64,000 bases of DNA from Candidatus Omnitrophota bacterium (GTDB taxonomy: Bacteria; Omnitrophota; Gorgyraeia; Gygaellales; Profunditerraquicolaceae): NCBI GenBank assembly GCA_041308845.1, contig JBFZAT010000002.1, forward strand, positions 566 through 64,565. The letters are read 5' to 3'. The notes below the pieces were generated by a model. The model ran no database searches and was not told where the DNA came from. It saw nothing but the letters and a program-made list of their open reading frames with translations. Numbering within the stretch: position 1 is the stretch's first letter; each line of letters opens with the position of its first letter. Position numbers and translations under genes: made by a program. This document shows positions 1 through 64,000 of the stretch, one piece after another.

Positions 1-106
1 CAAGACTCTGTAGGCTGGTGGTAGACTACCACCTTAATAGGCGTAGAGTGTAAGATCCGTAAGGATTTCAGCTAATACGTACTAATCAGCCAATCGGCTT
101 GTCCTT
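1..106 (+). rRNA. rrl: 23S rRNA, 3' terminal fragment (partial; gene starts upstream of window)
   Basis: Positions ~60-106 (gctaatacgtactaatcagccaatcggcttgtcc) match the conserved 3'-terminal helix region of bacterial 23S (cf. E. coli GCTAACCGGTACTAATGAACCGTGAGGCTTAACC); a 5S gene follows ~245 nt downstream, as in rrn operons. Confidence 0.7.
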
Positions 107-351
107 AATTTTGTTTTCATTTGGTTTATTTTGGATAAGTAGTTTTTAGCTCACTAAAATCTGTGTGTAGTTGTTGATGTTTTTAAAAAAGTACAAGAGG
201 CTCTTAAGGCGCGCAAGCGCCGGAGCCAAAGGTATTTGTAAAACAAATGTACCGCGCTAGGCGTGGAATGATACGCTTAGGATTATATTCGAATGTTGTA
301 ACGCGCGGTACCAAAATTTTTTGATTAGTTTTTTCTGCCATTCAAAAAATT

Positions 352-467
352 TTGGAGTGCCTTTATCGAGGGGGAAACACCCGTTCCCATTCCGAATACG
401 GCCGTTAAGCCCCTCAGAGCCGATGGTAGTGTGTTCGTAAGGACATGTGAGAGTAGGTCGGTGCTCC
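352..467 (+). rRNA. rrf: 5S rRNA
   Basis: Contains the conserved 5S blocks ccgttcccattccgaa, gccgatggtagtgtg and gagagtaggtcg. The 5' ggagtgcc pairs with the 3' ggtgctcc (helix I). Length ~116 nt. Confidence 0.85.
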
Positions 468-482
468 TTTAAATCAAATAAA

Positions 483-517
483 AAAGCCAGTGATTAATTT
501 CGCTGGCTTTTTTATTT
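483..517 (+). terminator. Rho-independent terminator of the rRNA operon
   Basis: aaagccag-(12 nt loop)-ctggcttt stem followed by a T-run (ttttttatttg). Confidence 0.7.
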
Positions 518-770
518 GTCCTCGGCGTTACCATAAATTTTTTATACAAGGCTTAGCCGGGGATCGCCCCATTTTAAGATCCTGCGCTGCGCGCAGGATT
601 TCGCTATATTTTATTGGGTACTCAAACTTTGCCGGATAGAATCCTTTTTGTACCTAGTCTTTTTATATAGGTGCTCACTCCGACCTACTCTCACAAAGTG
701 GTGCAAGGGTAAAAATTATTCCGATTATCTACTGATAGATTAGCGAGGTTTTTATTATTCCGTATTTTTG

Positions 771-798
771 TTGACAATCACATTGGCAGGGGTAGAAT
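771..798 (+). promoter_or_regulatory. sigma70-like promoter (TTGACA-16-TAGAAT) upstream of DUF2905 gene
   Basis: ttgaca at 771-776 and tagaat at 793-798 with 16-nt spacer; ~57 nt upstream of the 856 start codon. Confidence 0.4.
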
Positions 799-855
799 AA
801 AACCGGCCACAGGATTGCAACTTTGTACTAAATTAATCAAAACTAAAGGTGTGTC

Positions 856-1086
856 ATGGCTGATTGGCTGGATATTGGTAGAGTACTGGTTTTTTTCGGG
901 ATTATCATTATTTTGGGTGGAATACTAATTTTACTCACCGGCAAGATTCCTCTTCTAGGAAGATTGCCCGGGGATATTACGATACACACAAAGAAATTTC
1001 ACTTTTACTTTCCGGTTGCGACTTCTATAATTATCAGTATTTTTCTTACGTTTATTATTAATGTCATCTTCAGGCATAAAAAATAA
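856..1086 (+). CDS. DUF2905-family small membrane protein
   Basis: 76 aa with two TM helices and the GRLPGDI...FHFYFP motif typical of DUF2905. Confidence 0.7.
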   Translation: MADWLDIGRVLVFFGIIIILGGILILLTGKIPLLGRLPGDITIHTKKFHFYFPVATSIIISIFLTFIINVIFRHKK

Positions 1087-1104
1087 GATGAAGTTGGAGG
1101 TTAT

Positions 1105-1542
1105 ATGCGTACACCGTGTTTAATAATTATTTTATTCCCGTTTTTAATTTTAACATTAGGTGCGCATAGTTATTTTCTTTATGCTCAGGCTATTGAAATT
1201 CCCCAAGTAGAAGTTGGTAACCTGGAGTTTCACCTGATTACCGAAGATAGTGTTGATATTAAGGTTTTTATTGATGGTAAGCTGGCGATTAATGAAGAAT
1301 TTATTCAAAAGCAAAAAAATCCTGATTTAGGTATTGTGCCGCATAAAATATTTCAGTTTAAACTTAAGCCGGGTAAACATTTGGTAACCGCTCAAGCCCA
1401 TCAAGGTCAACAGACTTTTACTGGTGAATTTAAATTAATTGATAAAAGATGGGTGGTTCTTTATTATGTTGATCCTCAGCGCCTAAAGCAGAAAGAACCG
1501 TTTTCTATGGAGGTTTATAAATTCCAAGTTATGTATCAATAG
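1105..1542 (+). CDS. secreted hypothetical protein (N-terminal signal peptide)
   Basis: 145 aa; hydrophobic N-terminus LIIILFPFLILTLGAHS followed by a hydrophilic domain. No family recognised. Confidence 0.55.
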   Translation: MRTPCLIIILFPFLILTLGAHSYFLYAQAIEIPQVEVGNLEFHLITEDSVDIKVFIDGKLAINEEFIQKQKNPDLGIVPHKIFQFKLKPGKHLVTAQAHQGQQTFTGEFKLIDKRWVVLYYVDPQRLKQKEPFSMEVYKFQVMYQ

Positions 1543-1665
1543 GCAGGTTGCGATGACGATGGTTATTGTAATGTTCTGGCCAGCTTCATTATAGTATATT
1601 TTATGTCAGGATCTTGAAAAACTCAGGTTTGTAGTATATACTTTAAACAAGTTAAGTTAGTTTTA

Positions 1666-1712
1666 CCACGGCCACGGTGGAAAATATTTTGTTTTACGGC
1701 CGTGGTTTTTTA
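1666..1712 (+). terminator. putative Rho-independent terminator
   Basis: ccacggcc ... ggccgtgg stem with a ~24-nt loop, followed by tttttt. Confidence 0.4.
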
Positions 1713-1727
1713 TTTAAAAGGAGATAA

Positions 1728-2153
1728 ATGTATAAACGCAGCTGGGGCAATGATCGTAGAAGATTTATGCGTCTTAATCTTAATTTGGTTGTTTGGTATA
1801 GAGTCTTGCGACCGCCTCCGGGTGCAAATATGCTTGGCAGGGCAGAGCGTGAAGCGGTTACTTTAGATATCAGCCCTTTTGGGATGGGGTTTATGAGCAG
1901 TTTTAATATACCTGTATATACTGATCTGGGCCTTAAATTGATTATTTTTACTGCCCAAGATGGTACTTATACTACCTTGACTGAACCGATTGAGATTAAT
2001 GCTAGGGTGCGTTCTTGCGCGCCTTGTGAAAATAATGAATTCAGGGTGGGCGTATCGTTCACTAATATTGAGCTTGAAAAACAGCAAAAATTAGCTAAGT
2101 TTATGCGGGAAAGCCAGAGAGTTTTTGTGAGCAGCTATAAGCATTTTATCTAG
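1728..2153 (+). CDS. PilZ domain protein (c-di-GMP binding)
   Basis: N-terminal RRRFMR (RxxxR) and the downstream DISPFG (D/NxSxxG) motifs, the two c-di-GMP-binding signatures of PilZ domains. Good RBS (aaaggag) 6 nt upstream. Confidence 0.55.
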   Translation: MYKRSWGNDRRRFMRLNLNLVVWYRVLRPPPGANMLGRAEREAVTLDISPFGMGFMSSFNIPVYTDLGLKLIIFTAQDGTYTTLTEPIEINARVRSCAPCENNEFRVGVSFTNIELEKQQKLAKFMRESQRVFVSSYKHFI

Positions 2154-2242
2154 CCGAGTAAATAGCGGCGTTAGTAGATTGAATTTCCCAGGCCTGAAAG
2201 GGCTTGGGATTTTTAGTTTCTAGGGGTATAATTATCTATAAG

Positions 2243-2914
2243 ATGAAAGAACCAAAACGTTTATTGACCGCTGCGCAGGCTAAGGCTTTAGACCAAAAAG
2301 CCTTAACTCAATTTGGCATCTCTACTTTGGTTCTCATGGAGAATGCCGGGCGGGCAGTAGCAGAAGAAACCCTAAAAGTTTTAAAATCACGAAGAGATCA
2401 GCTTGCGCTGTTCTGTGGTATGGGTAATAATGGAGGAGATGGTCTTTGTGCAGCCAGGCATTTATTAGTCGCGGGTTTACAGCCACAGGTATATTTGGTT
2501 GGTAAGATTAAAGATGTTAAGAGCGAAGCCAAAGTTAATTTAGATATGTTACTAGAATTAAAACAAAAAATAACGGAAATCAACTCCGATAATATTAATT
2601 ACATAAGAAATAAGATCGTTGCCCTTCGATTAATTATCGATGCGCTTTTAGGAGTGGGGGTTAAAGGGGAACTCCGGCCGCTTTATCAACAACTGATCGA
2701 TATGATTAATATCTCTACTGTGCCTGTCCTTTCTGTTGATATTCCTTCGGGGCTGGATGCTACTACCGGTAGAATATTAGGCTGTTGCATAAAAGCAGAT
2801 CGAACAGTAACTTTTGTGGCTAAAAAACGCGGAATGGTTTATGGGGAAGGCAAACAATACTGCGGTAAGGTTTTAGTCAGAGCAATCGGGCTGCCCAGTA
2901 TTTCTTTGTTCTGA
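2243..2914 (+). CDS. nnrE: NAD(P)H-hydrate epimerase (YjeF N-terminal domain)
   Basis: LALFCGMGNNGGDGL motif and overall YjeF_N architecture; start taken at the internal ATG (MKEPKR), not the upstream in-frame ATG at 2204. Confidence 0.75.
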   Translation: MKEPKRLLTAAQAKALDQKALTQFGISTLVLMENAGRAVAEETLKVLKSRRDQLALFCGMGNNGGDGLCAARHLLVAGLQPQVYLVGKIKDVKSEAKVNLDMLLELKQKITEINSDNINYIRNKIVALRLIIDALLGVGVKGELRPLYQQLIDMINISTVPVLSVDIPSGLDATTGRILGCCIKADRTVTFVAKKRGMVYGEGKQYCGKVLVRAIGLPSISLF

Positions 2915-2954
2915 AGTATGGTAATATAATAGTAACGCAAATACTTTTAATTAA

Positions 2955-5342
2955 ATGAGGGTTGACATGAAAACAAAACATCCATCAAGATTACCTAAAA
3001 ACGAAATGGAAAAACTCAACGCATACTGGAGGGCGGCTAATTATCTTTCTGTTGGCCAAATTTATCTTTTAGATAATCCTTTACTTAAAGAGCCACTGAG
3101 TCTGAAACATATTAAACCGCGGCTTTTAGGTCACTGGGGTACTACTCCGGGTCTCAATTTTATTTATGTTCACCTTAACCGTTTGATTAAAAAACATGAT
3201 TTAGATATGATTTATATTACCGGTCCTGGACACGGCGGGCCAGGGCTGGTGGCTTGTGCTTATTTGGAAGGTACTTATAGTGAATATTATCCGGACATTT
3301 CAGAAGATGCGGAAGGAATGAAAAAGCTTTTCAAGCAATTTTCTTTTCCTGGAGGGATTCCCAGTCATGTCGGTGCCGAGACTCCGGGATCAATGCATGA
3401 GGGGGGAGAGTTAGGGTATTCTTTGTCCCATGCATACGGGGCGGCGTTTGATAATCCGGATTTGATTGTCGCCTGTGTAGTGGGTGACGGAGAGGCAGAA
3501 ACCGGACCCTTGGCCTGTGCCTGGCATTCTAATAAATTTTTAAATCCGGTTTCGGATGGAGCAGTGCTACCTATTTTACATTTAAACGGATATAAAATAT
3601 CTAATCCTACTTTACTTGCGCGAATTGATAAACAGGAATTAAAACAGTTTTTTATCGGGCATGGGTATAAGCCCTATTTTGTTGAAGGCGCTGATCCTGG
3701 GAAAATGCATCAGTTGATGGCTGAAACTCTGGATAAAGTTTTAGCAGAGATTAAAGCTATCCAGAAAAAAGCCCGTCGCCGTAAAAAGACTGTTGTTCGT
3801 CCGATTTGGCCGATGATTGTTTTGAACACTCCTAAAGGCTGGACTGGGCCCAAGAGTATTGATGGTTTAAAAACAGAAGGATACTGGCGTTCACATCAAG
3901 TGCCTTTTGCTGAAATGACAGAAAAACCCGGGCATCTTATTGCTCTGGAGCAATGGATGAAAAGTTATAAGCCGCAGGAACTTTTCGATAAACAAGGGAA
4001 ATTAAGCAAGGAGTTAGCAGTTCTGGCACCCAAAAAGAAATTACGCATGAGCGATAATCCACATACTAACGGCGGTTTGCTGTTAGTCGATCTTAAACTT
4101 CCAGATTTTCGTAAATATGCGGTTAGTTTTACTCAACCTGGTATTATCGAATCGGAACCGACTAAGGTCATGGGGTATTTCTTAGCCGATGTGATGAGGG
4201 GCAATTTAGGAAGCAAAAACTTTCGGGTTTTCGGTCCTGATGAGACCACTTCTAACCGCCTGGGGGCGATACTTGATGTGACCAAGCGTACCTGGTTAGC
4301 CCGGATCTTACCGGAGGACGACCGTTTGGCTGTTAATGGCAGGGTTATGGAAATTTTGAGTGAGCATACCTGTCAGGGCTGGTTAGAAGGTTATTTACTG
4401 ACCGGCCGACATGGTTTTTTTTCTTGTTATGAGGCTTTTATTCATATTGTAGATTCCATGTTTAATCAGCATGCTAAATGGTTAAAAACTTCTCGGCGTA
4501 TCCCCTGGCGCCGTCCGATTGCTTCGTTAAATTATCTTTTGACTTCGCATGTCTGGAGGCAGGATCACAATGGTTCTTCTCATCAGGATCCGGGTTTTAT
4601 TGATCACGTGGTTAACAAGAAAGCTGAGATTATCCGAGTTTATCTGCCGCCAGATACCAATACCTTGCTTTCAGTGACTGATCATTGTTTGCGCAGCCGC
4701 CATTATGTTAATGTGATCGTGGCCGGCAAACATCCGGGTCTACAGTATTTGAATATGGATGCCGCCATTAAACATTGCACTAAAGGGATCGGCATCTGGG
4801 ATTGGGCGAGTAATGACTATGGGACAGAGCCGGATGTAGTGATGGCTTGCGCCGGAGATGTGCCCACCTTAGAAACTTTAGCTGCGGTAGATATTTTAAG
4901 GCAGAATTTTCCTGCCTTGCGGATACGGGTAATTAATGTGGTTGACTTGATGACCCTGCAACCACGCAGTGAACACCCACACGGGCTTTCGGATAAAGAT
5001 TTTGATAGTTTGTTTACTGTAGATAAACCAGTAATTTTTGCTTTTCATGGTTATCCTTGGTTGATTCATCGTCTCCTATATCGTCGAACTAATCATAAGA
5101 ATGTTCATGTGCGGGGCTATAAAGAAGAAGGGACGACTACTACTCCGTTTGATATGACCGTACTGAATGAGCTTGACCGTTTTAACCTGGCTGATGATGT
5201 AATCGACCGAATGGAGGGTTTACAAAAACAGGCCGCGCATGTTAAAGATTGGCTGCATAATAAGTTAATTGAACACAAACAGTATATTATTTCTCACGGC
5301 GAGGACATGCCGGAGATTCGTAATTGGAAGTGGCCGTATTAA
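2955..5342 (+). CDS. xfp: xylulose-5-phosphate/fructose-6-phosphate phosphoketolase
   Basis: 795 aa; conserved [28 protein letters not shown] and [13 protein letters not shown] blocks of the TPP-dependent phosphoketolase family. Confidence 0.9.
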
Positions 5343-5343
5343 A

Positions 5344-5598
5344 ATGGGTAAATTCAAACTGGATCTACATGAAATATTTAATGATAGTCGCAGAATCGAA
5401 GAATCACTGGAGAAGATTATTGCCGAGGCAGTAAAAAATAAAATTACTGAAGTTGAGATTATTCCGGGTAAAGGTAGCGGTCAATTAAAGAAAAGTGTGT
5501 TGCGTTTTCTGCAGCAGCCTAGGATCAAACAGCTCTACCATCGTTTGGAGAAAGATGATAAGAACTTCGGGCGCATTTTTGTACACTTTAGATATTAG
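5344..5598 (+). CDS. Smr domain protein
   Basis: LDLHE...IIPGKGSGQLKKSVLRFL matches the Smr (MutS2 C-terminal) fold. Start moved to the ATG at 5344, immediately after the xfp stop, because the longer ORF overlaps xfp. Confidence 0.65.
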   Translation: MGKFKLDLHEIFNDSRRIEESLEKIIAEAVKNKITEVEIIPGKGSGQLKKSVLRFLQQPRIKQLYHRLEKDDKNFGRIFVHFRY

Positions 5599-5608
5599 AT
5601 ATAGCATA

Positions 5609-5735
5609 GAAGACGTTTTACATAACTAATTGCCAAGTCGTGGATTATAAAACAAATATTTAATGGTATAATACAATAATTGTTTTATAAATATAAGATA
5701 GCCAGAGGTTTATATAGAACGTCTTATTTATTAAA
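5609..5735. repeat. copy 1 of a ~117-nt intergenic element bounded by 10-bp terminal inverted repeats (AGACGTTTTA ... aACGTCTt)
   Basis: Shares extended similarity with 14073-14200: agacgtttta[c/t]ataac, an internal taattgtttt, and aacgtcttat[t/g]tattt at the far end. Confidence 0.55.
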
Positions 5736-5813
5736 ATATACATAATATTACTGGACAAATCTTGAATATATGTTAAACTTATCAAGTAGTGAATAAAGGA
5801 TTAGAAGTTTGTA

Positions 5814-5852
5814 GGCCGCGAGGTTTAGAAAATATCCTTCGCGGTTTTTTGT
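5814..5852 (+). terminator. terminator-like hairpin plus U-tract inside the cspA upstream/leader region
   Basis: ggccgcgagg ... ccttcgcgg stem followed by tttttt; lies only ~45 nt upstream of the cspA start codon. Confidence 0.5.
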
Positions 5853-5897
5853 TTCTGCCATTATTTGCTAAAATTTTAGAGAAAGGGGGAGTAAATA

Positions 5898-6098
5898 ATG
5901 GCAAAGGGAAAAGTAAAGTGGTTTTCAGACCAAAAAGGGTTTGGGTTTATTACGCCTGAATCCGGTAGCGATGTATTTGTTCATCACAGCGCAATCCAGG
6001 GCGAAGGTTACAAGTCTCTAGCTGAAGGTCAGGATGTTGAGTTTAACATCGAGAAGGGGCCTAAAGGCGAGCAGGCTACTAATGTAGTCAAGCTGTAA
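5898..6098 (+). CDS. cspA: cold-shock protein (CspA family)
   Basis: 66 aa; [14 protein letters not shown] (RNP1) and VFVHHSAI (RNP2) motifs; strong RBS aaaggggga. Confidence 0.9.
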
Positions 6099-6102
6099 AC
6101 CA

Positions 6103-6143
6103 AATACCATAATAGCCTGGCTTCAATTAATTTGAGGTCAGGC
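6103..6143 (+). terminator. Rho-independent terminator after cspA
   Basis: atagcctg-loop-caggctat stem followed by tttttt. Confidence 0.7.
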
Positions 6144-6250
6144 TATTTTTTTCGCTACGAACTGCACACCGGTGCAATAAGCGCCGGAGTTTTTGCTAAT
6201 GTGCTAAGCGCTATGCAGCACTGGTTATGTTTGTACACAAGGGGGTAAAA

Positions 6251-6451
6251 ATGAACACAGGAAAGATTAAAAAATTAGTTCGGGACAGAGGTTTTGGTTT
6301 TATTAGTGATACTGATGGCCGGGAGTTATTTTTCCACCAGAATAGTTTGGTCGAAGTTAAGTTCGCTGCCCTAAATGAGGAGCAGTCAGTTTCCTATGAA
6401 GTTGAAAAATCTGATAAAGGCCCGCGGGCGATTAATGTACGCCTGGTTTAA
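6251..6451 (+). CDS. cold-shock domain protein (divergent second paralogue)
   Basis: RGFGFISDTDGRELFFHQ is a CSD signature. Start taken at the internal ATG (MNTGKIKK) preceded by gggggtaaaa. Confidence 0.75.
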   Translation: MNTGKIKKLVRDRGFGFISDTDGRELFFHQNSLVEVKFAALNEEQSVSYEVEKSDKGPRAINVRLV

Positions 6452-6492
6452 AATTACTTTTGATTTAATTTAAAAAGTGTATAATATAGTTT

Positions 6493-6876
6493 ATGAAAAA
6501 GAAGCAGAAGGAGAAATTCGTAATTGATTGTCTTAAGTGCCGCAATCAAGCAGATTGCTGCCGTTTCGGTGCCTGGATTGATCTAGAAGAAGCTAAGAAG
6601 ATATTAGCTTTAGGAATAAAGGGTGATTTTTTTCATTTAGAAATAGATAGGGATTTCCCTTCCGGTTATAAAGTGGGCACTAGTTACGAAGATGAACCGT
6701 GCGCTTTTCAGGATATTGATGGTTTGTGCCGCATACATAAGGTGGATTATAACCTTAAACCGTTAACTTGCAAAGAATTCCCATATGAGGGGGATAAAAT
6801 CGCCCCGATTGCCGATGTATTGTGTGTGGTGCATAAAGCCAATATTCGCAAGGCTAAAGCCGGCAGGAAAAATTGA
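6493..6876 (+). CDS. YkgJ/UPF0153-like cysteine-cluster (putative Fe-S or Zn binding) protein
   Basis: N-terminal C-x2-C-x5-CC motif (CLKCRNQADCC) typical of the putative zinc- or iron-chelating domain, with further conserved Cys downstream. Confidence 0.45.
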   Translation: MKKKQKEKFVIDCLKCRNQADCCRFGAWIDLEEAKKILALGIKGDFFHLEIDRDFPSGYKVGTSYEDEPCAFQDIDGLCRIHKVDYNLKPLTCKEFPYEGDKIAPIADVLCVVHKANIRKAKAGRKN

Positions 6877-7139
6877 GCATGGGTACCCAGAAAGATCCGC
6901 GCTGGTATTTTAAAACTTGGTCATTGGTTATTGCTTTTGTTTGCGTTGGGCCGTTTATGCTGCCCCTTGTTTGGGTCCATCCTCGTTTTAGCCTAAAATT
7001 AAAGCTGGTTATTACTTTGGTGGTATTGAGCATAACCTGTATTATAACCGGAATTTTGATAAGATCATTAAAGTCGATTATCAGTTATTATCAATATGAA
7101 GTATACTCAAGGGACTATCGGCCGGGTTTTTCTGGTTAA
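6873..7139 (+). CDS. small membrane protein (two predicted TM helices)
   Basis: TTG/ATG start overlaps the upstream stop by 4 nt. Two hydrophobic segments. Overlaps the next gene by 44 nt, so the call is uncertain. Confidence 0.3.
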   Translation: MSMGTQKDPRWYFKTWSLVIAFVCVGPFMLPLVWVHPRFSLKLKLVITLVVLSITCIITGILIRSLKSIISYYQYEVYSRDYRPGFSG

Positions 7140-7533
7140 GTTCGATAATCAAGATATTCTAATTTCGAACCTAAGTGCATTAGCCAAGAAGGAAAAGATT
7201 AAAGCTGCCACACTAATTTTTATCGGCGCCCTCAAATCAGGTAATTTAGTGACTGGTCCTAAACATCCGGTTATCCCGCCGCAGCCTAATAAAGTGGTAT
7301 TCAAGGATGGTTGGGAAGTGATGGGGCTGGGCACGCTTTTTACAAACTCTCAGGGGCCCCAGATTCATATTCATGCCAGCATGGGTAAGAAAAATAAAGT
7401 TTTGACTGGATGCCTGAGAGGCAATTCTAAAGTTTTCTTAGTCATTGAGGCAATTCTGTTGGAATTAAAAGGAGTAAAGGCGCACAAAGAAATCGATCCG
7501 GCTACCGGCCTTAACCTGCTTAAGATTTTATAA
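7096..7533 (+). CDS. PPC/DUF296-domain protein (PD1-like predicted DNA-binding fold)
   Basis: GRVFLVKF...D...I..L...A...K...A..IF.GALKSG..V.G pattern characteristic of DUF296/PCC domains. Confidence 0.5.
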   Translation: MKYTQGTIGRVFLVKFDNQDILISNLSALAKKEKIKAATLIFIGALKSGNLVTGPKHPVIPPQPNKVVFKDGWEVMGLGTLFTNSQGPQIHIHASMGKKNKVLTGCLRGNSKVFLVIEAILLELKGVKAHKEIDPATGLNLLKIL

Positions 7534-7537
7534 GTTT

Positions 7538-9409
7538 ATGCCCACCAAACTATTCGGTAAACTCAATTCTTTTATCTTTATTTTTTTAATTATAATGCTC
7601 GGAGCCTTGGTATATCATAATTGCCTAGGTGGAGATTTTATTTGGGATGATCTCGGATTAGTCAAAAATAATATTTATATCAGAGGTTGGTCAAACTTAC
7701 CCGTAATTTTTACCCAGAATATCTGGTCCGGAGTAGGCGAAGGGTCGACATTATACCGGCCGCTACAAATAGCGACCTATTTGTTGGACTATTCTCTATG
7801 GAATTTAAATCCAGCAGGATATCATTTTACTAATGTTTTACTGCATATTTTAGCAGCTTTAACTCTGTATTGGCTGCTTTGTCTGTTATTTAAAAACCAA
7901 ATCTTAGCATTATTTTCTAGCTTATTGTTTGTGGCTCACCCGGTTCAGGTTGAGGCAGTGGCTTATATTGCCGGCCGGGCGGATCCTTTAGCGGCCATAT
8001 TTATTTTTATTTCTTTTGCATTTTATTTAAGGTTCTTGCAGAGTAAAAAAATGTTGATTTTAGTTATGGCCGGCTTAAGTTTTATCTTGGCGCTTCTATC
8101 CAGAGAGAACGCTCTCGTCCTTCCGGCATTACTATTGCTTTATCATTATGTTTTTAAAAAGAAGTTAGAGCCAAAGTCGTTTCGGCCGTTTTTAGTTATC
8201 GCTAGCGTATATATTATTTTAAGATTAGCTTTTAAAGGCACAGTTTTTTATGATATTCCGGCGGCGAGCACTCTTGCCCAGCGAACCCCGGGTTTCTTGG
8301 CTGCGCTGGCTAGTTATTCTCGGATTTTATTGCAGCCTTTTAACTTACATATGGAGTATGGCAATCTGTATTTTAGTTGGTTTTGTCCTGAAGTATTATT
8401 GGGTGCGGGAATACTTTTATTACTCTTTGCTGGAATTTTGAAAAGCCGGCAGCGCCAACCGTTGGTTTGTTTTTCTTTATCCTGGTTTATAATCACACTC
8501 CTACCCTCAGCCAATCTTTACCCAATCAATGCTTATATGGCTGAGCATTGGCTTTATTTACCGTCTATTGGATTTTTTGTCATTATCGGTCAAAGTTTTG
8601 CTTTTTTATATGCCAGAGGAAGACTTAGATTATTAGCGTTAGCTGCTTTAATTTGCTTGTTGATTTTTTATACCGATTTAACCATAAAACAGAACGCTTA
8701 TTGGCAATCGGAAAAATTTTTCTATAAAAGGACCTTATTCTACGGCCCTAGTAATGCCCGGGTACATAATAATTTAGGCAACCTTTATTTACGCTCGGGC
8801 AATATAGATGCCGCCATTAAAGAATATTTAAGGGCGATTGAAATCAGTCCGGGCTTTGCGTATGCTTACCGTAATCTCGGAGACCTTTATTGTACTATCG
8901 GAAATCCGGAAGCGGGGATAAAAATGTATTTAATGGCTGTCCGGGCAGACCCTCGGTATGCGCCAGCCTATAATAATATTTGCAATACTTATATTTCTTC
9001 AGGTAGGAATGAAGAGGGGATAAAGTATTGTCAGATCGCTTTGGGATTAGATAATTCTTTGGCATCAGCTTATTACAATTTGAGCAATGCCTACTATAAC
9101 TTAGGCAATAAAAATGAGGCAATGCAAATGCTCAAAGAATCTATTAAGTATAATCCTTTTTATACAGAAGCTTATAATAATCTGGCTGCCCAGTATACGG
9201 AAAAAGGCGAGATCTCCGCGGCGATTGGTTTATGGAAGAAATGTGTAAGTATCGACCCGGATTTTATTGTTGCGCATTTCAATCTGGCGGTTTTTTATTT
9301 AAAGCTGAAAGATTATGATTTAGCCATTAGGCATGCTGATCGAGTGGTGGCTTTAGGTGGGCAAATTGATGCGCGGTTTTTAGAAGAGCTGAAGCCTTTC
9401 AGGAGGTAA
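7538..9409 (+). CDS. TMTC-like polytopic membrane protein with C-terminal TPR repeats (putative protein O-mannosyltransferase-like)
   Basis: N-terminal half has ~10 TM segments with a DD motif (FIWDDLGLV) near the first loop, as in TMTC/PMT_2-like glycosyltransferases. The C-terminal ~200 aa carry multiple 34-aa TPR units (AYxNLGNxY..). Confidence 0.65.
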   Translation: MPTKLFGKLNSFIFIFLIIMLGALVYHNCLGGDFIWDDLGLVKNNIYIRGWSNLPVIFTQNIWSGVGEGSTLYRPLQIATYLLDYSLWNLNPAGYHFTNVLLHILAALTLYWLLCLLFKNQILALFSSLLFVAHPVQVEAVAYIAGRADPLAAIFIFISFAFYLRFLQSKKMLILVMAGLSFILALLSRENALVLPALLLLYHYVFKKKLEPKSFRPFLVIASVYIILRLAFKGTVFYDIPAASTLAQRTPGFLAALASYSRILLQPFNLHMEYGNLYFSWFCPEVLLGAGILLLLFAGILKSRQRQPLVCFSLSWFIITLLPSANLYPINAYMAEHWLYLPSIGFFVIIGQSFAFLYARGRLRLLALAALICLLIFYTDLTIKQNAYWQSEKFFYKRTLFYGPSNARVHNNLGNLYLRSGNIDAAIKEYLRAIEISPGFAYAYRNLGDLYCTIGNPEAGIKMYLMAVRADPRYAPAYNNICNTYISSGRNEEGIKYCQIALGLDNSLASAYYNLSNAYYNLGNKNEAMQMLKESIKYNPFYTEAYNNLAAQYTEKGEISAAIGLWKKCVSIDPDFIVAHFNLAVFYLKLKDYDLAIRHADRVVALGGQIDARFLEELKPFRR

Positions 9410-9465
9410 AAATATTGAATGTTTCTAAAATTTAGCATGCTATAATACCAAGCCAAGGAGTAAAA

Positions 9466-9795
9466 ATGGACTTTAGCCTAATTAGAAAAGATATGAAGAT
9501 GTTTAGTTTTGAAGCTTTGCGTACGGATTGCGATAATTTCTTTGAAGGGGTGATCGTGGGCGAAGAATTAAAGAAGTTGAACGATCAATTGAAGAACTTG
9601 TTCGGGGAGCCGGTCTATCCTTCTAAAAATAAACTGGCGCATAAAGTACGCCAAACCGTAGATGGGTTCGGAGGGGTGCTGCCGGGCCAGATTTTATATT
9701 ATAAAAATTCAGGTGTAGAAAGTATCTTGGCGATGCTTTGGCCATGGAAAGATGGCCAGCGCACCACAGTTAAAATTATTCAGCAAGAATTATGA
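9466..9795 (+). CDS. hypothetical protein, translationally coupled (ATGA overlap) to DAHP synthase
   Basis: 109 aa, no recognisable family. Its stop overlaps the aroG-like start. Confidence 0.45.
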   Translation: MDFSLIRKDMKMFSFEALRTDCDNFFEGVIVGEELKKLNDQLKNLFGEPVYPSKNKLAHKVRQTVDGFGGVLPGQILYYKNSGVESILAMLWPWKDGQRTTVKIIQQEL

Positions 9796-10820
9796 GTTTT
9801 ACTTACTTACAGAAAATTCCCACACCGGAAGAGATTACTCAGCAGATGCCGATGTCAGCCAGACTGATTAAGTTAAAAGCTGACCGAGATAGGGATATTT
9901 TAAATGTTTTAAAAGGTGGTGATGACCGCTTGCTGTTAATTGTTGGTCCCTGCTCAGCGGATAATACTGATGCGCTTTGTGAATATGTCGGGCGTCTAAG
10001 CCGCCTGCAGGATAAGGTTAAAAAAAGGTTAATCCTGATCCCGCGAATTTATACCAATAAGCCGCGGACTACTGGAGAAGGCTATAAAGGAATGTTGACT
10101 CAACCCAAAGCTTCCGAAGGGCCGAATATCGCCCAGGGAATTAAGGCGATTCGCAAGATGCACGTTAAGGTCTTGAGCGAATCTGGATTAACGGCAGCCG
10201 ATGAAATGCTTTATCCGGGAAATTACCCGTATCTGGAGGATATTTTAAGTTATGTGACAATCGGGGCCCGTTCGGTAGAAAATCAGGAGCACCGTTTAAC
10301 CGTCAGCGGTTTAGATATTCCGGTTGGCATGAAAAATCCTACCAGCGGGGATTTGAATGTTTTACTGAATTCTGTTCAAGCCGCGCAGATTCAGCATACT
10401 TTTATTTATAACGGTTGGGAGGTTAAGACTCAAGGTAACCGTTTAAGCCATTGTATCCTCCGCGGGGCAATCGATCACCATGGGCAAAGTATCCCCAATT
10501 ATCATTATGAAGATTTAATACAATTCACTCAACTTTATTTGAAACGTAATCTGGCAAATCCCACGGTTATCGTGGATACTAATCATGCTAATTCTGATAA
10601 ACATTTCCAAGAGCAGCCCCGGATCGCCGAAGAGATTATGCATAGTCGTGCCAACTCTAAAGATTTAAAAAAGATGATTAAAGGATTGATGGTTGAAAGT
10701 TACCTCAAAGAAGGCCGGCAGGAGCCCGGCGGTAAGATTTTTGGCCAGTCAATTACCGACCCTTGTTTGGGCTGGGCAGATACTAAACGGTTAATTTTAG
10801 AGTTAGCGGATAATTGTTAA
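9792..10820 (+). CDS. aroG: 3-deoxy-7-phosphoheptulonate (DAHP) synthase, class I (AroG/F/H type)
   Basis: LLLIVGPCS, IPRIYTNKPRT and the downstream metal-binding HxxD/NHANSD blocks typical of type I-alpha DAHP synthases. Confidence 0.85.
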   Translation: MSFTYLQKIPTPEEITQQMPMSARLIKLKADRDRDILNVLKGGDDRLLLIVGPCSADNTDALCEYVGRLSRLQDKVKKRLILIPRIYTNKPRTTGEGYKGMLTQPKASEGPNIAQGIKAIRKMHVKVLSESGLTAADEMLYPGNYPYLEDILSYVTIGARSVENQEHRLTVSGLDIPVGMKNPTSGDLNVLLNSVQAAQIQHTFIYNGWEVKTQGNRLSHCILRGAIDHHGQSIPNYHYEDLIQFTQLYLKRNLANPTVIVDTNHANSDKHFQEQPRIAEEIMHSRANSKDLKKMIKGLMVESYLKEGRQEPGGKIFGQSITDPCLGWADTKRLILELADNC

Positions 10821-10838
10821 TTAACCAGAGGAGAAAAG

Positions 10839-12305
10839 ATGAGTTTGAAGTTTGATTTTAATAATTTATTTGATTTTAGTGTACAAGGGCATGGAGTAAG
10901 TCAATCCGAAATTGACGAAATTATACCGCAGGTGCAAAAGGCCTCTGCGCACTTAAAGAAGATCATCGCTGATGCACCAACTAGGGAGAAATTGAACCTG
11001 GAGTGGGTAAAATTACCTGAGCAAAAAGAAGCAGATATTGTTGTGGTTGAAAAGATTGCCCGCTTGATTAATAGGCAATATGCTAATGTTATTTTTTTGG
11101 GAATCGGCGGTTCATTCTTGGGGCTTAAAGCCGCTCAGGATGCGCTATGTGCGCCTTATTTCAATGAATTTAAATCATTACGTAAAAAAGTTCCGCGGAT
11201 TTATTTCGAAGGCAACAATTTAGATCCGGATACCTTGCAAGTCCTCTTAAAAAATCTTAATCCTAAACGGACCTTTGTGGTAGTTATTTCTAAATCCGGT
11301 GAAACTACTGAGACTAAAGCTGCGTTGATTTTAGTGGAGGTCTGGCTTAAGAAAACCCTGGGGGCTAAATATGGCCGGCAGATATTGGTGGTCACCGATC
11401 CGGAGAATGGTTCTTTGCGGAAAAGGGCCCAGGTCGAGCAGAATAAAGATCCTTTGAGTTTTCGTTCTTTACCGCTTTTAAAAGGGGTAGGCGGAAGGTT
11501 CTCTGAGTTTAATATGGGTCTTTTACATTTAGCGATTGTCGGAGTAGATATCCGTAAGTTGTTTCTAGGCGCTAAAGATATGCTGGTTAGGTGCAGTAAG
11601 GAGAATCTTTTAGAAAACCCGGCTTATTTATACGCAACTTTACATTATATCCTTTATTTAAAAAGGGCAAAGGCTTTAGCGATTTTGATGCCTTTTTCAC
11701 AAACTCTTAAATCTACCGCAGATTGGTATGTTCAACTTTTAGCCGAAAGCCTTGGGAAAAAATATCACCGTCAGATCCAAGTAGATATTGACGGAGTGGA
11801 GAGCTGGTTAGCCAGCAAGAATGATTTGTTTAACTTAGGCCGGACTCCGATCGCTGCCGCCGGCACGAATGATCTCCATTCGATCCAGCAGAATAATGTC
11901 GAAGGTCAGAACAATAAAGTGGTTACTTTTATTCGGGTTGAAAAATTTAAAACGGATTTAAAGATACCCGGTCAAGGTGATTTATTATCCGGTAAAAGTT
12001 TTGGTCAGCTGATGCAACTGGCTCAAGAAGCCACGGAATGGGCTTTGGTTAGCCAGAACCGGCCTAACTGCACGATTATTATGCCGGAAGTCTCGGCGTA
12101 TAATTGGGGGGCTTTGCTCTTTTTCTTTCAGCTGTCCACGGCTTTTGAAGGGGAATTATTGAATATCAATGCTTATGATCAACCCGGGGTGGAGGGATAT
12201 AAGAATTATATGTATTATAAATTAGGTAAACCCGGAATCCCGGCGGCGATTACCGAAGAGATTAAGAACAAGCCTTTAATTAAAAAACCTGAATATATAC
12301 TTTAA
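10839..12305 (+). CDS. pgi: glucose-6-phosphate isomerase
   Basis: IFLGIGGSFLG and VVISKSGETTET sugar-isomerase (SIS) motifs of the PGI family. Confidence 0.8.
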   Translation: MSLKFDFNNLFDFSVQGHGVSQSEIDEIIPQVQKASAHLKKIIADAPTREKLNLEWVKLPEQKEADIVVVEKIARLINRQYANVIFLGIGGSFLGLKAAQDALCAPYFNEFKSLRKKVPRIYFEGNNLDPDTLQVLLKNLNPKRTFVVVISKSGETTETKAALILVEVWLKKTLGAKYGRQILVVTDPENGSLRKRAQVEQNKDPLSFRSLPLLKGVGGRFSEFNMGLLHLAIVGVDIRKLFLGAKDMLVRCSKENLLENPAYLYATLHYILYLKRAKALAILMPFSQTLKSTADWYVQLLAESLGKKYHRQIQVDIDGVESWLASKNDLFNLGRTPIAAAGTNDLHSIQQNNVEGQNNKVVTFIRVEKFKTDLKIPGQGDLLSGKSFGQLMQLAQEATEWALVSQNRPNCTIIMPEVSAYNWGALLFFFQLSTAFEGELLNINAYDQPGVEGYKNYMYYKLGKPGIPAAITEEIKNKPLIKKPEYIL

Positions 12306-12306
12306 A

Positions 12307-12378
12307 TTTAGCGGGTCCTGTTTTAGGTGTTTTCTAGCGTTCAGCGCGCTGCGGAAGCACCCAAGCCACCCGCTAAAT
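12307..12378. repeat. ~70-nt imperfect palindromic intergenic repeat, copy A
   Basis: ttagcgggtcctgttttaggtgttttct...cacccaagccacccgctaa. The ends pair (agcgggt/acccgct). Near-identical to the copy at 35979-36047. Confidence 0.7.
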
Positions 12379-12386
12379 TTTTAATA

Positions 12387-13355
12387 ATGCTAAAAATTGG
12401 TAAATTAAAGTTAAAGTCTAATTTAATTCTTTCGCCGATGGCTGGAATTACAGACCTGCCATTTAGGATGCTTTGCCGTAAATTCGGTGCGGAGTTAGCT
12501 TTTGTGGAGATGATCAACTGCCGTTCGATTAGCCATAAAAGCAGGAAAACTAAACATATGTTGTCAAGCACTCCTGGTGATAAACCGCTGGGTATCCAAA
12601 TTCTGGGAGCGGAAGAGCAATATGTTCTGAAGGCTTTGGATGTCTTGAGAGGGTATAAATTTGATCTCTTGGATTTTAATGCCGCTTGCCCGGCAAAGAA
12701 AGTAGTGCGCCGGGGGGAGGGGGCGAGCTTGCTACAGGAACCGAAGAAATTGGTTAAAATATTAAAATTAGTGGTTAAAAACTCCTGGCTCCCGGTAACC
12801 GTTAAAATCCGGGCTGGTTGGGATAAGCATTCGGTTAATGCTAAAGAGGTCGCTCAACTGGCTCAGGACTGCGGAGTTCATGCTTTATTTATTCACGGCC
12901 GGACTAAAATTCAGGCTTATACTGGTCGAGTGGATTACGATATAATTAGAGCAGTGAAAAAAGTTTTAGCTATTCCTTTGATTGCCAGCGGAGATGTTTT
13001 TTCCGGACCATTAGCTGAGAAGATGTTTGATGAAACCGGATGTGACGGGTTGGCGGTAGCCCGAGGCTGCCTGGGAAATCCTTGGATCTTCCAAGAGATT
13101 AACGAATATCTTAAAAACGGTAAAATAATTGAACGTCCTGGGAAAAAAGAGCTGGCTGCGATTATGCAGGAACATCTGAATGCCAGCATTGATTTCTACG
13201 GTGAAAGAAACGGGGTAGTGATCTTCAGGAAATTTTATATCTGGTACACTAAAGGGTTATGCAAGGTCCGCCGTTTAAGAGAGAGGGCTTCAGGGGCTAA
13301 AACCCGCCTGGAGGTAGAAAAGATTATCAGAGAGGTGTTCCCTGGATCTAATTAG
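12387..13355 (+). CDS. dusB: tRNA-dihydrouridine synthase
   Basis: LILSPMAGITDLPFRML and the conserved FMN-binding TIM-barrel blocks. Start taken at the ATG (MLKIGK) after the repeat. Confidence 0.85.
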   Translation: MLKIGKLKLKSNLILSPMAGITDLPFRMLCRKFGAELAFVEMINCRSISHKSRKTKHMLSSTPGDKPLGIQILGAEEQYVLKALDVLRGYKFDLLDFNAACPAKKVVRRGEGASLLQEPKKLVKILKLVVKNSWLPVTVKIRAGWDKHSVNAKEVAQLAQDCGVHALFIHGRTKIQAYTGRVDYDIIRAVKKVLAIPLIASGDVFSGPLAEKMFDETGCDGLAVARGCLGNPWIFQEINEYLKNGKIIERPGKKELAAIMQEHLNASIDFYGERNGVVIFRKFYIWYTKGLCKVRRLRERASGAKTRLEVEKIIREVFPGSN

Positions 13356-13389
13356 TTACGGATTTCAAAATTCTAACCTTTTTAAACAC

Positions 13390-14055
13390 ATGCCGCTGTT
13401 TGACGGAATTGAATATGTCGGGCAGGATGAGGATATGGTCCGCCAATATCGAGCGGTAAGAGAGAATCAGCCCTGCATTATCTTGTCTTTAAATTTTATT
13501 CGTAATGACGAAAAGATTCTTTGGGATGCGGTAGAGGATTTTATAAAGCGTAGTACGATCAGCGCTACTGGAAGTGTGCATGGTGCATATATTTTCGATC
13601 TCCTGACTATTGATATTCACAAAGAGATTAAGACATTTAAACATACAGAGTTATCTAATTTGATTGTGAATACAGCTATTAAGTTGGCTACTGGCCAAAC
13701 CAAGATGATTAAGTATTCATCCGCTTATGCCTTGATCCAAAAAACCGTAGATTTTGAATGGGGCAAAATTAATTTTAAAACCGCGGTGAATGTATTTAAG
13801 GATAAATCGGATTACCTGGATTTGTTGATCAAACAGCTTCTAAAAGATTTTACTTTTTCGCATGATCCGGTAATCCTGCTATTAAATGACTTGAGTCAAA
13901 ATCCTATCTTTAATCTGCAGAATCAAACTCAGCAGTTGCGCTTAAAAAAAGTGATCGCTGATTTAATTCCTCAATCTGTGGAATTTATTCCAGAAATTTA
14001 TATCCAGGATAAAGATGGAGCCAGGGAGCTTCTCTCTGGCACAAAGTTAAGATAA
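13390..14055 (+). CDS. hypothetical protein
   Basis: 221 aa ORF in line with its neighbours; no recognisable motifs. Confidence 0.45.
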   Translation: MPLFDGIEYVGQDEDMVRQYRAVRENQPCIILSLNFIRNDEKILWDAVEDFIKRSTISATGSVHGAYIFDLLTIDIHKEIKTFKHTELSNLIVNTAIKLATGQTKMIKYSSAYALIQKTVDFEWGKINFKTAVNVFKDKSDYLDLLIKQLLKDFTFSHDPVILLLNDLSQNPIFNLQNQTQQLRLKKVIADLIPQSVEFIPEIYIQDKDGARELLSGTKLR

Positions 14056-14072
14056 TATAAATTTGAGAGATA

Positions 14073-14200
14073 CGAGACGTTTTATATAACCATTTGCGCA
14101 GCAAAGGATTAAGAAACAAATAAAGAAAGAGTAAGAAAAAGTAATTGTTTTGTAATCTACTGGCATATAAATGTTTACGTAAAACGTCTTATGTATTTAA
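14073..14200. repeat. copy 2 of the ~117-nt TIR-bounded intergenic element (AGACGTTTTA ... TAAAACGTCT)
   Basis: Perfect 10-bp terminal inverted repeat at 14075-14084 and 14180-14189; internal similarity to 5609-5735. Confidence 0.55.
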
Positions 14201-14407
14201 CAAAAATCCCCGGGAAAGCGCTCCGGGGCTTCTTGTAGGTGATAGGCCTAATAGCTTTCGCTATCGTTCCTAGCCTCCTTGTTTGGGCGTTGCTTGATTG
14301 TAAACAAGTATGCCATATAAATTCCAGGATTTCAAGCCCAGTAAAAATAAATTTTTTATTAATCTAAGATAGAAAGGTTAATTTTTCTATAGTATAATAT
14401 TACCAAA

Positions 14408-16495
14408 ATGTTGACGACATCGATTCAGTACCTTAAAGGTATCGGGCCTAAACGGGCAAAAAGTTTTACCTCCAGAGGAGTTAATACTATCGAGGAATTA
14501 TTATATTATTTCCCGCGTCGCTACGAAGACCGCAGCAATTTCGCCAAGATTTCAGAGCTTAAAGAAAACGGGGTTTATACCATTAAAGCCCAGGTTTTAA
14601 TCGGAGCGCAGCGTAATTCCTGGAGGCGGAATAGGTTTAGCATTACTGAAGCAGCTGTCAGTGATAATTCTGGTAAATTAAGCTGTGTCTGGTTTAATCA
14701 GCCGTATCTAGGCCAATATTTAAAACCAGGAGCACTTCTCATCCTCTATGGCAAGATCGAAGTTTATAACGGTAAACTGCAATTGACTAATCCTGAATAT
14801 GAATTTATGGATGAGGACAATGATGAGGATTCTTTAAATGTCGGCAGGATCGTTCCGGTTTATGCTTTGCCCAGCGGTTTTAGCCAGCGCAGTTTACGCC
14901 GTTTGATTAAAACTGCCCTGGATGAATTTTTACCTAAAATTAATGACCCGTTGCCTTTCGATTTACGCAGCCGGCACAATCTGCTAAATCTGGCACAAAG
15001 TCTGCTAAACATACATTTTCCCCAAGATTTATCTTTGCGTATGTCGGCGCACACGCGTTTAAGTTTCGAAGAATTTTTGTTTTTTCAGCTACCTTTGGTT
15101 TTAAGGAAGCGCAACCGTAAGAATAAGGCCGGGATCAGCCATTTGGCTGACAGAGGATTAGTTAAAGAATTTATTGCTGGTTTGAATTTTGAGCTTACCG
15201 CTGCCCAACAGAAAGCTTTAGAGGAAATCCAAGTGGATATGATCTCTTCTCAAGTCATGCAACGACTTTTGCAGGGTGATGTTGGATCCGGTAAAACCGT
15301 GGTGGCAACCGCCGCTTGTCTTCTAGCTATTCAAAGCGGATATCAGGCAGCTTTGATGGCGCCCACGGAATTACTGGCCAGGCAGCATTATGAGAAAATA
15401 TCCGAGCAATTTAGCCGGCTAACTTTTAACGGAGTTAAATTGCGCTTGGGGTTGTTGGTCGGTCAGGACAAGGGCACGAAAAAAGACAAGATATATCAGC
15501 AAATAAAGGCGGGTAAATTAGATTTAGTGATCGGAACTCACGCCTTGCTGCAGGAGGAGTTACGTTTCAAAAACTTAAGTTTTATTGTGATTGATGAGCA
15601 GCATAAATTTGGAGTCGGGCAGAGAGCGCTTTTACCCCAAAAAGGCAATAATCCCGATGTTTTAATTATGACGGCAACCCCTATTCCGCGTACTTTGGCG
15701 ATTACTTTATATGGCGACCTGGATATTTCGGTAATTAACGAATTGCCCGGCGGCCGACTCCCGATAAAAACTTTGCATTTTAGCCGTAAAGATCAACACA
15801 GAGCTTATGCTCTTCTTAAAGAAGAGCTTAAATATAACCGCCAAGGATATATAATCTATCCAGTGATTGAAGAATCTTACGCTTTGGATTTGGCCGGAGC
15901 TAAAAAAATGTTCACCGAACTAAAAAATGGCGAGTTTAAGGAATTTCGTTTAGGTTTACTTCATGGGAAGTTAAGTCCCTGGGAACAGAATGAGGTTATC
16001 TCCAAGTTCAAAAATAAACAATTAGACCTTTTGGTGGCAACAACCATTTTGGAGGTGGGCATTGACATTCCGAACGCTACTTGTATGATTATTGAGTCTG
16101 CTCAACGTTTTGGTTTGAGTCAATTGCATCAGTTACGCGGGAGAATTGGCCGGGGGAGGCTGCAATCATCTTGCATGCTTATTTCGGATAGCCAAACTCA
16201 AGATTCAGCAGCGCGCCTGGCAGCGATGGTAAGTTCCGGAGACGGATTTCATATTGCTGAAGAGGATCTTAAGATTAGAGGGCCGGGAGAATTTTTTGGA
16301 AACCGCCAGCATGGGTTAGCGGAGCTAAAAATTGCCAATCCGCTTATTCAGATGCAACTGCTTAAAACCGCCCGGGAAGCAGCGATTGGCTTGGTTAATC
16401 AGGATGCCTGTCTGCAAAAGCGCCCGCATCAATTATTAAAAGCTAAGTTACTGCAGAGATTCCCTGAATACGAAAAATTGATGTTGGTAGGATGA
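14408..16495 (+). CDS. recG: ATP-dependent DNA helicase RecG
   Basis: 695 aa; wedge domain; helicase motifs GDVGSGKT (Walker A) and DEQH (motif II); C-terminal TRG motif region. Confidence 0.9.
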   Translation: MLTTSIQYLKGIGPKRAKSFTSRGVNTIEELLYYFPRRYEDRSNFAKISELKENGVYTIKAQVLIGAQRNSWRRNRFSITEAAVSDNSGKLSCVWFNQPYLGQYLKPGALLILYGKIEVYNGKLQLTNPEYEFMDEDNDEDSLNVGRIVPVYALPSGFSQRSLRRLIKTALDEFLPKINDPLPFDLRSRHNLLNLAQSLLNIHFPQDLSLRMSAHTRLSFEEFLFFQLPLVLRKRNRKNKAGISHLADRGLVKEFIAGLNFELTAAQQKALEEIQVDMISSQVMQRLLQGDVGSGKTVVATAACLLAIQSGYQAALMAPTELLARQHYEKISEQFSRLTFNGVKLRLGLLVGQDKGTKKDKIYQQIKAGKLDLVIGTHALLQEELRFKNLSFIVIDEQHKFGVGQRALLPQKGNNPDVLIMTATPIPRTLAITLYGDLDISVINELPGGRLPIKTLHFSRKDQHRAYALLKEELKYNRQGYIIYPVIEESYALDLAGAKKMFTELKNGEFKEFRLGLLHGKLSPWEQNEVISKFKNKQLDLLVATTILEVGIDIPNATCMIIESAQRFGLSQLHQLRGRIGRGRLQSSCMLISDSQTQDSAARLAAMVSSGDGFHIAEEDLKIRGPGEFFGNRQHGLAELKIANPLIQMQLLKTAREAAIGLVNQDACLQKRPHQLLKAKLLQRFPEYEKLMLVG

Positions 16496-16536
16496 GTCAA
16501 GTATTGTTATGGGGCAGTCTTTAGACTAAAATCATC

Positions 16537-17082
16537 ATGAGAATAACTACAGGAAAATACCGTAACCGTAAATTACATATGCCCAAAGGCATACGTCCTA
16601 CTCAGGATAAGGTGCGCAAGGCTTTATTTGATATATTAGGGGATATTGCCGGGTTAACATTTTTAGAACTTTACGCCGGCTCTGGGGCGGTAGGATTAGA
16701 GGCGCTTTCCCGGGGCGCAGCTTGGTTAACCCTGGTTGAATCTAATCATCATTCGGTATTAGCAATAAAGAGGAATATAGCGCTGCTGGATATCAGTACT
16801 TATGATTTATATTATCTTGAAGCTGAAAAAGCGGTTAAGCTGATGAGCCTAGATAAGAAGAATTTTGATATTATATTTATTGATCCACCTTACTCTAGAG
16901 ATATGGCAAAAAAAATCTTGCAAACTCTAGAGGGTTATGATATATTGTCGCCCAATGGTTTGATCATCGTTCAGCATTCCAGACTAGAACAATTGCCCGG
17001 AGCGGGTTTAAATTTTAATTTGGTCAAAGAAGCTAAGTACGGTGATACTTGGCTTTCAATTTTTAGCCACGCCAAAGCGTGA
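16537..17082 (+). CDS. rsmD: 16S rRNA (guanine966-N2)-methyltransferase
   Basis: LELYAGSGAVGLEAL SAM-binding motif and the DPPY catalytic motif. Confidence 0.85.
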   Translation: MRITTGKYRNRKLHMPKGIRPTQDKVRKALFDILGDIAGLTFLELYAGSGAVGLEALSRGAAWLTLVESNHHSVLAIKRNIALLDISTYDLYYLEAEKAVKLMSLDKKNFDIIFIDPPYSRDMAKKILQTLEGYDILSPNGLIIVQHSRLEQLPGAGLNFNLVKEAKYGDTWLSIFSHAKA

Positions 17083-17582
17083 GAAAGAGTAAAGTGTGTC
17101 AGCTTGCTTTATACCCAGGAACATTTGATCCGGTAACTAACGGCCATATTGATTTGATTTGCCGCGCTCGCGAAATATTTTCGGAGGTTATCGTTGCCGT
17201 GGCGCATAATCCCCATAAGAAACCGGTTTTTAGTATTAAAGAAAGAATATCTATGCTCAAACAGGCAGTAGAGGGCATGGAGGGGGTGATGGTAACTCAT
17301 TTTGACGGCTTAGTTGTGGATTTCGCGCATAAGATGAAAGCGAAAGTATTAATCCGCGGATTACGCATGCTTTCAGATTTTGAATATGAGTTTCAAATGG
17401 CTTTGACTAATCGCAAGCTTTCCAGTGATATTGAAACAATTTTTCTTATGCCGCATGAATCTTATAGCTATCTTTCTGCTAAATTAATCAAAGAGACGGC
17501 GGTATTGGGCGCTGATCTCTCTAGTTTTGTTCCGGATTTTGTGGGCCAGGCTTTACAGAAGAAATTACTCAGAAAGCAGTGA
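17079..17582 (+). CDS. coaD: phosphopantetheine adenylyltransferase
   Basis: YPGTFDPVTNGH nucleotidyltransferase (H/T-x-G-H) motif; 167 aa. Confidence 0.9.
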   Translation: MRKSKVCQLALYPGTFDPVTNGHIDLICRAREIFSEVIVAVAHNPHKKPVFSIKERISMLKQAVEGMEGVMVTHFDGLVVDFAHKMKAKVLIRGLRMLSDFEYEFQMALTNRKLSSDIETIFLMPHESYSYLSAKLIKETAVLGADLSSFVPDFVGQALQKKLLRKQ

Positions 17583-17992
17583 AAATAATTATTAATCAGG
17601 TCCCGGCAGAGGGCCTGTATTTAAAAGAAGAGATCGATTCAGCCGGATTAGACCTGGCAACAGACCTAATCAAGTTTCGCTCTCCTTTGAAACTTTCCGC
17701 CCGGATCACCCGAATTACTAATGCTTTAACGGTGGACTTAACCATTCAGGCGGTTATTTTTGCAGATTGTGCACGTTGTTTAAATGAATTTGATTGGGTA
17801 TTCGATAAAGATATTCAGCTGCACTATCCTTTAGAGAGCAGCGATGTTTTTATCGATTTAAAGCCTGAAATCCGAGAAGAAGTAATTTTAGATTACCCAA
17901 TCAAGCCTTTATGTAGCTTAAGCTGCAAAGGTCTTTGTTTAAAATGCGGTAAAAACAAAAACGAAGGAGGATGCAACTGTGGCTCTACCTAA
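17579..17992 (+). CDS. yceD: YceD/DUF177 family protein (large-subunit ribosome accumulation protein)
   Basis: Sits immediately upstream of rpmF in the conserved arrangement; C-terminal CxxC...CxxC cluster. Confidence 0.7.
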   Translation: MKIIINQVPAEGLYLKEEIDSAGLDLATDLIKFRSPLKLSARITRITNALTVDLTIQAVIFADCARCLNEFDWVFDKDIQLHYPLESSDVFIDLKPEIREEVILDYPIKPLCSLSCKGLCLKCGKNKNEGGCNCGST

Positions 17993-18182
17993 ACGAAAAC
18001 ATTCAGCGCAGCGCGGCCGAAAACGCCGTACCCATTGGAAGATTAAAGCAACAAGCTTAACTCCCTGCCCGCAATGCAAACAATTGAAGCTTCCGCACCG
18101 GGTTTGTCTGGTCTGTGGATATTACGCCGGCCGTCAGGTCATCGAGATTAAAGTAAAGGAAAAAAAGAAAAAGTCTCGTTAA
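17979..18182 (+). CDS. rpmF: 50S ribosomal protein L32
   Basis: MALPKRKHSAQRGRKRRTHWK N-terminus and the CPQC...CLVC zinc ribbon. Confidence 0.9.
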   Translation: MALPKRKHSAQRGRKRRTHWKIKATSLTPCPQCKQLKLPHRVCLVCGYYAGRQVIEIKVKEKKKKSR

Positions 18183-18205
18183 TCTTAAAATGAGAAGAAA
18201 GGGCT

Positions 18206-19207
18206 TTGATGAAAATAGTCGTTGATGCCATGGGAGGAGACCATGCTCCCGAGGTAGTCGTAGATGGCAGTTTGGCTGCCGTAAAAGAGTATGGTGTAGA
18301 AGTGATCCTGGTTGGTGATGCGCCTCGGATCCAGTCTCTTTTAAAGAAAGCTAAATACAGCGGTGATCGGATCAGCGTTCAACACGCTACTGAGACTATT
18401 GAAATGTCTGAGTCGGCGGCCATTAGTGTTCGGCGTAAAAGAAATTCTTCGATCGTAGTGGGTTTAAGTTTAGTTAAAGAGGGTAAAGCAGATGCTTTTT
18501 TTAGCGCCGGTAATACCGGAGCGGTAGTTTGCGCAGCCACTTTAGAATTAAGGCTGCTACCGGGGATTGAGCGGCCAGGCATCGGCTTGATTACGCCGTC
18601 TTTAAAAGGGATTTCTTTGATTATTGACGTGGGGGCCAATATCGACCCTAAGCCTACCCAGCTATTGCAATACGGGATTATGGCGGATGCCTATTGTAAA
18701 AATATTTTAAACAAAGTTAATCCCAGCGTGGGCTTGTTGAATATCGGAGAGGAAGAAAAGAAAGGCACGGATTTTATCCGGGAAGCCTACGGATTATTGG
18801 AAAAAAGCAAAATAAATTTCGTCGGTAACGTGGAAGGCAAAGATCTTTTTAGCGGCAAGTGCGATATTATTGTTTGCGATGGTTTCGTGGGGAATGTGGC
18901 TTTAAAGGTTTCCGAGAGTGCGGCAGAAGCCATGCAGACATTTCTAAAACGACATCTTTTAAGCAATATTTGGGGTAAGATTGGTTTGATTTTTATGATC
19001 CCTAGCCTGAAACGTTTTAAGAAAGAAATTGATTACGCCGAGTACGGCGGGGCACTCTTATTAGGGGTAAACGGTGTAGTGATTATTGGTCATGGGCGTT
19101 CCAGTATTAAGGCGATTAAGAATGCGATTCGGGTAGCCAAAGAAGAAGTTGAGCGCCAGGTAAACAGTAAAATTCTAGAAGCCATAAATTTGAGCGGTAA
19201 ACAGTAA
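18206..19207 (+). CDS. plsX: phosphate acyltransferase PlsX
   Basis: IVVDAMGGDHAP motif, 333 aa, upstream of fabH. Confidence 0.9.
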   Translation: MMKIVVDAMGGDHAPEVVVDGSLAAVKEYGVEVILVGDAPRIQSLLKKAKYSGDRISVQHATETIEMSESAAISVRRKRNSSIVVGLSLVKEGKADAFFSAGNTGAVVCAATLELRLLPGIERPGIGLITPSLKGISLIIDVGANIDPKPTQLLQYGIMADAYCKNILNKVNPSVGLLNIGEEEKKGTDFIREAYGLLEKSKINFVGNVEGKDLFSGKCDIIVCDGFVGNVALKVSESAAEAMQTFLKRHLLSNIWGKIGLIFMIPSLKRFKKEIDYAEYGGALLLGVNGVVIIGHGRSSIKAIKNAIRVAKEEVERQVNSKILEAINLSGKQ

Positions 19208-19221
19208 AAATTAAGGTTAAG

Positions 19222-20199
19222 ATGAAGAAAGTAGGAATTATCGGGGTAGGCGAATATCTGCCGGAAAGAATTCTCACTAATGCTCAGCTTGAGAAAATGG
19301 TGGATACTTCGGATGAGTGGATTACGACGCGTACAGGCATTAAGCAGAGACATTTGGCTTCCACTCAAGAAGCCGCTTCAGACTTAGCGATTAAAGCCGC
19401 CCAACAGGCACTGGTCAACGCTAAATTCAAAGCCGAAGATATCGAATTAATCGTCGTAGCCACAATTACCGGGGATATGCCTTTTCCGTCAACCGCGGCT
19501 ATTGTTCAGGATAGGTTGGGCGCTAAACATGCGGCCTGTTTTGACATTTCGGCAGCCTGCGCAGGTTTTGTTTATGGGATATCGGTAGCTCAGCAGTTTA
19601 TTGCCTGTGGTACTTATAAAAATGCTCTAGTAATCGGGGTGGAAGTTTTGTCTTCAATTACCGATTGGCAGGACCGTAATACTTGCGTTTTATTTGGGGA
19701 CGGAGCCGGAGCAGCGGTTTTAGCAGAAGTGGCCAAAGGCGGGATTATCTCTACATATCTAGGATGCGATGGTTCCAAGGTTGACATATTAAATTTACCG
19801 GCCGGGGGATCACGTAATCCGGCTACCCAAGCTACGGTGGAGAACCGGCAGCATTTTCTGAAAATGCAGGGCAATGAATTATTTAAAATCGCGGTTAATA
19901 CGATGACTAAGGCTGCAGAGACGGTTCTCAAGCAAGCGGGCCTGACTTTTGCAGATGTAGATTTAATCATTCCACATCAAGCTAATGCGCGCATCATTAT
20001 GGCAGTAGCTAAGAAACTAGGGATTCCGGAGGAAAAAGTTTATCTTAATATTGAGCGCTGTGGTAATATGTCCAGCGCTTCTACAGTGACTGCGCTTTGC
20101 GAGGCAGTGCAAGAGGGCAAGGTTAAGCGGGGAGATATTATTCTACTGGATGCCTTCGGAGCGGGCCTAGTTTGGGGCGCCAGTATTATCGAATGGTAG
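19222..20199 (+). CDS. fabH: 3-oxoacyl-ACP synthase III
   Basis: Active-site Cys context AACAGF and the His-Asn triad region; 325 aa. Confidence 0.9.
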   Translation: MKKVGIIGVGEYLPERILTNAQLEKMVDTSDEWITTRTGIKQRHLASTQEAASDLAIKAAQQALVNAKFKAEDIELIVVATITGDMPFPSTAAIVQDRLGAKHAACFDISAACAGFVYGISVAQQFIACGTYKNALVIGVEVLSSITDWQDRNTCVLFGDGAGAAVLAEVAKGGIISTYLGCDGSKVDILNLPAGGSRNPATQATVENRQHFLKMQGNELFKIAVNTMTKAAETVLKQAGLTFADVDLIIPHQANARIIMAVAKKLGIPEEKVYLNIERCGNMSSASTVTALCEAVQEGKVKRGDIILLDAFGAGLVWGASIIEW

Positions 20200-21107
20200 G
20201 CTACCTTTTTGCCGGACAGGGCAGCCAATATGTGGGTATGGGCAAAGATTTATTTGATGCTTTTCCACAGGCCCAGGCGATTTTCAAAAAGGCAGATAAA
20301 ATTCTTGGCTTCTCAATCAGTGAACTGTGTTTTAACGGGCCACCGGAAGAGTTAACCAAGACAAATAATTGTCAGCCAGCGATTGTCACTATGTCGATTG
20401 CCTGTTGGCAGGCATATTTAAGTAAAAACCCAAAAATTGAAGGATATCTGTCGGGTTTAAGCCTCGGGGAATATTCAGCCTTAGTGGCTGCCGGAGCGTT
20501 AAACTTTGAAGATGCGGTTTATTTGGTTTATCGGCGTGGACAATTTATGGAAGAAGCAGCTTTGGCCCATCCGGGTAAGATGCTTTCGCTGATTGGTTTA
20601 GATTTAGCTGTGGTTAAAGATATTTGCGCCGCAACTAAGGCTGAGGTAGCAAATATTAATTGTCCCGGCCAGACGGTTATATCTGGATCAGCTGAGTCAA
20701 TCACTCAGGCGCAAGATTTAGCTAAAGCCAGAGGGGCTAAGTTAGCGGTGGCGCTGGAGGTTAGCGGTGCATTTCATTCTTCTTTCATGCAGGATGCTGG
20801 TACAAAATTAGCCTGGGAACTAGAAAAAATCAAGATTAGTCCTCCGAAATTACCATTTATTTGTAATGTTACTGGGAAGCCGGTTATAACTACCGAGGAA
20901 ATCAAGCAGAATTTGATCCGCCAGGTTTCTGCCAGTGTGTTGTGGGAGGATGCGATGAAATTAATCTTATCTAAAGGAGTAGTTAATTTTATAGAATTCG
21001 GTCCGGGTAAAGTATTAAAAGGATTAATGCGCCGGATTGATAGCAGCGCTCAAGTTGTAAATATAGAAAAAAAATCCGATATAGAGCAGTTATCCGTAAG
21101 CATTTAG
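20193..21107 (+). CDS. fabD: malonyl-CoA:ACP transacylase
   Basis: FAGQGSQYVGMG and active-site GLSLGEYSA (GxSxG). Start ATG overlaps the fabH stop. Confidence 0.9.
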   Translation: MVGYLFAGQGSQYVGMGKDLFDAFPQAQAIFKKADKILGFSISELCFNGPPEELTKTNNCQPAIVTMSIACWQAYLSKNPKIEGYLSGLSLGEYSALVAAGALNFEDAVYLVYRRGQFMEEAALAHPGKMLSLIGLDLAVVKDICAATKAEVANINCPGQTVISGSAESITQAQDLAKARGAKLAVALEVSGAFHSSFMQDAGTKLAWELEKIKISPPKLPFICNVTGKPVITTEEIKQNLIRQVSASVLWEDAMKLILSKGVVNFIEFGPGKVLKGLMRRIDSSAQVVNIEKKSDIEQLSVSI

Positions 21108-21172
21108 GAAGCAGGTTCCTGAATATTGCTTACTATATCCTATCTATTTAAGGCAGTGACAGGGAGGGTACT

Positions 21173-21916
21173 ATGAGATTGGAATCTAAAGTAGCATTGA
21201 TTACCGGGGGCGCCAGAGGCATTGGCCGGGCGATTGCCTTGACTTTTGCCCGTGAAGGTGCGAATATTGTGGTTGCCGATGTTAATCTTGAAATCGCCCA
21301 GAAAACCGCCTCTGAAATAGAGGGTTTAGGCCGTCAGGCCATGGCTTTAGAGATGGATGTAACTAGTTATGATTTAGTAGAATCTGGGATAAACAAAATT
21401 CTTGACAAACTGGGAAAGGTTGATATATTAGTTAACAACGCTGGAATTACTAAAGACAATCTTTTGCTTAGAATGTCTCCAGCGGACTGGGATGCTGTGT
21501 TAAATGTGAATTTAAAAGGCACATTTAACTGTATTAAAGCCGTTTCCCGGCCGATGATTAAACAAAGAAGCGGTAGGATTATTAGTATTGCTTCGATCAT
21601 CGGTCTGATGGGTAATCCCGGCCAGGCGAATTATGCTGCTTCTAAAGCTGGGATTATTGCTCTTACAAAAACAGTGGCTAAAGAGTTAGCCAGCCGTAAT
21701 ATTAATGCTAATGCGGTAGCGCCGGGGTTTATCCAAACAGAGATGACGGCTAAACTTCCTGAAGAGATAAAAAAGAAGATGTTGGAGGCAATTCCGCTAG
21801 GCATATTAGGTACTCCTGAAGATGTCGCTAATGTTTGTTTATTCTTGGCTTCCCAGGAATCAAGTTATATCACCGGCCAGGTAATTACGATTGACGGTGG
21901 TATGGTGATGGCGTAA
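21173..21916 (+). CDS. fabG: 3-oxoacyl-ACP reductase
   Basis: SDR family: [14 protein letters not shown] and YAASKAG catalytic motifs. Confidence 0.9.
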
Positions 21917-22041
21917 AGCAAAGTAAAAGAGGAATACACATCGCGCTAAGCGGATGTCGGGCCGACACTAATTGGATTTGTGTCGGCCAGCGTTAGGTAA
22001 AACATGCGCGGTGTTGTGTCCGTACACAAGGAGGATAAAGA

Positions 22042-22278
22042 ATGGCATCACAAGAGAAAGTAAAATCAATCATAGCTGAGCAGCTAGGTGTGAAACCAGA
22101 AGAGGTAACTCCTGAGGCATCTTTCGTTGATGACTTAGGTGCGGATTCTTTGGATACCGTAGAGCTGGTTATGGCCTTAGAGGAAGAGTTTGGTATCGAA
22201 ATTCCCGATGAGGACGCCGAAAAAATCGCTACTGTTGGCGATGCCATCAAGTATATTGATGAAAAAAGCACCAAATAA
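22042..22278 (+). CDS. acpP: acyl carrier protein
   Basis: 78 aa with [19 protein letters not shown] (phosphopantetheine-attachment Ser in DSLD). Confidence 0.95.
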
Positions 22279-22302
22279 AATATAATTTGTAGTAAATAAT
22301 CA

Positions 22303-22340
22303 ATTTACCCCGCATTTTGCTTTGGCGGGGTAAATTTATA
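22303..22340 (+). terminator. hairpin/partial terminator between acpP and fabF
   Basis: atttaccccgc ... gcggggtaaat stem with weak U-tract; classic readthrough attenuator position after acpP. Confidence 0.5.
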
Positions 22341-22351
22341 TTGGTCTAATT

Positions 22352-23593
22352 ATGAAAAAAAGAGTAGTGATTACTGGTTTAGGGGTCGTCAGTCCGGTTG
22401 GCAATGATGTTGCTAGTTTTTGGGACTCTTTAAAAGAAGGCCGGGGTGGAGTAGGTCCGATTACCGGTTTTGATACCACAGGTTTTGATTCCCGGATTGC
22501 CGCGGAAGTAAAGCATTTTGATCCTACCGCATTTGGGATTTCCCTTAAAGAAATTAAAAGAACTGCTAAGTTTGTGCAATATGCGGTAGCGGCGGCCAAA
22601 CAGGCAGTGGAGTCTTCTGGGCTTAATCTAGAAAAGGAAGATAGAAACCGGATCGGTGTAATTATCGGTTCTGGCATTGGTAGTTTGCAGACCATCGAGG
22701 AAGAGCATAAAATTCTTTTAAATAGAGGGCCCTCCCGGCTTTCCCCTTTCCTTATTCCGATGCTTATTGTTAATGAAGCCAGTGGTTTGGTAGCGATTGT
22801 GCATGGGTTAAAGGGGCCAAATTCATGCGTAGCTACTGCTTGTGCTTCCGGTTCCCATGCTATCGGAGAAGCCTATCGGACTATTCTTTATGGTGATGCA
22901 GATATAATGGTTTCTGGAGGCACCGAAGGATGTATTGTTGCTACTGCTGTTGGTGGTTTTTGTGCTTTAAGGGCGCTATCTACCCGGAATGAATCTCCCG
23001 ATAAAGCCTCACGTCCGTTTGACCGTGATCGGGATGGTTTTGTCATGGCCGAAGGCTGCGGTTTAGTAGTTTTAGAGACTTTAGAGCATGCCCAGAAAAG
23101 AAATGCTAATATTATTGCGGAAATAACTGGTTTTGGTATGACCTGTGACGCCTATCATATAACTGCTCCTGATCCGGGCGGAGAGGGTGCCGCTGCGGCG
23201 ATGACTATGGCGCTTAAAGATGCGCAATTGAATCCGGAGCAGATTACTTATATTAACGCGCATGGCACTTCTACTAAACTTAATGATAAGATTGAAACTT
23301 TATCAATGAAAAAGGCCTTTGGCCGGCATAGCAAACAGGTGATGGTTTCTTCGACTAAATCCGTAACCGGACATCTTCTAGGTGCTGCCGGGGGCGTTGA
23401 ATTTGTAGCATGTTGTATGGCAATTAAAGATGGAGTTGTTCCCCCTACCATTAATTATGATTATCCTGATCCGGAGTGTGATTTGGATTATGTGCCGAAT
23501 ATCGCGCGGAAGACTGAAGTTTCAGCCTGCATGTCCAATTCTCTAGGGTTTGGCGGGCACAACGCCTCTCTTATAGTAAAGAAATTCAAGTAA
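22352..23593 (+). CDS. fabF: 3-oxoacyl-ACP synthase II
   Basis: 413 aa; active-site Cys (ATACASG) and the two His (HGTST, GHLLGAAG) motifs. Confidence 0.9.
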   Translation: MKKRVVITGLGVVSPVGNDVASFWDSLKEGRGGVGPITGFDTTGFDSRIAAEVKHFDPTAFGISLKEIKRTAKFVQYAVAAAKQAVESSGLNLEKEDRNRIGVIIGSGIGSLQTIEEEHKILLNRGPSRLSPFLIPMLIVNEASGLVAIVHGLKGPNSCVATACASGSHAIGEAYRTILYGDADIMVSGGTEGCIVATAVGGFCALRALSTRNESPDKASRPFDRDRDGFVMAEGCGLVVLETLEHAQKRNANIIAEITGFGMTCDAYHITAPDPGGEGAAAAMTMALKDAQLNPEQITYINAHGTSTKLNDKIETLSMKKAFGRHSKQVMVSSTKSVTGHLLGAAGGVEFVACCMAIKDGVVPPTINYDYPDPECDLDYVPNIARKTEVSACMSNSLGFGGHNASLIVKKFK

Positions 23594-23608
23594 TTTTTTA
23601 TATTCCTC

Positions 23609-24865
23609 ATGGGTTATACAATCGCAGAAAAAATACTTTTAGCGCATTCAGGGCAAAAAAGCATTAAGCCGGGAGAATTCATTCAGGCGGATGTGGATGT
23701 AGCTTTGGCCAATGATATTACTGCGCCTTTGGCCATTGCCGAATTTAGAAAATCAGGTTTTACTCAGGTATTTAATAAAAATAAAATTGTTTTAGTCCCG
23801 GATCATTTTGCCCCGGCTAAAGATTTAAAAAGCGCCAATCAATGTAAGATCCTAGCGGATTTCGCTAAAGAGCAGAAAATAAAAAATTACTTTGAAGTTG
23901 GACAGATGGGGATCGAACATGCACTGCTTCCGGAAGCCGGGATCGTTATGCCGGGGGATTTGATTATCGGTGCTGATTCCCATACCTGTACGTACGGAGC
24001 TTTGGGTGCTTATGCGACCGGGATGGGCTCTACGGATTTAGCCCGCGCTTATATTGATGGTAAATGTTGGTTAAAAGTTCCGGGCACTTTGAAGTTTATT
24101 TATCAAGGTAAGTTGAATCAATGGGTGGGGGGCAAAGATTTAATTCTGTATACCATCGGCAAGATTGGCGTAGATGGGGCTTTATATAAAGTAATGGAGT
24201 TTACTGGTCCAGTAATTTCAAAATTGAGCATGGATGACCGTTTTGCCATGTCTAATATGGCTATTGAGGCTGGTGCGCGCGCCGGTTTAATTTCAGCCGA
24301 TGAAAAGACTAAGAAATTTGTGGCTGGGTTTAAACGTAAACCAAAATTTTATTATTCTGATCCAGACGCCACCTATGAAAAAACCTATGAATGGGATATT
24401 ACTGGTTTAGAGCCTTTGGTGGCCTGTCCGCATTTACCTAGCAACGTCAAGCCGGTTAGCAGCTTGAAAGGCATTAAAGTCGATCAGGTAGTGATTGGCT
24501 CTTGCACTAACGGCCGGATTTCGGATTTACGTATTGCTGCTGCTTTGCTCAAAGGTAAAAAAGTCGCCCGCGGCGTAAAATTGATCGTATTTCCGGCCAC
24601 CCAAAAGATTTATTTACAGGCGGTAAAAGAAGGTTTGGCTGAGATTTTTGTTAAGGCTGGAGGTGTTTTTTCTACTCCGACTTGCGGGCCTTGTCTAGGC
24701 GGACATATGGGGATTTTAGCTGAAGCTGAAGTAGCGATTGCCACGACTAATCGGAACTTTTTAGGCCGTATGGGTAGTCCGAAATCTTTTGTTTATTTGT
24801 CTAATCCGGCAGTAGCCGCGGCTAGCGCCATTACTGGTAAAATTACTCACCCGGGAAAGATCTGA
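23609..24865 (+). CDS. leuC: 3-isopropylmalate/homoaconitate-type dehydratase large subunit (archaeal-type LeuC)
   Basis: 418-aa aconitase-family catalytic domain with Fe-S ligand cysteines (GSCTNGR, CGPC). Confidence 0.85.
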   Translation: MGYTIAEKILLAHSGQKSIKPGEFIQADVDVALANDITAPLAIAEFRKSGFTQVFNKNKIVLVPDHFAPAKDLKSANQCKILADFAKEQKIKNYFEVGQMGIEHALLPEAGIVMPGDLIIGADSHTCTYGALGAYATGMGSTDLARAYIDGKCWLKVPGTLKFIYQGKLNQWVGGKDLILYTIGKIGVDGALYKVMEFTGPVISKLSMDDRFAMSNMAIEAGARAGLISADEKTKKFVAGFKRKPKFYYSDPDATYEKTYEWDITGLEPLVACPHLPSNVKPVSSLKGIKVDQVVIGSCTNGRISDLRIAAALLKGKKVARGVKLIVFPATQKIYLQAVKEGLAEIFVKAGGVFSTPTCGPCLGGHMGILAEAEVAIATTNRNFLGRMGSPKSFVYLSNPAVAAASAITGKITHPGKI

Positions 24866-25365
24866 TGATTATTAAAGGTAGGGTCCATAAATTTAGTGAT
24901 GATATCAATACTGACGATATTATTGCAGCTAAATATTTAGTTTCTACCGATGCCCAGGAGCTGGGTAAGCGTTGCATGGAAACAATTAATCCGGATTTTT
25001 CTAAAAATGTTACTCCGGGGGATATCATTGTTGCCGGAAGGAATTTTGGCTGCGGATCCAGCCGGGAGCATGCACCTTTGGCGATTAAGGGGTGCGGAAT
25101 TTCGGCAGTAATCGCCAAGAGTTTTGCTGCAATTTTTTTTAGGAATGCTATTAATATTGGGTTACCGTTTTTAGAATCAGAGGATACCGATAAAATAAAT
25201 GATGGAGATTTGATCGAAATAGATTTAGCCAGCGGCGTAATTAAGAATACGACGCAAGATAAAAATTATAAAACCCAGGCTTTTCCGGGATTTCTGCGGC
25301 AGATTGTCGAAAGCGGCGGTCTGATCAATTATATCAAAAAAGTAAAAGGGAAACTAGGCGGGTAA
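24865..25365 (+). CDS. leuD: 3-isopropylmalate dehydratase small subunit (archaeal-type LeuD)
   Basis: 166 aa aconitase swivel domain (GRNFGCGSSREHA); ATGA overlap with leuC. Confidence 0.85.
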   Translation: MIIKGRVHKFSDDINTDDIIAAKYLVSTDAQELGKRCMETINPDFSKNVTPGDIIVAGRNFGCGSSREHAPLAIKGCGISAVIAKSFAAIFFRNAINIGLPFLESEDTDKINDGDLIEIDLASGVIKNTTQDKNYKTQAFPGFLRQIVESGGLINYIKKVKGKLGG

Positions 25366-25412
25366 CTTTTAGGTAATTAATCTGGCTGGATAAAATCCTT
25401 AAGGAGCTCAAT

Positions 25413-26462
25413 ATGTATAAGATAGCGGTAATTCCCGGAGACGGCACAGGCCCGGAAGTAGTTAATGAAGGTTTAAAAGTTTTAGCTGCCGCCGGGAAGA
25501 AGTTTGGTTTTCAATATGAGGCCAAGAGCTTTGATTTTAGCGGTCGCAGGTACCTGCAGACCGGTAAGCTGGTTGAAGATCGCGATGTTGAGGAATTAAA
25601 AAGATATAATGCCATCTATCTGGGCGCGGTGGGAGATCCGGATGTAAAACCCGGGATTATCGAAACAGGAGTATTGTTGAAATTAAGGTTTGCTCTCGAT
25701 CAGTATATTAACCTCCGGCCGGTTAAGCTCTATAATTCTGCATATTGTCCTTTAAAAGATAAAAATCCTGAAGACATCGATTTTGTAGTGGTGCGTGAAA
25801 ATTCCGAAGGATTGTATAAAGGGATGGGAGAGTTTAGGGATAAAGATACTCCTCAAGAGGTAGCGATCCAGATTTCTTATAATACGCGTAAAGGTGTAGA
25901 GCGGTGTATTCGTTACGCCTTCGAGTGTGCCCGAAAGCGCAATAAAAAGAAAAAGCTTACTCTTTGCGGTAAAACCAATGTTTTGACTTATGCTTGGGAT
26001 CTTTGGCAGCGCACATTTAATGAGGTGGCGGTTGAGTATCCGGACATTACTACGGATTATGCGCACGTGGATGCAACGACCATGTGGTTTGTGAAAAATC
26101 CGGAATGGTTCGATGTAATTGTTACTGATAATTTATTCGGAGATATTATTACTGATTTAGGGGCAATGATCCAGGGAGGGATGGGAATCGCCGCCGGAGG
26201 CAATATTAATCCTCAAGGAGTTTCTATGTTTGAGCCGATCGGAGGCAGTGCTCCTAAGTATACCGGTAAGAATGTAATTAATCCTTTGGCGGCGATCTGC
26301 GCTGCCGGGATGATGCTGGAAAATTTGGGTGAACTAAAAGCTGCTCAGGCAATCGAAACAGCGGTGATCAGGCTGGTAAATAAAGATTTGAAATCCCTAG
26401 CGGCCGGTAAGATGGGTTATTCTACTATCGAAGTAGGTGACTTGGTGGTTAAAAATTTATAA
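25413..26462 (+). CDS. leuB: 3-isopropylmalate dehydrogenase (isocitrate/isopropylmalate DH family)
   Basis: [14 protein letters not shown]-terminus, NLFGDIITD and [11 protein letters not shown] motifs. Confidence 0.8.
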
Positions 26463-26480
26463 TCTATATGCATAATAATT

Positions 26481-26548
26481 TGCACCCCGCGCAGATTGGT
26501 ATTGCGCGGGTGTTTGCTAGGTGGCGAAAAAACACCAAGCCACCCGTT
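26481..26548. repeat. ~70-nt imperfect palindromic intergenic repeat, copy C
   Basis: ...attggtattgcgcgggtgtttg...aaacaccaagccacccgtt. Shares its right end with copies A/B and its attggtattgcg core with copy D. Confidence 0.6.
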
Positions 26549-26593
26549 AAATAAAAATTAAATTTTAATAGTGTGGTCAGGAGGGTAGTATTT

Positions 26594-27619
26594 ATGAAAA
26601 AGTTTAATGTTGCAGTAGTGGGGGCGGGGGTAGTTGGTATTGAAATGTTGCGGGTTTTAAAACAGCGCAATTTCCCTCTAGATACCTTAAAAGTTTTTGC
26701 GCGCTCTGCGCGGGATATTTCTGTAGACGGACAAACTTATGCTGTTGAGCCGATCACTGCCGATGGTTTTAACGGTATAGATATTGCATTATTTGCTGGT
26801 ACCGAAGGAGAAAAAGGCGCCGCGGTTAGCTTCGCTCAAGAGGCAGTAAAAAGAGGAGCGGTAGTGATTGACAATGGCGCGGATTTCCGGATGGACCCTG
26901 AGGTCCCTTTGGTTGTGCCAGAAGTTAATGCGGCAGATGTGAAAAAAAACAAAGGGATTATCGCTAATCCAAATTGTTCTACGATCCAAATGGTGGTAGC
27001 GCTTAATCCTTTACATAAAAGATTTGTCATAAAAAAGATTATCGTGACTACCCTGCAGGCCGCAAGTGGGGCTGGTAAGGGTGCGGTTGAGCAGTTGAAA
27101 GAGGAAACCAGCCTTATCGCTCAGGGAGGGTTTAACAACCTGCATGTCCAGGCAGCTAATAAATCTATGCCGCAGCAATTAGCTTATAATTGTTTCCCGC
27201 ACATCGGAAGCTTCGTAGAATCTGATTATACCAATGAAGAATGGAAGCTGGTTAAAGAAACGCATAAAATCATGCATGCTCCAAAGATTAAAATTTCCGC
27301 AACTACCGTGCGCGTTCCGGTAAGGACTGGTCATTCCGAATCTATTTATATCGAAACTAGCCGGCCAGTTACCCCGCAACAGGCCAGGAAAATATTGTCC
27401 AAGGCTCCAGGCGTTATGCTAATAGATGAAGTTAAAAATAACCTTTATCCGATGCCCAAAGATTCTGAGGGTAGAGATGAGACTTTTATCGGACGCATTC
27501 GGCAGGACGCTTTTAATAAAAAAGGTCTGTGGTTATGGGTAGTGGCAGATAATTTACGCAAAGGGGCAGCCACCAATGCTGTGCAAATAGCGGAATGCGT
27601 AATTTCAAAGTTGAAATAG
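26594..27619 (+). CDS. asd: aspartate-semialdehyde dehydrogenase
   Basis: VAVVGAGVVG Rossmann motif and active-site NPNCSTI. Start at the internal ATG (MKKFNV). Confidence 0.85.
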   Translation: MKKFNVAVVGAGVVGIEMLRVLKQRNFPLDTLKVFARSARDISVDGQTYAVEPITADGFNGIDIALFAGTEGEKGAAVSFAQEAVKRGAVVIDNGADFRMDPEVPLVVPEVNAADVKKNKGIIANPNCSTIQMVVALNPLHKRFVIKKIIVTTLQAASGAGKGAVEQLKEETSLIAQGGFNNLHVQAANKSMPQQLAYNCFPHIGSFVESDYTNEEWKLVKETHKIMHAPKIKISATTVRVPVRTGHSESIYIETSRPVTPQQARKILSKAPGVMLIDEVKNNLYPMPKDSEGRDETFIGRIRQDAFNKKGLWLWVVADNLRKGAATNAVQIAECVISKLK

Positions 27620-28356
27620 AATATGATGGTACGCATTATCATGGTTGGCAGGTGCAAAATGGCCATTTGGCTGTTCTTCAGCATACTAACCGGCGCACTA
27701 TCCAGTACGTTTTAGAAACAGTTCTCGAAAAGATCCTTCAAGAAGAGATCAGTTTAACTGTTGCTGGCCGCACAGATGCTGGGGTGCATGCTCTTTCCCA
27801 GGTTGCTAATTTCAAAAGCTCAACCCGGATGCCTTTAGAAAAGTTGCGCTGGGCAATTAATTGTCTGCTGCCGGAAGATATTAAGGTCAGTCGGATTAGA
27901 AATGTCAACCTAGATTTTAACAGCCGTTTTTCTGCAAAATCCAAGCTTTATCGCTATACGATTCTAAACCGTAAATATTCATCAGCTTTATTAGCCAACC
28001 GGGTATATTTCTGCCACTATCCGTTGGATATTAATCTTATGCGTAAAGAAGCTAAAGTTTTGTCCGGTCGCCATAATTTTACTGCTTTTCAGGCCACCGA
28101 AGCCAGGGTGCGTAATCCGCTGCGCACGATTAGGTTAATTAAAATTACCCGGAATAAAGATTTTGTGTATATTGATATTGAGGCAGATAGTTTTTTATAT
28201 AATATGGTCAGGAATATCGCCGGCACACTCTTAGAGCTTGGCAGAGGGAGGTTTCCTCCTGGGAGCATGAAAAGCATCCTTAAAAATCGTAACCGTAAAC
28301 TTGCCGGACCAACCCTTCCGGCGAAAGGGCTATGCTTAATAAAGGTGAAATATTAA
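27595..28356 (+). CDS. truA: tRNA pseudouridine(38-40) synthase
   Basis: EYDGTHYHGWQ and catalytic GRTDAGVHA motif. Confidence 0.85.
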   Translation: MRNFKVEIEYDGTHYHGWQVQNGHLAVLQHTNRRTIQYVLETVLEKILQEEISLTVAGRTDAGVHALSQVANFKSSTRMPLEKLRWAINCLLPEDIKVSRIRNVNLDFNSRFSAKSKLYRYTILNRKYSSALLANRVYFCHYPLDINLMRKEAKVLSGRHNFTAFQATEARVRNPLRTIRLIKITRNKDFVYIDIEADSFLYNMVRNIAGTLLELGRGRFPPGSMKSILKNRNRKLAGPTLPAKGLCLIKVKY

Positions 28357-28366
28357 TAAAAATAGT

Positions 28367-28394
28367 TTGACTTTATTTATTAATCTGTTATACT
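28367..28394 (+). promoter_or_regulatory. sigma70-like promoter (TTGACT-16-TATACT) for rplM-rpsI
   Basis: ttgact 28367-28372 and tatact 28389-28394 with 16-nt spacer, ~80 nt upstream of rplM. Confidence 0.4.
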
Positions 28395-28476
28395 TAACAA
28401 TTCTATGAGCTTTCGATTTGGCTCTGCGGTTATTTTGAGGGAAGTCGCAATACAATAATAAAAAGTGAGTTAAGTA

Positions 28477-28914
28477 ATGAAAAAAACATATTCAGCTAAG
28501 CCAGAAGATATCAAAAGAAAGTGGTATATTGTCGATGCTAAAGGGCAGATCCTGGGAAGATTAGCTGCTCAGGTAGCGACTATTCTCAGGGGCAAACATA
28601 AGCCTATTTATACCCCGCATTTAGATACCGGAGACGGCGTGATTGTTATTAACGCTGCTCAGATTAAGGTTACCGGGCGTAAGCTTAAACAAAAAATTTA
28701 CCGCAGGTATTCTGGTTATCCCGGAGGTTTGCGCGAGGTAACTTTGGAAGTATTGTTGGCTAGAAAGCCAGCTACCGTTATACATTTAGCGGTACAAAGA
28801 ATGCTTCCTATTGGGCCTTTAGGCAGAGATCTAATCAAAAAATTAAGAGTTTATGCTGATGCTCAACATGGATTAACCGGCATTAAACCGTTGGTTTTGG
28901 AGGTTAAGAGTTAA
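28477..28914 (+). CDS. rplM: 50S ribosomal protein L13
   Basis: 145 aa; KWYIVDAKGQILGRLA N-terminal signature. Confidence 0.95.
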   Translation: MKKTYSAKPEDIKRKWYIVDAKGQILGRLAAQVATILRGKHKPIYTPHLDTGDGVIVINAAQIKVTGRKLKQKIYRRYSGYPGGLREVTLEVLLARKPATVIHLAVQRMLPIGPLGRDLIKKLRVYADAQHGLTGIKPLVLEVKS

Positions 28915-29310
28915 ATGGGCGAATTAACTAAATATATAGCATTAGGACGACGTAAAGAATCAACAGCTAGAGTAAGTATGGTGGCCGGAATTGGACGCAT
29001 TATAATCAACGGGCGGCCTTTCGAAAAATATTTTTTACGTGAAACTGACCGTATTATTGTTTTACAGCCTTTAGCGCTTACTGAAAGCACAGGTAAATTT
29101 AATATTTCAGCTAAACTTACTGGTGGTGGCCTAACTGGCCAAGCGGGGGCTTTACGTCTGGGTATTTCGCGGGCTCTGTTGATTGCCGATGGTAATTTTA
29201 AAGAAATTTTCCGAAAAAACGGGTATTTGACCCGTGATTCACGTATGAAAGAACGGAAGAAGTATGGCTTAAAAGGAGCACGTAAGCGCTTCCAGTGGAC
29301 TAAACGTTAG
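28915..29310 (+). CDS. rpsI: 30S ribosomal protein S9
   Basis: 131 aa ending KYGLKGARKRFQWTKR. Confidence 0.95.
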   Translation: MGELTKYIALGRRKESTARVSMVAGIGRIIINGRPFEKYFLRETDRIIVLQPLALTESTGKFNISAKLTGGGLTGQAGALRLGISRALLIADGNFKEIFRKNGYLTRDSRMKERKKYGLKGARKRFQWTKR

Positions 29311-29344
29311 GTTTGATAGTTTAAAACTGCATAGTGCATTTCTA

Positions 29345-29375
29345 AAACCCCGCTGTAAGTAGCGGGGTTTTTTTG
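29345..29375 (+). terminator. Rho-independent terminator after rpsI
   Basis: aaaaccccgct-gtaagt-agcggggtttt followed by tttttt. Confidence 0.8.
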
Positions 29376-29410
29376 TGGCTAGAGCTTTTTATTTCCGACG
29401 AGAAAAAACC

Positions 29411-29439
29411 TTGACGGAAGTTTAATTTTATTCTAAGAT
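29411..29439 (+). promoter_or_regulatory. candidate promoter of the arg operon (TTGACG-17-TAAGAT)
   Basis: ttgacg ... taagat; the adjacent AT-rich gataattcaattatta resembles an ARG-box half site. Weak. Confidence 0.3.
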
Positions 29440-29475
29440 AATTCAATTATTAGCTTAAGGCACCCAGGAGGGGTT

Positions 29476-30510
29476 ATGTTAATTAACGTAGCAATAATCG
29501 GGGCGACCGGACATACCGGAGAAGTTTTACTTGAACTTTTACTCGGGCATACTAATGTTAGAATTTGTCATTTGTACAATAGCGGGAGAAATTCTGCTAA
29601 ACCTCAGCTTATTACGGATGTTTTTCCTAAATTCAAAAATCGCCTGGATTTAGTTTGTAAAAAACCGGATTGGACGGAGATTAAAAAAGACTGCGATCTA
29701 GTTTTTTTGGCTCTACCGCATACTGTTTCAATGCAATTTGCACCTAAACTTTTAAGTTTAGGCAAAAAAGTTATTGATTTAAGCGCAGATTACCGGTTAA
29801 AGAATTCAGAAGTTTACAGAAAATTTTATAAAATTTCTCACCAGGATAAAACTAATTTAAAAACAGCAGTTTACGGATTACCGGAATTATACCGGGCTAA
29901 AATTAAGACCGCCAGGCTTTTAGCCAACCCAGGGTGTTATCCTACTTGTGCCATTTTGGCCTTGGCTCCGCTTTTAGCGATGAATTTGGTGGATACAGAT
30001 TCCGTAATTATCGACGCTAAGAGTGGAGTAAGCGGAGCGGGTAAAAAGCTGGAAAAGGAATATTTATTTTCCGAAATCCAGGGTGATTTCCGGGCATATA
30101 AAGTCAACGTGCATCAGCATGCACCGGAAATTAACCAATTACTTTCTAAAATCTCCGGGAAACGAATCGAGGCAATTTTTGTACCACATCTTTTACCCAT
30201 CGAGCGGGGAATTTTGGAAACTATTTATTTAAAAAAATCCAGCAAAGCTAAGTTAAAGACTAGCAGTCTGACCAAATTATATAAAAATTTTTATAAAGGC
30301 GAACCGTTTGTGCGGATTAAGAGTGAAGGTATTTTTCCGCGCATTAAAGATGTGATTAAAACCAATTTTTGCGATATCGGCATTCAGGATTTCGGTCAGA
30401 GGGTTATTGTTATCGGGGCGATTGATAATTTATTAAAAGGTGCCTCTAGTCAGGCAGTGCAGAATATGAATATTATGTATAAGTTGCCGGAAACTACTGG
30501 ATTATTATGA
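29476..30510 (+). CDS. argC: N-acetyl-gamma-glutamyl-phosphate reductase
   Basis: VAIIGATGHTGE NAD-binding motif and active-site Cys context LLANPGCYPT. Confidence 0.9.
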   Translation: MLINVAIIGATGHTGEVLLELLLGHTNVRICHLYNSGRNSAKPQLITDVFPKFKNRLDLVCKKPDWTEIKKDCDLVFLALPHTVSMQFAPKLLSLGKKVIDLSADYRLKNSEVYRKFYKISHQDKTNLKTAVYGLPELYRAKIKTARLLANPGCYPTCAILALAPLLAMNLVDTDSVIIDAKSGVSGAGKKLEKEYLFSEIQGDFRAYKVNVHQHAPEINQLLSKISGKRIEAIFVPHLLPIERGILETIYLKKSSKAKLKTSSLTKLYKNFYKGEPFVRIKSEGIFPRIKDVIKTNFCDIGIQDFGQRVIVIGAIDNLLKGASSQAVQNMNIMYKLPETTGLL

Positions 30511-31643
30511 AAAAAATATTGAATGCTATTTTACCTAAGGGGTTTAAAGCCAATGGCGTGGCCTGTGGATTGAAGAAATCTGGTAAGCCGGATTTAGCTT
30601 TGATTTATTCGAAGGTTCCGGCCCTGGCTTGTGCAAAGTTTACTACCAATAGCATTATTGCCGCTCCTTTGGTAGTTTGTCAAGAACGCCTCAAATCCGG
30701 CAGTAAATTTCGCGCGGTTTTAGTTAATAGCGGAAATGCCAATTGTTTTACCGGTAAACTTGGCATCCGGGATGCCGAAGAATCCTCTGGCTATCTTGCT
30801 CAGGCATTAGGCATTGATAAAAATAGTGTTTTGGTTAATTCCACGGGTATTATCGGGAAGAGATTAGATTTGGGCAAAATTAAATCAGGGATTCCGGAAT
30901 TAGTCTGTGGATTATCCAGTTTCGGTATTCATAAGGCTAAAACTGCCATTATGACCACGGATACTTTTCCTAAAGAAATAAGCCTAAGAATTAAACTAGG
31001 TAATAAAATGGTGCGTATTTGTGGCATCGCCAAAGGTGCCGGAATGATTGCCCCGAATATGGCCACCATGCTCTGTTTTATTATGACAGATGCTTTGATC
31101 GCTAAGCGGGCTTTAAATAAAGTGCTCGCTGCTGCTGTAGATAAATCCTTTAACTGTATTTCTGTTGATGGATGCATGAGCACTAATGATACAGTCCTGG
31201 TTTTGGCTAACGGCGCTGCTGGCAATTCCATTATCTCTTCCGGTGATGATTTAGAAAAGTTTTCTAAAGCCCTGCAATTAATCTGTTTGGTTTTAGCTAA
31301 AATGGTAATTTTGGATGCGGAAGGGGCAACTAAGTTTATCCAGATTGATGTTTATCGGGCCAAGAATGTAACCGAAGCAAAAACAATAGCTTTGCTTATT
31401 GCTAATTCTGTCTTGTTTAAAACCGCGGTTTTCGGAGAAAATCCGAATTTTGGCCGGATCGCTGCGGCGGTAGGGGCAAGCGGATTAGGGATTAAAGAAG
31501 GTCAATTAAAAATCAAACTCGGCACACTAAAAAGCAAGAAGGTTAGGGTAGCGGTTAGCCTATCTCGGGGTAAGGCTAAATGTACAGTTTACACCAATGA
31601 CCTTACTCCGGAGTACGTAAAGATTAATGCCGCTTATAACTAA
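30507..31643 (+). CDS. argJ: bifunctional glutamate N-acetyltransferase/amino-acid acetyltransferase
   Basis: ATMLCFIMTDA autoprocessing-site region (ATML/T) and ArgJ family length. Confidence 0.9.
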   Translation: MKKILNAILPKGFKANGVACGLKKSGKPDLALIYSKVPALACAKFTTNSIIAAPLVVCQERLKSGSKFRAVLVNSGNANCFTGKLGIRDAEESSGYLAQALGIDKNSVLVNSTGIIGKRLDLGKIKSGIPELVCGLSSFGIHKAKTAIMTTDTFPKEISLRIKLGNKMVRICGIAKGAGMIAPNMATMLCFIMTDALIAKRALNKVLAAAVDKSFNCISVDGCMSTNDTVLVLANGAAGNSIISSGDDLEKFSKALQLICLVLAKMVILDAEGATKFIQIDVYRAKNVTEAKTIALLIANSVLFKTAVFGENPNFGRIAAAVGASGLGIKEGQLKIKLGTLKSKKVRVAVSLSRGKAKCTVYTNDLTPEYVKINAAYN

Positions 31644-31674
31644 ACTAATTAGAAGTGGGGGTTAGAAAAGAACA

Positions 31675-32529
31675 ATGAAAGAGGCGATCAGAAAAGCTGA
31701 TGTTTTAATTGAGGCGTTACCTTATATCAAGCGGTTTCATAAAAAGGTAATTGTAATCAAATACGGCGGTAGTATTTTGGGTGATGAAAAAATCCGCAAT
31801 AGTGTCCTAGAGGACATTGTATTTTTAAATTTTATGGGTTTACGCCCGATTTTAGTACACGGAGGCGGTCCGAATATTAGTGAGCGAATGCGTGCAATCG
31901 GTAAGAAGACAGAGTTTGTTGAAGGAATGCGGGTGACCGATGCAGAAACTTTAAAGCTGGTTGAAGAAGAGTTACTAACGTTAAATAAATTAATTATCAA
32001 AGAATTGAGTAGTTTAGGAGCCAAGGCTGTCGGCTTAAATGGTAAAAATGACGGTTTGATCCAGGTTGAAAAAAAGAAAAGCAAGTCGGATATCGGTTTA
32101 GTGGGGCAGATTCAGGGTATTAATACTGAGTTGTTGGAGAGCGAGTTAAAGAAAGATAAAGTTCTAGTGCTTGCGCCATTGGGGAGCGGTAAGGACGGCA
32201 AGACTTATAATGTTAATGCTGATGAAGCAGCTGCTTGGGTGGGTGCGCAGATGCAGGCGGAAAAACTTGTTTTATTAACTAACGTTAAAGGTATTATGCG
32301 TAATCCTGAGGATCCCCATTCGTTTATTTCAACTTTGACAGTAGAGGAGGCCGGAGGATTAATTGCTAATAATATTATTCAGCAGGGAATGATTCCTAAG
32401 GTCAGCGCCTGCGTGGAAGCTCTGCGGGGGGGAGTTAAAAAAACGCACATTATTGATGCGCGGACGCCACATGGGCTTTTGCTTGAGATTTTTACGGATC
32501 AGGGTATCGGAACTGAAATTATTCAATGA
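31675..32529 (+). CDS. argB: acetylglutamate kinase
   Basis: VIKYGGS and ILVHGGGP amino-acid-kinase motifs. Confidence 0.9.
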   Translation: MKEAIRKADVLIEALPYIKRFHKKVIVIKYGGSILGDEKIRNSVLEDIVFLNFMGLRPILVHGGGPNISERMRAIGKKTEFVEGMRVTDAETLKLVEEELLTLNKLIIKELSSLGAKAVGLNGKNDGLIQVEKKKSKSDIGLVGQIQGINTELLESELKKDKVLVLAPLGSGKDGKTYNVNADEAAAWVGAQMQAEKLVLLTNVKGIMRNPEDPHSFISTLTVEEAGGLIANNIIQQGMIPKVSACVEALRGGVKKTHIIDARTPHGLLLEIFTDQGIGTEIIQ

Positions 32530-33722
32530 AGCTAGACGAAATTTTTAAAATTTACCAAGAAAACATTATGCCTACCTATAACAAGACGCCGCTGATTTTT
32601 ACCAAGGGTAAAGGTTCCTGGCTTTGGGATCTTCAAGGCAAGGTTTATCTGGATTTCTTCCCGGGTTGGGGGGTGGGTAATTTAGGGCATTGTTATCCTG
32701 GGGTGATGCAGGGAGTAAGAGATCAAATTAGTAAATTGATATTTATTCCGAATAATTATTACCATCCTTTTCAGGCTAAATTAGCTAAAGAATTAGTGTA
32801 TCTAAGTTTCCCGGGTAAAGTATTTTTTGCTAATTCCGGAGCTGAAGCTAATGAGGCGGCCATTAAATTGGCTAGAAAATTTGGTGCAACCGCTCAGTCG
32901 GGCGGAAGTCAGGGTAGATATGAGATAATCACTTTTGAAAATGCTTTTCACGGCAGGACCTTAGCGGCTTTAGCGGCAACTGGTCAAGAAAAATACCAAA
33001 ATGGTTTTGCGCCGCTGCCGGCAGGATTTAAACAGGTTAAGTTCAATGACCTGGAGGCAGTAAAGCGGGCAATTACCGATAAAACAGTAGCAGTGATGCT
33101 GGAGCTTGTTCAAGGCGAGGGTGGAATTAACCTGGCCCAGCAGGATTTCGTGCTGGGTTTAAGAAAACTTTGTGATGAAAAGAAAATGTTGATGATTATC
33201 GATGAAGTCCAGACCGGGATTGGCCGGACCGCTAGAATGTTCGCTTATCAGCACTATGGGGTTATTCCGGATGTGATGACTTTGGCTAAAGCTTTAGGCG
33301 GCGGTTTACCTATTGGAGCGATGATTGCTAGAAAAGAACTGGGGGATATTCTAACCCCGGGTATGCACGCTTCTACTTTTGGAGGAGGGCCGGTAATCTG
33401 TCGGGCTGCGCTGGGTGTTTTAAGGGGGATACAGAAAGATAAGGTTTTAAATAATTGCCAAAAGATGGGGGAGTATCTTTTAGAAAGATTAATTGTGCTT
33501 AAAAATACTTATCCGGTGATTAAAGAGGTACGCGGGCTGGGCTTAATGCTGGGAGTGGAATTAAATATTGAAGGCAAACAGATTGTACAATCGGCTATGC
33601 AGCGGGGTTTATTGATTAATTGCACACACGATAAGGTCCTTAGATTAATGCCGGCTTTGAATGTAAGTAAAAAAGAAATCGATAAGGCTGTCGATATATT
33701 AAAGGATCTGTTTAAGGTTTAA
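32526..33722 (+). CDS. argD: acetylornithine aminotransferase
   Basis: Class III PLP aminotransferase; IIDEVQTGIGRTA and the Lys-containing TLAKALGGG motif. Confidence 0.85.
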   Translation: MKLDEIFKIYQENIMPTYNKTPLIFTKGKGSWLWDLQGKVYLDFFPGWGVGNLGHCYPGVMQGVRDQISKLIFIPNNYYHPFQAKLAKELVYLSFPGKVFFANSGAEANEAAIKLARKFGATAQSGGSQGRYEIITFENAFHGRTLAALAATGQEKYQNGFAPLPAGFKQVKFNDLEAVKRAITDKTVAVMLELVQGEGGINLAQQDFVLGLRKLCDEKKMLMIIDEVQTGIGRTARMFAYQHYGVIPDVMTLAKALGGGLPIGAMIARKELGDILTPGMHASTFGGGPVICRAALGVLRGIQKDKVLNNCQKMGEYLLERLIVLKNTYPVIKEVRGLGLMLGVELNIEGKQIVQSAMQRGLLINCTHDKVLRLMPALNVSKKEIDKAVDILKDLFKV

Positions 33723-33737
33723 TATCCGGGAGCGAGA

Positions 33738-34688
33738 ATGAAAAAAGATTTAATTTCTATTCGGGACTTAAGTGCTCAAGAAATTGAGGATTTATTTAGT
33801 TTAGCAGTTAATTTAAAAAGGAATAAATCTAAATTCAATCGGGTTCTAGCCGGTAAGACTTTGGCTTTAGTGTTTCAGAAGCCTTCTAATCGTACGCGAG
33901 TATCTTTTGAAGTCGGGATGTATCAATTGGGAGGTAATTCTGTTTATTTGTCTCCTAGTGAAATTAACTTAGGGGTTCGAGAAACAGTCAAAGATGCAGC
34001 CAAAACTATTTCGCGTTATGTCGACGGAATTGTCCTGAGAACCTTTGAACATAAGAATTGTGTAGATATGGCCCAGGCTGCTCAGGTTCCGGTGATTAAT
34101 GGTCTTTCTGATTTTTCGCACCCTTGCCAAGCTTTAGCTGACCTTTTCACTATTGGCGAAAAATTTGCGCGTCTAAACCAATTTTCGCAAAAGGGCAGGA
34201 GATTAAGAGGCTTAACCCTGGCTTATGTCGGCGACGGTAATAATGTTTGCAATTCTTTATTATTTGCTTCGGCTAAAACCGGCATGAATATCGCCGTGGC
34301 TACTCCGGCCGGGTACGCCCCTAATCCCCAGGTGGTCAAGCAAGCTAAAGAGATTGCCGAAGAAACGTTGAGCCAGATAACAATTACTGAAGATCCGTTG
34401 TGCGCAGTTAACGCTGCCAATGTGGTTTATACGGATGTTTGGGCCAGTATGGGCCAGGAAAAGGAAATCAGCCAAAGAAAAATTATCTTTAAAGATTTTC
34501 AGATTAATGCTAGACTTTTAACTAATGCTGCGCCCGGAGTTTTAGTAATGCATTGTTTACCGGCGCATCGCGGAGAAGAGATAACTGACGAAGTCCTGGA
34601 TAGCAAGAATTCCGTAGTTTTCGACCAGGCAGAAAATAGAATGCATGTGCAAAAGGCGATTTTAATTAAATTATTAGGTAGAAATTAA
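33738..34688 (+). CDS. argF: ornithine carbamoyltransferase
   Basis: STRTRVSFE carbamoyl-phosphate-binding motif and the HCLPAHRGEE ornithine-binding motif. Confidence 0.85.
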   Translation: MKKDLISIRDLSAQEIEDLFSLAVNLKRNKSKFNRVLAGKTLALVFQKPSNRTRVSFEVGMYQLGGNSVYLSPSEINLGVRETVKDAAKTISRYVDGIVLRTFEHKNCVDMAQAAQVPVINGLSDFSHPCQALADLFTIGEKFARLNQFSQKGRRLRGLTLAYVGDGNNVCNSLLFASAKTGMNIAVATPAGYAPNPQVVKQAKEIAEETLSQITITEDPLCAVNAANVVYTDVWASMGQEKEISQRKIIFKDFQINARLLTNAAPGVLVMHCLPAHRGEEITDEVLDSKNSVVFDQAENRMHVQKAILIKLLGRN

Positions 34689-34760
34689 CGGGTGATTCTA
34701 TGCACTCGGCGTTAATTGGTATTGCGACGGTGTGGCCTCGTGACCACCAGGACCCGCTAA
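34688..34760. repeat. ~70-nt imperfect palindromic intergenic repeat, copy D (inverted relative to A/B)
   Basis: Ends ...caggacccgctaa, the exact reverse complement of the A/B left end (ttagcgggtcctg). Contains attggtattgcg shared with copy C. Begins at the argF stop codon. Confidence 0.6.
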
Positions 34761-34793
34761 TTTAAGATAATTTTATTTCAATCAGGAGAGAAG

Positions 34794-35975
34794 ATGAAGA
34801 AGGTAGTATTAGCATATTCAGGCGGATTAGATACCTCTTGTATTGTGCGCTGGCTAAAAGAACGGGGCTATGAAGTAATTTGTTTCGTCGCTGACCTTGG
34901 CCAGGGTTTAGGCCAGGGTGAAAATTTCGAAGCTATTGAAAAACGGGCGCTGGCCGCCGGGGCTTCCAAAGTCTACATTCGGGACCTGCAGGAAGAATTT
35001 ATAAGTGATTTTATTATTCCGTCTTTGAAGGCCAATGCGATATATGAAGGTAAATATCTTTTGGCTACAGCATTAGGCCGGCCCTTGATTGCTAAATACC
35101 TGGTGCAGATTGCCCATAAAGAAAAGGCAGGAGCTGTGGCACACGGTTGCACGGGTAAAGGCAATGATCAGGTGAGGCTGGAAGTGGCTGTAGGCATACT
35201 TGATCCGAAATTAGAGATTATCGCTCCGGTCAGGGAATGGGAGTTTAAATCACGGGAAGAGGAGATCGAATACGCGCAGAAACATAATATTCCGATTGAT
35301 GTCACCAAGAAAAAGCCTTATAGCATTGATCGTAATATTTGGGGCATAAGTATTGAGGCGGGTGTACTCGAGAACTTAGAGCAGGAGCCACCCGAAGATG
35401 CCTACATAATTACCAAAAGCCCGACTCACTCTGCCGGTTATCCGCGCTATATCGAAATAACTTTTAGCCGGGGAGTACCGGTGAAAGTTGACGCTAAAGC
35501 GTATAAAATTAAAAATTTAATCAGTTATCTAAATGAAGTTGGGGGGCAGTTTGGAGTAGGTAGAAGCGACCTGGTGGAAAACAGATTGGTGGGGATTAAG
35601 TCCCGGGAGATATATGAGGCCCCGGCTGCTACTATTCTTTACACTGCGCATAAAGAGCTGGAGGCTTTGGTCCTCGACCGGGAGTTGGCGCATTTTAAGG
35701 AGATGATCAGCCTGAAATACGCAGAACTGGTTTATTACGGATTATGGTTTTCCGCTTTAAAAGAAGCCCTGGATGGTTTTGTAAGTAAAACTCAAAAGTT
35801 TGTCAGCGGCACTATCAGATTAAGATTATCTAAAGGTACTTGTGTTGCCGTGGGCAGAAAGTCCGCCAACTCTCTTTATAAAAAAGAGTTGAGTACTTAC
35901 GGCAAAGAAGATAAATTTGATCAAAAACTGGCTGAAGGGTTTATTAAACTTTGGGGTATGCCTTATAAAAGATAG
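34794..35975 (+). CDS. argG: argininosuccinate synthase
   Basis: AYSGGLDTS PP-loop ATP-binding motif; 393 aa. Confidence 0.9.
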   Translation: MKKVVLAYSGGLDTSCIVRWLKERGYEVICFVADLGQGLGQGENFEAIEKRALAAGASKVYIRDLQEEFISDFIIPSLKANAIYEGKYLLATALGRPLIAKYLVQIAHKEKAGAVAHGCTGKGNDQVRLEVAVGILDPKLEIIAPVREWEFKSREEEIEYAQKHNIPIDVTKKKPYSIDRNIWGISIEAGVLENLEQEPPEDAYIITKSPTHSAGYPRYIEITFSRGVPVKVDAKAYKIKNLISYLNEVGGQFGVGRSDLVENRLVGIKSREIYEAPAATILYTAHKELEALVLDRELAHFKEMISLKYAELVYYGLWFSALKEALDGFVSKTQKFVSGTIRLRLSKGTCVAVGRKSANSLYKKELSTYGKEDKFDQKLAEGFIKLWGMPYKR

Positions 35976-35978
35976 TAA

Positions 35979-36047
35979 TTAAGCGGGTCCTGTCTTAGGT
36001 ATTTTCTCGCGCTGACGTTGCTCGAAAACACCCAAGCCACCCGCTTA
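35979..36047. repeat. ~70-nt imperfect palindromic intergenic repeat, copy B
   Basis: ttaagcgggtcctgtcttaggtattttct...cgaaaacacccaagccacccgcttaa; ~85% identical to copy A. Confidence 0.7.
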
Positions 36048-36084
36048 AACAGTAATTTTATATAATTATTGATTAGGAGACAAA

Positions 36085-37458
36085 ATGGCAAAGAAATTAT
36101 GGGGCACAAGATTCAGCAAATTAACGCACGCGCTTACCGATAAGTTTACTTCTTCTATAGCTTTTGACCAGCGGTTAGCCAAGTATGATATTTCAGGCAG
36201 TATCGCTCATGCTAGGATGCTAGGTAAACAAAAGATTATTCCATCCAAAGACGCTCAAGCGATTATTAAAGGCCTAGGTTTGATACTTAAGGATATCCAG
36301 GGAGGTAAGTTTAAATTCGATTTAGACGCAGAAGATATCCATTCTAACATTCAGGAGTTGTTGGTTAAAAAAATCGGAGAGCCGGCGGCTAAATTGCATA
36401 CCGCTCGTTCACGTAATGATCAGGTGGCTTTAGATATTAGGATGTATTTAAAAAGCGAGATCGATAAATTAGCTGAGAGTATTATTCAAATGCAAAAATC
36501 AATATTGAAATTTGCTCGGTCTAGCTTACAGGTTATTATCCCCGGTTATACCCACTTGCAGATTGCTCAACCGGTATTGATGAGCCATCACCTGTTGAGT
36601 TATATTGAGGGCTTAGAAAGGGATAAAGGCCGTCTTTTAGATGCTAAGAAACGGATTGATGCGATGCCTTTGGGGGCTTGCGCATTTTCCGGAACAGGTT
36701 TACCGATTGATCGGAATTTAGTCAGAAAAGAGTTGAGGTTTGCCCAATTAACCGATAATAGTATTGATAGCGTAAGCGATCGAGATTTTGTCCTCGAGGT
36801 GCTGGCTGGTTTGACTATAATTGCCGTACATTTATCGCGCATTGCCGAAGACCTGATCCTTTGGAGCACGCATGAATTTAATTTTATCGATATTGATTTT
36901 TCTTTTTGTACCGGATCCAGTATTATGCCACATAAAAAAAATCCGGATGTTCTAGAATTAATCCGGGGTTCGGTTGGTAAAATCCACGGGGACCTTTCTA
37001 GCGTGATCACCCTGATGAAAGGGTTGCCGTCTTCTTATAACCGGGATCTACAGCTGGATAAACCTCCGCTTTTTGATGCCCTAGATATGATAAAGGATAT
37101 TTTGGAAATTTTTACTGCACTTTTTGGAAAAATTGTGATTAAAAAAGAGGCAATCGCCGGTAAAATTAAAGACGAATCTTTGTTTTCGGTAGATATCGTT
37201 GAATATTTGATTAAGAAAGGCGTAACTTACCGTAAGGCCCATGATATTGTAGGCAAAATGGTTGTCAATTGCCTGGATAAGGGTAAAAAAATATCCGCTT
37301 TATCAGACGCCGAATTGAAGAAATTTTCAGCTAAGCTGTCTTCGGATATCCGGGATATCCTGAATGCCCGGGTTTCGGTGAATCTCAAAGTATCTTACGG
37401 CAGCACAAACCCTAGATTAGTAGCTCAGCAATTAAACAGATGGAGTAAAAAACTTTAG
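36085..37458 (+). CDS. argH: argininosuccinate lyase
   Basis: Fumarate-lyase family GSSIMPHKKNPD signature; 457 aa. Confidence 0.9.
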   Translation: MAKKLWGTRFSKLTHALTDKFTSSIAFDQRLAKYDISGSIAHARMLGKQKIIPSKDAQAIIKGLGLILKDIQGGKFKFDLDAEDIHSNIQELLVKKIGEPAAKLHTARSRNDQVALDIRMYLKSEIDKLAESIIQMQKSILKFARSSLQVIIPGYTHLQIAQPVLMSHHLLSYIEGLERDKGRLLDAKKRIDAMPLGACAFSGTGLPIDRNLVRKELRFAQLTDNSIDSVSDRDFVLEVLAGLTIIAVHLSRIAEDLILWSTHEFNFIDIDFSFCTGSSIMPHKKNPDVLELIRGSVGKIHGDLSSVITLMKGLPSSYNRDLQLDKPPLFDALDMIKDILEIFTALFGKIVIKKEAIAGKIKDESLFSVDIVEYLIKKGVTYRKAHDIVGKMVVNCLDKGKKISALSDAELKKFSAKLSSDIRDILNARVSVNLKVSYGSTNPRLVAQQLNRWSKKL

Positions 37459-37506
37459 TTAGTAGCCGGGATTAATAAGAGTTTAAAAGTAATTAACAAG
37501 GAATCA

Positions 37507-38766
37507 ATGCACGATTTTACATATAAAAATAATAAACTCTACTGTGAAAATGTTAAAGTAGAAGATTTAGCTAAAAGGTTCGCTACCCCGCTTTATATCT
37601 ATAGTTATCATACTTTAACTGACCACTATTTAAAGCTTAAATCTGCTTTTTCTGGAATCAAGCCATTGATTTGTTATTCGGTTAAAGCCAACTCCAATCT
37701 GTCTATATTAAAATCATTAGTGGATTTAGGGGCCGGCTTAGATATCGTCTCTGGAGGGGAGCTCTTCCGCGCTCAAACCGTTAATTGCCCGGCGGAAAGG
37801 ATTGTTTATGCTTCGGTCGGTAAAACCGATAAAGAGATTACCGCGGCGATTACTGCTGGGATATTATTTTTTAATGTTGAATCTTTGGCTGAACTTGAGA
37901 ATATTAACCGGATTGCTAAGGGGCTAAATAAAACTACGCGTGTGGCGATCCGGATTAACCCGGATGTTGAAGCTAAAACGCATAAATATATTACTACTGG
38001 TAAACTGACCAATAAGTTCGGGATTGACTTAAAGAGCGCCGCTAAAATTTTATTACTGCGGAATAAATTCCGTAATTTGAATATTTGTGGCTTACATATT
38101 CATATCGGTTCTCAGATTACCCAGAGCGCTCCGTTTGTGGAGGCGGTGAAAAAGGTTTCTAATTTTATCCAGCGCTTAAAAGCTAAGGGTATTTTACTAG
38201 AGTATCTGAATATCGGAGGAGGATTGGGGATTATTTATGATCAGGAGATGCCTCAAACCGCTCAAATTTACGCCGGACAAATTATCCCGCTTTTAAAAAA
38301 GACTGGGCTTAAAATAATTATGGAGCCTGGGCGATTCATTGTAGGCAATGCCGGGATACTGGTAGCAAAGGTGCTTTATATTAAAAATACTCCAAAGAAG
38401 AAATTTATTATTGTAGACGCCGGGATGAATGATTTGGTTCGTCCGGCTTTATATTCGGCTTATCATAATATTTGTCCATTATCTAAAATCTCAAAAAAAG
38501 AAAAAGCTGATTTAGTGGGGCCGATCTGTGAAAGCGGCGATTTCTTAGCTAAAGAGCGTTTATTGGCTAGAGTTCAGGAAGGGGATTATCTGGCGGTGAT
38601 GAGCGCGGGGGCTTACGGTTTTAGTATGTCTAGTAACTATAATTCCCGCTTGCGCCCCGCAGAGATTATGGTTAAAGAAAATAAAGTATTAGTGATTAGG
38701 AAAAGAGATACGCATCTGGATCTGGTACGCAATGAAGTACTGGCGAGCAATCTCAATAAGCCATAA
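37507..38766 (+). CDS. lysA: diaminopimelate decarboxylase
   Basis: Fold-III PLP decarboxylase: YSVKAN (PLP Lys) and EPGR motifs and the C-terminal CESGD. Confidence 0.9.
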   Translation: MHDFTYKNNKLYCENVKVEDLAKRFATPLYIYSYHTLTDHYLKLKSAFSGIKPLICYSVKANSNLSILKSLVDLGAGLDIVSGGELFRAQTVNCPAERIVYASVGKTDKEITAAITAGILFFNVESLAELENINRIAKGLNKTTRVAIRINPDVEAKTHKYITTGKLTNKFGIDLKSAAKILLLRNKFRNLNICGLHIHIGSQITQSAPFVEAVKKVSNFIQRLKAKGILLEYLNIGGGLGIIYDQEMPQTAQIYAGQIIPLLKKTGLKIIMEPGRFIVGNAGILVAKVLYIKNTPKKKFIIVDAGMNDLVRPALYSAYHNICPLSKISKKEKADLVGPICESGDFLAKERLLARVQEGDYLAVMSAGAYGFSMSSNYNSRLRPAEIMVKENKVLVIRKRDTHLDLVRNEVLASNLNKP

Positions 38767-39552
38767 ATGAAAAAAATTAAATTCACTAAAATGGTAGGCA
38801 GTGGCAATGATTTTATAGTGATTTCCGGCAGGCCGTCTGGCAACTTGTCGAAATTAGCCAGAACTTTATGCGATCGGAAATTCGCCATCGGAGCTGACGG
38901 TTTACTTATATTGGAAAAATGCCGGAATGCGGATTTAAGAATGCGGATATTCAATGCCGATGGTTCGGAGGCAGAGATGTGCGGTAATGGAGCCCGTTGC
39001 GCGGCTTTTTTCCACGGCCGGCCTCAAACCACTTTGTTGACGGATGCCGGAGTTATTAATGCGCAAGTCGATGGTATGCGGGTAAAGATCCAGCTTACCG
39101 CTCCCCGGCAGATAAAGCTGGACCTTCCTTTAAAATTAAGCGACAGATTACTCAAAGTAAATTTTATTAATACCGGTGTGCCGCATGTGGTAGTTTTTGT
39201 CAGTGGGATCGAGAAGATTGATGTAAAGCATTTAGGCCGGTTGATCAGAAACCATGTGAGATTCGCGCCTTCTGGCACAAACGTTAATTTTGTGGAAGAA
39301 AAAGGTAAAGATTTTATCCAGATCCGCACCTATGAAAGAGGAGTTGAAGATGAAACCTTAGCTTGTGGAACCGGAAGTACCGCGGCGGCTTTGATTTTGG
39401 CTTTAAAAAATAACTCCGAAAATTTAATTAAGGTTAAAACACAAAGCGGTGAGATTCTTAAAGTATATTTTTATAAGGTGGCAGGCGATTTTAAGAAGGT
39501 TTGGCTAGAAGGCAGCGTTAGAATCGTTTACAAAGGAGAATACTATGTTTAA
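38767..39552 (+). CDS. dapF: diaminopimelate epimerase
   Basis: FTKMVGSGNDF N-terminal signature, with the catalytic Cys in MCGNGARC and the second in LACGTGS. Confidence 0.85.
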   Translation: MKKIKFTKMVGSGNDFIVISGRPSGNLSKLARTLCDRKFAIGADGLLILEKCRNADLRMRIFNADGSEAEMCGNGARCAAFFHGRPQTTLLTDAGVINAQVDGMRVKIQLTAPRQIKLDLPLKLSDRLLKVNFINTGVPHVVVFVSGIEKIDVKHLGRLIRNHVRFAPSGTNVNFVEEKGKDFIQIRTYERGVEDETLACGTGSTAAALILALKNNSENLIKVKTQSGEILKVYFYKVAGDFKKVWLEGSVRIVYKGEYYV

Positions 39553-40423
39553 GGGCTCGATTGTGGCCATCGTTACGCCTTTTAAAAATGGGAAAATTGA
39601 TGAAAAAAAATTACGGGATTTAGTCGATTTTCAGATTACTCAGGGGTCCAGCGGTATTGTCCCCTGCGGAACAACCGGAGAATCAGCGACTCTAAATTTT
39701 GAAGAACATGAAACGGTAATTCGGATTACCATTGAGCAGGTAAATAAACGGGTTTCGGTAATTGCCGGGACCGGTTCTAATTCTACTCAAGAAGCAATTA
39801 TGCTTACTCAGAAGGCCGCATCCGCCGGAGCAGATGCTTCTTTGCAAGTTTCCCCTTATTATAACCGGCCAACGCAAAAAGGTTTATACGAGCATTTTAA
39901 AGCGATTGCTCAATCAGTTAAAATTCCGATTATCTTGTATAATATTGCCGGACGTACCGGGGTGAATATCGAGCCGGAGACCATAGCTAGGTTAGCCAGG
40001 GATTGCAAGAATATCGTTGCCGTAAAAGAAGCTTCAGGAAGTTTGGACCAGATGTCCCGGATAAAACAACTTTGCCCGCAAGAATTCGGTTTGATTTCCG
40101 GAGATGACGCTTTGACCTTGCCGGTACTGAGTATCGGCGGTACTGGGATAATTTCGGTTGTAGCTAATATTGTACCTGCGGATATGGCGGATTTAGTTTC
40201 CGCTTTCGCTCAAGGTAATTTTAAGCGGGCTCAAGCATTACATTATAAATTGTTGCCTTTAATTAAAGCGGTATTCCTGGAAACTAATCCGATTCCGGTT
40301 AAAACCGCAATGGGTTTGTTGGGGATGTGCGAACCAGATTTACGTTTACCAATGTGCAGTATGGCTGATGACAATTTAGCCAAGCTTAGAACGGCTCTAA
40401 AAGATTACGGTTTACTGAAATAA
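39545..40423 (+). CDS. dapA: 4-hydroxy-tetrahydrodipicolinate synthase
   Basis: VAIVTPF, GTTGES and active-site Lys (VAVKEASG) motifs. Confidence 0.9.
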   Translation: MFKGSIVAIVTPFKNGKIDEKKLRDLVDFQITQGSSGIVPCGTTGESATLNFEEHETVIRITIEQVNKRVSVIAGTGSNSTQEAIMLTQKAASAGADASLQVSPYYNRPTQKGLYEHFKAIAQSVKIPIILYNIAGRTGVNIEPETIARLARDCKNIVAVKEASGSLDQMSRIKQLCPQEFGLISGDDALTLPVLSIGGTGIISVVANIVPADMADLVSAFAQGNFKRAQALHYKLLPLIKAVFLETNPIPVKTAMGLLGMCEPDLRLPMCSMADDNLAKLRTALKDYGLLK

Positions 40424-40449
40424 TTTTTATTAAAAGTTAGAGGAGAATA

Positions 40450-41166
40450 TTGATGATTAAAATCGGCATTACCGGTGCTTGCGGCAGAATGGGCCGGCGC
40501 ATTTATGAGCTGGCCAGTGCGGATAAGGATTTAGAAGTAGCCCTGGCTTTAGAAAAAAAAGGCACTCCTTTGATTGGTAAAGATTTAGGGAAGATCAAAG
40601 TTTCTTCCAATCTTGACGGATTATTTTTAATTGATGTATTGGTGGATTTTACTTTGCCGGAAGCGGTGGATGCGCACCTGGATTATGTGGCTAAATATAA
40701 AAAAGCCTATGTTTTAGGGACCACCGGGCTAAGTCTGGAGCAGAAAAATAAAATCGAAGAGATAGCTAAAATTGTCCCGGTAGTTTTTAGCCCGAATATG
40801 TCCATTGGGGTAAACGTTTTATTTTCAATGCTACCGGAGATGGCTAAAAGATTAGGGTCGGATTATAGCGTAGAGATCGTCGAGGCACATCATACAGCTA
40901 AGAAAGATGCCCCCAGCGGAACGGCAAAGAAATTAGCGGAAGTGATTAAACAGGTAACTAGTAAAGATATACCGACGCATTCGATCCGGTTAGGTGATAT
41001 TTTTGGTGATCACCAAATAGTTTTCTGCGGAAATTCCGAAAGGATCGAGATTAAGCATCAGGCGCATTCGCGCGATCTATTTGTAGTCGGGGCATTAAAG
41101 GCTGTTAAATGGATCATTGGCAAGCCAGCCGGTCTTTATTCAATGCAGGATGTGCTAAAGCAGTAG
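40450..41166 (+). CDS. dapB: 4-hydroxy-tetrahydrodipicolinate reductase
   Basis: IGITGACGRMGRR NAD(P)-binding motif and EAHHTAKKDAPSGTA catalytic region. Confidence 0.85.
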   Translation: MMIKIGITGACGRMGRRIYELASADKDLEVALALEKKGTPLIGKDLGKIKVSSNLDGLFLIDVLVDFTLPEAVDAHLDYVAKYKKAYVLGTTGLSLEQKNKIEEIAKIVPVVFSPNMSIGVNVLFSMLPEMAKRLGSDYSVEIVEAHHTAKKDAPSGTAKKLAEVIKQVTSKDIPTHSIRLGDIFGDHQIVFCGNSERIEIKHQAHSRDLFVVGALKAVKWIIGKPAGLYSMQDVLKQ

Positions 41167-41205
41167 GCTGAAAATAAGAAAAACGAAAAGGGGTCCAGTA
41201 AAAAT

Positions 41206-42366
41206 ATGTTTAAACTGTCTAAAAAAGTTCAAGCATTGCCACCGTACTTATTCCTGGAAATTGACCAGGCTAAACGTAAAGCCCGCGCCGCAGGCCGGGA
41301 TATTATTGATTTAGGCATTGGAGATCCGGACCAGCCTACACCCAAATTTATTATTGATGCTCTAAACCAGGCCGCCCTGGATCCGGCTAATCACCGTTAC
41401 GCTTTAGACCAGGGGATGCCGGTGTTGCGCAGCGCTGTTGCGGATTGGTATAAAAGCAGGTTTAAGGTCAGTTTAAATCCGGAGAATGAGATTTTACCTT
41501 TAATCGGTTCCAAAGAGGGGATTGCGCATTTTCCGTTAGCTTTCTTAGATCCTGGGGATATGTCTTTGGTTCCTGATCCGTGTTATCCGCCTTACAAGGG
41601 AGGGACAATCTTAGCCGGCGGCAAACCTTATCTTATGCCTTTATTAGCTAGTAATGATTTTTTGCCGGATTTAAAAAAAATTCCATTATCGGTAGCTAAA
41701 GCAGCTAAAATCATTTTTGTTAATTATCCAAATAATCCGACCAGTGCTTGTGCTAGCAATGATTTTTATACCGAATTAATTGAATTTGCGACAAAAAATA
41801 GGATTATTATTATTTCGGACCTGGCTTATTCGGAAATGGCTTACGATGGATATCGGCCGCGCAGCCTTTTGGAATTTCCCGGGGCAAGCGCAGTGGCCAT
41901 CGAATTTCATTCTTTATCCAAGACCTATAATATGACTGGTTGGAGAGTAGGTTGGGCTTGCGGTAATGCGCAATTGGTGGCGGCGTTAGCTAAAGTTAAA
42001 AGCAATATTGATTCGGGTATTTTTTCGGCAATTCAACTGGCTGCCGTGGCTGCCTTAAAGGGTAATCAGGATTACTTAAAAGAAATGTGCTCGCTTTATC
42101 AACAAAGGCGGGATGTTTTGGTAGATGGCTTGAAATGTTTAGGTTGGGAGGCGCTTAGGCCCAAGGCGACATTTTACGTCTGGATAAAAACTCCTCCTAA
42201 AACCGACGCCATCAGTTTTGCAGCGCAGCTTTTAAAAGAAGCTGATATTGTGGCTACTCCCGGAGTAGGTTTTGGCCGCTATGGCCAGGGTTATATCCGG
42301 ATGGCCTTGACTGTTTCTGATGATAGAATTAAAGAGGTTCTAAGACGTATTAAAAAATTTTCCTAA
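41206..42366 (+). CDS. dapL: class I PLP aminotransferase, probably LL-diaminopimelate aminotransferase (DapL)
   Basis: Fold-type I aminotransferase (SLSKTYNMTGWRVG with PLP Lys). Sits among dapF/A/B/lysA, and no dapD/dapC/dapE is visible, which fits the DapL route. Confidence 0.6.
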   Translation: MFKLSKKVQALPPYLFLEIDQAKRKARAAGRDIIDLGIGDPDQPTPKFIIDALNQAALDPANHRYALDQGMPVLRSAVADWYKSRFKVSLNPENEILPLIGSKEGIAHFPLAFLDPGDMSLVPDPCYPPYKGGTILAGGKPYLMPLLASNDFLPDLKKIPLSVAKAAKIIFVNYPNNPTSACASNDFYTELIEFATKNRIIIISDLAYSEMAYDGYRPRSLLEFPGASAVAIEFHSLSKTYNMTGWRVGWACGNAQLVAALAKVKSNIDSGIFSAIQLAAVAALKGNQDYLKEMCSLYQQRRDVLVDGLKCLGWEALRPKATFYVWIKTPPKTDAISFAAQLLKEADIVATPGVGFGRYGQGYIRMALTVSDDRIKEVLRRIKKFS

Positions 42367-42767
42367 TGGTTATTGTTTACCTGGGCGTGGGCTCGAATTT
42401 AGGCAATCGCAGAAAGAATATAAAATTGGCAGTCAAATCAATTGAGGCTTTAAAAGACACTAGAATTATTAAACAATCCAGATTAATCGAAACCTTGCCT
42501 TGCGGCGGACCTTCCGGTCAGCCTCTTTATTTGAATGCCGCCTTAAAAATCAGTACGAATTTTTCTCCTCTAAAATTATTGAAAAATTTAAAAAAAATCG
42601 AAAAAGACTTGGGTCGGGTTCCGGCCGCTCGCTATGGTGCGCGGGTTATTGATTTAGATATTTTACTTTATGCAACCCGGCGGATATGCAGCCGGATTCT
42701 GACTATCCCACATCCGCGGATGTTTGACCGGGATTTTGTAATCCAGCCATTAATCGAGGTTTTATGA
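42366..42767 (+). CDS. folK: 2-amino-4-hydroxy-6-hydroxymethyldihydropteridine diphosphokinase
   Basis: VYLGVGSNLGNR ... IDLDILLY ... HPRM motifs of HPPK. Confidence 0.8.
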   Translation: MVIVYLGVGSNLGNRRKNIKLAVKSIEALKDTRIIKQSRLIETLPCGGPSGQPLYLNAALKISTNFSPLKLLKNLKKIEKDLGRVPAARYGARVIDLDILLYATRRICSRILTIPHPRMFDRDFVIQPLIEVL

Positions 42768-43612
42768 GAGTTATCCGTATTCCGCAGCAGATTAGCAAAT
42801 TACTTAAAAGACAAAAAAATAAAGGTAGGCGGATTGGTTTGGTGCCTACGATGGGTGCATTGCATTTAGGACATTTAAGTTTAATTAAACAGGCCAAGCA
42901 AGATAATGATCTGGTAGTTGTAAGCATATTTGTGAATCCGGTTCAGTTCGGCCCCCGCGAAGATTTACGCCGCTATCCTCGCCCACTGGCAGATGACCTC
43001 TTACTTTGCCGTAAACACAAGGTAGATTTGGTTTTTTTGCCTGATCATAAAAACATGTATCCGGAAGGTTTTTCTACCTTTGTCAGTGTGGAAGGGTTAA
43101 GCCAATTACTTTGCGGAGCCACCCGCCCGGGACATTTTCGAGGAGTAGCTACTGTGATTGCTAAACTGCTGAATATTATCGGACCAGAATTTATTTATTT
43201 GGGCCAGAAAGATGCGCAGCAGGCAGTGATATTAGCTAGAATGATTAAAGATCTGAATTTTCCGGTTCAGGTTAAAGTTCTGCCAATTGTACGCCAGAAA
43301 GACGGGTTAGCTTTAAGTTCACGTAATCTTTATTTAACTCAAAGCCAGAGAGTACAGGCACAAGTTTTATATAAAGCTTTAGGTCTGGCCCGGTCTTTGA
43401 TTAAACATGGCCAAGCCGATGCTGTCAGGGTTATCAGTAGGATCAAAGAGTTAATTGCCAGGCACAAACAGATAAAGATCGATTATGTAGCGATTGTTGA
43501 TTTAGATAAACTTCAGCCGATTCTCAAGATAAAACAGGATTGCCTGGTTTGTTTAGCGGTTGAAATTGGTAAAACCCGGTTGATTGATAATATGGTGGTA
43601 ACCTGTGGTTAA
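42764..43612 (+). CDS. panC: pantoate--beta-alanine ligase
   Basis: VPTMGALHLGHLSL (HIGH-type) motif; 282 aa. Confidence 0.9.
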   Translation: MRVIRIPQQISKLLKRQKNKGRRIGLVPTMGALHLGHLSLIKQAKQDNDLVVVSIFVNPVQFGPREDLRRYPRPLADDLLLCRKHKVDLVFLPDHKNMYPEGFSTFVSVEGLSQLLCGATRPGHFRGVATVIAKLLNIIGPEFIYLGQKDAQQAVILARMIKDLNFPVQVKVLPIVRQKDGLALSSRNLYLTQSQRVQAQVLYKALGLARSLIKHGQADAVRVISRIKELIARHKQIKIDYVAIVDLDKLQPILKIKQDCLVCLAVEIGKTRLIDNMVVTCG

Positions 43613-44432
43613 AAACAAAAAACTAAAAATTGGGATTGTCGGATGCGGGGCGATTGGCAGTTCATTGGCTAAAGAAATTGCTTTAAATTTCAGTAACAAC
43701 TCTGTTCTTTCTGCGTTCTTTGATATTAAGCCGGCTAAAAGTCTATTACTTGCTCAGAAAATAAACAAAAGTAAAAGATTATGCGTAGATAATTTAGATG
43801 CCCTAATTAAAGCATCAGATCTGGTTATTGAAGCATCGTCTGCTCGTGCTTCCTGGGAGATTACTGCTAAAGCATTGATTTACGGCCGTAGAGTGATGGT
43901 GATGAGTGTAGGTGGGATGGTTGGCCACCTGGACCAGCTTTTTGATTTAGCTCTCAAACATAAGGCGCAGGTTTATTTCCCCAGTGGGGCCATTTGTGGT
44001 ATTGATGGTTTAAAGGCAGCTGGTATTGCTGGAGTGCGCAGAGTAGTCTTAACTACACGTAAACATCCTAAGGCTTTCAGCGGTGTGGAATATGTAACGC
44101 AAAGATTCAAATTAACCGGTTTAAAAAAAGATAAACTTCTTTTTAATGGCACAGCGGCGCAGGCGGTAAAATATTTTCCGCAGAATATTAATGTCGCTGC
44201 AGTGTTAGGATTGGCTGGTATCGGTATGCATAAAACTAAAGTGCGTATAATTGCCAGCCCCATGGTTAGTAAAAATATCCATGAAGTTTTGATTGAATCC
44301 AAAGCGGCGAAGATTTTTACCCGGACTGAAAATATTCTGCATCCGCAGAACCCCAAGACTTCGTATTTGGCGGTTCTATCGGCGGTGGCGACTTTAAGGC
44401 AAATTTTACAACCGGTAAAAATCGGCACCTAG
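43605..44432 (+). CDS. nadX: L-aspartate dehydrogenase
   Basis: IGIVGCGAIG Rossmann motif plus FPSGAI.G.DGL and NPKTS..AVLSA blocks closely resembling Thermotoga NadX. Confidence 0.75.
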   Translation: MVKNKKLKIGIVGCGAIGSSLAKEIALNFSNNSVLSAFFDIKPAKSLLLAQKINKSKRLCVDNLDALIKASDLVIEASSARASWEITAKALIYGRRVMVMSVGGMVGHLDQLFDLALKHKAQVYFPSGAICGIDGLKAAGIAGVRRVVLTTRKHPKAFSGVEYVTQRFKLTGLKKDKLLFNGTAAQAVKYFPQNINVAAVLGLAGIGMHKTKVRIIASPMVSKNIHEVLIESKAAKIFTRTENILHPQNPKTSYLAVLSAVATLRQILQPVKIGT

Positions 44433-44446
44433 ATTAATTTTCCTGC

Positions 44447-44473
44447 CGTATTCTTACATTCAGTAAGAATACG
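44447..44473. promoter_or_regulatory. perfect 11-bp inverted repeat (CGTATTCTTAC-5-GTAAGAATACG), candidate operator or processing hairpin
   Basis: Exact palindrome arms at 44447-44457 and 44463-44473 in the nadX/small-protein intergenic region, upstream of the radical-SAM operon; no U-tract follows. Confidence 0.35.
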
Positions 44474-44555
44474 ATCGGCGGGATTAATTCGGCCAACAGC
44501 TTAATAATTTTATCTTTAAGTTGTGGCCACATTCAGAAAGGGGGTGAGTACAAAG

Positions 44556-44795
44556 ATGGCAGATAAAGTGGTGAAGTTGGGAGTTAAAAGAGAAAAGGGG
44601 TACCTCTATTACATTGACAAGCAGGGCGATGTTTCTTGCGCAAAAATGGCTAGAGGTGCGAAAAAAGGGGGTAGCCCCAAAAAGGTAGCCAAGTGTGGCA
44701 TTAAAAGAAAAGTCGGATACCTTTATTTCTTGGATAAGAAGGGTGATGTTTCCTGCGCCAAGATGAAAAGAGGCGGTAAGAAGAAAAAGAAATAA
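44556..44795 (+). CDS. small highly basic protein built of two tandem ~35-aa repeats (function unknown)
   Basis: Strong RBS (aagggggtga) 8 nt before ATG 44556. Repeat units KLGVKREKGYLYYIDKQGDVSCAKMARGAKKGG and KCGIKRKVGYLYFLDKKGDVSCAKMKRGGKKKK. About 30% Lys/Arg. Confidence 0.5.
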   Translation: MADKVVKLGVKREKGYLYYIDKQGDVSCAKMARGAKKGGSPKKVAKCGIKRKVGYLYFLDKKGDVSCAKMKRGGKKKKK

Positions 44796-44883
44796 GTAAT
44801 ATATATCGACATAGCCCCGCGCTTATTTATTTTTTAAGGTGGGGCTATGTCCGTATATACTCACTTTAACCCGTATTTATCCT

Positions 44884-46344
44884 ATGATCCTCATAAATCC
44901 AAAAACCACTAAATTGGGAATATTTACTAGATACGTCCCATTAAGTGTTCCTATCGGAGTAGGCGCTTTAGCCGGCTATCTTTTACATAAGAATAGAAGC
45001 GTAGAAGTAATCGATGAGCAGATTGAACCATTATCTAAGCCGTTGTTAGAAAATTTGCTTAAGCGCTTAAGCCAGCCCTATATTTTCGGGATATCGGTTT
45101 TGACCGCATCCGCGCAAAGAAGCTATGATCTAGCGGGAATGCTTAAAGACTGGTATCCGGATTCCCGGGTGATTCTGGGTGGAATACACCCCAGTGTGTT
45201 GCCCCAGGAGGCTTTAGAGAAAGAAACGGTTGATTTTGTAATCAGAGGAGAAGGCGAACAGCCACTTCTAGAATTATACGATGCGCTTAAACAACAGAGG
45301 GATTATCGTCAAATTAAAAATTTATCTTATCGGGTTAATGGCAAGATAATCCATAACCCCCTGGCGGAATTTCCTGACTTAAAAGATTTGGGCACGTTTC
45401 CTTACCATTTATTCGAAAAGAATATCGGAAAATATAATTTCGGTTTCATTGCCAGCTCCAGAGGCTGCCCATATGATTGTATATTTTGCAGCCAGCGGAT
45501 TATTTCCGGCAGGAAATTCCGTTATTTTCCAGATGAAGTCGTGATACAAGAGCTGGATCTTTTAATTAATCAATACCGGCAAACCCATATTAATTTTGTA
45601 GACGATAATTTTACAGCGAATAAATCCCGGGTGGCCCGTTTATGTGAACAAATCATTAAAAAAGGTTTTCCGGAGAAAACGAGTTTTGATTTTCAGACCC
45701 GCGCGGATGCGGTAGACGACGCAATATTGGAGTTATTAAAAAGAGCGGGGTTCCGTCTGGTTAACTACGGCTTAGAAACTGCTTCTGAACGGTTGATGTT
45801 GTTATTAAATAAAAAAGAAACGGTCGCCGATAATATTGCGGCGGTTAAGCTGGCTCAAAAACATGGTTTTGGTGTATCGGGCACTTTTATTTTTGGCTTG
45901 CCCACGGAAACCCGGCAAGACCGTTGGCAGGCCTATGCGCTGGCTAAACGCTTGGATTTAGATTATGTGCGGTTTAATAACGCTACTCCTTATCCGGGAA
46001 CTAAGCTTTATGAGTTGGCTCAAGAAGAGGGTAGACTTTTTATCGAAGAGGGCTGGAGTAATCTTAATGCCTGCGCTTCTTTAGTCCAAGATTCACTGAC
46101 TGAATCAAAATTGCCTTATCTTCCCTTGGGGTGCGTGGAAGAAGAATTAAAAAAAGATATTATTAAAGCTAATTTATTTTTTTCGCTTCGGCCGCATAGA
46201 GTTTTTAGATTACTGGCTAAACGCATAGGGCCAGCCGGTTGGTTTTATTTGCCGGCGCGTTGGTATTTTAGCCTCAAAGAATGGCGCTGCCTTTTTAAAT
46301 TAGGATTCAGTTTGGTTAAGTCATTGATTAAGTTATATCTATGA
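44884..46344 (+). CDS. B12-binding domain radical SAM enzyme (class B), #1
   Basis: N-terminal cobalamin-binding-like domain (MILINP..., GGIHPS) followed by the radical SAM core SSRGCPYDCIFC (CxxxCxxC). The GTG at 44839 is an alternative start. Confidence 0.8.
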   Translation: MILINPKTTKLGIFTRYVPLSVPIGVGALAGYLLHKNRSVEVIDEQIEPLSKPLLENLLKRLSQPYIFGISVLTASAQRSYDLAGMLKDWYPDSRVILGGIHPSVLPQEALEKETVDFVIRGEGEQPLLELYDALKQQRDYRQIKNLSYRVNGKIIHNPLAEFPDLKDLGTFPYHLFEKNIGKYNFGFIASSRGCPYDCIFCSQRIISGRKFRYFPDEVVIQELDLLINQYRQTHINFVDDNFTANKSRVARLCEQIIKKGFPEKTSFDFQTRADAVDDAILELLKRAGFRLVNYGLETASERLMLLLNKKETVADNIAAVKLAQKHGFGVSGTFIFGLPTETRQDRWQAYALAKRLDLDYVRFNNATPYPGTKLYELAQEEGRLFIEEGWSNLNACASLVQDSLTESKLPYLPLGCVEEELKKDIIKANLFFSLRPHRVFRLLAKRIGPAGWFYLPARWYFSLKEWRCLFKLGFSLVKSLIKLYL

Positions 46345-48617
46345 AAATTAATAAGAAATTTATCGAAATCTTAAGCGTTATTGCCGTGATCTTTGCAGTA
46401 ATTGTCTTACAGCGGGACATTTGGATCACCGGAAAACGCATGTTTACCGCCGACAGTATTATCTGGTTTGGTGTTTTTGCTTATTTTTCTGATTGTTTAC
46501 AGCAATGGGTTTTGCCTCTCTGGAATCCTTATATGAACTGTGGAGAGGTGTTTTTTTTAAATATCGATGTTCTGCATTTATGGGATCCGGGCACACTGTT
46601 TTTAGTTTTTGCGGGCAAGTTTCTTAAAATTGACACCTTAACTATTTATCATTTTGATTTATTGCTACGCTATTTAATCTTTATTTTAGGCGGATATCTA
46701 TTCTTCAGGCGGCTGGCTAAATATAAAATTAGCGCACTAGTCGCTTTTATAAGTTTAGCGTTTTCGTCCCTGGCTAGTATGTACTTGAAACAACACGGTG
46801 TAATTCTTTGTTTCTACCTTTTACCCTGGATACTACTATGCATCTTTAAACTTTTTGAAACAGAGGATCCAGCTGCTTTAATCGGGTTAGCTTTTTTAGG
46901 GGGAGTTACATTTTATACCGGATATCATGCCATGTATTTAGTTTCATCGGTAGGAACACTTCTGGCGTGTATTTTTTTAACAAAATGGGCTTTATTGCCA
47001 AAACTCTGCAGAATATTAAAACACCGTGTTTGGGTAAGTTTATCGATTTTATTTTTTTTATTAATAGTGGTTAACTTGATTCCGGTTTATCTAAAATACA
47101 ATAGCAGCACAGTCCCTACGGTGCGAATGTTTGAGTGCCCCGGGCCGGCAAATTCTTATTTTTCTGATTTTTTTACTTTGTTGGCTCCGCATTCTTTTTG
47201 GCTGCACTTAATAATTCTATTTTTTGATTCAACCAACCCGATGTCAGAAGTATTTCTTTATGTTGGATTAGTGCCGATTTTCTTGGCGATTGTTGGTTTA
47301 CTTTATTCTCGGCAGAGATATAAGGTTGGTTTTACACTGGCCCTTGGTTTAACTGCGTTATTAATGCTGGGTCCTAACTTTCTTGCTGTCCCGTTATTTT
47401 CTTTACTCATTCCTTATTTTTCGATCATTAGAAACACCCATATCTTCGGCACTTTCTTTATTTTCTGTCTGACTTATTTTGTCTGCCTTGGCCTAGATTA
47501 CTTAATGGAGTTGGCAGAGAGTTCCGCCCTCAGCCGGCATCGAAACCGGTTTATTTTAATTGCGGCGTTGATTGCTTCGGCTGCTTTATTTATTGCGAAT
47601 TATATACTTAAGATTTATGCGATGGGATTACAGTTATCTTCCGATAAATACCAAAGTATATCGGCCGCGATCGGGCAGGATTTAAGCCACATGCTCAGAG
47701 GGGGTCTGTCGAAGTCCTATCACCATATTTGGTTATTTATTATTGCCATATCGGTTATTCTTTATCTGCTGGAAAAGCCTAAAATAAGCTTGAAGATAAA
47801 ATATTTTACGTTAATTGCATTTATTTTAGTCGATTTAGTCCTGTTTAATCAGGCACTATATGATGGGATAACTTCTGGTCCAAGAGTAGATATGTCCAAC
47901 TGGGCCAAAGAAAGTACTGCCTATAGTGATTATCGGGCACCGGTAATGCAGCCTAAATGGCCGTTTTTCGGTTTTGCCCCGGCGCTGCTTAGGAAGTTTA
48001 CGGCTGAAAGTACAAGGATTCCATCTGTAACTACGCATTTTTATGAAATGAAGGATTATTTTAGATTTGTTAATGATGACCAAATTGATGTTTTGGCAAA
48101 GAACGTTTTTATGGGGGTATCTCAGCCGAGGCTTAAGCTGATTAATGCCGGAGTGGTAATGCCGGCGGTACTGCAGGCAGGGGAATTTAAAAAAATAAGC
48201 CAGCCAGCTTTAAATTGTGCGATTTTTATCGAGGAAGAATTACCGGAGAAGTTTCAGAAGTTAAAAATAAGTGTCGAAGAAATTAATCAAGCACGCATTG
48301 TGCAGGGGCAGATTAATGTCCTTAGCTTTGATCCAAACAGCCTCTTATTAGAAGTTGATTCCCCAGAGGATAGTTTTCTCTATTATAGCGATGTATTCGA
48401 TAAAGACTGGAGGGTTTTTATCGACGGGAAGGAAAATAAGGTTTACCGGACTAACTTGGCTTTTAAATCTGTGCTTGTGGAAAAAGGCAGTCACCGGGTG
48501 AGCTGGGTGTACGATCCGGTATTATATAAAATTACATTATATTGTTATTTCGCCGGAATCTTTCTGGCGGTTATCGGGTTTATTTATATATTGTTAAAAC
48601 GCAGAAAAAGACGTTAA
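46341..48617 (+). CDS. large polytopic membrane protein with a YfhO-like C-terminal region (putative envelope glycosyl/lipid transferase)
   Basis: 758 aa with more than 12 TM segments and a soluble C-terminal domain ending with a YfhO-like beta-rich segment (NKVYRTNLAFKSVLVEKGSHRVSWVYDP). ATGA overlap with rSAM #1. Confidence 0.45.
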   Translation: MKINKKFIEILSVIAVIFAVIVLQRDIWITGKRMFTADSIIWFGVFAYFSDCLQQWVLPLWNPYMNCGEVFFLNIDVLHLWDPGTLFLVFAGKFLKIDTLTIYHFDLLLRYLIFILGGYLFFRRLAKYKISALVAFISLAFSSLASMYLKQHGVILCFYLLPWILLCIFKLFETEDPAALIGLAFLGGVTFYTGYHAMYLVSSVGTLLACIFLTKWALLPKLCRILKHRVWVSLSILFFLLIVVNLIPVYLKYNSSTVPTVRMFECPGPANSYFSDFFTLLAPHSFWLHLIILFFDSTNPMSEVFLYVGLVPIFLAIVGLLYSRQRYKVGFTLALGLTALLMLGPNFLAVPLFSLLIPYFSIIRNTHIFGTFFIFCLTYFVCLGLDYLMELAESSALSRHRNRFILIAALIASAALFIANYILKIYAMGLQLSSDKYQSISAAIGQDLSHMLRGGLSKSYHHIWLFIIAISVILYLLEKPKISLKIKYFTLIAFILVDLVLFNQALYDGITSGPRVDMSNWAKESTAYSDYRAPVMQPKWPFFGFAPALLRKFTAESTRIPSVTTHFYEMKDYFRFVNDDQIDVLAKNVFMGVSQPRLKLINAGVVMPAVLQAGEFKKISQPALNCAIFIEEELPEKFQKLKISVEEINQARIVQGQINVLSFDPNSLLLEVDSPEDSFLYYSDVFDKDWRVFIDGKENKVYRTNLAFKSVLVEKGSHRVSWVYDPVLYKITLYCYFAGIFLAVIGFIYILLKRRKRR

Positions 48618-48639
48618 TGATTATTTTACAAGACGTTCG

Positions 48640-50055
48640 ATGAAAATTTGTTTTGTTCAGAAACAAATCTTTCCCTATTTCGGGGTTATGGCGGTTTCCG
48701 CACAGTTAAAGCAATGCGGCCATCAAACCGATATCTTGATTGATGTTTGTGAAAAAGATATCGTCAGGTCATTGCGCCAAGTCCGTCCGGATTTAATCGG
48801 TTTTTCTGTTTTGTCTTCAGAACACGTTTGGTTAGAACGATTAACGTTTGAGTTGAAAAAGTACATGCCTGCAGTTCCTATTGTCGTAGGCGGCGTACAC
48901 GCGATTCTGTATCCGGATGATGTTTTAGCTTTATCCGGAGTAGATTACGTTTGCCGGGGTGAAGGGGAATCTGCTTTTATCCAGTTAACGGATTGTCTTA
49001 CTGCGGGCAAATCACCAAAAAATATCCTTGGTATTAGCTATAAAGATCAGGGTAGGCTCATGCAGCAAGGCATTGCACCATTAACCCAGCAACTAGATGG
49101 GTTTTTCGAAGACCGGCACTTATATTATGAGAGATACCCTAAATTAGGCAAATTAGCACTAAAGGTTTTTATGTCTTCGCGCGGGTGTCCGTATCTTTGT
49201 TCATTTTGCGCTAATAGTCAGATCATGCGGCTTTATCAGGCAAACGGAAATTATGTTCGGAGAAAGTCTCCGCAACATTTTATCGAAGAAATTAAGCGCG
49301 TAGTTGAAGCATACCCCACTAATTCGCTGTTTTTTGCCGATGATCTTTTTGCCCTGGATTTGGGTTGGCTGGAAGAATTCTGCTTTTTGTACAAGCAAAA
49401 AATTAAGCTGCCTTATATTTGTACAGCCCGGATTGATATGATTAAGGAAAAGCACGGACGTTTTCTGGCTGAATCCGGTTGCCACACTGTAAGTTTCGGA
49501 GTCGAGACTGGTAATCAGTTTTTGCGCCAAGTAATTCTCAAGAAAAATATAAGTAACGAGCAGATCTTTGAAAGTGTTGGTATTATTAAAAAAGCCGGGA
49601 TTAAGGTGCAAACTTCAAATATGTTTTGTTTGCCTGATGAAACCGTGGATGATGCGGTTGCTACGCTAAATTTGAATATTGCCATCGGGACAAGCTATAT
49701 GTTTACCACAGTATTTTTGCCTTTTCCTAAAACCGAATTAGCTCAATATTGCATTAACCGGGGTCTACTTAAAGAGAATTACTCTTTTGTGGACATGCCT
49801 AATTCTTTTATTCAGGATTCGGTCTTGCGCTTAGAGCATAAAGATGTTTTATTAAATATCCATAAGATTGCACATCTGTGCGTGCGGTTTCCGCTATTAA
49901 AGCCTTGCCTGATCATGCTGGCTAAAAAAATCAAATTTAAACAGTTGTTTCTGTTTTTTTGGCTAATTGGTACTTTTATCAGGTTTAAAGAAGAACGGCA
50001 ACTGAGCTTGAGCAAGACCATGCGTTATCTTTGGGAGTATCGATGGGGATTGTAA
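48640..50055 (+). CDS. B12-binding domain radical SAM enzyme (class B), #2
   Basis: N-terminal B12-like domain (MKICFVQ..., VGGVHA) followed by SSRGCPYLCSFC. Confidence 0.8.
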   Translation: MKICFVQKQIFPYFGVMAVSAQLKQCGHQTDILIDVCEKDIVRSLRQVRPDLIGFSVLSSEHVWLERLTFELKKYMPAVPIVVGGVHAILYPDDVLALSGVDYVCRGEGESAFIQLTDCLTAGKSPKNILGISYKDQGRLMQQGIAPLTQQLDGFFEDRHLYYERYPKLGKLALKVFMSSRGCPYLCSFCANSQIMRLYQANGNYVRRKSPQHFIEEIKRVVEAYPTNSLFFADDLFALDLGWLEEFCFLYKQKIKLPYICTARIDMIKEKHGRFLAESGCHTVSFGVETGNQFLRQVILKKNISNEQIFESVGIIKKAGIKVQTSNMFCLPDETVDDAVATLNLNIAIGTSYMFTTVFLPFPKTELAQYCINRGLLKENYSFVDMPNSFIQDSVLRLEHKDVLLNIHKIAHLCVRFPLLKPCLIMLAKKIKFKQLFLFFWLIGTFIRFKEERQLSLSKTMRYLWEYRWGL

Positions 50056-51959
50056 AGCAGGCCGCTACTCTGGCCAATAGAGATTTGGATATACTAATGC
50101 AGAAACTAGAGGGGTTTTGCCAGAAATTCGCGCAGCGTTTGCTCTGGGCTTTTATTTCTGTTTACATTCTTATTTTTAGCGGATTATCTTTTTTAAAATA
50201 CCAGTCTTTTAGTTATTATGATTGGGACCTGGCTAGCGATGCAATTGTGTTGTGGAATAGTTTACACGGCGAGTTTTTGTATTATCCTTTTTTGGAACAA
50301 TCCATTTTAGGAGCGCACCTGTATTTAATTTCCATTTTTATTTTGCCCATTTATGCTTTATTTCAAAGCCCATTGACACTTTTATTTTTACAAAGCATAT
50401 TTTTAGGCCTGGGGGCATCTCCCTTATATCTTTTAGCTAGATGTAAGTTGAATGCAACCTTTGCTTTAGCTGTGGTAGTGGTTTATTTATTATACCCTTC
50501 TTTAGGTTTTATTAATTTGTTCGAATCACACTTTGAGATTTATGAAATATTCCTGCTTTTTTTTGCTTTATATTACTTCGAAAAAGAAAAATTTAAAAAA
50601 TTTTTGATCTTTGCCTTGCTGGCTTTGTTTTGCAAAGAGAATGCCAGCCTGGCCGTGTTTGGCTTGGGCATTTATGCTGGTTTCCGTAGGCGTTCTCAAA
50701 AATGGATTTGGACTCCGTTATTAATCGCAGGGGGCTGGTTTATATTATCTTTGAAAGTGATTATTCCGTATTTTGCTAAAGACGCTGTTTTTTACCAGGG
50801 TGGTTTTATGTTCAGTTCTTATTATAAGCATCTGGGGTCTAATTTAGGGGAGATGGTTAAAACAGTCTTTTTGCATCCCCAAACTACGCTGAACTTAGCC
50901 TTTGAGCCCAGAAAATTAATTTATCTTTGCCAACTCTTTTTACCGATTGGGTTTTTAGGGTTATTCAGCCCGTTATCTTTGGTCCCGGCAGTTTTGGTTT
51001 TTGGGCAAAATCTATTATCGGCAGTGCCTACACACGCTTCCATTCGTTATCAGTACGTTGCTTTATTAATCCCCTTTATATTTCTTTCGCTTATCCAGGC
51101 TTTAAACCGGATTTTACGCTGGAAATTAGTTTTTAAGCTGAAAGGAATATTATTGCTTGCTTTGTTCGGATTTGTGACTTCAGCCGGCTTATATTTAGAA
51201 GCTCCACAATTCAACCTGGTCGGACATATTTTTGAGTATTGGCCTAAAGATGAAGCACGAGAAAAAGAAAGATTAATTGCCGCAATACCGAAAAATGCCT
51301 CCGTACTGGCGACTTTTCAGTTTTTGCCTAAATTAGCCAATCGCATCCATCTTTATTCCTTGCATCTTATTGCGGTTGGATACAGGATGTATACTAGTAT
51401 TCGCTACCAGCCTCCTGAGAATCTGGAGTATGCTTTAATCGATTTTAATGAACCGCTGTTGGTTTCCGTTTTTTTGCCCCCGCCGGCTTTAAAAAATATT
51501 CGTACTTTCCTGGAAGCAGATGATTGGAATGTTTACCAGGCTTATAATGATGTGGTTTTATTCAAAAAAGGGTATCCGGATGGACATCGGCTTTGTGAAA
51601 TTATCCAGCATCCTGTTATTAGCCATCCGTTAAACTTTAATTTAGATCAACAAATTGTTTTCTTAGGATATGATATTAATGATAGTATGCTTCAGGAGCG
51701 TTTATTGCATCTTATCTATTATTGGCAAAAAATAAGCAGCCAGCGCCGACCACTAGGATTTTTTATTCAGTTCAGGGATGTCCGCGGTAAGGTTAAGTTT
51801 CAGGCTGAGCATGTTTTCGGCTACCGAGTTTACTTAGGTGAGGAGTGGAGGCCAGGTCAAATTGTTAAGGAACATCATTATATATTAGTGCCCAAGGGTT
51901 TCAAGGCAACTGATTACCAGCTTGAGTTTGGACCGTTTATATTTGAACCTGAATTTTAA
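50043..51959 (+). CDS. polytopic integral membrane protein (GT-C-like; resembles DUF2079 family)
   Basis: About 12 TM segments followed by a ~200-aa soluble C-terminal domain; start overlaps the rSAM #2 stop. Confidence 0.35.
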   Translation: MGIVKQAATLANRDLDILMQKLEGFCQKFAQRLLWAFISVYILIFSGLSFLKYQSFSYYDWDLASDAIVLWNSLHGEFLYYPFLEQSILGAHLYLISIFILPIYALFQSPLTLLFLQSIFLGLGASPLYLLARCKLNATFALAVVVVYLLYPSLGFINLFESHFEIYEIFLLFFALYYFEKEKFKKFLIFALLALFCKENASLAVFGLGIYAGFRRRSQKWIWTPLLIAGGWFILSLKVIIPYFAKDAVFYQGGFMFSSYYKHLGSNLGEMVKTVFLHPQTTLNLAFEPRKLIYLCQLFLPIGFLGLFSPLSLVPAVLVFGQNLLSAVPTHASIRYQYVALLIPFIFLSLIQALNRILRWKLVFKLKGILLLALFGFVTSAGLYLEAPQFNLVGHIFEYWPKDEAREKERLIAAIPKNASVLATFQFLPKLANRIHLYSLHLIAVGYRMYTSIRYQPPENLEYALIDFNEPLLVSVFLPPPALKNIRTFLEADDWNVYQAYNDVVLFKKGYPDGHRLCEIIQHPVISHPLNFNLDQQIVFLGYDINDSMLQERLLHLIYYWQKISSQRRPLGFFIQFRDVRGKVKFQAEHVFGYRVYLGEEWRPGQIVKEHHYILVPKGFKATDYQLEFGPFIFEPEF

Positions 51960-51975
51960 CTTATGGAGCATATGT

Positions 51976-52935
51976 ATGCCGAATAAAATATTAATTATTA
52001 AACTAGGTTACTCGGAAACTTTGGACCAGGAGATCAGCACGACTACCAGTTTAGGGGATGTTTTGCGAACCACCGTGATATTAAATTATTTCAAGAAAGA
52101 TGAAATTACCTGGTTAGTTGATGAGAAGGCTCATCTCTTGCTGGAGGGTAATCCTTTTATAAAACGGATTGTAGTTTTTAGCCAGAAAACGATATTACAA
52201 TTACAGCGTGAACGTTTTGATATAATAATTAACCTAGAGAAGGGGCCGGGTATTTGCGAATTTTCTGATTCGGTAAAAGCTAAAAAAAGATTTGGTTTTT
52301 GGTTTGATCCTAAGAAAGGTTCGGCTCAGGCTTATGACGGAGCGGAACTAGTTTTGAGTTTATGTTTGGACCGGCAGAAGAAAAAAAGAAGCATAAGATT
52401 CTGGCAGGATGCGTTATCTTCCATGATTGCAAAAAAATGGTCGCCCCGGAAAGAATATATACTCGGTTACCGGCCGTCCTCAAAAGTTAAGTATGATATA
52501 GGTTTTAATTGGGTAGTCGGTGATAAATGGCCGAATAAGGCCTGGCCTAAAAAGAATTGGAAAAAGCTCGAAAAACTGTTAAAAAAACAATATAATATTA
52601 GTTGGCAGAGGGGGTTGGGTGATCTCGCAGAATACATGGATTGGATAAATTCCTGTCGATTGATTGTTACCAATGACAGTCTAGGTATGCATTTGGCCAT
52701 TGCTTTAAAGAAAAAGCTAATTGTTCTTTTCGGGCCCAGCTCTTCTAAAGAAGTTTATCTTTACGGCCGGGGGGTAAAACTGGTAGGGAAAGTGCCTTAT
52801 AAATGCTTGCCTTGTCTTAGTCCGGTTTGCATACAACCGGTTAGCTGTATGGAATATATTACTCCTGAGCAAGTTCAAGCGCAAATTATCAGATCTATCC
52901 CCCAGCAGAGGAAATATAATGGAAGATATTTTTAG
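51976..52935 (+). CDS. glycosyltransferase family 9 (heptosyltransferase-like)
   Basis: ILIIKLG...LGD N-terminus and LIVTNDSLGMHLAIALKKKLIVLFGPS, the GT9 C-terminal signature. Confidence 0.7.
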   Translation: MPNKILIIKLGYSETLDQEISTTTSLGDVLRTTVILNYFKKDEITWLVDEKAHLLLEGNPFIKRIVVFSQKTILQLQRERFDIIINLEKGPGICEFSDSVKAKKRFGFWFDPKKGSAQAYDGAELVLSLCLDRQKKKRSIRFWQDALSSMIAKKWSPRKEYILGYRPSSKVKYDIGFNWVVGDKWPNKAWPKKNWKKLEKLLKKQYNISWQRGLGDLAEYMDWINSCRLIVTNDSLGMHLAIALKKKLIVLFGPSSSKEVYLYGRGVKLVGKVPYKCLPCLSPVCIQPVSCMEYITPEQVQAQIIRSIPQQRKYNGRYF

Positions 52936-53983
52936 AATCGATAGTCATAAATTGATGTTTCACATAGATAGAGTTAATGCTTGGTTGCATGGTAAGCAGA
53001 TTTTCCCGTTATATTTAGAGATCGCTCCTTCTGGTAGCTGTAATCATCGGTGTATCTTTTGTGCGGTTGATTATTTAGGGTATGCCCCTTGTTTTCTGGA
53101 TTTGAATTTGCTTAAGAATACGGTAAGTCAAGCAGCAAATTTGGGGGTTAAGAGTATAATGTATGCTGGAGAAGGAGAGCCGCTGTTGCATCCGGATATT
53201 TGCCAGATTGTAAAGCATACTAAAAGCTGCGGGATAGATGTGGCGATCACGACCAATGGTACATTGCTGAATAAAGATTTAGCGCAAAAAATATTGAAAT
53301 ATTTAAGCTGGATTAGAATTAGTTTGAATGCCGGAACCAGCCGGACATATGCCCGTATCCATCGGACCGAAGAAAGAGATTTTTACCGGGCCTTAAAAAA
53401 TTTACAGCAGGCCGTCAGTCTCAAAAAGAAGCATCGGTTGACGGTCAGTATTGGAGTTCAGCTTTTACTTATCCCAGAAAACGTTAAAGAGGTAGTGGTC
53501 CTGGCTAAGAAATTAAAAAAAATAGGTCTTGATTATTTAACCGTTAAACCTTACTCCCAGCACCCTTTGAGTAATTCGCGCGTAGACCTTGGGTTTCAAT
53601 ATGATCATAATGCTATATATAATCAATTATCTCTGTTGGAAGACGATCGCTTTAAGGTCAGTTTCCGCTCTCAGACCATGGAGAGATTAGCCAGAACTAA
53701 AGACTATAAACGGTGTTTAGCTACTCCTTTTTGGTCTTATATTGATGCCCAGGGGCAGGTGTATGCCTGCAGCGCATTTTTAGGCAAGAAAGAGTTTAGC
53801 TTCGGGAATATTAATCAAAATAGCTTTAAAAAGATTATGGTTAGCAGGCGTCGCCGGTCCGTGATCAATAGGATCAGTTCGAAGATCAATGTCAATAAGT
53901 GCCGGCCGGTCTGCCGTTTAGACAAGATCAATAGCTATCTTTGGGAATTACATAATCCTCAACCGCATGTTAATTTTATCTAG
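52919..53983 (+). CDS. radical SAM enzyme with SPASM/twitch-like C-terminal Cys cluster, #3
   Basis: SGSCNHRCIFC CxxxCxxC. Downstream GNINQNSFKKIM and CRPVC resemble the SPASM GN(I/L)xxxS(I/L)xx(I/L)W-plus-Cys pattern. Paralogue of 56803-57906. Confidence 0.7.
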   Translation: MEDIFRIDSHKLMFHIDRVNAWLHGKQIFPLYLEIAPSGSCNHRCIFCAVDYLGYAPCFLDLNLLKNTVSQAANLGVKSIMYAGEGEPLLHPDICQIVKHTKSCGIDVAITTNGTLLNKDLAQKILKYLSWIRISLNAGTSRTYARIHRTEERDFYRALKNLQQAVSLKKKHRLTVSIGVQLLLIPENVKEVVVLAKKLKKIGLDYLTVKPYSQHPLSNSRVDLGFQYDHNAIYNQLSLLEDDRFKVSFRSQTMERLARTKDYKRCLATPFWSYIDAQGQVYACSAFLGKKEFSFGNINQNSFKKIMVSRRRRSVINRISSKINVNKCRPVCRLDKINSYLWELHNPQPHVNFI

Positions 53984-53988
53984 AGGTT

Positions 53989-54975
53989 TTGATGATTGAG
54001 CGCATTAGGGCTGTTGCATTAACCCAGATATATGTGATGATGTTAAGGATCCGGCTTTTTGAAGAGCGCTTAGTTTATTTATATCCGGCTCAGGAAATTA
54101 AAACTCCGGTTCATTTATCCATCGGACAAGAAGCGATTGCCGCTGGTGTTTGCCAGAACTTAACCAAATCAGACTATGTTTTTACTAATCATCGTTGTCA
54201 TGGGCATTGCTTGGCTAAAGGGATGAGTATGTCTGCGATGATGGCGGAGCTTTATGGAAAAAACACGGGATGTTGTAAAGGTAAGGGTGGTTCAATGCAC
54301 TTATCAGATCCGCAGCTAGGGATTTTGGCTACTTCGGCTATTGTCGGGGCTAACCTGCCTATAGCTGTAGGGGCGGCTTTAAGTTTAAAATTGAGAGAGC
54401 GTAAGAATATTTCAGTAGTTTTTTTTGGAGATGGAGCGGTAGATCAGGGAGTTTTTTTCGAAAGCCTTAATTTCGCCGCTTTAAAAAAATTACCGGTTTT
54501 ATTTGTCTGCGAAAATAATTTTTATGCTACTAATTCTTTGCAAAAGGCTAGACAACCCCTGGATAATATTTTTAAGCGGGCAGAAATATTTGGAATAAAG
54601 GGGTGGCGTTGTGCAGGCAATGATGCTCAAGAGGTATATGATCTTGCAAAAAGGCTAATTCAGAAACTAAGAGCTAATTCATCGGGGCCGCATCTATTGG
54701 AGTGTCGCACTTATCGCTGGAAAGCACATGTAGGGCCGGATTGTGATTTTCAGAGCGGTTGCCGTCCGAAGCCGGAGTTAGATGCCTGGATTAGTAATTG
54801 TCCGATTAAAAAGCTCGAAATTTTTCTTATAAAAACAGGTTTATTGACACAAGACAAAATTAGAAAAATCCGGCAGCGGATTAATAGGGAAATTATGCGC
54901 GCAGAATTTTTGGCTAAAAAAAGTCGCTTTCCTTCTGCCGGGGAACTCACCACAGATGTTTATTGGAAGGAATAA
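53989..54975 (+). CDS. TPP-dependent dehydrogenase E1 component alpha subunit (PDH/acetoin-DH E1alpha-like)
   Basis: GQEA...YR.HGH...G, GKGGSMH and FGDGAVDQGVFFESLNFAALKKLPVLFVCENNFYA TPP-binding motifs. Confidence 0.8.
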   Translation: MMIERIRAVALTQIYVMMLRIRLFEERLVYLYPAQEIKTPVHLSIGQEAIAAGVCQNLTKSDYVFTNHRCHGHCLAKGMSMSAMMAELYGKNTGCCKGKGGSMHLSDPQLGILATSAIVGANLPIAVGAALSLKLRERKNISVVFFGDGAVDQGVFFESLNFAALKKLPVLFVCENNFYATNSLQKARQPLDNIFKRAEIFGIKGWRCAGNDAQEVYDLAKRLIQKLRANSSGPHLLECRTYRWKAHVGPDCDFQSGCRPKPELDAWISNCPIKKLEIFLIKTGLLTQDKIRKIRQRINREIMRAEFLAKKSRFPSAGELTTDVYWKE

Positions 54976-54978
54976 TTA

Positions 54979-56031
54979 ATGCCCTGGACTAAGTTAGCGG
55001 TCGATTCCGCTAGTAAAAGGTTTTTGGATTCCAAAAAAAATCTCTGTGGCAGGGTGCTTAGTTACCGTGAGGCTTTAAGAGAAGCTCATTATCAAGCGCT
55101 TAAGCGGGATGCGCGGGTATTTATTATGGGCCAGGGGGTAGATGATCCGGCCGGAGTATTCGGTTCTACTCTGGGATTGCACCAGGAATTTTGCGCTAGG
55201 GTATTTGATACCCCGATTGCCGAGAATGGCCTGACTGGTTTTGCCGTAGGTGCAGCTTTGGCGGGAATGCGGCCGATTTTAGTCCATATGCGTATGGATT
55301 TCTTGCTTTTAACTTTTGATCAGATAATCAATCATGCCTCTAAATTATGCTATATGTCCGGGGGGAGAATACATGTGCCCTTGGTGATCCGGGCGATTAT
55401 CGGCAGGGGCTGGGGATCGGCGGCTCAGCATTCACAAGCCTTACAGGCATTATTTATGCATATTCCGGGCATCAAAGTCGTGCTGCCGGCTTCAGCATAT
55501 GATGCTAAAGGCTTGCTGCTCTCTAGTATCGCTGATGATAACCCTGTAATTTTTATTGAACATCGCTGGCTTTATGATATTCAAGATAGCGTCCCGGCAA
55601 ATGAATATCTTGTTCCAATTGGCAAAGGTTTAATTAAGCGGGGGGGTAAAGACATTACGGTAGTAGCTATTTCTTTAATGGTTAATGAGGCCTTGATTGC
55701 AGCTACGAAGCTTAAGCAAAACGGTATTGAAGCAGAAGTAATTGATCTGCGCAGTTTACGGCCTCTAGATCAAGAAATAATTGTGAACTCTGTAAAAAAA
55801 ACCGGTCGGTTAATCATCGCTGATTTGGGTTGGCGTACAGCCGGGGCAGCCCAGATAATTTTAGGAAATATCCATCATAAGATTAGGCGCTATCTGAAGG
55901 CTGGGGTTGAAATTGTAGCTCTGCCGGATACTCCGACACCTAGCTCTGCATATTTAGAGAAAATATTTTATCCAGGAGCTGCGGATATAATCCGGGCAGC
56001 TAAAAGAATCTATGTGCGCACTAAGCATTGA
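54979..56031 (+). CDS. TPP-dependent dehydrogenase E1 component beta subunit (transketolase-like pyrimidine-binding and C-terminal domains)
   Basis: FDTPIAENGLTGFAVGAALAGMRP and the C-terminal transketolase-C-like fold; 4 nt after the alpha subunit. Confidence 0.8.
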   Translation: MPWTKLAVDSASKRFLDSKKNLCGRVLSYREALREAHYQALKRDARVFIMGQGVDDPAGVFGSTLGLHQEFCARVFDTPIAENGLTGFAVGAALAGMRPILVHMRMDFLLLTFDQIINHASKLCYMSGGRIHVPLVIRAIIGRGWGSAAQHSQALQALFMHIPGIKVVLPASAYDAKGLLLSSIADDNPVIFIEHRWLYDIQDSVPANEYLVPIGKGLIKRGGKDITVVAISLMVNEALIAATKLKQNGIEAEVIDLRSLRPLDQEIIVNSVKKTGRLIIADLGWRTAGAAQIILGNIHHKIRRYLKAGVEIVALPDTPTPSSAYLEKIFYPGAADIIRAAKRIYVRTKH

Positions 56032-56779
56032 TAAATTAAGCGTGATTGTCCCCGCTCTGAATGAAGCGGGTAACATTTGTCAAGCGCTTACGCGTATTTT
56101 TAAGGCACTGGAGTATTTCAAAATCGACGGTGAAGTCATCGTCATTAATGACGGAAGTTTTGACCAGACACAAGTTTTGGTGGAAGAAAAATCCGCTGAG
56201 TACCCCGGCCGGATCAGAATAATTAAACATAGCGCGACTAAAGGCATCGGGGCTTCGTTTTGGGAGGGGGTAGATTTGGCCCAAGGCGCAGCTATCGTAT
56301 TTTTACCGGGAGATAACGAAAATGATCCTCAAGAGGCACTGCGCTATTACAAGCTTCTGGAGCATGTGGATATTATTGTTCCGTTTATTTTTAACCGTAG
56401 AGAGCGGCCGTTATTTAGAAATATGCTGTCTTTGCTCTACCGCTTTATAATTAATACTACTTTTTCGGTGAATTTTAACTATACCAATGGTACGGTGCTC
56501 TATCGTAAATCGGTTCTGCAACAGATAAACCATCGTGCTGACGGTTTTTTCTTCCAAACTGATATTCTGATCAGGTTGGTAAAGAAAGGCTATCTATTTG
56601 CTGAAGTTCCCCACAAAATTGGCACCAGAAAGAAAGGGGTTTCCAAGGCCATTAGTTTTCCTTCGTTATTCCAGGTGGTGGCCGGCTATTTTAAGCTGGT
56701 TCAAGATTATTACCATCGGCAGATGAATCAGGATTTGAATTATTCTAGCGATTCTCAAACTGCCGCCCGAAGTAAATAA
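56012..56779 (+). CDS. glycosyltransferase family 2 (Dpm1/GtrB-like polyprenyl-phosphate sugar transferase type)
   Basis: LSVIVPALNE ... GEVIVINDGSFDQT ... GDNENDPQ (DxD-type) GT-A motifs. Confidence 0.7.
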   Translation: MCALSIDKLSVIVPALNEAGNICQALTRIFKALEYFKIDGEVIVINDGSFDQTQVLVEEKSAEYPGRIRIIKHSATKGIGASFWEGVDLAQGAAIVFLPGDNENDPQEALRYYKLLEHVDIIVPFIFNRRERPLFRNMLSLLYRFIINTTFSVNFNYTNGTVLYRKSVLQQINHRADGFFFQTDILIRLVKKGYLFAEVPHKIGTRKKGVSKAISFPSLFQVVAGYFKLVQDYYHRQMNQDLNYSSDSQTAARSK

Positions 56780-56802
56780 AAATAAACTGCAGGGAGCTAG
56801 GT

Positions 56803-57906
56803 TTGGAAAATTTAATTCTAGATGGACATAAGATTAATTGGCACCCGCAGCGGCTGAAAGCTTGGCTGGCCGGAGAAAGAATTGCTCCGATTACTATTGA
56901 TTGTGCTTTAACCCGGCAGTGTACTTATCGCTGCCGATATTGTTATAGCCGGCTGCAGGTTAATGATGAAAAGAAGATGACCAGGGAAGTCATCTTTCGA
57001 TTTTTAGACGATGTTGCTGAAATCGGAGTTAAGGCAATTAGCTTGGTTAGTGACGGTGAGAGTACCTGTTCACCTTATTTTTACGATGCGATTCTGAAAG
57101 GACATCAAAACGGCTTGGATATGGCAGTAGGGACCAACGGTTATTTATTACAAGCAGAACGCTTAGAAGAGATTCTACCGGCATTAACTTATCTTAGGTT
57201 TAATGTTTCTGCGGCGGAACCTGTGCGTTATGCGCAAATTCATGGTTGTCCGCCGGGATGCTTCGATCAGGTTTGTCAGATTATTCGCCAGGCAGTTAAA
57301 ATTAAAAAAACAAAAAGACTGAAAGTTACCCTGGGATTGCAGATGGTTTTTCTTCCGGATTTTATCGATCAACTCAAGCCGCTAATAAAACTCGGCCAAG
57401 AGTTGGGAGTGGATTATACTATTATTAAACACTGCAGCGATGATGAGCAAGCCAGTCTGGGGGTGGACTATTTAAAATATCATAACTGCATCGGGGCATT
57501 GAAAGCAGCGGAGGCCGCTTCTACCCAGAAGCATCAAATTTACATTAAGTGGTCAAAAATTTTGAGTGATGGTAAAAGGTGCTACAGCCGTTGTTATGGG
57601 CCACCGTTTATTATGCAGCTATCGGGTTCAGGCCTGGTTGCACCATGTGGCATGCTGTTTAACACTAAATTTTCTAAGTTCCATATCGGCAATATCGCTG
57701 AACAATCATTTAAACAGCTTTGGCAGAGCGATCGTTATTGGGAGGTTATGGATTTAATCCGCTCGGAAAATTTTGATGCCCGCTCGATGTGTGGGACCTT
57801 ATGTCTTCAGCATAAAGTTAATGAATTTTTGTGGGAGCTTAAACAAAACAAGACTGCTTTAGTTTTGCCCCAGGGCGATCCGCCCGAGCATCTGAATTTC
57901 ATATGA
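56803..57906 (+). CDS. radical SAM enzyme with SPASM/twitch-like C-terminal Cys cluster, #4
   Basis: LTRQCTYRCRYC and GNIAEQSFKQLWQS plus Cys pairs. Shares the N-terminal W...AWL.G..I.P and the C-terminal LWEL...P.HLNFI with #3. Confidence 0.7.
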   Translation: MENLILDGHKINWHPQRLKAWLAGERIAPITIDCALTRQCTYRCRYCYSRLQVNDEKKMTREVIFRFLDDVAEIGVKAISLVSDGESTCSPYFYDAILKGHQNGLDMAVGTNGYLLQAERLEEILPALTYLRFNVSAAEPVRYAQIHGCPPGCFDQVCQIIRQAVKIKKTKRLKVTLGLQMVFLPDFIDQLKPLIKLGQELGVDYTIIKHCSDDEQASLGVDYLKYHNCIGALKAAEAASTQKHQIYIKWSKILSDGKRCYSRCYGPPFIMQLSGSGLVAPCGMLFNTKFSKFHIGNIAEQSFKQLWQSDRYWEVMDLIRSENFDARSMCGTLCLQHKVNEFLWELKQNKTALVLPQGDPPEHLNFI

Positions 57907-58382
57907 AAATATTAATTTTTCCGGTAGCGATATTCATTCTAGCCGTAGCTGTTCATTTAGTTATTTGGAAGATTAGCTTTCCTTTAAAGCACCGCATTTT
58001 AATTTTAATCAACATATTCGCTTGGGTTTTAGTTTTCGGAATTATTATCTTACCGGATTTTTCACAAAGCCTGGAATTTATTGTTTTGTATTGCTCTTTG
58101 GGTGCGGCTTATCTGCTTTCTTATCCGGCGATAGAAGCAGATAGTCCCTCTTTGGCTATCACTTATAATATTGCCCAGACTGCTTCGGCTGGATTGGTTA
58201 AGGCTGAGCTTAATAAAATGATGGATGATGACATATTAGTTGTTGCTAGAATTAATGATTTGCTTAGTGAAGGCTTAGTGTGTTTGCGCAGTGGTAAATA
58301 TTATTTAACTCCGAGCGGTCTTTTCTTAGCCGGATTATTTTCCGGATTCCGCAAGTTATTGAATTTACCTAAAGGGGGTTAA
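57903..58382 (+). CDS. small integral membrane protein (4 predicted TM)
   Basis: 159 aa, hydrophobic; ATGA overlap with the upstream gene. Confidence 0.5.
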   Translation: MKILIFPVAIFILAVAVHLVIWKISFPLKHRILILINIFAWVLVFGIIILPDFSQSLEFIVLYCSLGAAYLLSYPAIEADSPSLAITYNIAQTASAGLVKAELNKMMDDDILVVARINDLLSEGLVCLRSGKYYLTPSGLFLAGLFSGFRKLLNLPKGG

Positions 58383-58384
58383 TT

Positions 58385-58861
58385 TTGATTTATAATCAAA
58401 GCTTGAATATTTGCCTCCCGTTTATTGCTTTGGCGGTTAATATTCTTTTTCAAATATCCGTTTTCAGGTTTTTTCCTAAAACCGGTTTATTGCGTTCTGT
58501 TTTTTTTGGTTTCACAGTCGGATGCTTGGCGATAATCTTTTTGGGCTTTGGCACCAGGTTAATTTTTAACCTCCTGGTTTATGTTTTGTTGGGGTATTGT
58601 TATTTCCATTTTATAAATATGGGCCAAACTGCCCGGCGGATCCGTATTTTAACCGAACTCAAAGCTTGCCCCGGCGGGCTTTCGGTCCAAGAGATCCTGG
58701 AACGTTATAACTCTGCTGAAATCATTGAGTGCCGTATTAGCCGGCTGGTTGAACACGGGCAAGTATTATTTAAAAACGGAAAGTATTATATAAAAAGTCC
58801 ATTTTTACTGTTGGTGGCTAGAACCTTAATAATTTTAAAACAAGCGTTATTCCCGAGGTGA
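58385..58861 (+). CDS. small integral membrane protein with soluble C-terminal domain
   Basis: TTG start preceded by aaaggggg RBS; N-terminal TM helices; a C-terminal ~70-aa soluble segment. Confidence 0.45.
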   Translation: MIYNQSLNICLPFIALAVNILFQISVFRFFPKTGLLRSVFFGFTVGCLAIIFLGFGTRLIFNLLVYVLLGYCYFHFINMGQTARRIRILTELKACPGGLSVQEILERYNSAEIIECRISRLVEHGQVLFKNGKYYIKSPFLLLVARTLIILKQALFPR

Positions 58862-58865
58862 ACTG

Positions 58866-59717
58866 ATGAGAGCTATAAAATTAGCCAAAGATTGCAATTA
58901 TATTGCAGCTTTCTTAACTTTTGCCTGTAATTTAAAATGCGTTTACTGTATAAATAACTTCGAGCGTAAATTAACTAAACGGAGAATTATCTCCGGTTAC
59001 GATTTTGTTTCCGGGCTAAACCGGATTAATTCCCGGGAAGATTTACCGGTAACCCTGCAGGGTGGCGAGCCGACATTACACCCCGATTTCTATTACATTG
59101 TTAATAATCTAAAACCGGAATTGAACCTTGATTTATTAACTAATTTGCAGTTTAATGTAAGCGAATTTATTAAGCAGATTAATCCCCGGCGGATGCAAAG
59201 AAAAGCTCCTTATGCTTCGATCAGGGTTAGTTATCATCCCGGACAGATGAAACTGGGGCAGTTGATCGCTAAAACACTAAAACTACTGGATGCTAATTTC
59301 AGTGTGGGGGTCTGGGGAGTTTTGCATCCGGCTTACCGGAAGATAATGCTCACCGCTCAGGAAAAATGTCAAAAATTGAACATAGATTTCCGGTTAAAAG
59401 ATTTTTTGGGTGAACACTCCGGAAAGTTATATGGAATTTATAAGTACTCCGGAGCTTGCGATAAAAAATTTAACCGAAAAGTGAAATGCCGTTCTAGCGA
59501 GCTGCTCATTGATAGCCAGGGAGATGTATTCGGCTGCCACGCTGACCTTTATGCCCAGAGGCATAAGCTAGGCAGTATTCTCGACCCCGATTTTAAAACA
59601 GAAAATAAATTCAGAGATTGTGCGCACTTTGGGCACTGTAATCCCTGCGACATTAAAATTAAAACTAACCGGTTCCAACAGTACGGGCATACTTCGGTGG
59701 AAATTAAATCACTATAA
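58866..59717 (+). CDS. radical SAM enzyme with SPASM-like C-terminal Cys-rich domain, #5
   Basis: FACNLKCVYC plus the C-terminal GCHAD...CAHFGHCNPC cysteine cluster. Confidence 0.7.
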   Translation: MRAIKLAKDCNYIAAFLTFACNLKCVYCINNFERKLTKRRIISGYDFVSGLNRINSREDLPVTLQGGEPTLHPDFYYIVNNLKPELNLDLLTNLQFNVSEFIKQINPRRMQRKAPYASIRVSYHPGQMKLGQLIAKTLKLLDANFSVGVWGVLHPAYRKIMLTAQEKCQKLNIDFRLKDFLGEHSGKLYGIYKYSGACDKKFNRKVKCRSSELLIDSQGDVFGCHADLYAQRHKLGSILDPDFKTENKFRDCAHFGHCNPCDIKIKTNRFQQYGHTSVEIKSL

Positions 59718-59781
59718 TTAAGGCCGGCGTATTCAACGGTATTAGCAGAGCCAGGTAGAGACATAGATATCAAAAATCGAC

Positions 59782-62583
59782 ATGGAAAAGAAAAGTGAAA
59801 ATATAATTATTCGCGGAGCCAGGGAGAATAACCTGAAGAATATTAATTTGGATTTACCGCGCAATAAATTGATTGTAGTGACCGGTTTATCCGGATCCGG
59901 AAAATCTAGTTTAGTCTTCGATACTATTTATGCGGAAGGTCAGCGTAGATTTGTGGAGAGCCTTTCCAGTTATGCCCGGCAGTTTTTAGCGCAACTGCAA
60001 AAACCAGATATAGACTTTATCTCTGGGTTATCTCCGGCGATTGCTATTGAGCAGCGCTCTGCCGGAGGGAATCCCCGCTCTACGGTGGCTACGCAAACTG
60101 AAATTTATGATTATTTGAGATTACTATTTGCTAGAATCGGTAAAGTTTTTTGTTACCGGTGCGGCCGCCCCATTCAAAGCCAGACTGCGCAGGAAATTGT
60201 GCAGACGATTATCGATCTCCATTTAGATAAGGACATACAAATATTTGCACCGGTGATTCAAGGGCAAAAAGGACAGCACAAGGAAGTTTTTCTGCAGATA
60301 CAGAAATCCGGTTTTGTGCGCTGTCGGGTGGACGGCAAACTTTACGAGTTACCAGTAAACATTAAATTAGCTAAATATAAAATTCATAAGATTGAAGTAT
60401 TGGTAGACCGTTTAAGAGTTGTGCCGGATTCTTTTAAAAGGCTTACCGATTCTATCGAAACGGCTCTTAAAGTCGGTTCCGGCACAATCATAATTTGCGC
60501 CGGTTCATCGGGTGACGCTGTTTTTAGCGAACAGTATGCCTGTTTAAATTGCGGCATCAGTTATGGAGAAATCCAGCCAAGGAATTTTTCCTTTAATTCT
60601 CCCTATGGGGCATGTTCTGACTGTAATGGCTTAGGTACAAAGTTGGAATTTGATCCAGATTTAATTATCCCGGATAAGTCTAAGAGTATTAATGGCGGAG
60701 CTTTAATTCCTTGGAAGCGCGGCGGAAGGGGGTATATTCTTTATTACCGTTGGTTAATCCGAGAGCTTAGCTATCGTTTAAAGTTTGATTTAGATATGCC
60801 TTTTAGAAAACTACCTAGACCCGTACAAAAGGCAATTTTTTATGGGACTACAGAAGTTATTGGTAACAAGCCTTTTGAAGGGGTTATTCCGCATTTAGAA
60901 AGATTATTTCATCAAACCGACAGCGATTACCTGAAAGAAGAGATTAGTAAATTTATGTCCACCCTTTGTTGTCCGGTATGCAAAGGTGCCAGGTTGAAAC
61001 CAGAGAGTCTGGCGGTCAGAATTAACCAGAAAAATATCTGGCAGATTGCTGCAATGTCAATTAAAGAAGCTTTGGTTTTTTTCTCGGGCCTGTATTTAAC
61101 CGAAGAAGAAAAGTTAGTTAGCTATCAGGCGCTTAAGGAAATTATCCAAAAGTTAAAATTCTGTGTCGACGTGGGCCTGGATTATTTAGCTTTAGATCGA
61201 AAAAGCTCTACGCTTTCCGGAGGAGAAGCGCAGCGGATCCGCTTGGCGACACAAGTAGGTTCTGGTTTAGTCGGGGTGTTGTATGTTTTAGATGAACCTA
61301 GTATCGGTTTACATCAGCGGGATAATGTGCAGTTGCTGGCGACCCTAAAAGCATTGAGGGATCTGGGCAATACTTTGGTAGTGGTAGAGCATGATGCGGC
61401 TACGATACTGGCGGCAGATTATGTCGTAGATTTAGGCCCGGGTGCAGGTAGATATGGAGGAGAGGTAATTTTTTCTGGAACACAGGAAGCGCTTTTAAAA
61501 AATCAGGATTCGTTAACGGGGAAATATTTGCGCAAGGAGCTTTGTATTCCGGTACCGGTAAATCGGCGTGCTTGGCGGATGAATAAATACATTCAAATTA
61601 AGGGCGCCCGCGAACATAATCTTAAAGGTATTGATTTATCTTTTCCGCTGGGTACATTTATTTGTGTGACCGGAGTTTCTGGTTCAGGTAAATCTACTTT
61701 GATTAGCGATATTCTCTATCCGGCATTAGCGCAGAGGATTTATAAGAGTAAAATAAAACCTGGAGCTTTTGAATCGATCCACGGTAGCCAGGAAATTGAT
61801 CAAGTAATTGTAGTGGATCAATCTCCGATCGGGAGAACTCCGCGTTCTAATCCGGCTACTTATACAGGGGTCTTTGGTCAGATCAGAGAGATTTTTGCAC
61901 TCCTGCCGGAGGCCCGCTTACGCGGTTATAAGCCCGGGCGTTTTTCGTTTAACGTTAAAGGAGGACGCTGTGAGGCTTGTGGCGGGGACGGAATTAAGAA
62001 AATCGAAATGCATTTCCTCCCGGATGTATATGTAAAATGTGATTTATGCAAAGGGTTACGCTTTAATCAGGCGACTTTGGAAGTAAGATATAAAGGTAAA
62101 TCCATCGCGGATGTTTTGAACCTTTCGGTGGAGGAAGCCAGAGAGTTTTTTAGTCATTTACCAAAAATAAAGAATATTTTAGGGTATTTATATGATGTGG
62201 GTTTAGGCTACCTTAAACTCGGCCAGAGCGCCACTACCCTTTCTGGAGGAGAAGCGCAAAGAGTAAAACTTTCCACTGAACTTTGTAAGCGTTCAACCGG
62301 CAGGACGCTTTATTTACTGGATGAACCGACTACTGGTCTGCACTTTGCTGATGTTGCCCGGTTGATTTCGGTTTTACAGAAATTGGTTGACCGCAAGAAT
62401 ACGGTGGTCGTAGTTGAACATAACCTGGAAGTTATTAAATGCGCTGATTATATTATTGATTTAGGCCCGGAGGGGGGAGATCGCGGTGGGCAGTTAGTCG
62501 CTGCTGGTAGCCCGGAAGAATTAATCCAGAACGATTTGTCTTACACTGCTAAATTTCTCAGAGAGGTTTTAACCGTTAAGTGA
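59782..62583 (+). CDS. uvrA: excinuclease ABC subunit A
   Basis: 933 aa; two ABC ATPase modules (GLSGSGKSS, GVSGSGKST, LSGGEAQR x2) and zinc-finger Cys pairs. Confidence 0.95.
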   Translation: MEKKSENIIIRGARENNLKNINLDLPRNKLIVVTGLSGSGKSSLVFDTIYAEGQRRFVESLSSYARQFLAQLQKPDIDFISGLSPAIAIEQRSAGGNPRSTVATQTEIYDYLRLLFARIGKVFCYRCGRPIQSQTAQEIVQTIIDLHLDKDIQIFAPVIQGQKGQHKEVFLQIQKSGFVRCRVDGKLYELPVNIKLAKYKIHKIEVLVDRLRVVPDSFKRLTDSIETALKVGSGTIIICAGSSGDAVFSEQYACLNCGISYGEIQPRNFSFNSPYGACSDCNGLGTKLEFDPDLIIPDKSKSINGGALIPWKRGGRGYILYYRWLIRELSYRLKFDLDMPFRKLPRPVQKAIFYGTTEVIGNKPFEGVIPHLERLFHQTDSDYLKEEISKFMSTLCCPVCKGARLKPESLAVRINQKNIWQIAAMSIKEALVFFSGLYLTEEEKLVSYQALKEIIQKLKFCVDVGLDYLALDRKSSTLSGGEAQRIRLATQVGSGLVGVLYVLDEPSIGLHQRDNVQLLATLKALRDLGNTLVVVEHDAATILAADYVVDLGPGAGRYGGEVIFSGTQEALLKNQDSLTGKYLRKELCIPVPVNRRAWRMNKYIQIKGAREHNLKGIDLSFPLGTFICVTGVSGSGKSTLISDILYPALAQRIYKSKIKPGAFESIHGSQEIDQVIVVDQSPIGRTPRSNPATYTGVFGQIREIFALLPEARLRGYKPGRFSFNVKGGRCEACGGDGIKKIEMHFLPDVYVKCDLCKGLRFNQATLEVRYKGKSIADVLNLSVEEAREFFSHLPKIKNILGYLYDVGLGYLKLGQSATTLSGGEAQRVKLSTELCKRSTGRTLYLLDEPTTGLHFADVARLISVLQKLVDRKNTVVVVEHNLEVIKCADYIIDLGPEGGDRGGQLVAAGSPEELIQNDLSYTAKFLREVLTVK

Positions 62584-64000
62584 AAATAAAAATTATCCTT
62601 GCATTGATCCTGATTTTTTCGATTACCTCTCTGAGCATAGCGATTGAGAACGTGAAGGAGGAAGAGTTATTGTTTATGGCTAAGAAGGCATATGAAGATG
62701 GATTTTATGAAGTCAGTCTAGGAATGCTAGAAAGGTTCCGTAGAGATTTTCCCAATGCTCCCAAAGCTTTTCAAGCTACTCTTTTAAGCGGGCAATGTTA
62801 TTTTTATCAAGGTCGTTATCTTGAGGCATTAAATGTTTTTGAGGCGTTAGCTAATAATCCCGTTACTGGAAGTTTTCGGGATGCAATTGACTTTTGGACA
62901 GCTGAAGTGCACTTTAAAGGGAACAATTTCGCTAAGGCCATTCAGCTTTACCAGAAATTAATTTCGAATTTCCCCCAGTCTTCATTTATTCCTGCGGCCT
63001 ATTATTCTTTGGGCTGGTCGTTCTTCCAACTTGGTAAATATAACCAGGCCCGGGAGATTTTTACTGATTTGATGGAAAAGTTCCCCCGGGAACCTCAAAG
63101 CCAGGAAGCCGCTTTTAAATTAATTGAATGTTTTTACAATCTCAAAGAATACGCAGAATTAAAGGTTAAAATAAAGCCGGTTTTCAAAATTTTTAGCAAT
63201 GATGTTTTAAGGCTACCGTATTTATATTTTTATTTGGCTGAATCTGAATACTATTTAGATAATCTCGAAGAAGCAGTGAAAAGTTATTTAAAATCCGCTC
63301 AAACTTCTCAAGATCCGAAAGTTCAAGTTTTAGCCAGGTTAGGGCTGGGCTGGTCTTATCTTAAACTAAAAAAATATAAAGAAGCCGAAGAAATATTAAT
63401 GGATATTAAGCTAGAAAGTTTAGAGCCAAAAAGCATAGAAATTCTTTTACTAGGCCAGGCTGTATTGATGTCTACGACTGAGCGGTTTAATCAGGCTAAA
63501 CCATTATATGAACAGCTGGTGTTGTTAAGTGCCGATCCTTTAATTGCCTTCCAGGGGTATCTAGGGCAAGCCGATGCACATTTCTATCTAGGCGAATATC
63601 CGCAGGCTGTTCGTTTTTATCAGGCTGCTCTAAGTGTTATTGGCCAGCAAGGGGTCCAGGAAAATCTGCCTGGAGAGTTAATTGATAAATTATATTATAA
63701 TTTAGGGTTGGCTTATCTTAAGCAGGGGCAGATTGATGCTAGTGCGGATATTTTAAAACGGATTACCCGTAAAGAGGGGCAGATAGCCCAGGCCGGTATG
63801 CTTTTTCAGGTCGGCCTGGCTTATGAAGAAGCCGGTGAATTAGCAAAGGCAGAGGAGGTTTATAACAAAATTATTAACTCTTACCCGGATTTCTGTAACG
63901 CCGACTATGTATATTATCAATCTGCTCTACTGCAATTAAAGAAACAAAATTATACTGCCGCAGTATTTAATCTAAATTCCATGTTAGATAAATTTCCTCG
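62580..64000 (+). CDS. secreted TPR-repeat protein (partial; continues past window end)
   Basis: Open frame from GTG 62580 to the window edge with no stop. N-terminal signal-like KIKIILALILIFSITSLSIA followed by many TPR-like units (AxxxLGxxYxxxxxYxxA). Confidence 0.55.
   Translation, partial: MKIKIILALILIFSITSLSIAIENVKEEELLFMAKKAYEDGFYEVSLGMLERFRRDFPNAPKAFQATLLSGQCYFYQGRYLEALNVFEALANNPVTGSFRDAIDFWTAEVHFKGNNFAKAIQLYQKLISNFPQSSFIPAAYYSLGWSFFQLGKYNQAREIFTDLMEKFPREPQSQEAAFKLIECFYNLKEYAELKVKIKPVFKIFSNDVLRLPYLYFYLAESEYYLDNLEEAVKSYLKSAQTSQDPKVQVLARLGLGWSYLKLKKYKEAEEILMDIKLESLEPKSIEILLLGQAVLMSTTERFNQAKPLYEQLVLLSADPLIAFQGYLGQADAHFYLGEYPQAVRFYQAALSVIGQQGVQENLPGELIDKLYYNLGLAYLKQGQIDASADILKRITRKEGQIAQAGMLFQVGLAYEEAGELAKAEEVYNKIINSYPDFCNADYVYYQSALLQLKKQNYTAAVFNLNSMLDKFP

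Follow-up and report, generated by a model that had tools for sequence, protein, structure and literature searches.

Two short intergenic stretches in the genome of a Candidatus Omnitrophota bacterium belong to a previously undescribed, low-copy, MITE/REPIN-like repeat family that is specific to Candidatus Omnitrophota. The family is explained, with moderate confidence, as a nested-palindromic, non-coding, non-autonomous mobile element of the MITE/REPIN kind. Both stretches lie in the window, that is, the whole 64,000 nucleotides analysed here, and comparison with related genomes indicates that both were inserted between genes.

Two copies of a four-arm palindromic unit

The unit consists of four conserved arms and three variable stretches between them. 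An outer inverted repeat (AGACGTTTTAYRTAAC / GWTAYATAAAACGTCT) surrounds an inner inverted repeat (GTTACAAAACAATT / AATTGTTTTGTAAC), and the two pairs have a GTTTT..TAAC core in common. On each side, about 17-18 nt of variable sequence separate the outer from the inner arm. Across the family the apical stretch is 8-29 nt long and the entire unit 106-122 nt. The arms are AT-rich; those of the outer stem are 16 bp long, and 91% of its cells pair across 16 members. A half unit, comprising one outer and one inner arm, measures about 54 nt and has a weak palindrome of its own. All copies are intergenic, and the element has no coding capacity, holding only spurious ORFs that start in an arm.

Copy 1 (114 nt, positions 5611-5724, no strand assigned) has the stop codon of an Smr-domain gene (5598) on one side and the cspA promoter on the other. 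Read on the forward strand, its outer arm A (AGACGTTTTACATAAC, 5611-5626) and inner arm B (ATTATAAAACAAAT, 5644-5657; family consensus GTTACAAAACAATT) are followed by their inverted partners, inner arm C (AATTGTTTTATAAA, 5678-5691) and outer arm D (TTTATATAGAACGTCT, 5709-5724), the latter matching arm A at 14 of 16 positions. The variable apical stretch (5658-5677, no strand) holds TGGTATAAT (5664-5672), a sequence without conservation across the family. Copy 2 (115 nt, 14075-14189, again without a strand) follows the stop codon (14055) of a gene for a 221-aa protein with no Pfam match, and precedes the terminator of a convergent conserved non-coding block. Its forward-strand arms A to D are AGACGTTTTATATAAC (14075-14090), ATTAAGAAACAAAT (14108-14121), AATTGTTTTGTAAT (14143-14156) and TTTACGTAAAACGTCT (14174-14189).

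An initial annotation had reported two look-alike elements at these places, and they are confirmed by exact matching, shuffles and a profile. AGACGTTTTAYATAAC matches exactly at 5611 and 14075, and its reverse complement is found with 2 mismatches at 5709-5724 and 14174-14189; at up to 2 mismatches, the 64 kb contain no site besides those of the two copies. With up to 3 mismatches allowed there are 6 matches in the 64 kb against 1.4 expected, a number reached in 0 of 100 shuffles. A profile built on 16 members recovers both copies at full length (E = 4e-17; copy 1 covers HMM positions 1-111), and detects no third copy in the 64 kb.

Several details of the annotation change. Terminal inverted repeats are present, as it held, but they measure 16 bp, or up to about 19 with a weaker AATA extension, instead of 10 bp. 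The lengths of 117 and 115 nt become 114 and 115 nt for the core from AGACG to CGTCT. The internal motif TAATTGTTTT is indeed shared, and turns out to be one arm of the second, inner inverted repeat. The right-end motif taken alone (AACGTCTTATKTATT, 3 mismatches) does not rise above chance.

Aligned with their flanks, the two copies have a mean column identity of 79% over 178 columns. Their variable stretches are only about 43% identical, which marks the two copies as old and counts against the mobile-element reading.

Relatives without the element and the neighbouring promoters

The initial annotation had proposed a comparison with a related strain lacking one copy. About 15 syntenic contigs (75-80% nucleotide identity) have the same gene order, and neither copy is present in their corresponding spacers. 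In 10 of the syntenic sequences, nothing but the plain spacer separates the Smr stop codon from the conserved cspA promoter; the window has about 135 extra bases there. In BLAST comparisons with every relative, the alignment stops at 5597-5610 and picks up again at 5728-5735 around copy 1; around copy 2 it stops at 14026-14042 and picks up again at 14195-14223. The profile finds no element in about 0.3 Mb of syntenic relatives. A MAG of the same species, GCA_041308905.1, has both copies. No empty site closer than about 80% identity was found, exact-protein look-ups with RecG, the 221-aa protein and Smr returning the same-species MAG only.

An alternative that the initial annotation had raised is a shared operator or promoter module for cspA and recG. 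Both copies do lie upstream of these stress-related genes; the distance, put at about 160-200 nt, is 173 nt from the end of the element to the cspA ATG (5898) and 218 nt to the recG ATG (14408). However, the conserved promoters of both genes lie outside the element and downstream of it. That of cspA (TGGACA, 16 nt, TG-TAAACT; 5752-5779, forward strand) precedes a conserved 5' leader that contains a hairpin and a T-run, and TACTGGACAA and the cspA leader are invariant in 10/10 sequences of alignment A2. That of recG (TAGAAA, 17 nt, TATAAT; 14370-14398, forward strand) comes with ATAGTATAAT, which is invariant in relatives. Copy 2 is separated from recG by a conserved non-coding gene that is convergent and has a terminator of its own, and other copies of the element adjoin unrelated genes. 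Relatives without the element all keep the cspA and recG promoters; the element therefore reads as an insertion, and the shared module is scarcely credible. In this window, the repeat does not serve to co-regulate cspA and recG.

Nor does the element appear to contain a promoter. The extended -10 that had been noted in copy 1 (TGGTATAAT) is confined to the apical stretch, and is absent from copy 2 and from every other member, while hexamers in arms C and D are, on inspection, badly spaced. A candidate promoter in the left flank of three other loci, TTGTCA (L028, L034 and L041), reads as the -35 box (TTGACA) of a divergent MerR-like gene on the other strand.

The wider family and the signs of mobility

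The search for other copies suggested by the initial annotation has produced a multi-copy family in other genomes. A pattern scan and a profile search together give about 20 more copies and three half or partial copies beyond the window, and nearly all of them lie in Candidatus Omnitrophota MAGs and metagenome contigs. The strict two-arm pattern, for which less than one chance match is expected, gives 9 loci in species-representative genomes, 6 of them in MAGs titled Candidatus Omnitrophota and 3 in a single MAG titled Planctomycetales, as well as 11 loci in metagenomes. Six MAGs carry matches: JAQUOV01, JAQUSM01, JBAZUE01, JBAZOE01, JBFZAQ01 and CAZEBD01. The inner arms are absent from the search pattern, yet they are present in all but two matched loci. 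Two loci of the metagenome scan, L035 and L036, resemble the family in the arms alone and were excluded. The half or partial units found by the profile are L027 5050-5103, L028 6521-6575 and L025 3787-3819.

Collections of viruses, plasmids and phages yielded no relatives, and a looser pattern run on viral contigs gave unrelated chance matches only. Rfam returned no family at gathering score or at E up to 10, only spurious miRNA and sRNA models far below threshold. The searchable literature contains no description of the element or of its end sequences, and small repeats of Omnitrophota are likewise undescribed there.

Copy number is low: 2 in the window, 3 in MAG CAZEBD01 and 2.5 in one JBAZOE01 contig, with a single strict-pattern match in a 922-kb contig and another in a 277-kb contig. 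Copies cluster locally within a few kb, with 2.5 around one efflux operon in L028, 2 in L029 and 2 in the window. Eight copies lie 10-35 nt beyond a stop codon. Besides the efflux operon, the neighbours of other copies include a 430-aa gene, an rpsA-like gene, response regulators, and ORFs that read as glgC-like and MFS-like.

Prokaryotic MITEs are non-autonomous, mostly intergenic elements of 50-800 bp, with terminal inverted repeats of at least 10-15 bp and target-site duplications of 2-10 bp (PMC11602168). The initial annotation had read the two copies as a MITE, and part of this reading stands. The unit is small, non-coding and intergenic (106-122 nt) with 16-bp terminal inverted repeats, it occurs in several dispersed copies, and it differs by presence and absence between syntenic relatives. 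It has also been duplicated within one contig: L029 402-507 and 1145-1250 are about 99% identical over the element and 16 nt to one side of it, the rest of their flanks being unrelated. A duplication of the target, a high copy number and a parent transposase, all hallmarks of MITEs, were not seen.

The search for target-site duplications that the initial annotation had proposed found none: 13 of 18 copies, including both in the window, have no direct repeat of any length (offsets 0-3, lengths 1-10). TA stands at both ends in 5 of the 18, neither of the window copies among them; TA is itself palindromic, and may equally be a weak extension of the arms. A TTAA or TA target would be true of only a few copies. 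A 9-nt direct repeat by copy 1 (ATATAGCATA / ATATACATA) was rejected as a target duplication because it does not abut the ends.

The 64 neighbouring proteins include no recurrent transposase family, and no autonomous insertion sequence with the same ends and a transposase was seen in about 250 kb of element-bearing loci. Among 601 six-frame ORFs within about ±4 kb of the copies, an IS608 TnpA query matched no Y1-transposase-like ORF at E up to 10, which is a weak negative.

A further line of evidence comes from a MerR-like / P-II-like locus that is occupied in 4-5 genomes. Between its orthologous copies the inner arms are 82-100% identical and the variable stretches 49-76%; third codon positions of the flanking genes are 53-85% identical. 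The conservation of arms in vertically inherited copies argues for a function at the level of the host or of a system, over a purely selfish, decaying MITE.

One such function would be that of an RNA hairpin in 3' untranslated regions (a terminator, an insulator, or an mRNA-stabilising or RNase III site) that is selected and only occasionally duplicated. The usual place shortly past a stop codon fits this, as do the strong fold on either strand (MFE z-scores of -3.8 to -9.1), the stem base GACG/CGUC with UUAUU after it, and the drift of the variable stretches at about the third-codon-position rate while orthologous arms stay conserved. The stems also have 22 G-U pairs against 11 A-C mismatches, but this excess is not significant (p = 0.08), and it does not decide which strand would act as RNA. 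Against such a hairpin, every measure of covariation equals its shuffle, so that the stems are conserved as sequence and not as pairs alone. There is no proper U-tract at the element, whereas the real terminators of this genome have one, and a one-sided terminator with an asymmetric T-rich tail was rejected, the TATT extension on either side being a weak extension of the arms. Moreover, relatives manage without the element at these sites, one copy precedes an rpsA-like start codon by 28 nt, and copies take both orientations with respect to the upstream gene (6 against 2). A host hairpin is considered unlikely. Independently transcribed small RNA genes would share the stable fold and the conserved blocks, and could point to TGGTATAAT inside copy 1, but the absence of a conserved promoter or terminator within or around the unit, of covariation and of an Rfam match makes them a very improbable explanation. 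The palindromic unit prefers neither strand, and the variable stretches are complementary to their flanks no more than by chance; read as guides, in the manner of bridge or omega RNAs, their longest matches to the ±300-nt flanks are no better than those of shuffles.

Alternately, the unit may be an att- or dif-like site at which a site-specific recombinase inserts or exchanges small gene cassettes. A full and a half element in L027/L030 enclose a two-gene cassette with a CopG-like antitoxin, a layout expected if a half-site circle had recombined with a resident site; the clustering of copies in L028, L029 and the window and the sequence conservation of all four arms agree with this. This is, however, the single cassette-like case. 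Between the two window copies lie housekeeping genes that are syntenic in relatives without the element, no recombinase gene recurs nearby, and the spacing of the arms is unlike that of attC or dif. The arms resemble the XerD arm of dif (9/11), a similarity that was set aside, as there is no partner arm at 6-bp spacing. Recombination sites are held to be improbable.

The favoured reading remains a non-autonomous mobile element. Units have been gained at new intergenic sites, duplicated within a genome, and are also found as halves. An enzyme acting in trans would recognise the arms and copy or move the unit. It might be a transposase that binds inverted repeats, or a RAYT-like single-strand transposase, the latter suggested by the hairpin-forming doublet design and the long vertical persistence. 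Copies may persist only at harmless sites, typically 10-35 nt after the upstream stop codon and before the next promoter. Read-through from the upstream gene would produce a two-tier hairpin, with a 16-bp stem, a large internal loop, a 14-bp stem and then UUAUU. Such a hairpin could stabilise 3' ends, be cut by RNase III or terminate transcription weakly. In the window, copy 1 stands between the Smr gene and the cspA promoter, and copy 2 between the 221-aa gene and the convergent small non-coding gene; the cspA and recG promoters are left untouched.

Known small repeats and the meaning of the family

Among the closest known systems is the REPIN, a REP doublet that forms a hairpin and is mobilised by a RAYT transposase (Bertels & Rainey 2011, PMC3116915; bioRxiv 10.1101/2021.07.10.451892). 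The element is likewise a doublet of two inverted half units (A-B and C-D) that folds to a hairpin, exists also as singlets, is extragenic and is locally clustered. It also shows long vertical inheritance with conservation of the recognised parts, since a locus is shared though third codon positions differ by 15-47%. Unlike GC-rich REPINs, it is AT-rich, its half unit of about 54 nt is itself only weakly palindromic, a genome holds a few copies as against tens to hundreds, and no RAYT was found near it (IS608 TnpA query, about ±4 kb round the copies).

The nested boxes bring to mind the attC sites of integrons, which also have two nested pairs of inverted boxes, a centre that varies in sequence and length, and a position just downstream of genes. 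In attC, the R''/L'' and L'/R' boxes are of 7 bp with 5-6 bp spacing and a GTTRRRY core, in a cassette array with an intI gene. The element differs in having arms of 14-16 bp that lie about 17-18 nt apart, and it has no GTTRRRY, cassette array or integrase.

The closest known systems also include other small repeats. The Correia elements of Neisseria (CREE/NEMIS) and the ERIC/IRU elements of Enterobacteria, of about 100-200 nt, are also non-coding and intergenic, with terminal inverted repeats and a position at gene ends; they are co-transcribed with their neighbours, form long hairpins and can alter the fate of mRNA via RNase III or RNase E (PMC10969869, PMC3184786). The element has no sequence similarity to them, no clear TA duplication and no conserved promoter, and differs by its second, sequence-conserved inner inverted repeat. 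It is also far less numerous than Correia, which exceeds 100 copies per genome (PMC10969869, PMC3184786). The SPRITE, RUP and BOX repeats of Streptococcus pneumoniae are likewise small and intergenic, some are terminator-like, and they cluster, with mutual insertion nearby (PMC3049150; PMC10969869). Their architecture and sequence are different, and SPRITE has a true rho-independent terminator shape that the element lacks.

A bolder version, which is speculative and judged unlikely, treats the four-arm unit not as a decaying selfish MITE but as the cis half of a persistent, vertically inherited two-part system of Omnitrophota. This could be a REPIN-like "commensal" replicator with its own single-copy enzyme, or a recombination site that captures small cassettes, for example the CopG-type toxin-antitoxin pair between the full and half units of L027. 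If true, such a system would explain purifying selection on all four arms at orthologous loci and neutral drift elsewhere.

As a MITE-like family, the two stretches extend the known range of small palindromic repeats in bacteria modestly, and the low copy number together with selection on the arms is the sole feature beyond a routine new MITE. For annotation, they carry a warning: spurious "MFCNS..." ORFs begin inside the arms, and promoter-like strings in the unit lack conservation. Almost no member of the phylum Omnitrophota has been cultured. The four-arm signature is easily searched, and gives a marker for insertion polymorphism between Omnitrophota populations and a handle toward the enzyme that recognises the element.

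Architecture of the element

Two look-alike stretches lie before cspA (copy 1) and recG (copy 2), as the initial annotation described, and they can be aligned end to end with a column identity of 79%, flanks counted in. The sequence AGACGTTTTAYATAAC occurs exactly at 5611 and 14075, and its reverse complement, with two mismatches each, at 5709-5724 and 14174-14189. No further site with at most two mismatches is found in the 64 kb window, and the observed count was reached by no shuffle. Likewise, repeat finding and a family profile give no third copy in the window. The terminal inverted repeats noted earlier are real, although they span 16 bp rather than 10 bp. The lengths are nearly identical, with cores of 114 and 115 nt instead of 117 and 115 nt. 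The internal TAATTGTTTT also exists, and belongs to a second inverted repeat as one of its arms. Contigs of the MAG GCA_041308905.1 match the window at 99.9% identity and contain both copies.

An alignment of 16 non-redundant family members shows a unit of four conserved arms and three variable stretches. Arm A, AGACGTTTTAYRTAAC, comes first (5611-5626 in copy 1, 14075-14090 in copy 2), followed by a variable stretch of ~17 nt and by arm B, (A)AGTTACAAAACAATT (5644-5657, 14108-14121). B and arm C, AATTGTTTTGTAAC (5678-5691, 14143-14156), are separated by an apical stretch whose sequence and length (8-29 nt) both vary. A variable stretch of ~18 nt, whose weak AAGATAT..TA..GG motif gives the unit polarity, then leads to the last arm, D, GWTAYATAAAACGTCT (5709-5724, 14174-14189). 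A pairs with D, and B with C. Since GTTTT..TAAC occurs in both arm pairs, one may regard the unit as a pair of half units in inverted orientation. The variable stretches of the two copies are ~43% identical and, judging by their sequences, the copies are old relative to one another.

Either strand is predicted to fold into an outer stem of 16 bp, a large internal loop and an inner stem of 14 bp (z-scores, -3.8 to -9.1). Covariation is absent from the stems: paired cells amount to 89.4%, against 88.8% in shuffles, and the other measures all fall within the shuffle range. An excess of G-U pairs over A-C mismatches in the stems (22 vs 11) is not significant, and no complementarity of the variable stretches to nearby DNA was found. 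The stems are conserved as sequence, an indication that they are recognised by a protein and not simply selected for their pairing.

Insertion beside conserved promoters

Many contigs, from metagenomes and from MAGs, encode an identical CspA protein and share the window's gene order (phosphoketolase, Smr, cspA, cspA2 ... pgi, dus ... recG). These syntenic contigs are about 73-78% identical to the window in DNA. At copy 1, the alignment stops at 5597-5610 and restarts at 5728-5735 in every syntenic contig. At copy 2, it stops at 14026-14042 and restarts at 14195-14223 in contigs that include recG.

In a multiple alignment of the Smr-cspA spacer, most relatives have the stop codon, ~17-22 AT-rich bases and then directly the promoter. 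The window has ~135 additional bases between the stop codon and the cspA promoter. This promoter, TACTGGACAA...TGTGTTAAACT, is invariant, and the 5' leader is nearly so. Upstream of recG, the relatives have in common a ATAGTATAAT promoter and, over ~130 nt, a block with hardly any variation; copy 2 is located on the far side of this block, in spacer that is different in every relative. Since the relatives share both promoters and the copies lie outside them, neither gene's promoter is in the element. An extended -10, TGGTATAAT, had been noted in copy 1, but it is confined to the apical stretch and has no counterpart in copy 2 or other members, which argues against a promoter there. On these alignments, the element is an insertion, not a promoter.

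Several nearby features were also seen. The cspA leader (5786-5897) hardly varies across relatives. It contains a hairpin, GGCCGCGAGG...CCTTCGCGG, and then TTTTTTG, shortly before the Shine-Dalgarno sequence. It resembles a terminator or attenuator, and gives no match to the Rfam cspA thermoregulator. A second cspA paralogue follows at 6227-6451. On the minus strand between copy 2 and recG, relatives only ~75% identical elsewhere keep a non-coding block (14197-14335) almost unchanged. The block has a TTGAAA-N17-CATACT promoter and a predicted ~100-nt transcript, in which an SD-like AGGAGGCU pairs with AGGCCU around a GNRA hairpin (GAUAGC-GAAA-GCUAU), followed by a free CACCUAC and a CCCCG/CGGGG + UUUUUGUU terminator. 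It resembles a conserved small RNA transcribed divergently from recG, and matches nothing in Rfam. Ribosomal RNA genes stand at the start of the window: a 23S gene, of which the 3' end occupies 1-106, and a 5S gene at 353-469. The 64 kb contain no tRNA genes.

The family in other genomes

Further copies exist in other genomes. Genome and metagenome collections were scanned with a pattern of one extended and one short arm, for which <1 chance match is expected in 596 Gb. Because the scans demanded near-perfect outer arms, they underestimate both diverged members and true copy numbers. Species-representative genomes gave 9 loci: six in MAGs whose records bear the title Candidatus Omnitrophota, the other three together in a single MAG titled 'uncultured Planctomycetales' (host taxonomy being that of record titles). 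Metagenomes gave 11, two of them on the same contigs as genome matches; among the 11, locus L037 is near-identical to L034, and two loci agree in arms only. The inner arms, left out of the pattern, are found in all true matches. An nhmmer profile brought up further units: locus L029 has a second full copy, L028 a degenerate full-length one plus a half copy, L027 a half copy, and L025 a fragment of an arm. No related sequences were found in IMG/VR, PLSDB plasmids or GenBank phages.

An example of duplication within a genome is L029, whose two copies share ~99% identity over the element and an adjoining 16 nt (TATTRCCTTATTRC) at one end; the other flanks are unrelated. Copies also persist. L025, L028, L034/L037 and L041 all have a copy at the locus between a MerR-like gene and a P-II-like gene with an AcrB efflux operon; a second persistent locus is filled in L031 and L039. 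At the former, variable stretches (49-76% identity) diverge about as much as third codon positions of the flanking genes (53-85%), whereas identity is 91-100% in the outer and 82-100% in the inner arms. The search pattern did not include the inner arms, so these carry no ascertainment bias; against third codon positions they give p = 0.01-0.04 per pair, the pairs not being independent. Another copy or half copy often lies within 0.6-8.5 kb.

Some neighbourhoods deserve mention. In L027 (4045-5103) and in L030, which shares this locus, a full and a half element enclose a cassette of two genes read from the opposite strand. It encodes an 81-residue CopG-like antitoxin (borderline Pfam score) and a 92-residue partner without a Pfam match, as if it had recombined into, or beside, a resident copy. 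In L028 (581-693, 6521-6575, 7293-7404), a TetR - TolC-like - membrane-fusion - AcrB - P-II-like efflux operon lies between two full copies, and a half copy adjoins the tetR stop codon. A tiny Gly/Arg/Lys-rich ORF (MPN[KR]DGTGPRSGSRGARDGRG...) occurs twice in L029 (181-324, 559-690), once on each side of an element copy; the one ORF copy tested has no Pfam match. Short tandem 8-mer arrays, CTTATTAT x4 and CTTATTGC x3-4, occur at the right element flank of L034 and in L029 (1251-1290). They begin within the outer arm (..CGTCTTATT..) and extend outward, and look like slippage-type expansion of the element end. Spurious ORFs or extensions starting at a TTG within arm C ('MFCNS...'; L027 5059-5220, L028 5012-6577 at the N-terminus, L029 186-446) are a likely source of mis-annotated gene starts beside the element.

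Mechanism and relation to known repeats

The element is probably a non-autonomous repeat. In this model, a trans-acting enzyme would recognise the arms and, through some transposition chemistry, copy the unit to new intergenic sites. Copies just behind stop codons would be tolerated. Read-through transcription would then yield a two-tier hairpin that may affect 3'-end formation or processing. Sequence comparison directly shows that the family exists, how its units are built, that insertions are polymorphic, that a unit was duplicated within one genome, that half units occur and that the arms are constrained, whereas the enzyme, its chemistry and any effect on RNA are inferred.

Eight copies are found 10-35 nt past a stop codon; another precedes an rpsA-like start codon by 28 nt. 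A 3'-UTR hairpin maintained by the host is a reading compatible with the repeat model, and on its own a rather unlikely one. It is improbable that the element serves as a recombination site for cassettes; no mobile-element-type protein family recurs among 64 neighbouring proteins. An sRNA gene family seems slightly less probable still, and the element has no Rfam match, even at E up to 10. Least probable is the regulatory module of cspA and recG that the initial annotation offered, since both promoters lie outside the element.

On the repeat model, the element works like known small palindromic intergenic repeats, namely the Correia and ERIC MITEs and REPINs (PMC10969869, PMC3184786, PMC3116915, PMC11602168). 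The earlier suggestion of a MITE-like mobile element holds for a multi-copy family with insertion and the L029 pair, and for size, inverted repeats, dispersal and polymorphism, but no target-site duplication is visible. Like REPINs, the element is a doublet of inverted half units, with singlets, clustering and vertical persistence. It differs from them in composition and copy number, and no RAYT was found; a crude search of the element-bearing loci for Y1 transposases was negative. No mention of such an element in Omnitrophota, or of the arm sequence, was found in the literature searched. These likenesses place the element among the known small palindromic repeats as a new family, whose unusual feature is a low copy number together with selection on each of the four arms.

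Follow-up and report, generated by a model that had tools for sequence, protein, structure and literature searches.

A previously undescribed hairpin repeat at operon junctions of Candidatus Omnitrophota

The window analysed here, a stretch of 64,000 nucleotides from a Candidatus Omnitrophota bacterium, contains two intact copies of a previously undescribed hairpin repeat, family 1, and two chimeric relics in which family-1 sequence has mostly been replaced by a second repeat, family 2. We favor, with a probability of roughly 0.55 for the statement as a whole, that family 1 belongs with the dispersed, non-coding DNA palindromes known as REP, ERIC or MITE elements, is restricted to a clade of Candidatus Omnitrophota and is maintained at the DNA level. 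No publication and no Rfam family matching family 1 was found.

The original prediction had described four repeat sites as copies of a single family. All four exist and lie between co-directional genes just past stop codons, and NCBIfam confirms the flanking genes as pgi|dusB (site A), leuB|asd (B), argF|argG (C) and argG|argH (D), but two families had been merged. Copy A (12304..12380, core AGCGGGT...ACCCGCT at 12310-12374, plus strand) scores 76 bits (E = 4e-20) with R1, a covariance model of family 1 built from 59 copies. It begins 4 nt past the pgi stop codon (12303-12305), upstream of dusB, has the pairing flanks AAATTT/AAATTT and folds with a minimum free energy of -37.9 kcal/mol as RNA (z = -6.6) and -17.0 kcal/mol as single-stranded DNA. 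Copy D (35976..36051, core 35982-36045, plus strand; R1 81.1 bits, E = 1e-21) begins 6 nt past the argG stop codon (35973-35975), upstream of argH, and folds with -25.1 kcal/mol as RNA (z = -3.9). The long hairpin proposed for every copy is thus borne out for A and D and only partial at B and C, and the identity of about 85% ascribed to A and B belongs to A and D, A and B being only 60% identical.

At site C only the termini of family 1 are left (34687..34758, minus strand, antisense to the genes; R1 20.4 bits, E = 1e-3); this copy, and not D, is the inverted one. AACGGGTGA at 34687-34695, the complement of the family-1 3' end, overlaps the argF stop codon TAA (34686-34688), CAGGACCCGCT at 34748-34758 is the complement of the 5' end, and the interior is replaced by family 2; the fold of the relic does not stand out from that of shuffles (z = -0.2 and -0.9). 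Site B retains a 24-nt remnant of the 3' part (CGAAAAAACACCAAGCCACCCGTT, 26525..26548, plus strand) that is marginal for R1 (10.7 bits, E = 0.7) and has one mismatch to CCAAGCCACCCGCT, a sequence occurring three times in the window at up to one mismatch where a uniform-composition estimate expects about 0.02 occurrences. The sharing of ends among the window copies is far beyond chance.

The family-2 motif, GCACCCCGCGC-loop-GCGCGGGTGT, is a strictly sense-oriented hairpin and is fused to both relics. At site B it follows the leuB stop codon (26460-26462) at 26478..26533 on the plus strand, with the hairpin arms CACCCCGCGC (26483-26492) and GCGCGGGTG (26504-26512) around the loop agattggtatt and then a degenerate second hairpin, and the RNA fold of the site shows two hairpins. 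Inside relic C it spans 34698..34753 on the plus strand as GCACTCGGCG-ttaattggtatt-GCGACGGTGT, again with a degenerate second hairpin. The model R2 scores the two at 65.5 and 53.6 bits, and its training alignment contained both of them. The sequence "attggtattgcg", originally attributed to C and D, is the family-2 motif and actually common to B and C, and the 33-nt module shared by these two sites belongs to family 2 as well. No further copies were found in the window beyond the four sites, which are irregularly spaced, at 12.3 and 36.0 kb for the intact copies and at 26.5 and 34.7 kb for the relics. Rfam 15 yields only rRNA matches in the window and none to family 1 at the gathering threshold; at a permissive E-value only generic miRNA-precursor hairpin models appear, far under their gathering scores. 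ARAGORN finds no tRNA or tmRNA gene in the window.

The family-1 unit is a single long imperfect hairpin of 54-81 nt with the layout (TTT)AGCGGGT-CCTGT-variable paired stem and loop-CC-ACCCGCT(AAA). Its invariant base, made up of the helix AGCGGGT/ACCCGCT and, next to it, an asymmetric internal loop with CCTGT versus CC, stays constant from one subfamily to the next (GGGTCCTG ... YCACCC); the stem and loop above it vary freely in sequence with pairing always kept. The T-run on the 5' side and the A-run on the 3' side lengthen the stem, positions flanking the core are paired in 68-95% of copies, and the flanks remain inverted complements of each other as they vary (TTT..AAA, TTA..TAA, GTT..AAC). 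Overall the stem is paired at 93.8%, versus 28-51% in slid controls; 85 cells of the alignment are changed on both sides of a pair in a compensatory manner versus 19 in shuffles, and the covariation score was reached by 0 of 500 shuffles. As loci were retrieved by a pattern fixing both termini, the search itself accounts for part of the conservation seen in the outermost 11 + 11 nt; real variation is visible in copies found by the model (L024, L036, CAYHAI variants and a variant at argF|argG).

The original prediction had staked itself on further copies in other parts of the genome and on a conserved secondary structure, and both were found, with copies in dozens of genomes and the compensatory changes just described. 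Exact family-1 termini occur at 64 loci from 33 Omnitrophota assemblies, in one genome bin on up to 11 contigs, and R1 detects 80 sites in these loci; by class, 58 sites are co-directional, 6 convergent, 3 divergent and 4 lie in doubtful ORFs. The orthologous junctions pgi|dusB, argF|argG and argG|argH carry their copies 0-30 nt past the stop codon in several species, and the leuB|asd ortholog in L069 holds two full copies. Between co-directional genes 37 copies are sense and 21 antisense, and the element-sense strand coincides with the G-rich strand 64 times and with the C-rich strand 37 times. This 2:1 excess of sense copies may reflect some constraint at the RNA or strand level; given that copies are not independent of one another, the statistic is soft.

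Single junctions are occupied in either orientation. At pgi|dusB the copy is sense in the window, L044 and L068 and antisense in L004, L012 and L061; at argG|argH it is sense in L028, L081, L090 and L098 and antisense in L005, L034, L073 and L101, with the flank tta...taaacagtaatttt retained in both states. The copies of L068 and L012 are 100% identical yet inverted, and antisense copies score as high with R1 as sense copies. Identity between copies is 85-100% (orientation normalised), versus 46-59% at argG third-codon positions. Several species share the variant AACGGG..CCCGTT at argF|argG, where relatives have an intact sense copy with the variant that relic C also shows. Among 80 relatives, a copy stands at the two argG junctions in only 12 and 5; in the rest the junction is tight or holds a truncated relic (L090, L095, L096, L108), a decayed copy or another repeat family. 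No clean filled/empty allele pair was recovered at the junctions compared.

How could copies be kept nearly identical and still be turned around? A DNA-level process that recognises the conserved base may both make the copies and keep them uniform, candidates being transposition via a folded single strand and gene conversion between copies, and the acting enzyme would probably work in trans. Since the termini read identically on either strand and the flanks are palindromic, in-place replacement or inversion of a copy would be possible, and this would account for both orientations at one orthologous junction. Copies leaving the process would decay, be truncated or be overwritten by other repeat families, as sites B and C suggest. 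Against such a DNA-level process it counts that some 0.9 Mb of loci contained no transposase or autonomous parent with family-1 ends (no orphan end pairs, no recurrent transposase) and that no direct target-site duplication was seen at family-1 copies, albeit a palindromic TA or TTAA duplication would still fit. As target-site duplications and clean filled/empty pairs are lacking, transposition itself stays a proposal. Moreover, near-identity and occupancy of the same junctions despite saturated synonymous sites also fit purifying selection for a host function.

One such function would be that of a cis-acting RNA selected by the host, in which the hairpin serves as inter-cistronic stabiliser, processing site or modulator of translation termination and coupling, and spread is secondary. 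Read-through transcription is to be expected, as the copies lie inside operons, between a stop codon 0-30 nt before them and the ribosome-binding site of the following gene, and no U-tract comes after them. An intrinsic terminator was ruled out because T's precede and A's follow the hairpin on both strands, and a terminator scan gave no prediction at A, C or D. Read-through would place a stable hairpin into the polycistronic mRNA, where it could block 3'-exonucleases or affect translation termination and coupling. The strength of the hairpin and its covariation, the conservation far over that of third-codon positions at orthologous junctions, and the modest sense excess (37:21 and 64:37) all speak for an RNA element. 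However, the same junction holds the repeat in either orientation depending on the species, antisense copies are equally intact, and antisense RNA turns the conserved asymmetric loop into its complement (GG / ACAGG), so that a single RNA-binding partner could not read both forms. In addition, many close relatives lack the element or keep truncated relics with the genes at the junction intact. We consider selection as an RNA element unlikely as the primary explanation. The role in RNA stability or processing that the original prediction had allowed for may exist as a side effect, and leaves equally intact copies of both orientations at the same orthologous junctions unexplained. Under the DNA-level reading an RNA effect would be secondary and may aid retention.

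Orientation-independent upkeep, the invariant base with its free upper stem and flanks retained through in-place inversion would also suit a binding or recombination site whose base is read as duplex or cruciform DNA by a host protein such as a nucleoid-associated protein, gyrase or a site-specific recombinase. E. coli REP/BIME elements, for comparison, bind gyrase and IHF. This explanation appears highly improbable to us, as no candidate protein emerged, the copies are not regularly spaced along the window, family 1 is readily lost in close relatives, attC-type cores are absent and the housekeeping genes stand in both orientations relative to the element.

Decidedly improbable, too, is a REPIN-type element moved by a RAYT-like Y1 (HUH) transposase of Omnitrophota. 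In L022, a 219-aa Y1_Tnp protein is encoded 780 nt away from a family-1 copy; the protein scores 39 bits against Pfam (over the cutoff) and 67.7 bits against NCBIfam REP_Tyr_transpos, and its HUH (HIH) and tyrosine (RYIHLNP) motifs are intact. It has 3696 homologues, many of them named Omnitrophota, and the genes are single-copy and stand in conserved order among housekeeping genes, resembling domesticated RAYTs. They are flanked by palindromes or doublets of the type ACACCCG-N-CGGGTGT, never by family 1 (11 of 11 distinct contexts; L022, L155-L172), and some 190 kb around them hold no family-1 copy except the one in L022. CACCCG/CGGGTG is common to these palindromes and the family-1 base, and the resemblance to family 2 is greater still. 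It might be imagined, at similarly long odds, that the base duplex CGGGT(CCT)GTCT/AGCCACCCG mimics the ACACCCG-N-CGGGTGT duplex with the loop at the opposite end. Family 1 would then be a new Y1-transposase-dependent architecture, an "inside-out" relative of the Omnitrophota RAYT palindrome with the same CACCCG/CGGGTG duplex closed at the other end, which strikes us as a long shot; about as doubtful is the corollary that a domesticated RAYT-like enzyme keeps family 1 uniform over long times and flips it in place. If true, each operon junction would be a two-state hairpin whose orientation alters mRNA structure. The similarity of the base duplexes extends over about 9 bp with an indel and could be chance, and opposite orientations in the same syntenic, presumably same-replichore context misfit strictly strand-specific Y1 insertion. 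Other short palindromes flank the RAYT-like gene, and no enzyme that mobilises family 1 was found in the loci searched.

The REP/MITE-like behaviour recognised in the original prediction, dispersed copies with conserved structure, holds. Formal REP or MITE membership fails: the copies generally have no GTAG/CGTC tag and do not flank the RAYT-like gene, and neither a target-site duplication nor, in about 0.9 Mb of loci, an autonomous parent was seen. Like REP/BIME and REPIN-RAYT systems (Nunvar 2010, PMC2817692; Bertels & Rainey 2011, PMC3116915; Di Nocera 2013, PMC3733652; bioRxiv 10.1101/2021.07.10.451892), family 1 is multi-copy, extragenic, GC-rich and located downstream of ORFs between unidirectional or convergent genes, occurs in both orientations with conserved 5' and 3' ends and a variable middle, persists vertically in lineages and shares its phylum with a RAYT-like gene. 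REPs characteristically carry GTAG or CGTC as an unpaired tag on one side (PMC3733652), a feature that most family-1 copies lack; by inspection of the alignment GTAG occurs in about 5 of 59 copies, and TTAG or TTTAG usually takes its place. The long hairpin of 54-81 nt also differs from the short palindrome (20-40 bp) of a formal REP, and a formal REPIN was rejected because the inverted ends and variable middle are present but AGCGGGTCCTGTCT and AGCCACCCGCT are not self-complementary. Furthermore, in REP/REPIN-RAYT systems the repeats flank the single-copy RAYT gene, whereas the RAYT-like gene of Omnitrophota has its own ACACCCG-N-CGGGTGT REPs and doublets.

With integron attC sites family 1 has in common that it is an imperfect palindrome of similar size directly past a stop codon, with extrahelical bases in a conserved base and a variable terminal structure. 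An attC identity was rejected, as the ends are TTTAGC...GCTAAA instead of RYYYAAC...GTTRRRY cores, arrays and an integrase are lacking, and copies of both orientations lie among housekeeping biosynthetic genes in conserved order. MITEs such as Correia/NEMIS of Neisseria are likewise small, multi-copy hairpins co-transcribed with their neighbours that differ in presence between relatives and carry imperfect terminal inverted repeats, as does family 1, with AGCGGGT/ACCCGCT perfect and the repeats imperfect further in. Unlike in MITEs, the flanks are complementary instead of being directly repeated, the loci scanned gave no autonomous IS sharing the ends of family 1, and species whose synonymous sites are saturated still have copies at orthologous positions.

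Enterobacterial repetitive intergenic consensus sequences (ERIC/IRU) are imperfect palindromes of about 127 bp, for which work in Yersinia has reported effects on mRNA stability that depend on orientation, and for which we know of no transposase. Like ERIC, family 1 is a single long imperfect palindrome in transcribed intergenic regions of operons, in either orientation, strongly conserved between species and with compensatory changes in the stem. It differs in being about half as long, unrelated in sequence and from an unrelated phylum, in showing no TA duplication, and in its invariant asymmetric basal loop, free upper stem and inverted T-run/A-run flanks. Small hairpins of other kinds are nested inside some family-1 copies.

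A hairpin repeat with an AGCGGGT/ACCCGCT base (family 1) is a real family, confined to Omnitrophota in the searched collections; covariation supports its structure. The original prediction had proposed to look for copies outside the window and for a conserved structure, and both were found. A scan of one genome per GTDB species with the pattern AGCGGGTCCTG-N30-60-AGCCACCCGCT matched 72 loci. Of these, 64 are AT-rich contigs; they come from 33 assemblies, each contributing up to 11, and are labelled Candidatus Omnitrophota/Omnitrophica or 'uncultured Planctomycetales'. The other eight (L001, L007, L009, L010, L014, L015, L041 and L060; Actinobacteria and other high-GC organisms) were set aside as non-members because of their GC content and taxonomy and because they lack T/A flanks, and at least L001 and L015 seem to fall in conserved coding sequence. 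The viral contigs searched held no copy. Copies in Omnitrophota span 54–81 nt and have in common (TTT)AGCGGGT-CCTGT-CT...AG-CC-ACCCGCT(AAA), enclosing an interior that varies between lineages and is always paired (TGGGTATTTTC/GAAAACACCCA, TGGCTTGTCC/GGATCAAGCCA, CTGGTTT/AAACCAG). Of the 17 base pairs that RNAalifold predicted, 7 show compensatory double changes. In an explicit pair count, 93.8% of the cells were paired as compared to 28–51% in slid controls, 85 cells were altered on both sides as compared to 19 in shuffles, and the covariation score was reached by none of 500 shuffles; three positions beyond the conserved core pair in 68–95% of the copies. A covariance model of family 1 (R1) recovered 80 sites across the 64 loci, including variants with altered ends or nested structure (AACGGG..CCCGTT, GGGGTCCTG..TCACCCC, AGCGGG-CGA-..CC-ACCCGCT). 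All these variants keep a 5' GGGTCCTG and a 3' YCACCC, which constitute an asymmetric internal loop adjoining a G:C helix.

Within the window, repeats are present at all four places originally named, and NCBIfam bore out the flanking genes: pgi|dusB (site 1), leuB|asd (site 2), argF|argG (site 3) and argG|argH (site 4). The original prediction treated the four as one family and thereby merged two, since sites 2 and 3 share the module of a second hairpin repeat (family 2). It also mislabelled the pair of about 85% identity, which is 12310–12374 and 35982–36045, and the inverted copy, which is 34687–34758, and misassigned ATTGGTATTGCG, which is common to 26495–26506 and 34715–34726. That each copy forms a long hairpin holds for the intact sites 1 and 4, with RNA minimum free energies of -37.9 kcal/mol (z = -6.6) and -25.1 kcal/mol (z = -3.9), respectively, and not for sites 2 and 3: RNA folding resolves site 2 into two separate hairpins, and site 3 folds no better than shuffled sequences. 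With R1 the intact copies scored 76 and 81 bits, site 3 scored 20.4 bits (minus strand, termini only) and site 2 scored 10.7 bits (3' part only); the model found nothing else of note in the window. At site 2 the family-2 motif (26478–26533) precedes the final 24 nt of a family-1 copy; at site 3 it (34698–34753) lies between both termini of an antisense family-1 copy.

Family 1 is extragenic and located within operons in both orientations. Among 67 classifiable copies 58 are situated between co-directional genes (37 sense, 21 antisense), 6 between convergent and 3 between divergent genes. In either orientation the element starts 0–30 nt past the stop codon of the first-transcribed gene, and in several cases this stop codon (TAG or TAA) consists of the flanking T and the element's first two bases, as for argF in the window. 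Transcription through the element would put a stable hairpin into the mRNA. The T's before and A's after the hairpin place an A-run 3' of it on both strands, a geometry opposite to that of an intrinsic terminator, and a terminator scan predicted none at the elements.

Family 1 sits at orthologous sites across species, where copies have been inverted or replaced in place. Many loci keep the gene order of the window at 65–92% amino acid identity (tblastn with window proteins) and have the same junctions occupied. At pgi|dusB the copy is sense in the window, L044 and L068 and antisense in L004, L012 and L061; at argG|argH it is sense in the window and L028 and antisense in L005 and L034; and at argF|argG sense copies of L005, L028, L034, L036 and L039 stand against the antisense relic of the window. 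Strand calls by the covariance model are unambiguous (87.9 versus 37.0 bits for L073, 81.1 versus 32.3 bits for a window copy). Across species and orientation states, argG|argH retains an outer A...T pair and the downstream spacer taaacagtaatttt, and argF|argG the compensated AACGGG..CCCGTT variant. That such site-specific details persist suggests an inherited site whose copy was inverted or replaced in situ; independent insertion is less likely. Conservation of intact copies far exceeds that of third-codon positions: normalised for orientation, copies of different species are 85–100% identical, those at pgi|dusB of L068 and L012 being inverted and yet 100% identical, whereas third-codon positions of argG are 46–59% identical to the window. 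The evolutionary puzzle is one of near-identical copies at the same orthologous junction, in either direction, in species with almost saturated synonymous sites, and such uniformity requires a homogenising enzyme or selection on the DNA hairpin.

Decay and loss of family 1 are frequent. A metagenome scan with the ArgG of the window as query yielded 80 relatives of 80–94% identity, of which 12 carry a copy at argF|argG (10 sense, 2 antisense) and 5 at argG|argH (3 sense, 2 antisense). In the other relatives the junction is tight, its stop and start codons overlapping, or it contains a decayed copy (L074, L079, L093, L110), a remnant truncated to 4–17 nt of one end (L090, L095, L096, L108), a copy split by another small hairpin (L081, L109), or a different repeat family. 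As junction lengths vary continuously and several repeat families occupy the junctions, a flank-BLAST search for filled and empty allele pairs gave no clean empty site or footprint. The elements are, hence, unusually conserved while intact, yet dispensable at any single site, as would be expected of a repeat population that copying keeps homogeneous; alternatively, many weakly useful sites may be under selection. More likely than not, a process recognising the invariant base maintains family 1 at the DNA level, and orientation flips would stem from the strand-symmetric termini and palindromic flanks.

Which enzyme could mobilise such elements? Clustering of the ORFs adjoining family-1 copies revealed no recurrent transposase, only housekeeping families and one paralogous small membrane protein. 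No long element with family-1 ends that might be an autonomous parent was detected, and a search for orphan ends returned only truncated or variant copies. A tblastn search with E. coli RayT, a REP-associated Y1 (HUH) tyrosine transposase (RAYT), led to L022, where a 219-aa ORF lies 780 nt away from a family-1 copy. This ORF exceeds the Pfam Y1_Tnp cutoff, scores 67.7 bits with the NCBIfam REP-associated tyrosine transposase model, under the family cutoff of 80, and contains the motifs HIH and RYIHLNP. Its protein has 3696 homologues, many of them named Omnitrophota and 56–82% identical over the full length, and the gene is single-copy and syntenic among housekeeping genes in 11 of 11 distinct contexts. 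Short palindromes, (A)GACACCCG-N-CGGGTGTC, flank it on both sides, sometimes as inverted doublets and in some lineages as variants such as CCACCTACGAGGTGG. Palindromes of the form ACACCCG-N-CGGGTGT lie beside the Y1_Tnp gene at 2471–2485 and 3173–3187 of L022 and at 5960–5974 and 6676–6690 of L155, and L164, L165, L166 and L169–L172 also have palindromes on either side of the gene. Since the gene is flanked by its own palindromes, and R1 detects no family 1 in the RAYT-gene loci except the L022 copy, a genuine REP-RAYT-like system is present in the phylum and its cognate repeats are not family 1, so that RAYT was rejected as mobilising enzyme of the latter. The literature searched for this phylum does not mention such a system. 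In L169 the inverted doublets form a REPIN-like hairpin. As leads from sequence comparison, family 2 may resemble an expanded RAYT-flanking palindrome, GACACCCG[GCGC-loop-GCGC]CGGTGTCC, and the family-1 base CGGGT(CCT)GTCT paired with AGCCACCCG may resemble the same duplex with the opposite end closed.

Closest analogues of family 1 are ERIC, REP/BIME-REPIN and Correia-type MITEs, and we file it among the dispersed extragenic palindromic repeats. Formal membership of REP, REPIN, MITE, attC, terminators or any Rfam family fails in each case in at least one defining feature tested; an attC reading is ruled out by core motifs, orientation and gene content. For the elements, Rfam searches (gathering mode for the whole window, E-value mode for two copies) returned only generic miRNA-precursor hairpin models, and ARAGORN found no tRNA-like genes. 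Nothing relevant was found in the literature on palindromic, REP, REPIN, RAYT or MITE repeats of Omnitrophota or for the sequence strings, leaving family 1 with no matching Rfam family or publication in these searches. For Omnitrophota, an uncultivated phylum whose cells are very small, the literature searched gave no description of the non-coding DNA. The repeat, detectable by the covariance model, marks operon junctions in many species. Moreover, close populations differ only in presence or orientation of a stable hairpin 4–6 nt past the stop codon, and this natural experiment therefore allows a test of the effect of the hairpin on operon expression.

The same arg junctions gather several unrelated repeat families. 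Family 2 consists of GGCACCC(C/G)(G/A)CGC, the loop TnATTGG(A/T)ATT and GCG(C/T)(C/G)GGTGTCC (alignment A4), forming a covarying 10-bp hairpin with the loop conserved as TnATTGGWATT, followed by a 4–5-bp hairpin whose 3' arm usually is the next gene's Shine-Dalgarno sequence, GGAGG. The family-2 model R2 scores sites 2 and 3, both in its training alignment, with 65.5 and 53.6 bits, and in relatives its 16 arg-locus hits all lie on the gene strand. Further copies are found in L074 (3739–3794), L079 (3682–3735), L089 (3681–3736, 3895–3950), L092 (3691–3746), L093 (3 copies), L145 (1120–1175) and L005 (3933–3988). Family 2 might control translation, or it might be a REP akin to the palindromes that flank the RAYT-like gene. 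In L078 (about 3679–3912), L089 (3681–3790) and L093 (3679–3790) the argG stop codon is followed by a family-2 hairpin and a repeat of the last ~40 coding nt of argG (GGGTTTATTAAGCTTTGGGGGATGCCTTATAAGCGATAA), as though an insertion at the 3' end of argG had restored or duplicated that end. Long palindromes of a third family, GGGGACGGTTCT...AGAACCGTCCCC, and members of a fourth, TAGGGACTGTCCC..., occur at these junctions in relatives (L028 about 2750–2850 and 1400–1500; L039 7390–7480; L081, L082, L086, L095, L101 and L107 around argG). Some family-1 copies (L027 5014–5110 and 7918–7992; L081 3708–3786; L109 upstream of argG) have a small hairpin (CTGCCTGCCGGCAGGCAGG or CCCGCCACAGAAATTGGCGGGCAGG) nested in them, always between GGGTCC and CTGTCTTGGG, that is in the conserved internal loop. 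In assembly CAYHAI, three paralogous genes for small hydrophobic proteins with the common C-terminus PKVKEQFK (L069 2406–3014; L050 834–1731; L058 5178–5791) each have a variant family-1 copy in sense orientation on their upstream side and a standard, antisense copy on their downstream side. This arrangement looks cassette-like; the L069 unit occupies leuB|asd, where the window carries only a relic.

Family-1 hairpins may also cause gene callers to mis-start genes. In a mechanical ORF list, dusB reaches upstream to GTG 12327, inside the hairpin of site 1, whereas the NCBIfam DusB alignment begins at ATG 12387 (region 12327–12386). The covariance model is useful for cleaning such calls, in which starts or stops are extended into the hairpin. 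The window starts with the 3' end of a 23S rRNA gene (1–106) and a 5S rRNA gene (353–469). It probably lies entirely on the leading strand of one replichore, because the credible genes after the rRNA share one strand (all real-looking ORFs of at least 80 aa are on the + strand) and GC skew is strongly positive across the whole window (+0.12 to +0.18). A mini-hairpin at 54994–55012, TTAGCGG-tcgatt-CCGCTA, has outer bases as in family 1; it falls within the first codons of the ORF 54979–56031, scores 12.7 bits with R1 (E = 0.19) and is probably due to chance.

Follow-up and report, generated by a model that had tools for sequence, protein, structure and literature searches.

A strongly basic tandem-repeat protein encoded by the last gene of a lysine/aspartate operon of Omnitrophota, and its candidacy as a nucleic-acid-binding protein

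The window, by which we mean the whole 64,000-nt stretch of Candidatus Omnitrophota DNA analysed here, carries one copy of a gene for a small, very basic protein with two repeats. The ORF at 44556–44795 is a genuine gene, and in Omnitrophota it is the 3'-terminal cistron of an upstream biosynthetic operon. The preliminary description of this DNA placed the gene at the head of a radical-SAM operon, and suggested that its product was a nucleic-acid-binding or ribosome-associated factor, the substrate of the downstream radical-SAM enzymes, or a regulator. We found no linkage of the gene to radical-SAM genes. The first of these suggestions is the best supported, our observations speak neither for nor against the third, and we infer, at roughly even odds (a probability of about 0.5), that the protein binds nucleic acid. 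The features discussed below are listed in Table 1.

Table 1. Positions in the window of the small gene, the parts of its product and the flanking features
Feature	Position (nt)	Strand	Basis and remarks
Aspartate dehydrogenase gene, aspDH (Asp_DH_C + NAD_binding_3)	43605–44432	+	Pfam
Two stem-loops in the spacer (44441–44483 and 44491–44528)	44441–44528	+	RNA fold
Shine-Dalgarno sequence GAAAGGGGGTGA	44536–44547	+	Read from the sequence; 8 nt before the ATG
CDS of the 79-aa basic tandem-repeat protein (stop codon included)	44556–44795	+	Orthologues, dN/dS
Repeat 1 (residues 4–36)	44565–44663	+	Fold prediction and repeat alignment
C28, C47 and C67	44637–44639, 44694–44696, 44754–44756	+	Omnitrophota orthologues
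SPKK, inter-repeat linker	44673–44684	+	Read from the sequence; orthologues
Repeat 2 (residues 43–75), then Lys tail KKKK	44682–44780	+	Fold prediction and repeat alignment
Long GC-cored hairpin after the small-gene stop (main stem 44800–44859)	44794–44866	+	RNA fold
Variable island (~15 kb)	44885–59717	+	Pfam; absent from most related loci
uvrA	59782–62583	+	Commonest direct downstream neighbour elsewhere; far edge of the island

The gene, its conservation and its place in an operon

The product of the + strand ORF, MADKVVKLGVKREKGYLYYIDKQGDVSCAKMARGAKKGGSPKKVAKCGIKRKVGYLYFLDKKGDVSCAKMKRGGKKKKK, has 79 aa, a mass of 8.7 kDa, a pI of 10.2 and a net charge of +20, with 26 basic residues (22 Lys, which make up 28% of the protein, and 4 Arg) against 6 acidic ones, in agreement with its first description as extremely basic. 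The longest mechanical ORF ending at 44795 begins at a GTG codon at 44523, and the comparison of sequences supports the ATG at 44556 as the true start, because the orthologues begin with MA[DE]K and a conserved GAAAGGGGGTGA lies 8 nt upstream. The strong ribosome-binding site reported for this ORF was also borne out, the core of this Shine-Dalgarno sequence (GGGGGTGA/GGAGGTGA) being 80–90% conserved, at the same distance from the ATG, in 77 related loci. AAG accounted for 50% of the Lys codons in the small gene and for 32% of those in its neighbours, a signal too weak to be used.

A search of 5.8 billion proteins yielded 1,587 close homologues. The best 120 were 82–97% identical to the window protein, all the named ones coming from Candidatus Omnitrophota MAGs, and at least 429 species-representative genomes encode a relative. 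Selection was assessed on 600 sampled pairs from 76 orthologous loci that also contained an aspDH ORF. The median pairwise protein identity was 89% for the small protein versus 58% for aspDH. For the 159 pairs with unsaturated dS, on which dN and dN/dS were computed, dN/dS was 0.034 for the small gene versus 0.117 for the adjacent aspDH, and the dN of the small gene was 6.3-fold lower. The small gene is thus under extreme purifying selection. Its dS was also roughly one-half of the aspDH value, as one would expect if the gene is highly expressed, and this low dS and the strong Shine-Dalgarno sequence suggest that the protein is probably highly expressed and abundant.

The aspDH gene is the last enzyme gene of a lysA-dapF-dapA-dapB-aminotransferase-folK-panC-aspDH block (37507–44432). 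Elsewhere in the window, Rfam models identified the 3' end of a bacterial 23S rRNA (1–106) and a complete 5S rRNA (353–469). Gene order was compared by tblastn of the window proteins against the 80 best related Candidatus Omnitrophota loci. In all 80, aspDH was directly upstream of the small gene, and the order from lysA to aspDH was kept as far as each contig reached. The distance from the aspDH stop to the ATG of the small gene had a median of 46 nt; it was 29–36 nt in about 40% of the loci and 29–60 nt in most. A spacer of 29–36 nt has no room for a terminator and a promoter, and the small gene is therefore most simply the terminal cistron of the operon. The window carries a long-spacer variant (123 nt), and a promoter scan upstream of the small gene revealed no convincing sigma-70 promoter.

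The two stem-loops in this spacer (−46 kcal/mol over 136 nt, z −5.1) are not conserved; comparable hairpins precede the Shine-Dalgarno sequence in some orthologous loci and none were found in the short-spacer ones. They probably serve to process or stabilise the mRNA or act as a weak terminator. On the other side of the gene, the 89-nt spacer before the first B12 radical-SAM gene of the window contains a long hairpin (−34 kcal/mol, z −6.8). Structure at this position is a general feature, as the 90 nt 3' of the small gene had a median z of −6 in 76 loci, with z below −2 in 95% of them, and several loci had A-run and T-run flanks at the hairpin, as in bidirectional intrinsic terminators. The hairpin looks like a terminator or a 3' stabiliser that parts the small gene from the radical-SAM genes. 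Rfam searches of both flanks yielded nothing real, with one generic hairpin scored as a miRNA model far below threshold.

The downstream island and the radical-SAM genes

The gene following the small gene differs between Omnitrophota genomes. Among 68 loci, it was uvrA in 25, a TPR/membrane protein gene in 13, another membrane protein gene in 9, a GT2, a DUF2079 or a B12 radical-SAM gene in 5 each (the last including the window) and a GT9 gene in 3. A radical-SAM gene was detected by tblastn within 6 kb downstream of the small gene in 8 of the 80 loci. As uvrA, the commonest next gene elsewhere, is found in the window at the position given in Table 1, the ~15 kb between the two genes is therefore a variable island. 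It contains two B12-binding radical SAMs, a YfhO-like protein, DUF2079, GT9, two SPASM radical SAMs, E1 alpha and beta (TPP), GT2, two small membrane proteins and one more radical SAM, and looks like a set for envelope or glycan modification chemistry rather than a peptide pathway. The first radical-SAM gene is likely to start at the ATG at 44885 (MILINP...) and not at the GTG at 44839, because its orthologues begin with MVLINP. That GTG, the mechanical start of the ORF, falls inside the hairpin 3' of the small gene.

The proposal that the small gene heads a radical-SAM operon is contradicted by the constant aspDH gene upstream, by the hairpin downstream, and by the scarcity of B12 radical SAMs directly after the small gene (5 of 68 loci). 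The same observations bear on the idea that its product is a RiPP precursor, or a substrate of the adjacent B12-binding and SPASM radical SAMs, with the Cys residues of the repeats as the modified sites. The small gene resembles those of sactipeptides, ranthipeptides and their relatives in being, in this window, a short Cys-containing ORF beside radical-SAM genes. A B12 radical-SAM gene adjoins it here and in four orthologous loci, three Cys are nearly invariant within Omnitrophota, and in Endomicrobiia a homologue lies 40 nt after a different, lysine-2,3-aminomutase-like radical SAM. However, 63 of the 68 Omnitrophota loci lack a B12 radical SAM as the next gene, yet these Cys are kept in almost all of the 77 orthologues; the strong hairpin, together with the short distance to aspDH in most loci, speaks against a shared transcription unit; and the Cys position is occupied by Arg in 71% of the family. 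Furthermore, conservation is uniform, the predicted fold is confident, there is no split into leader and core, no RRE/PqqD-like domain was found on the radical SAMs with Pfam, and the YfhO, DUF2079, GT9, GT2 and E1 genes of the island point to envelope glycan chemistry. Unlike radical-SAM/SPASM-modified peptides, the small gene is not co-conserved with such enzymes and is separated from them by a hairpin, its product is predicted to be folded, and Cys is not a feature of the family. We therefore consider this reading highly improbable and essentially refuted.

The preliminary description had suggested following the homologues, and they occur very widely without radical-SAM neighbours, no radical SAM being a constant neighbour in the other phyla. 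It had also named an annotated unrelated function as evidence against a substrate; on this point the homologues say nothing, as all are annotated as hypothetical. In genome annotation, the small gene should not serve as a marker of a radical-SAM peptide pathway.

Repeats, predicted fold and the wider family

The tandem duplication into two ~35-aa units, as first described, was confirmed by the alignment of residues 4–29 with residues 43–68 (18 of 26 identical, 69%, E 5e-13), and the two-repeat architecture of the protein is real. Repeat 1 consists, in order, of strand 1, the loop GVKREKG, strand 2 (YLYYI), the turn DKQGD, strand 3 (VSCAK) and MARG, and the consensus repeat of the family is xKVxKxGIKRExGYLYFxDKxGDVSRxxMxRG. 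The linker between the repeats is S/N/G-P-K-K in nearly all Omnitrophota orthologues; we take its form in the window, SPKK, to resemble the SPKK minor-groove motif of histone H1.

Three Cys residues are almost fixed in the phylum: among 77 Omnitrophota orthologues, C28 was retained in 77, C67 in 76 and C47 in 72. C28 and C67 occupy the symmetric strand-3 position of both repeats and C47 is located in strand 1 of repeat 2. At the repeat Cys position, the family representatives have Arg (71%), Lys (8%) or Cys (8%); in the Omnitrophota members, Cys stands at two conserved Arg positions. These nearly invariant residues may form a lineage-specific metal or redox site.

AlphaFold2, run with a 51-sequence alignment (mean pLDDT 90, pTM 0.73), predicted an all-beta fold of 2 x 3 strands (residues 3–6, 16–20, 26–30, 42–45, 55–59 and 65–69) with no helix and an ordered linker. 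When one repeat was modelled alone, only the hairpin of strands 2 and 3 was obtained (pLDDT 74). The lone repeat being incompletely folded, the two repeats are interdependent and, since most members carry paired repeats, the pair is the structural unit. Foldseek searches with the predicted structure found no match in the PDB (best E 1.5, TM of 0.34 or less) and nothing among viral models.

The motif, which the preliminary description did not recognise, also went unrecognised in our searches. Nothing significant was obtained with Pfam-A and NCBIfam, either for the small protein (no match at E ≤ 1 and E ≤ 10, respectively) or for its distant homologues. In PHROGs there were just two matches, both below threshold and without an assigned function (E 0.035 and 0.057). 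The PDB was searched by sequence with the single protein and with two-repeat and single-repeat profiles, and only YWTD and choline-binding repeats came up, with marginal scores. The two-repeat profile reached sub-threshold E values of 0.016 (LRP6) and 0.64 (choline-binding protein) and the single-repeat profile 2.2; BaiB-type ligases matched the family marginally (E 0.01–0.1). The local motif G-[YW]-x-Y-[FY]-x-D-x-x-G is shared with the YWTD (LDL-receptor class B) blades, the choline-binding repeats and the A8 hairpin of acyl-CoA ligases, and these likenesses appear to be short motif resemblances, not homology. The weak acyl-CoA-ligase matches were accordingly rejected as the ANL A8 hairpin motif only, and the matches to GldM, DUF5050 and Big_2 as sub-threshold.

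The window protein belongs to an Omnitrophota orthologue group of a large unnamed family that extends over bacteria and archaea. An exhaustive HMMER search of 1.84 billion cluster representatives (clusters at 50% identity) recovered 775 clusters at E ≤ 1e-3, and profile searches gave a family size of more than 7,000 proteins. The named sources were Omnitrophota, Elusimicrobiota/Endomicrobiia, Bdellovibrionota, a Deltaproteobacteria MAG and Cryomorphaceae and, among the archaea, Woesearchaeota, Nanoarchaeota/Nanoarchaeia and Thermoplasmatota. PF27482 (PF27482.1) is listed in the precomputed Pfam column of two homologues (P0282 and P0298), and the family may therefore already have a very recent Pfam entry of the DUF type. 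Neither the motif, nor PF27482, nor nucleoid proteins of Omnitrophota turned up in our literature search. An origin as a mobile-element protein was considered and rejected: the 50,697 deposited phage genomes contained no relative, and 2.9 million IMG/VR viral contigs yielded only seven (L175–L181), with 40–63% identity to an archaeal member.

By a strict motif count, 91 of 150 representatives have two repeats and one has six; versions with four repeats also occur. The median pI of the family is 10.1, with values above 9.5 in 79% of the members, and many members add C-terminal tails of 15–60 residues rich in K/A/P or R/A/T. Members from high-GC genomes are Arg-rich, not Lys-rich. Fusions are rare and mixed, and include OmpA, DoxX, GAF with zinc ribbons, HEAT, SHOCT, an HNH endonuclease and HTH-like segments. 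In the membrane-anchored members (P0121, of 886 aa, P0160, P0214 and P0236), the repeat pairs lie on the predicted cytoplasmic side, with an OmpA domain, a DoxX domain or a large extracellular domain on the opposite side of the TM segment.

Outside Omnitrophota, no dominant partner gene was found among 141 genes flanking the homologue in 80 metagenomic loci. The commonest were DNA methylase (6), DUF4901 (6), DUF1385 (5), Rce1-like (5), diphthamide synthesis (4) and HerA (4). In Nanoarchaeia, the homologue is located between a CDP-alcohol phosphatidyltransferase gene and Dus; it is preceded by an amino-acid permease gene in another nanoarchaeote and by GluRS in one further lineage; an Elusimicrobia MAG has it on its own, close to rpsF-ssb-rpsR-rplI. 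The lysine-2,3-aminomutase-like gene of Endomicrobiia (Radical_SAM + LAM_C; L089 3568–5240 and L090 1819–3491) is itself preceded by an HTH_17 gene. The family gene thus behaves as a free-standing housekeeping gene with neighbours specific to each lineage.

Two more lysine-2,3-aminomutase-like neighbours were seen in the metagenome sample. Taken with the DAP operon of Omnitrophota, this gene represents a second "lysine" link of a Lys-rich protein, which may be a coincidence. We regard this link, like that of the neighbours to tRNA and translation, as a weak lead. In one alternative explanation, the protein would be a factor tied to the upstream aspartate/lysine operon, either a regulator or a Lys-rich sensor or sink through whose translation the supply of lysine is read out. 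The complete synteny with the lysA-dap...aspDH genes, with which it is probably co-transcribed, the Lys content of the protein and the Endomicrobiia neighbour are all in keeping with such a role. However, no link to lysine or aspartate genes was found outside Omnitrophota and Endomicrobiia, the high-GC members are rich in Arg and not in Lys, a dN/dS of 0.03 over the whole folded domain exceeds the needs of a role based on composition only, and a gene order shared within one phylum may reflect descent and not function. We consider this explanation very unlikely, although the invariant synteny with an amino-acid biosynthesis operon could reflect a metabolic or regulatory role instead of nucleic-acid binding.

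Candidate ligands and function

Taken together, the small gene ends a conserved housekeeping operon of Omnitrophota (lysine/DAP, folK, panC and aspDH), with a ribosome-binding site close to the consensus before it and a hairpin resembling a terminator after it, and the radical-SAM and glycosyltransferase genes are a variable island that happens to be inserted downstream in this genome. The product, a probably highly expressed 8.7-kDa cytoplasmic protein, is predicted to fold its two 35-residue repeats into one compact, all-beta, pseudo-twofold domain carrying about a dozen conserved Lys and Arg residues and ending in a Lys tail. In the mechanism that we propose, the conserved basic face and the tail would bind a cytoplasmic polyanion, most likely nucleic acid, making it an abundant architectural protein, nucleoid-associated on DNA as our first choice or otherwise associated with RNA or the ribosome.

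A polyanion, and nucleic acid in particular, is suggested as the target because of the H1-like tails, the SPKK linker, the few fusions to nuclease, zinc-ribbon and HTH segments, and the precedent of nucleoid-protein genes located as last cistrons. The cytoplasmic orientation of the repeats in the membrane-anchored members is also consistent with polyanion binding. In E. coli, the nucleoid proteins Fis and IHF-alpha are encoded by the last genes of housekeeping operons (dusB-fis and pheST-ihfA), and the small gene shares this layout with theirs, a precedent of gene arrangement that implies no homology. With histone H1 and the bacterial H1-like tails, the window protein shares the single SPKK of its linker, and many family members share the K/A/P- or R-rich tails; however, the core domain of the family is unrelated to the winged-helix globular domain of H1, and the tail of the window protein has just 4–5 Lys.

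Sequence and fold searches produced no match of the small protein to a known DNA-binding, RNA-binding or ribosomal protein. Specifically, no Pfam family of HU/IHF, Fis, H-NS, Alba, the histone fold, Sso7d, Cren7 or MC1 was matched at E ≤ 1, nor was the cold-shock/OB-fold (CSD) model; none of these nucleoid proteins appeared among the PDB sequence-search matches of the single protein and the profiles, and none was matched by fold. Three further observations count against nucleic acid as the ligand: the fusion partners are heterogeneous (OmpA, DoxX, GAF, HEAT and SHOCT), few of them being related to nucleic acids; there is no consistent DNA- or translation-related neighbour outside Omnitrophota; and the exchange of Arg for Cys in Omnitrophota takes charge off the presumed binding face.

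Another alternative is a protein binding some other cytoplasmic polyanion or partner, such as acidic phospholipid headgroups, polyphosphate or acidic proteins, with the three Omnitrophota Cys possibly adding a metal or redox site. The strong positive charge of the protein, the membrane-anchored members with their heterogeneous fusions, and the lineage-specific Cys at symmetric positions fit this alternative; the Cys are, however, absent from most of the family, and we rate it as quite unlikely.

If nucleic acid is the ligand, RNA or the ribosome has to be weighed against DNA. The basic beta domain might bind rRNA, tRNA or mRNA, as would an RNA chaperone, a ribosomal protein restricted to certain lineages, or a factor for ribosome hibernation or assembly. 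The size, the charge, the very low dN/dS and the reduced dS are like those of ribosomal proteins, the exposed-aromatic strand motif KGYLYYI presumably recalls RNP-type motifs, and frequent neighbours elsewhere include Dus, ThiI, TsaD/E, GluRS, AspRS, ProRS, diphthamide synthesis and GTPases. However, this neighbour signal may be background, given how common translation genes are in the small genomes sampled. No ribosomal protein family and no ribosome chain of the PDB was matched, and the patchy distribution, the variable tails and the forms with four or six repeats or a membrane anchor would be unusual for ribosomal proteins. An association with RNA or the ribosome thus appears unlikely, and the patchy distribution across both domains, the variation in tails, the existence of multi-repeat and membrane-tethered forms and the lack of a ribosomal match are the reasons why we prefer DNA, which as the specific ligand remains a tentative choice.

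We propose the 7-kDa crenarchaeal chromatin proteins Sso7d/Sac7d and Cren7 as a possible functional model for the small protein. Like it, they are very small, Lys-rich, essentially all-beta, single-domain proteins highly conserved within a lineage. However, there is no sequence similarity between them and the small protein, their PDB entries were not matched by Foldseek, and their fold is an SH3-like barrel, whereas that predicted here is a tandem three-stranded pair. The small protein is probably another small basic architectural protein, with a fold and a sequence family linked to no known one. A bolder and rather doubtful extension of this proposal is that the family forms a class of chromatin or nucleoid proteins not recognised before, with an all-beta pseudo-dimeric fold that is new, and serving as a major DNA packager in several mostly ultra-small or host-dependent lineages (Omnitrophota, Elusimicrobiota, DPANN archaea and Bdellovibrionota), and that the Omnitrophota version gained a symmetric Cys pair conferring redox- or metal-sensitive DNA binding.

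Should the proposed role be correct, an unannotated, phylum-wide and very strongly constrained architectural protein would be common to almost entirely uncultivated bacteria and archaea. Both the packaging of genomes and gene expression at the global level are shaped by small, abundant proteins such as these, and the new classes recognised earlier (Sso7d, Cren7 and the bacterial histones) have each been informative.
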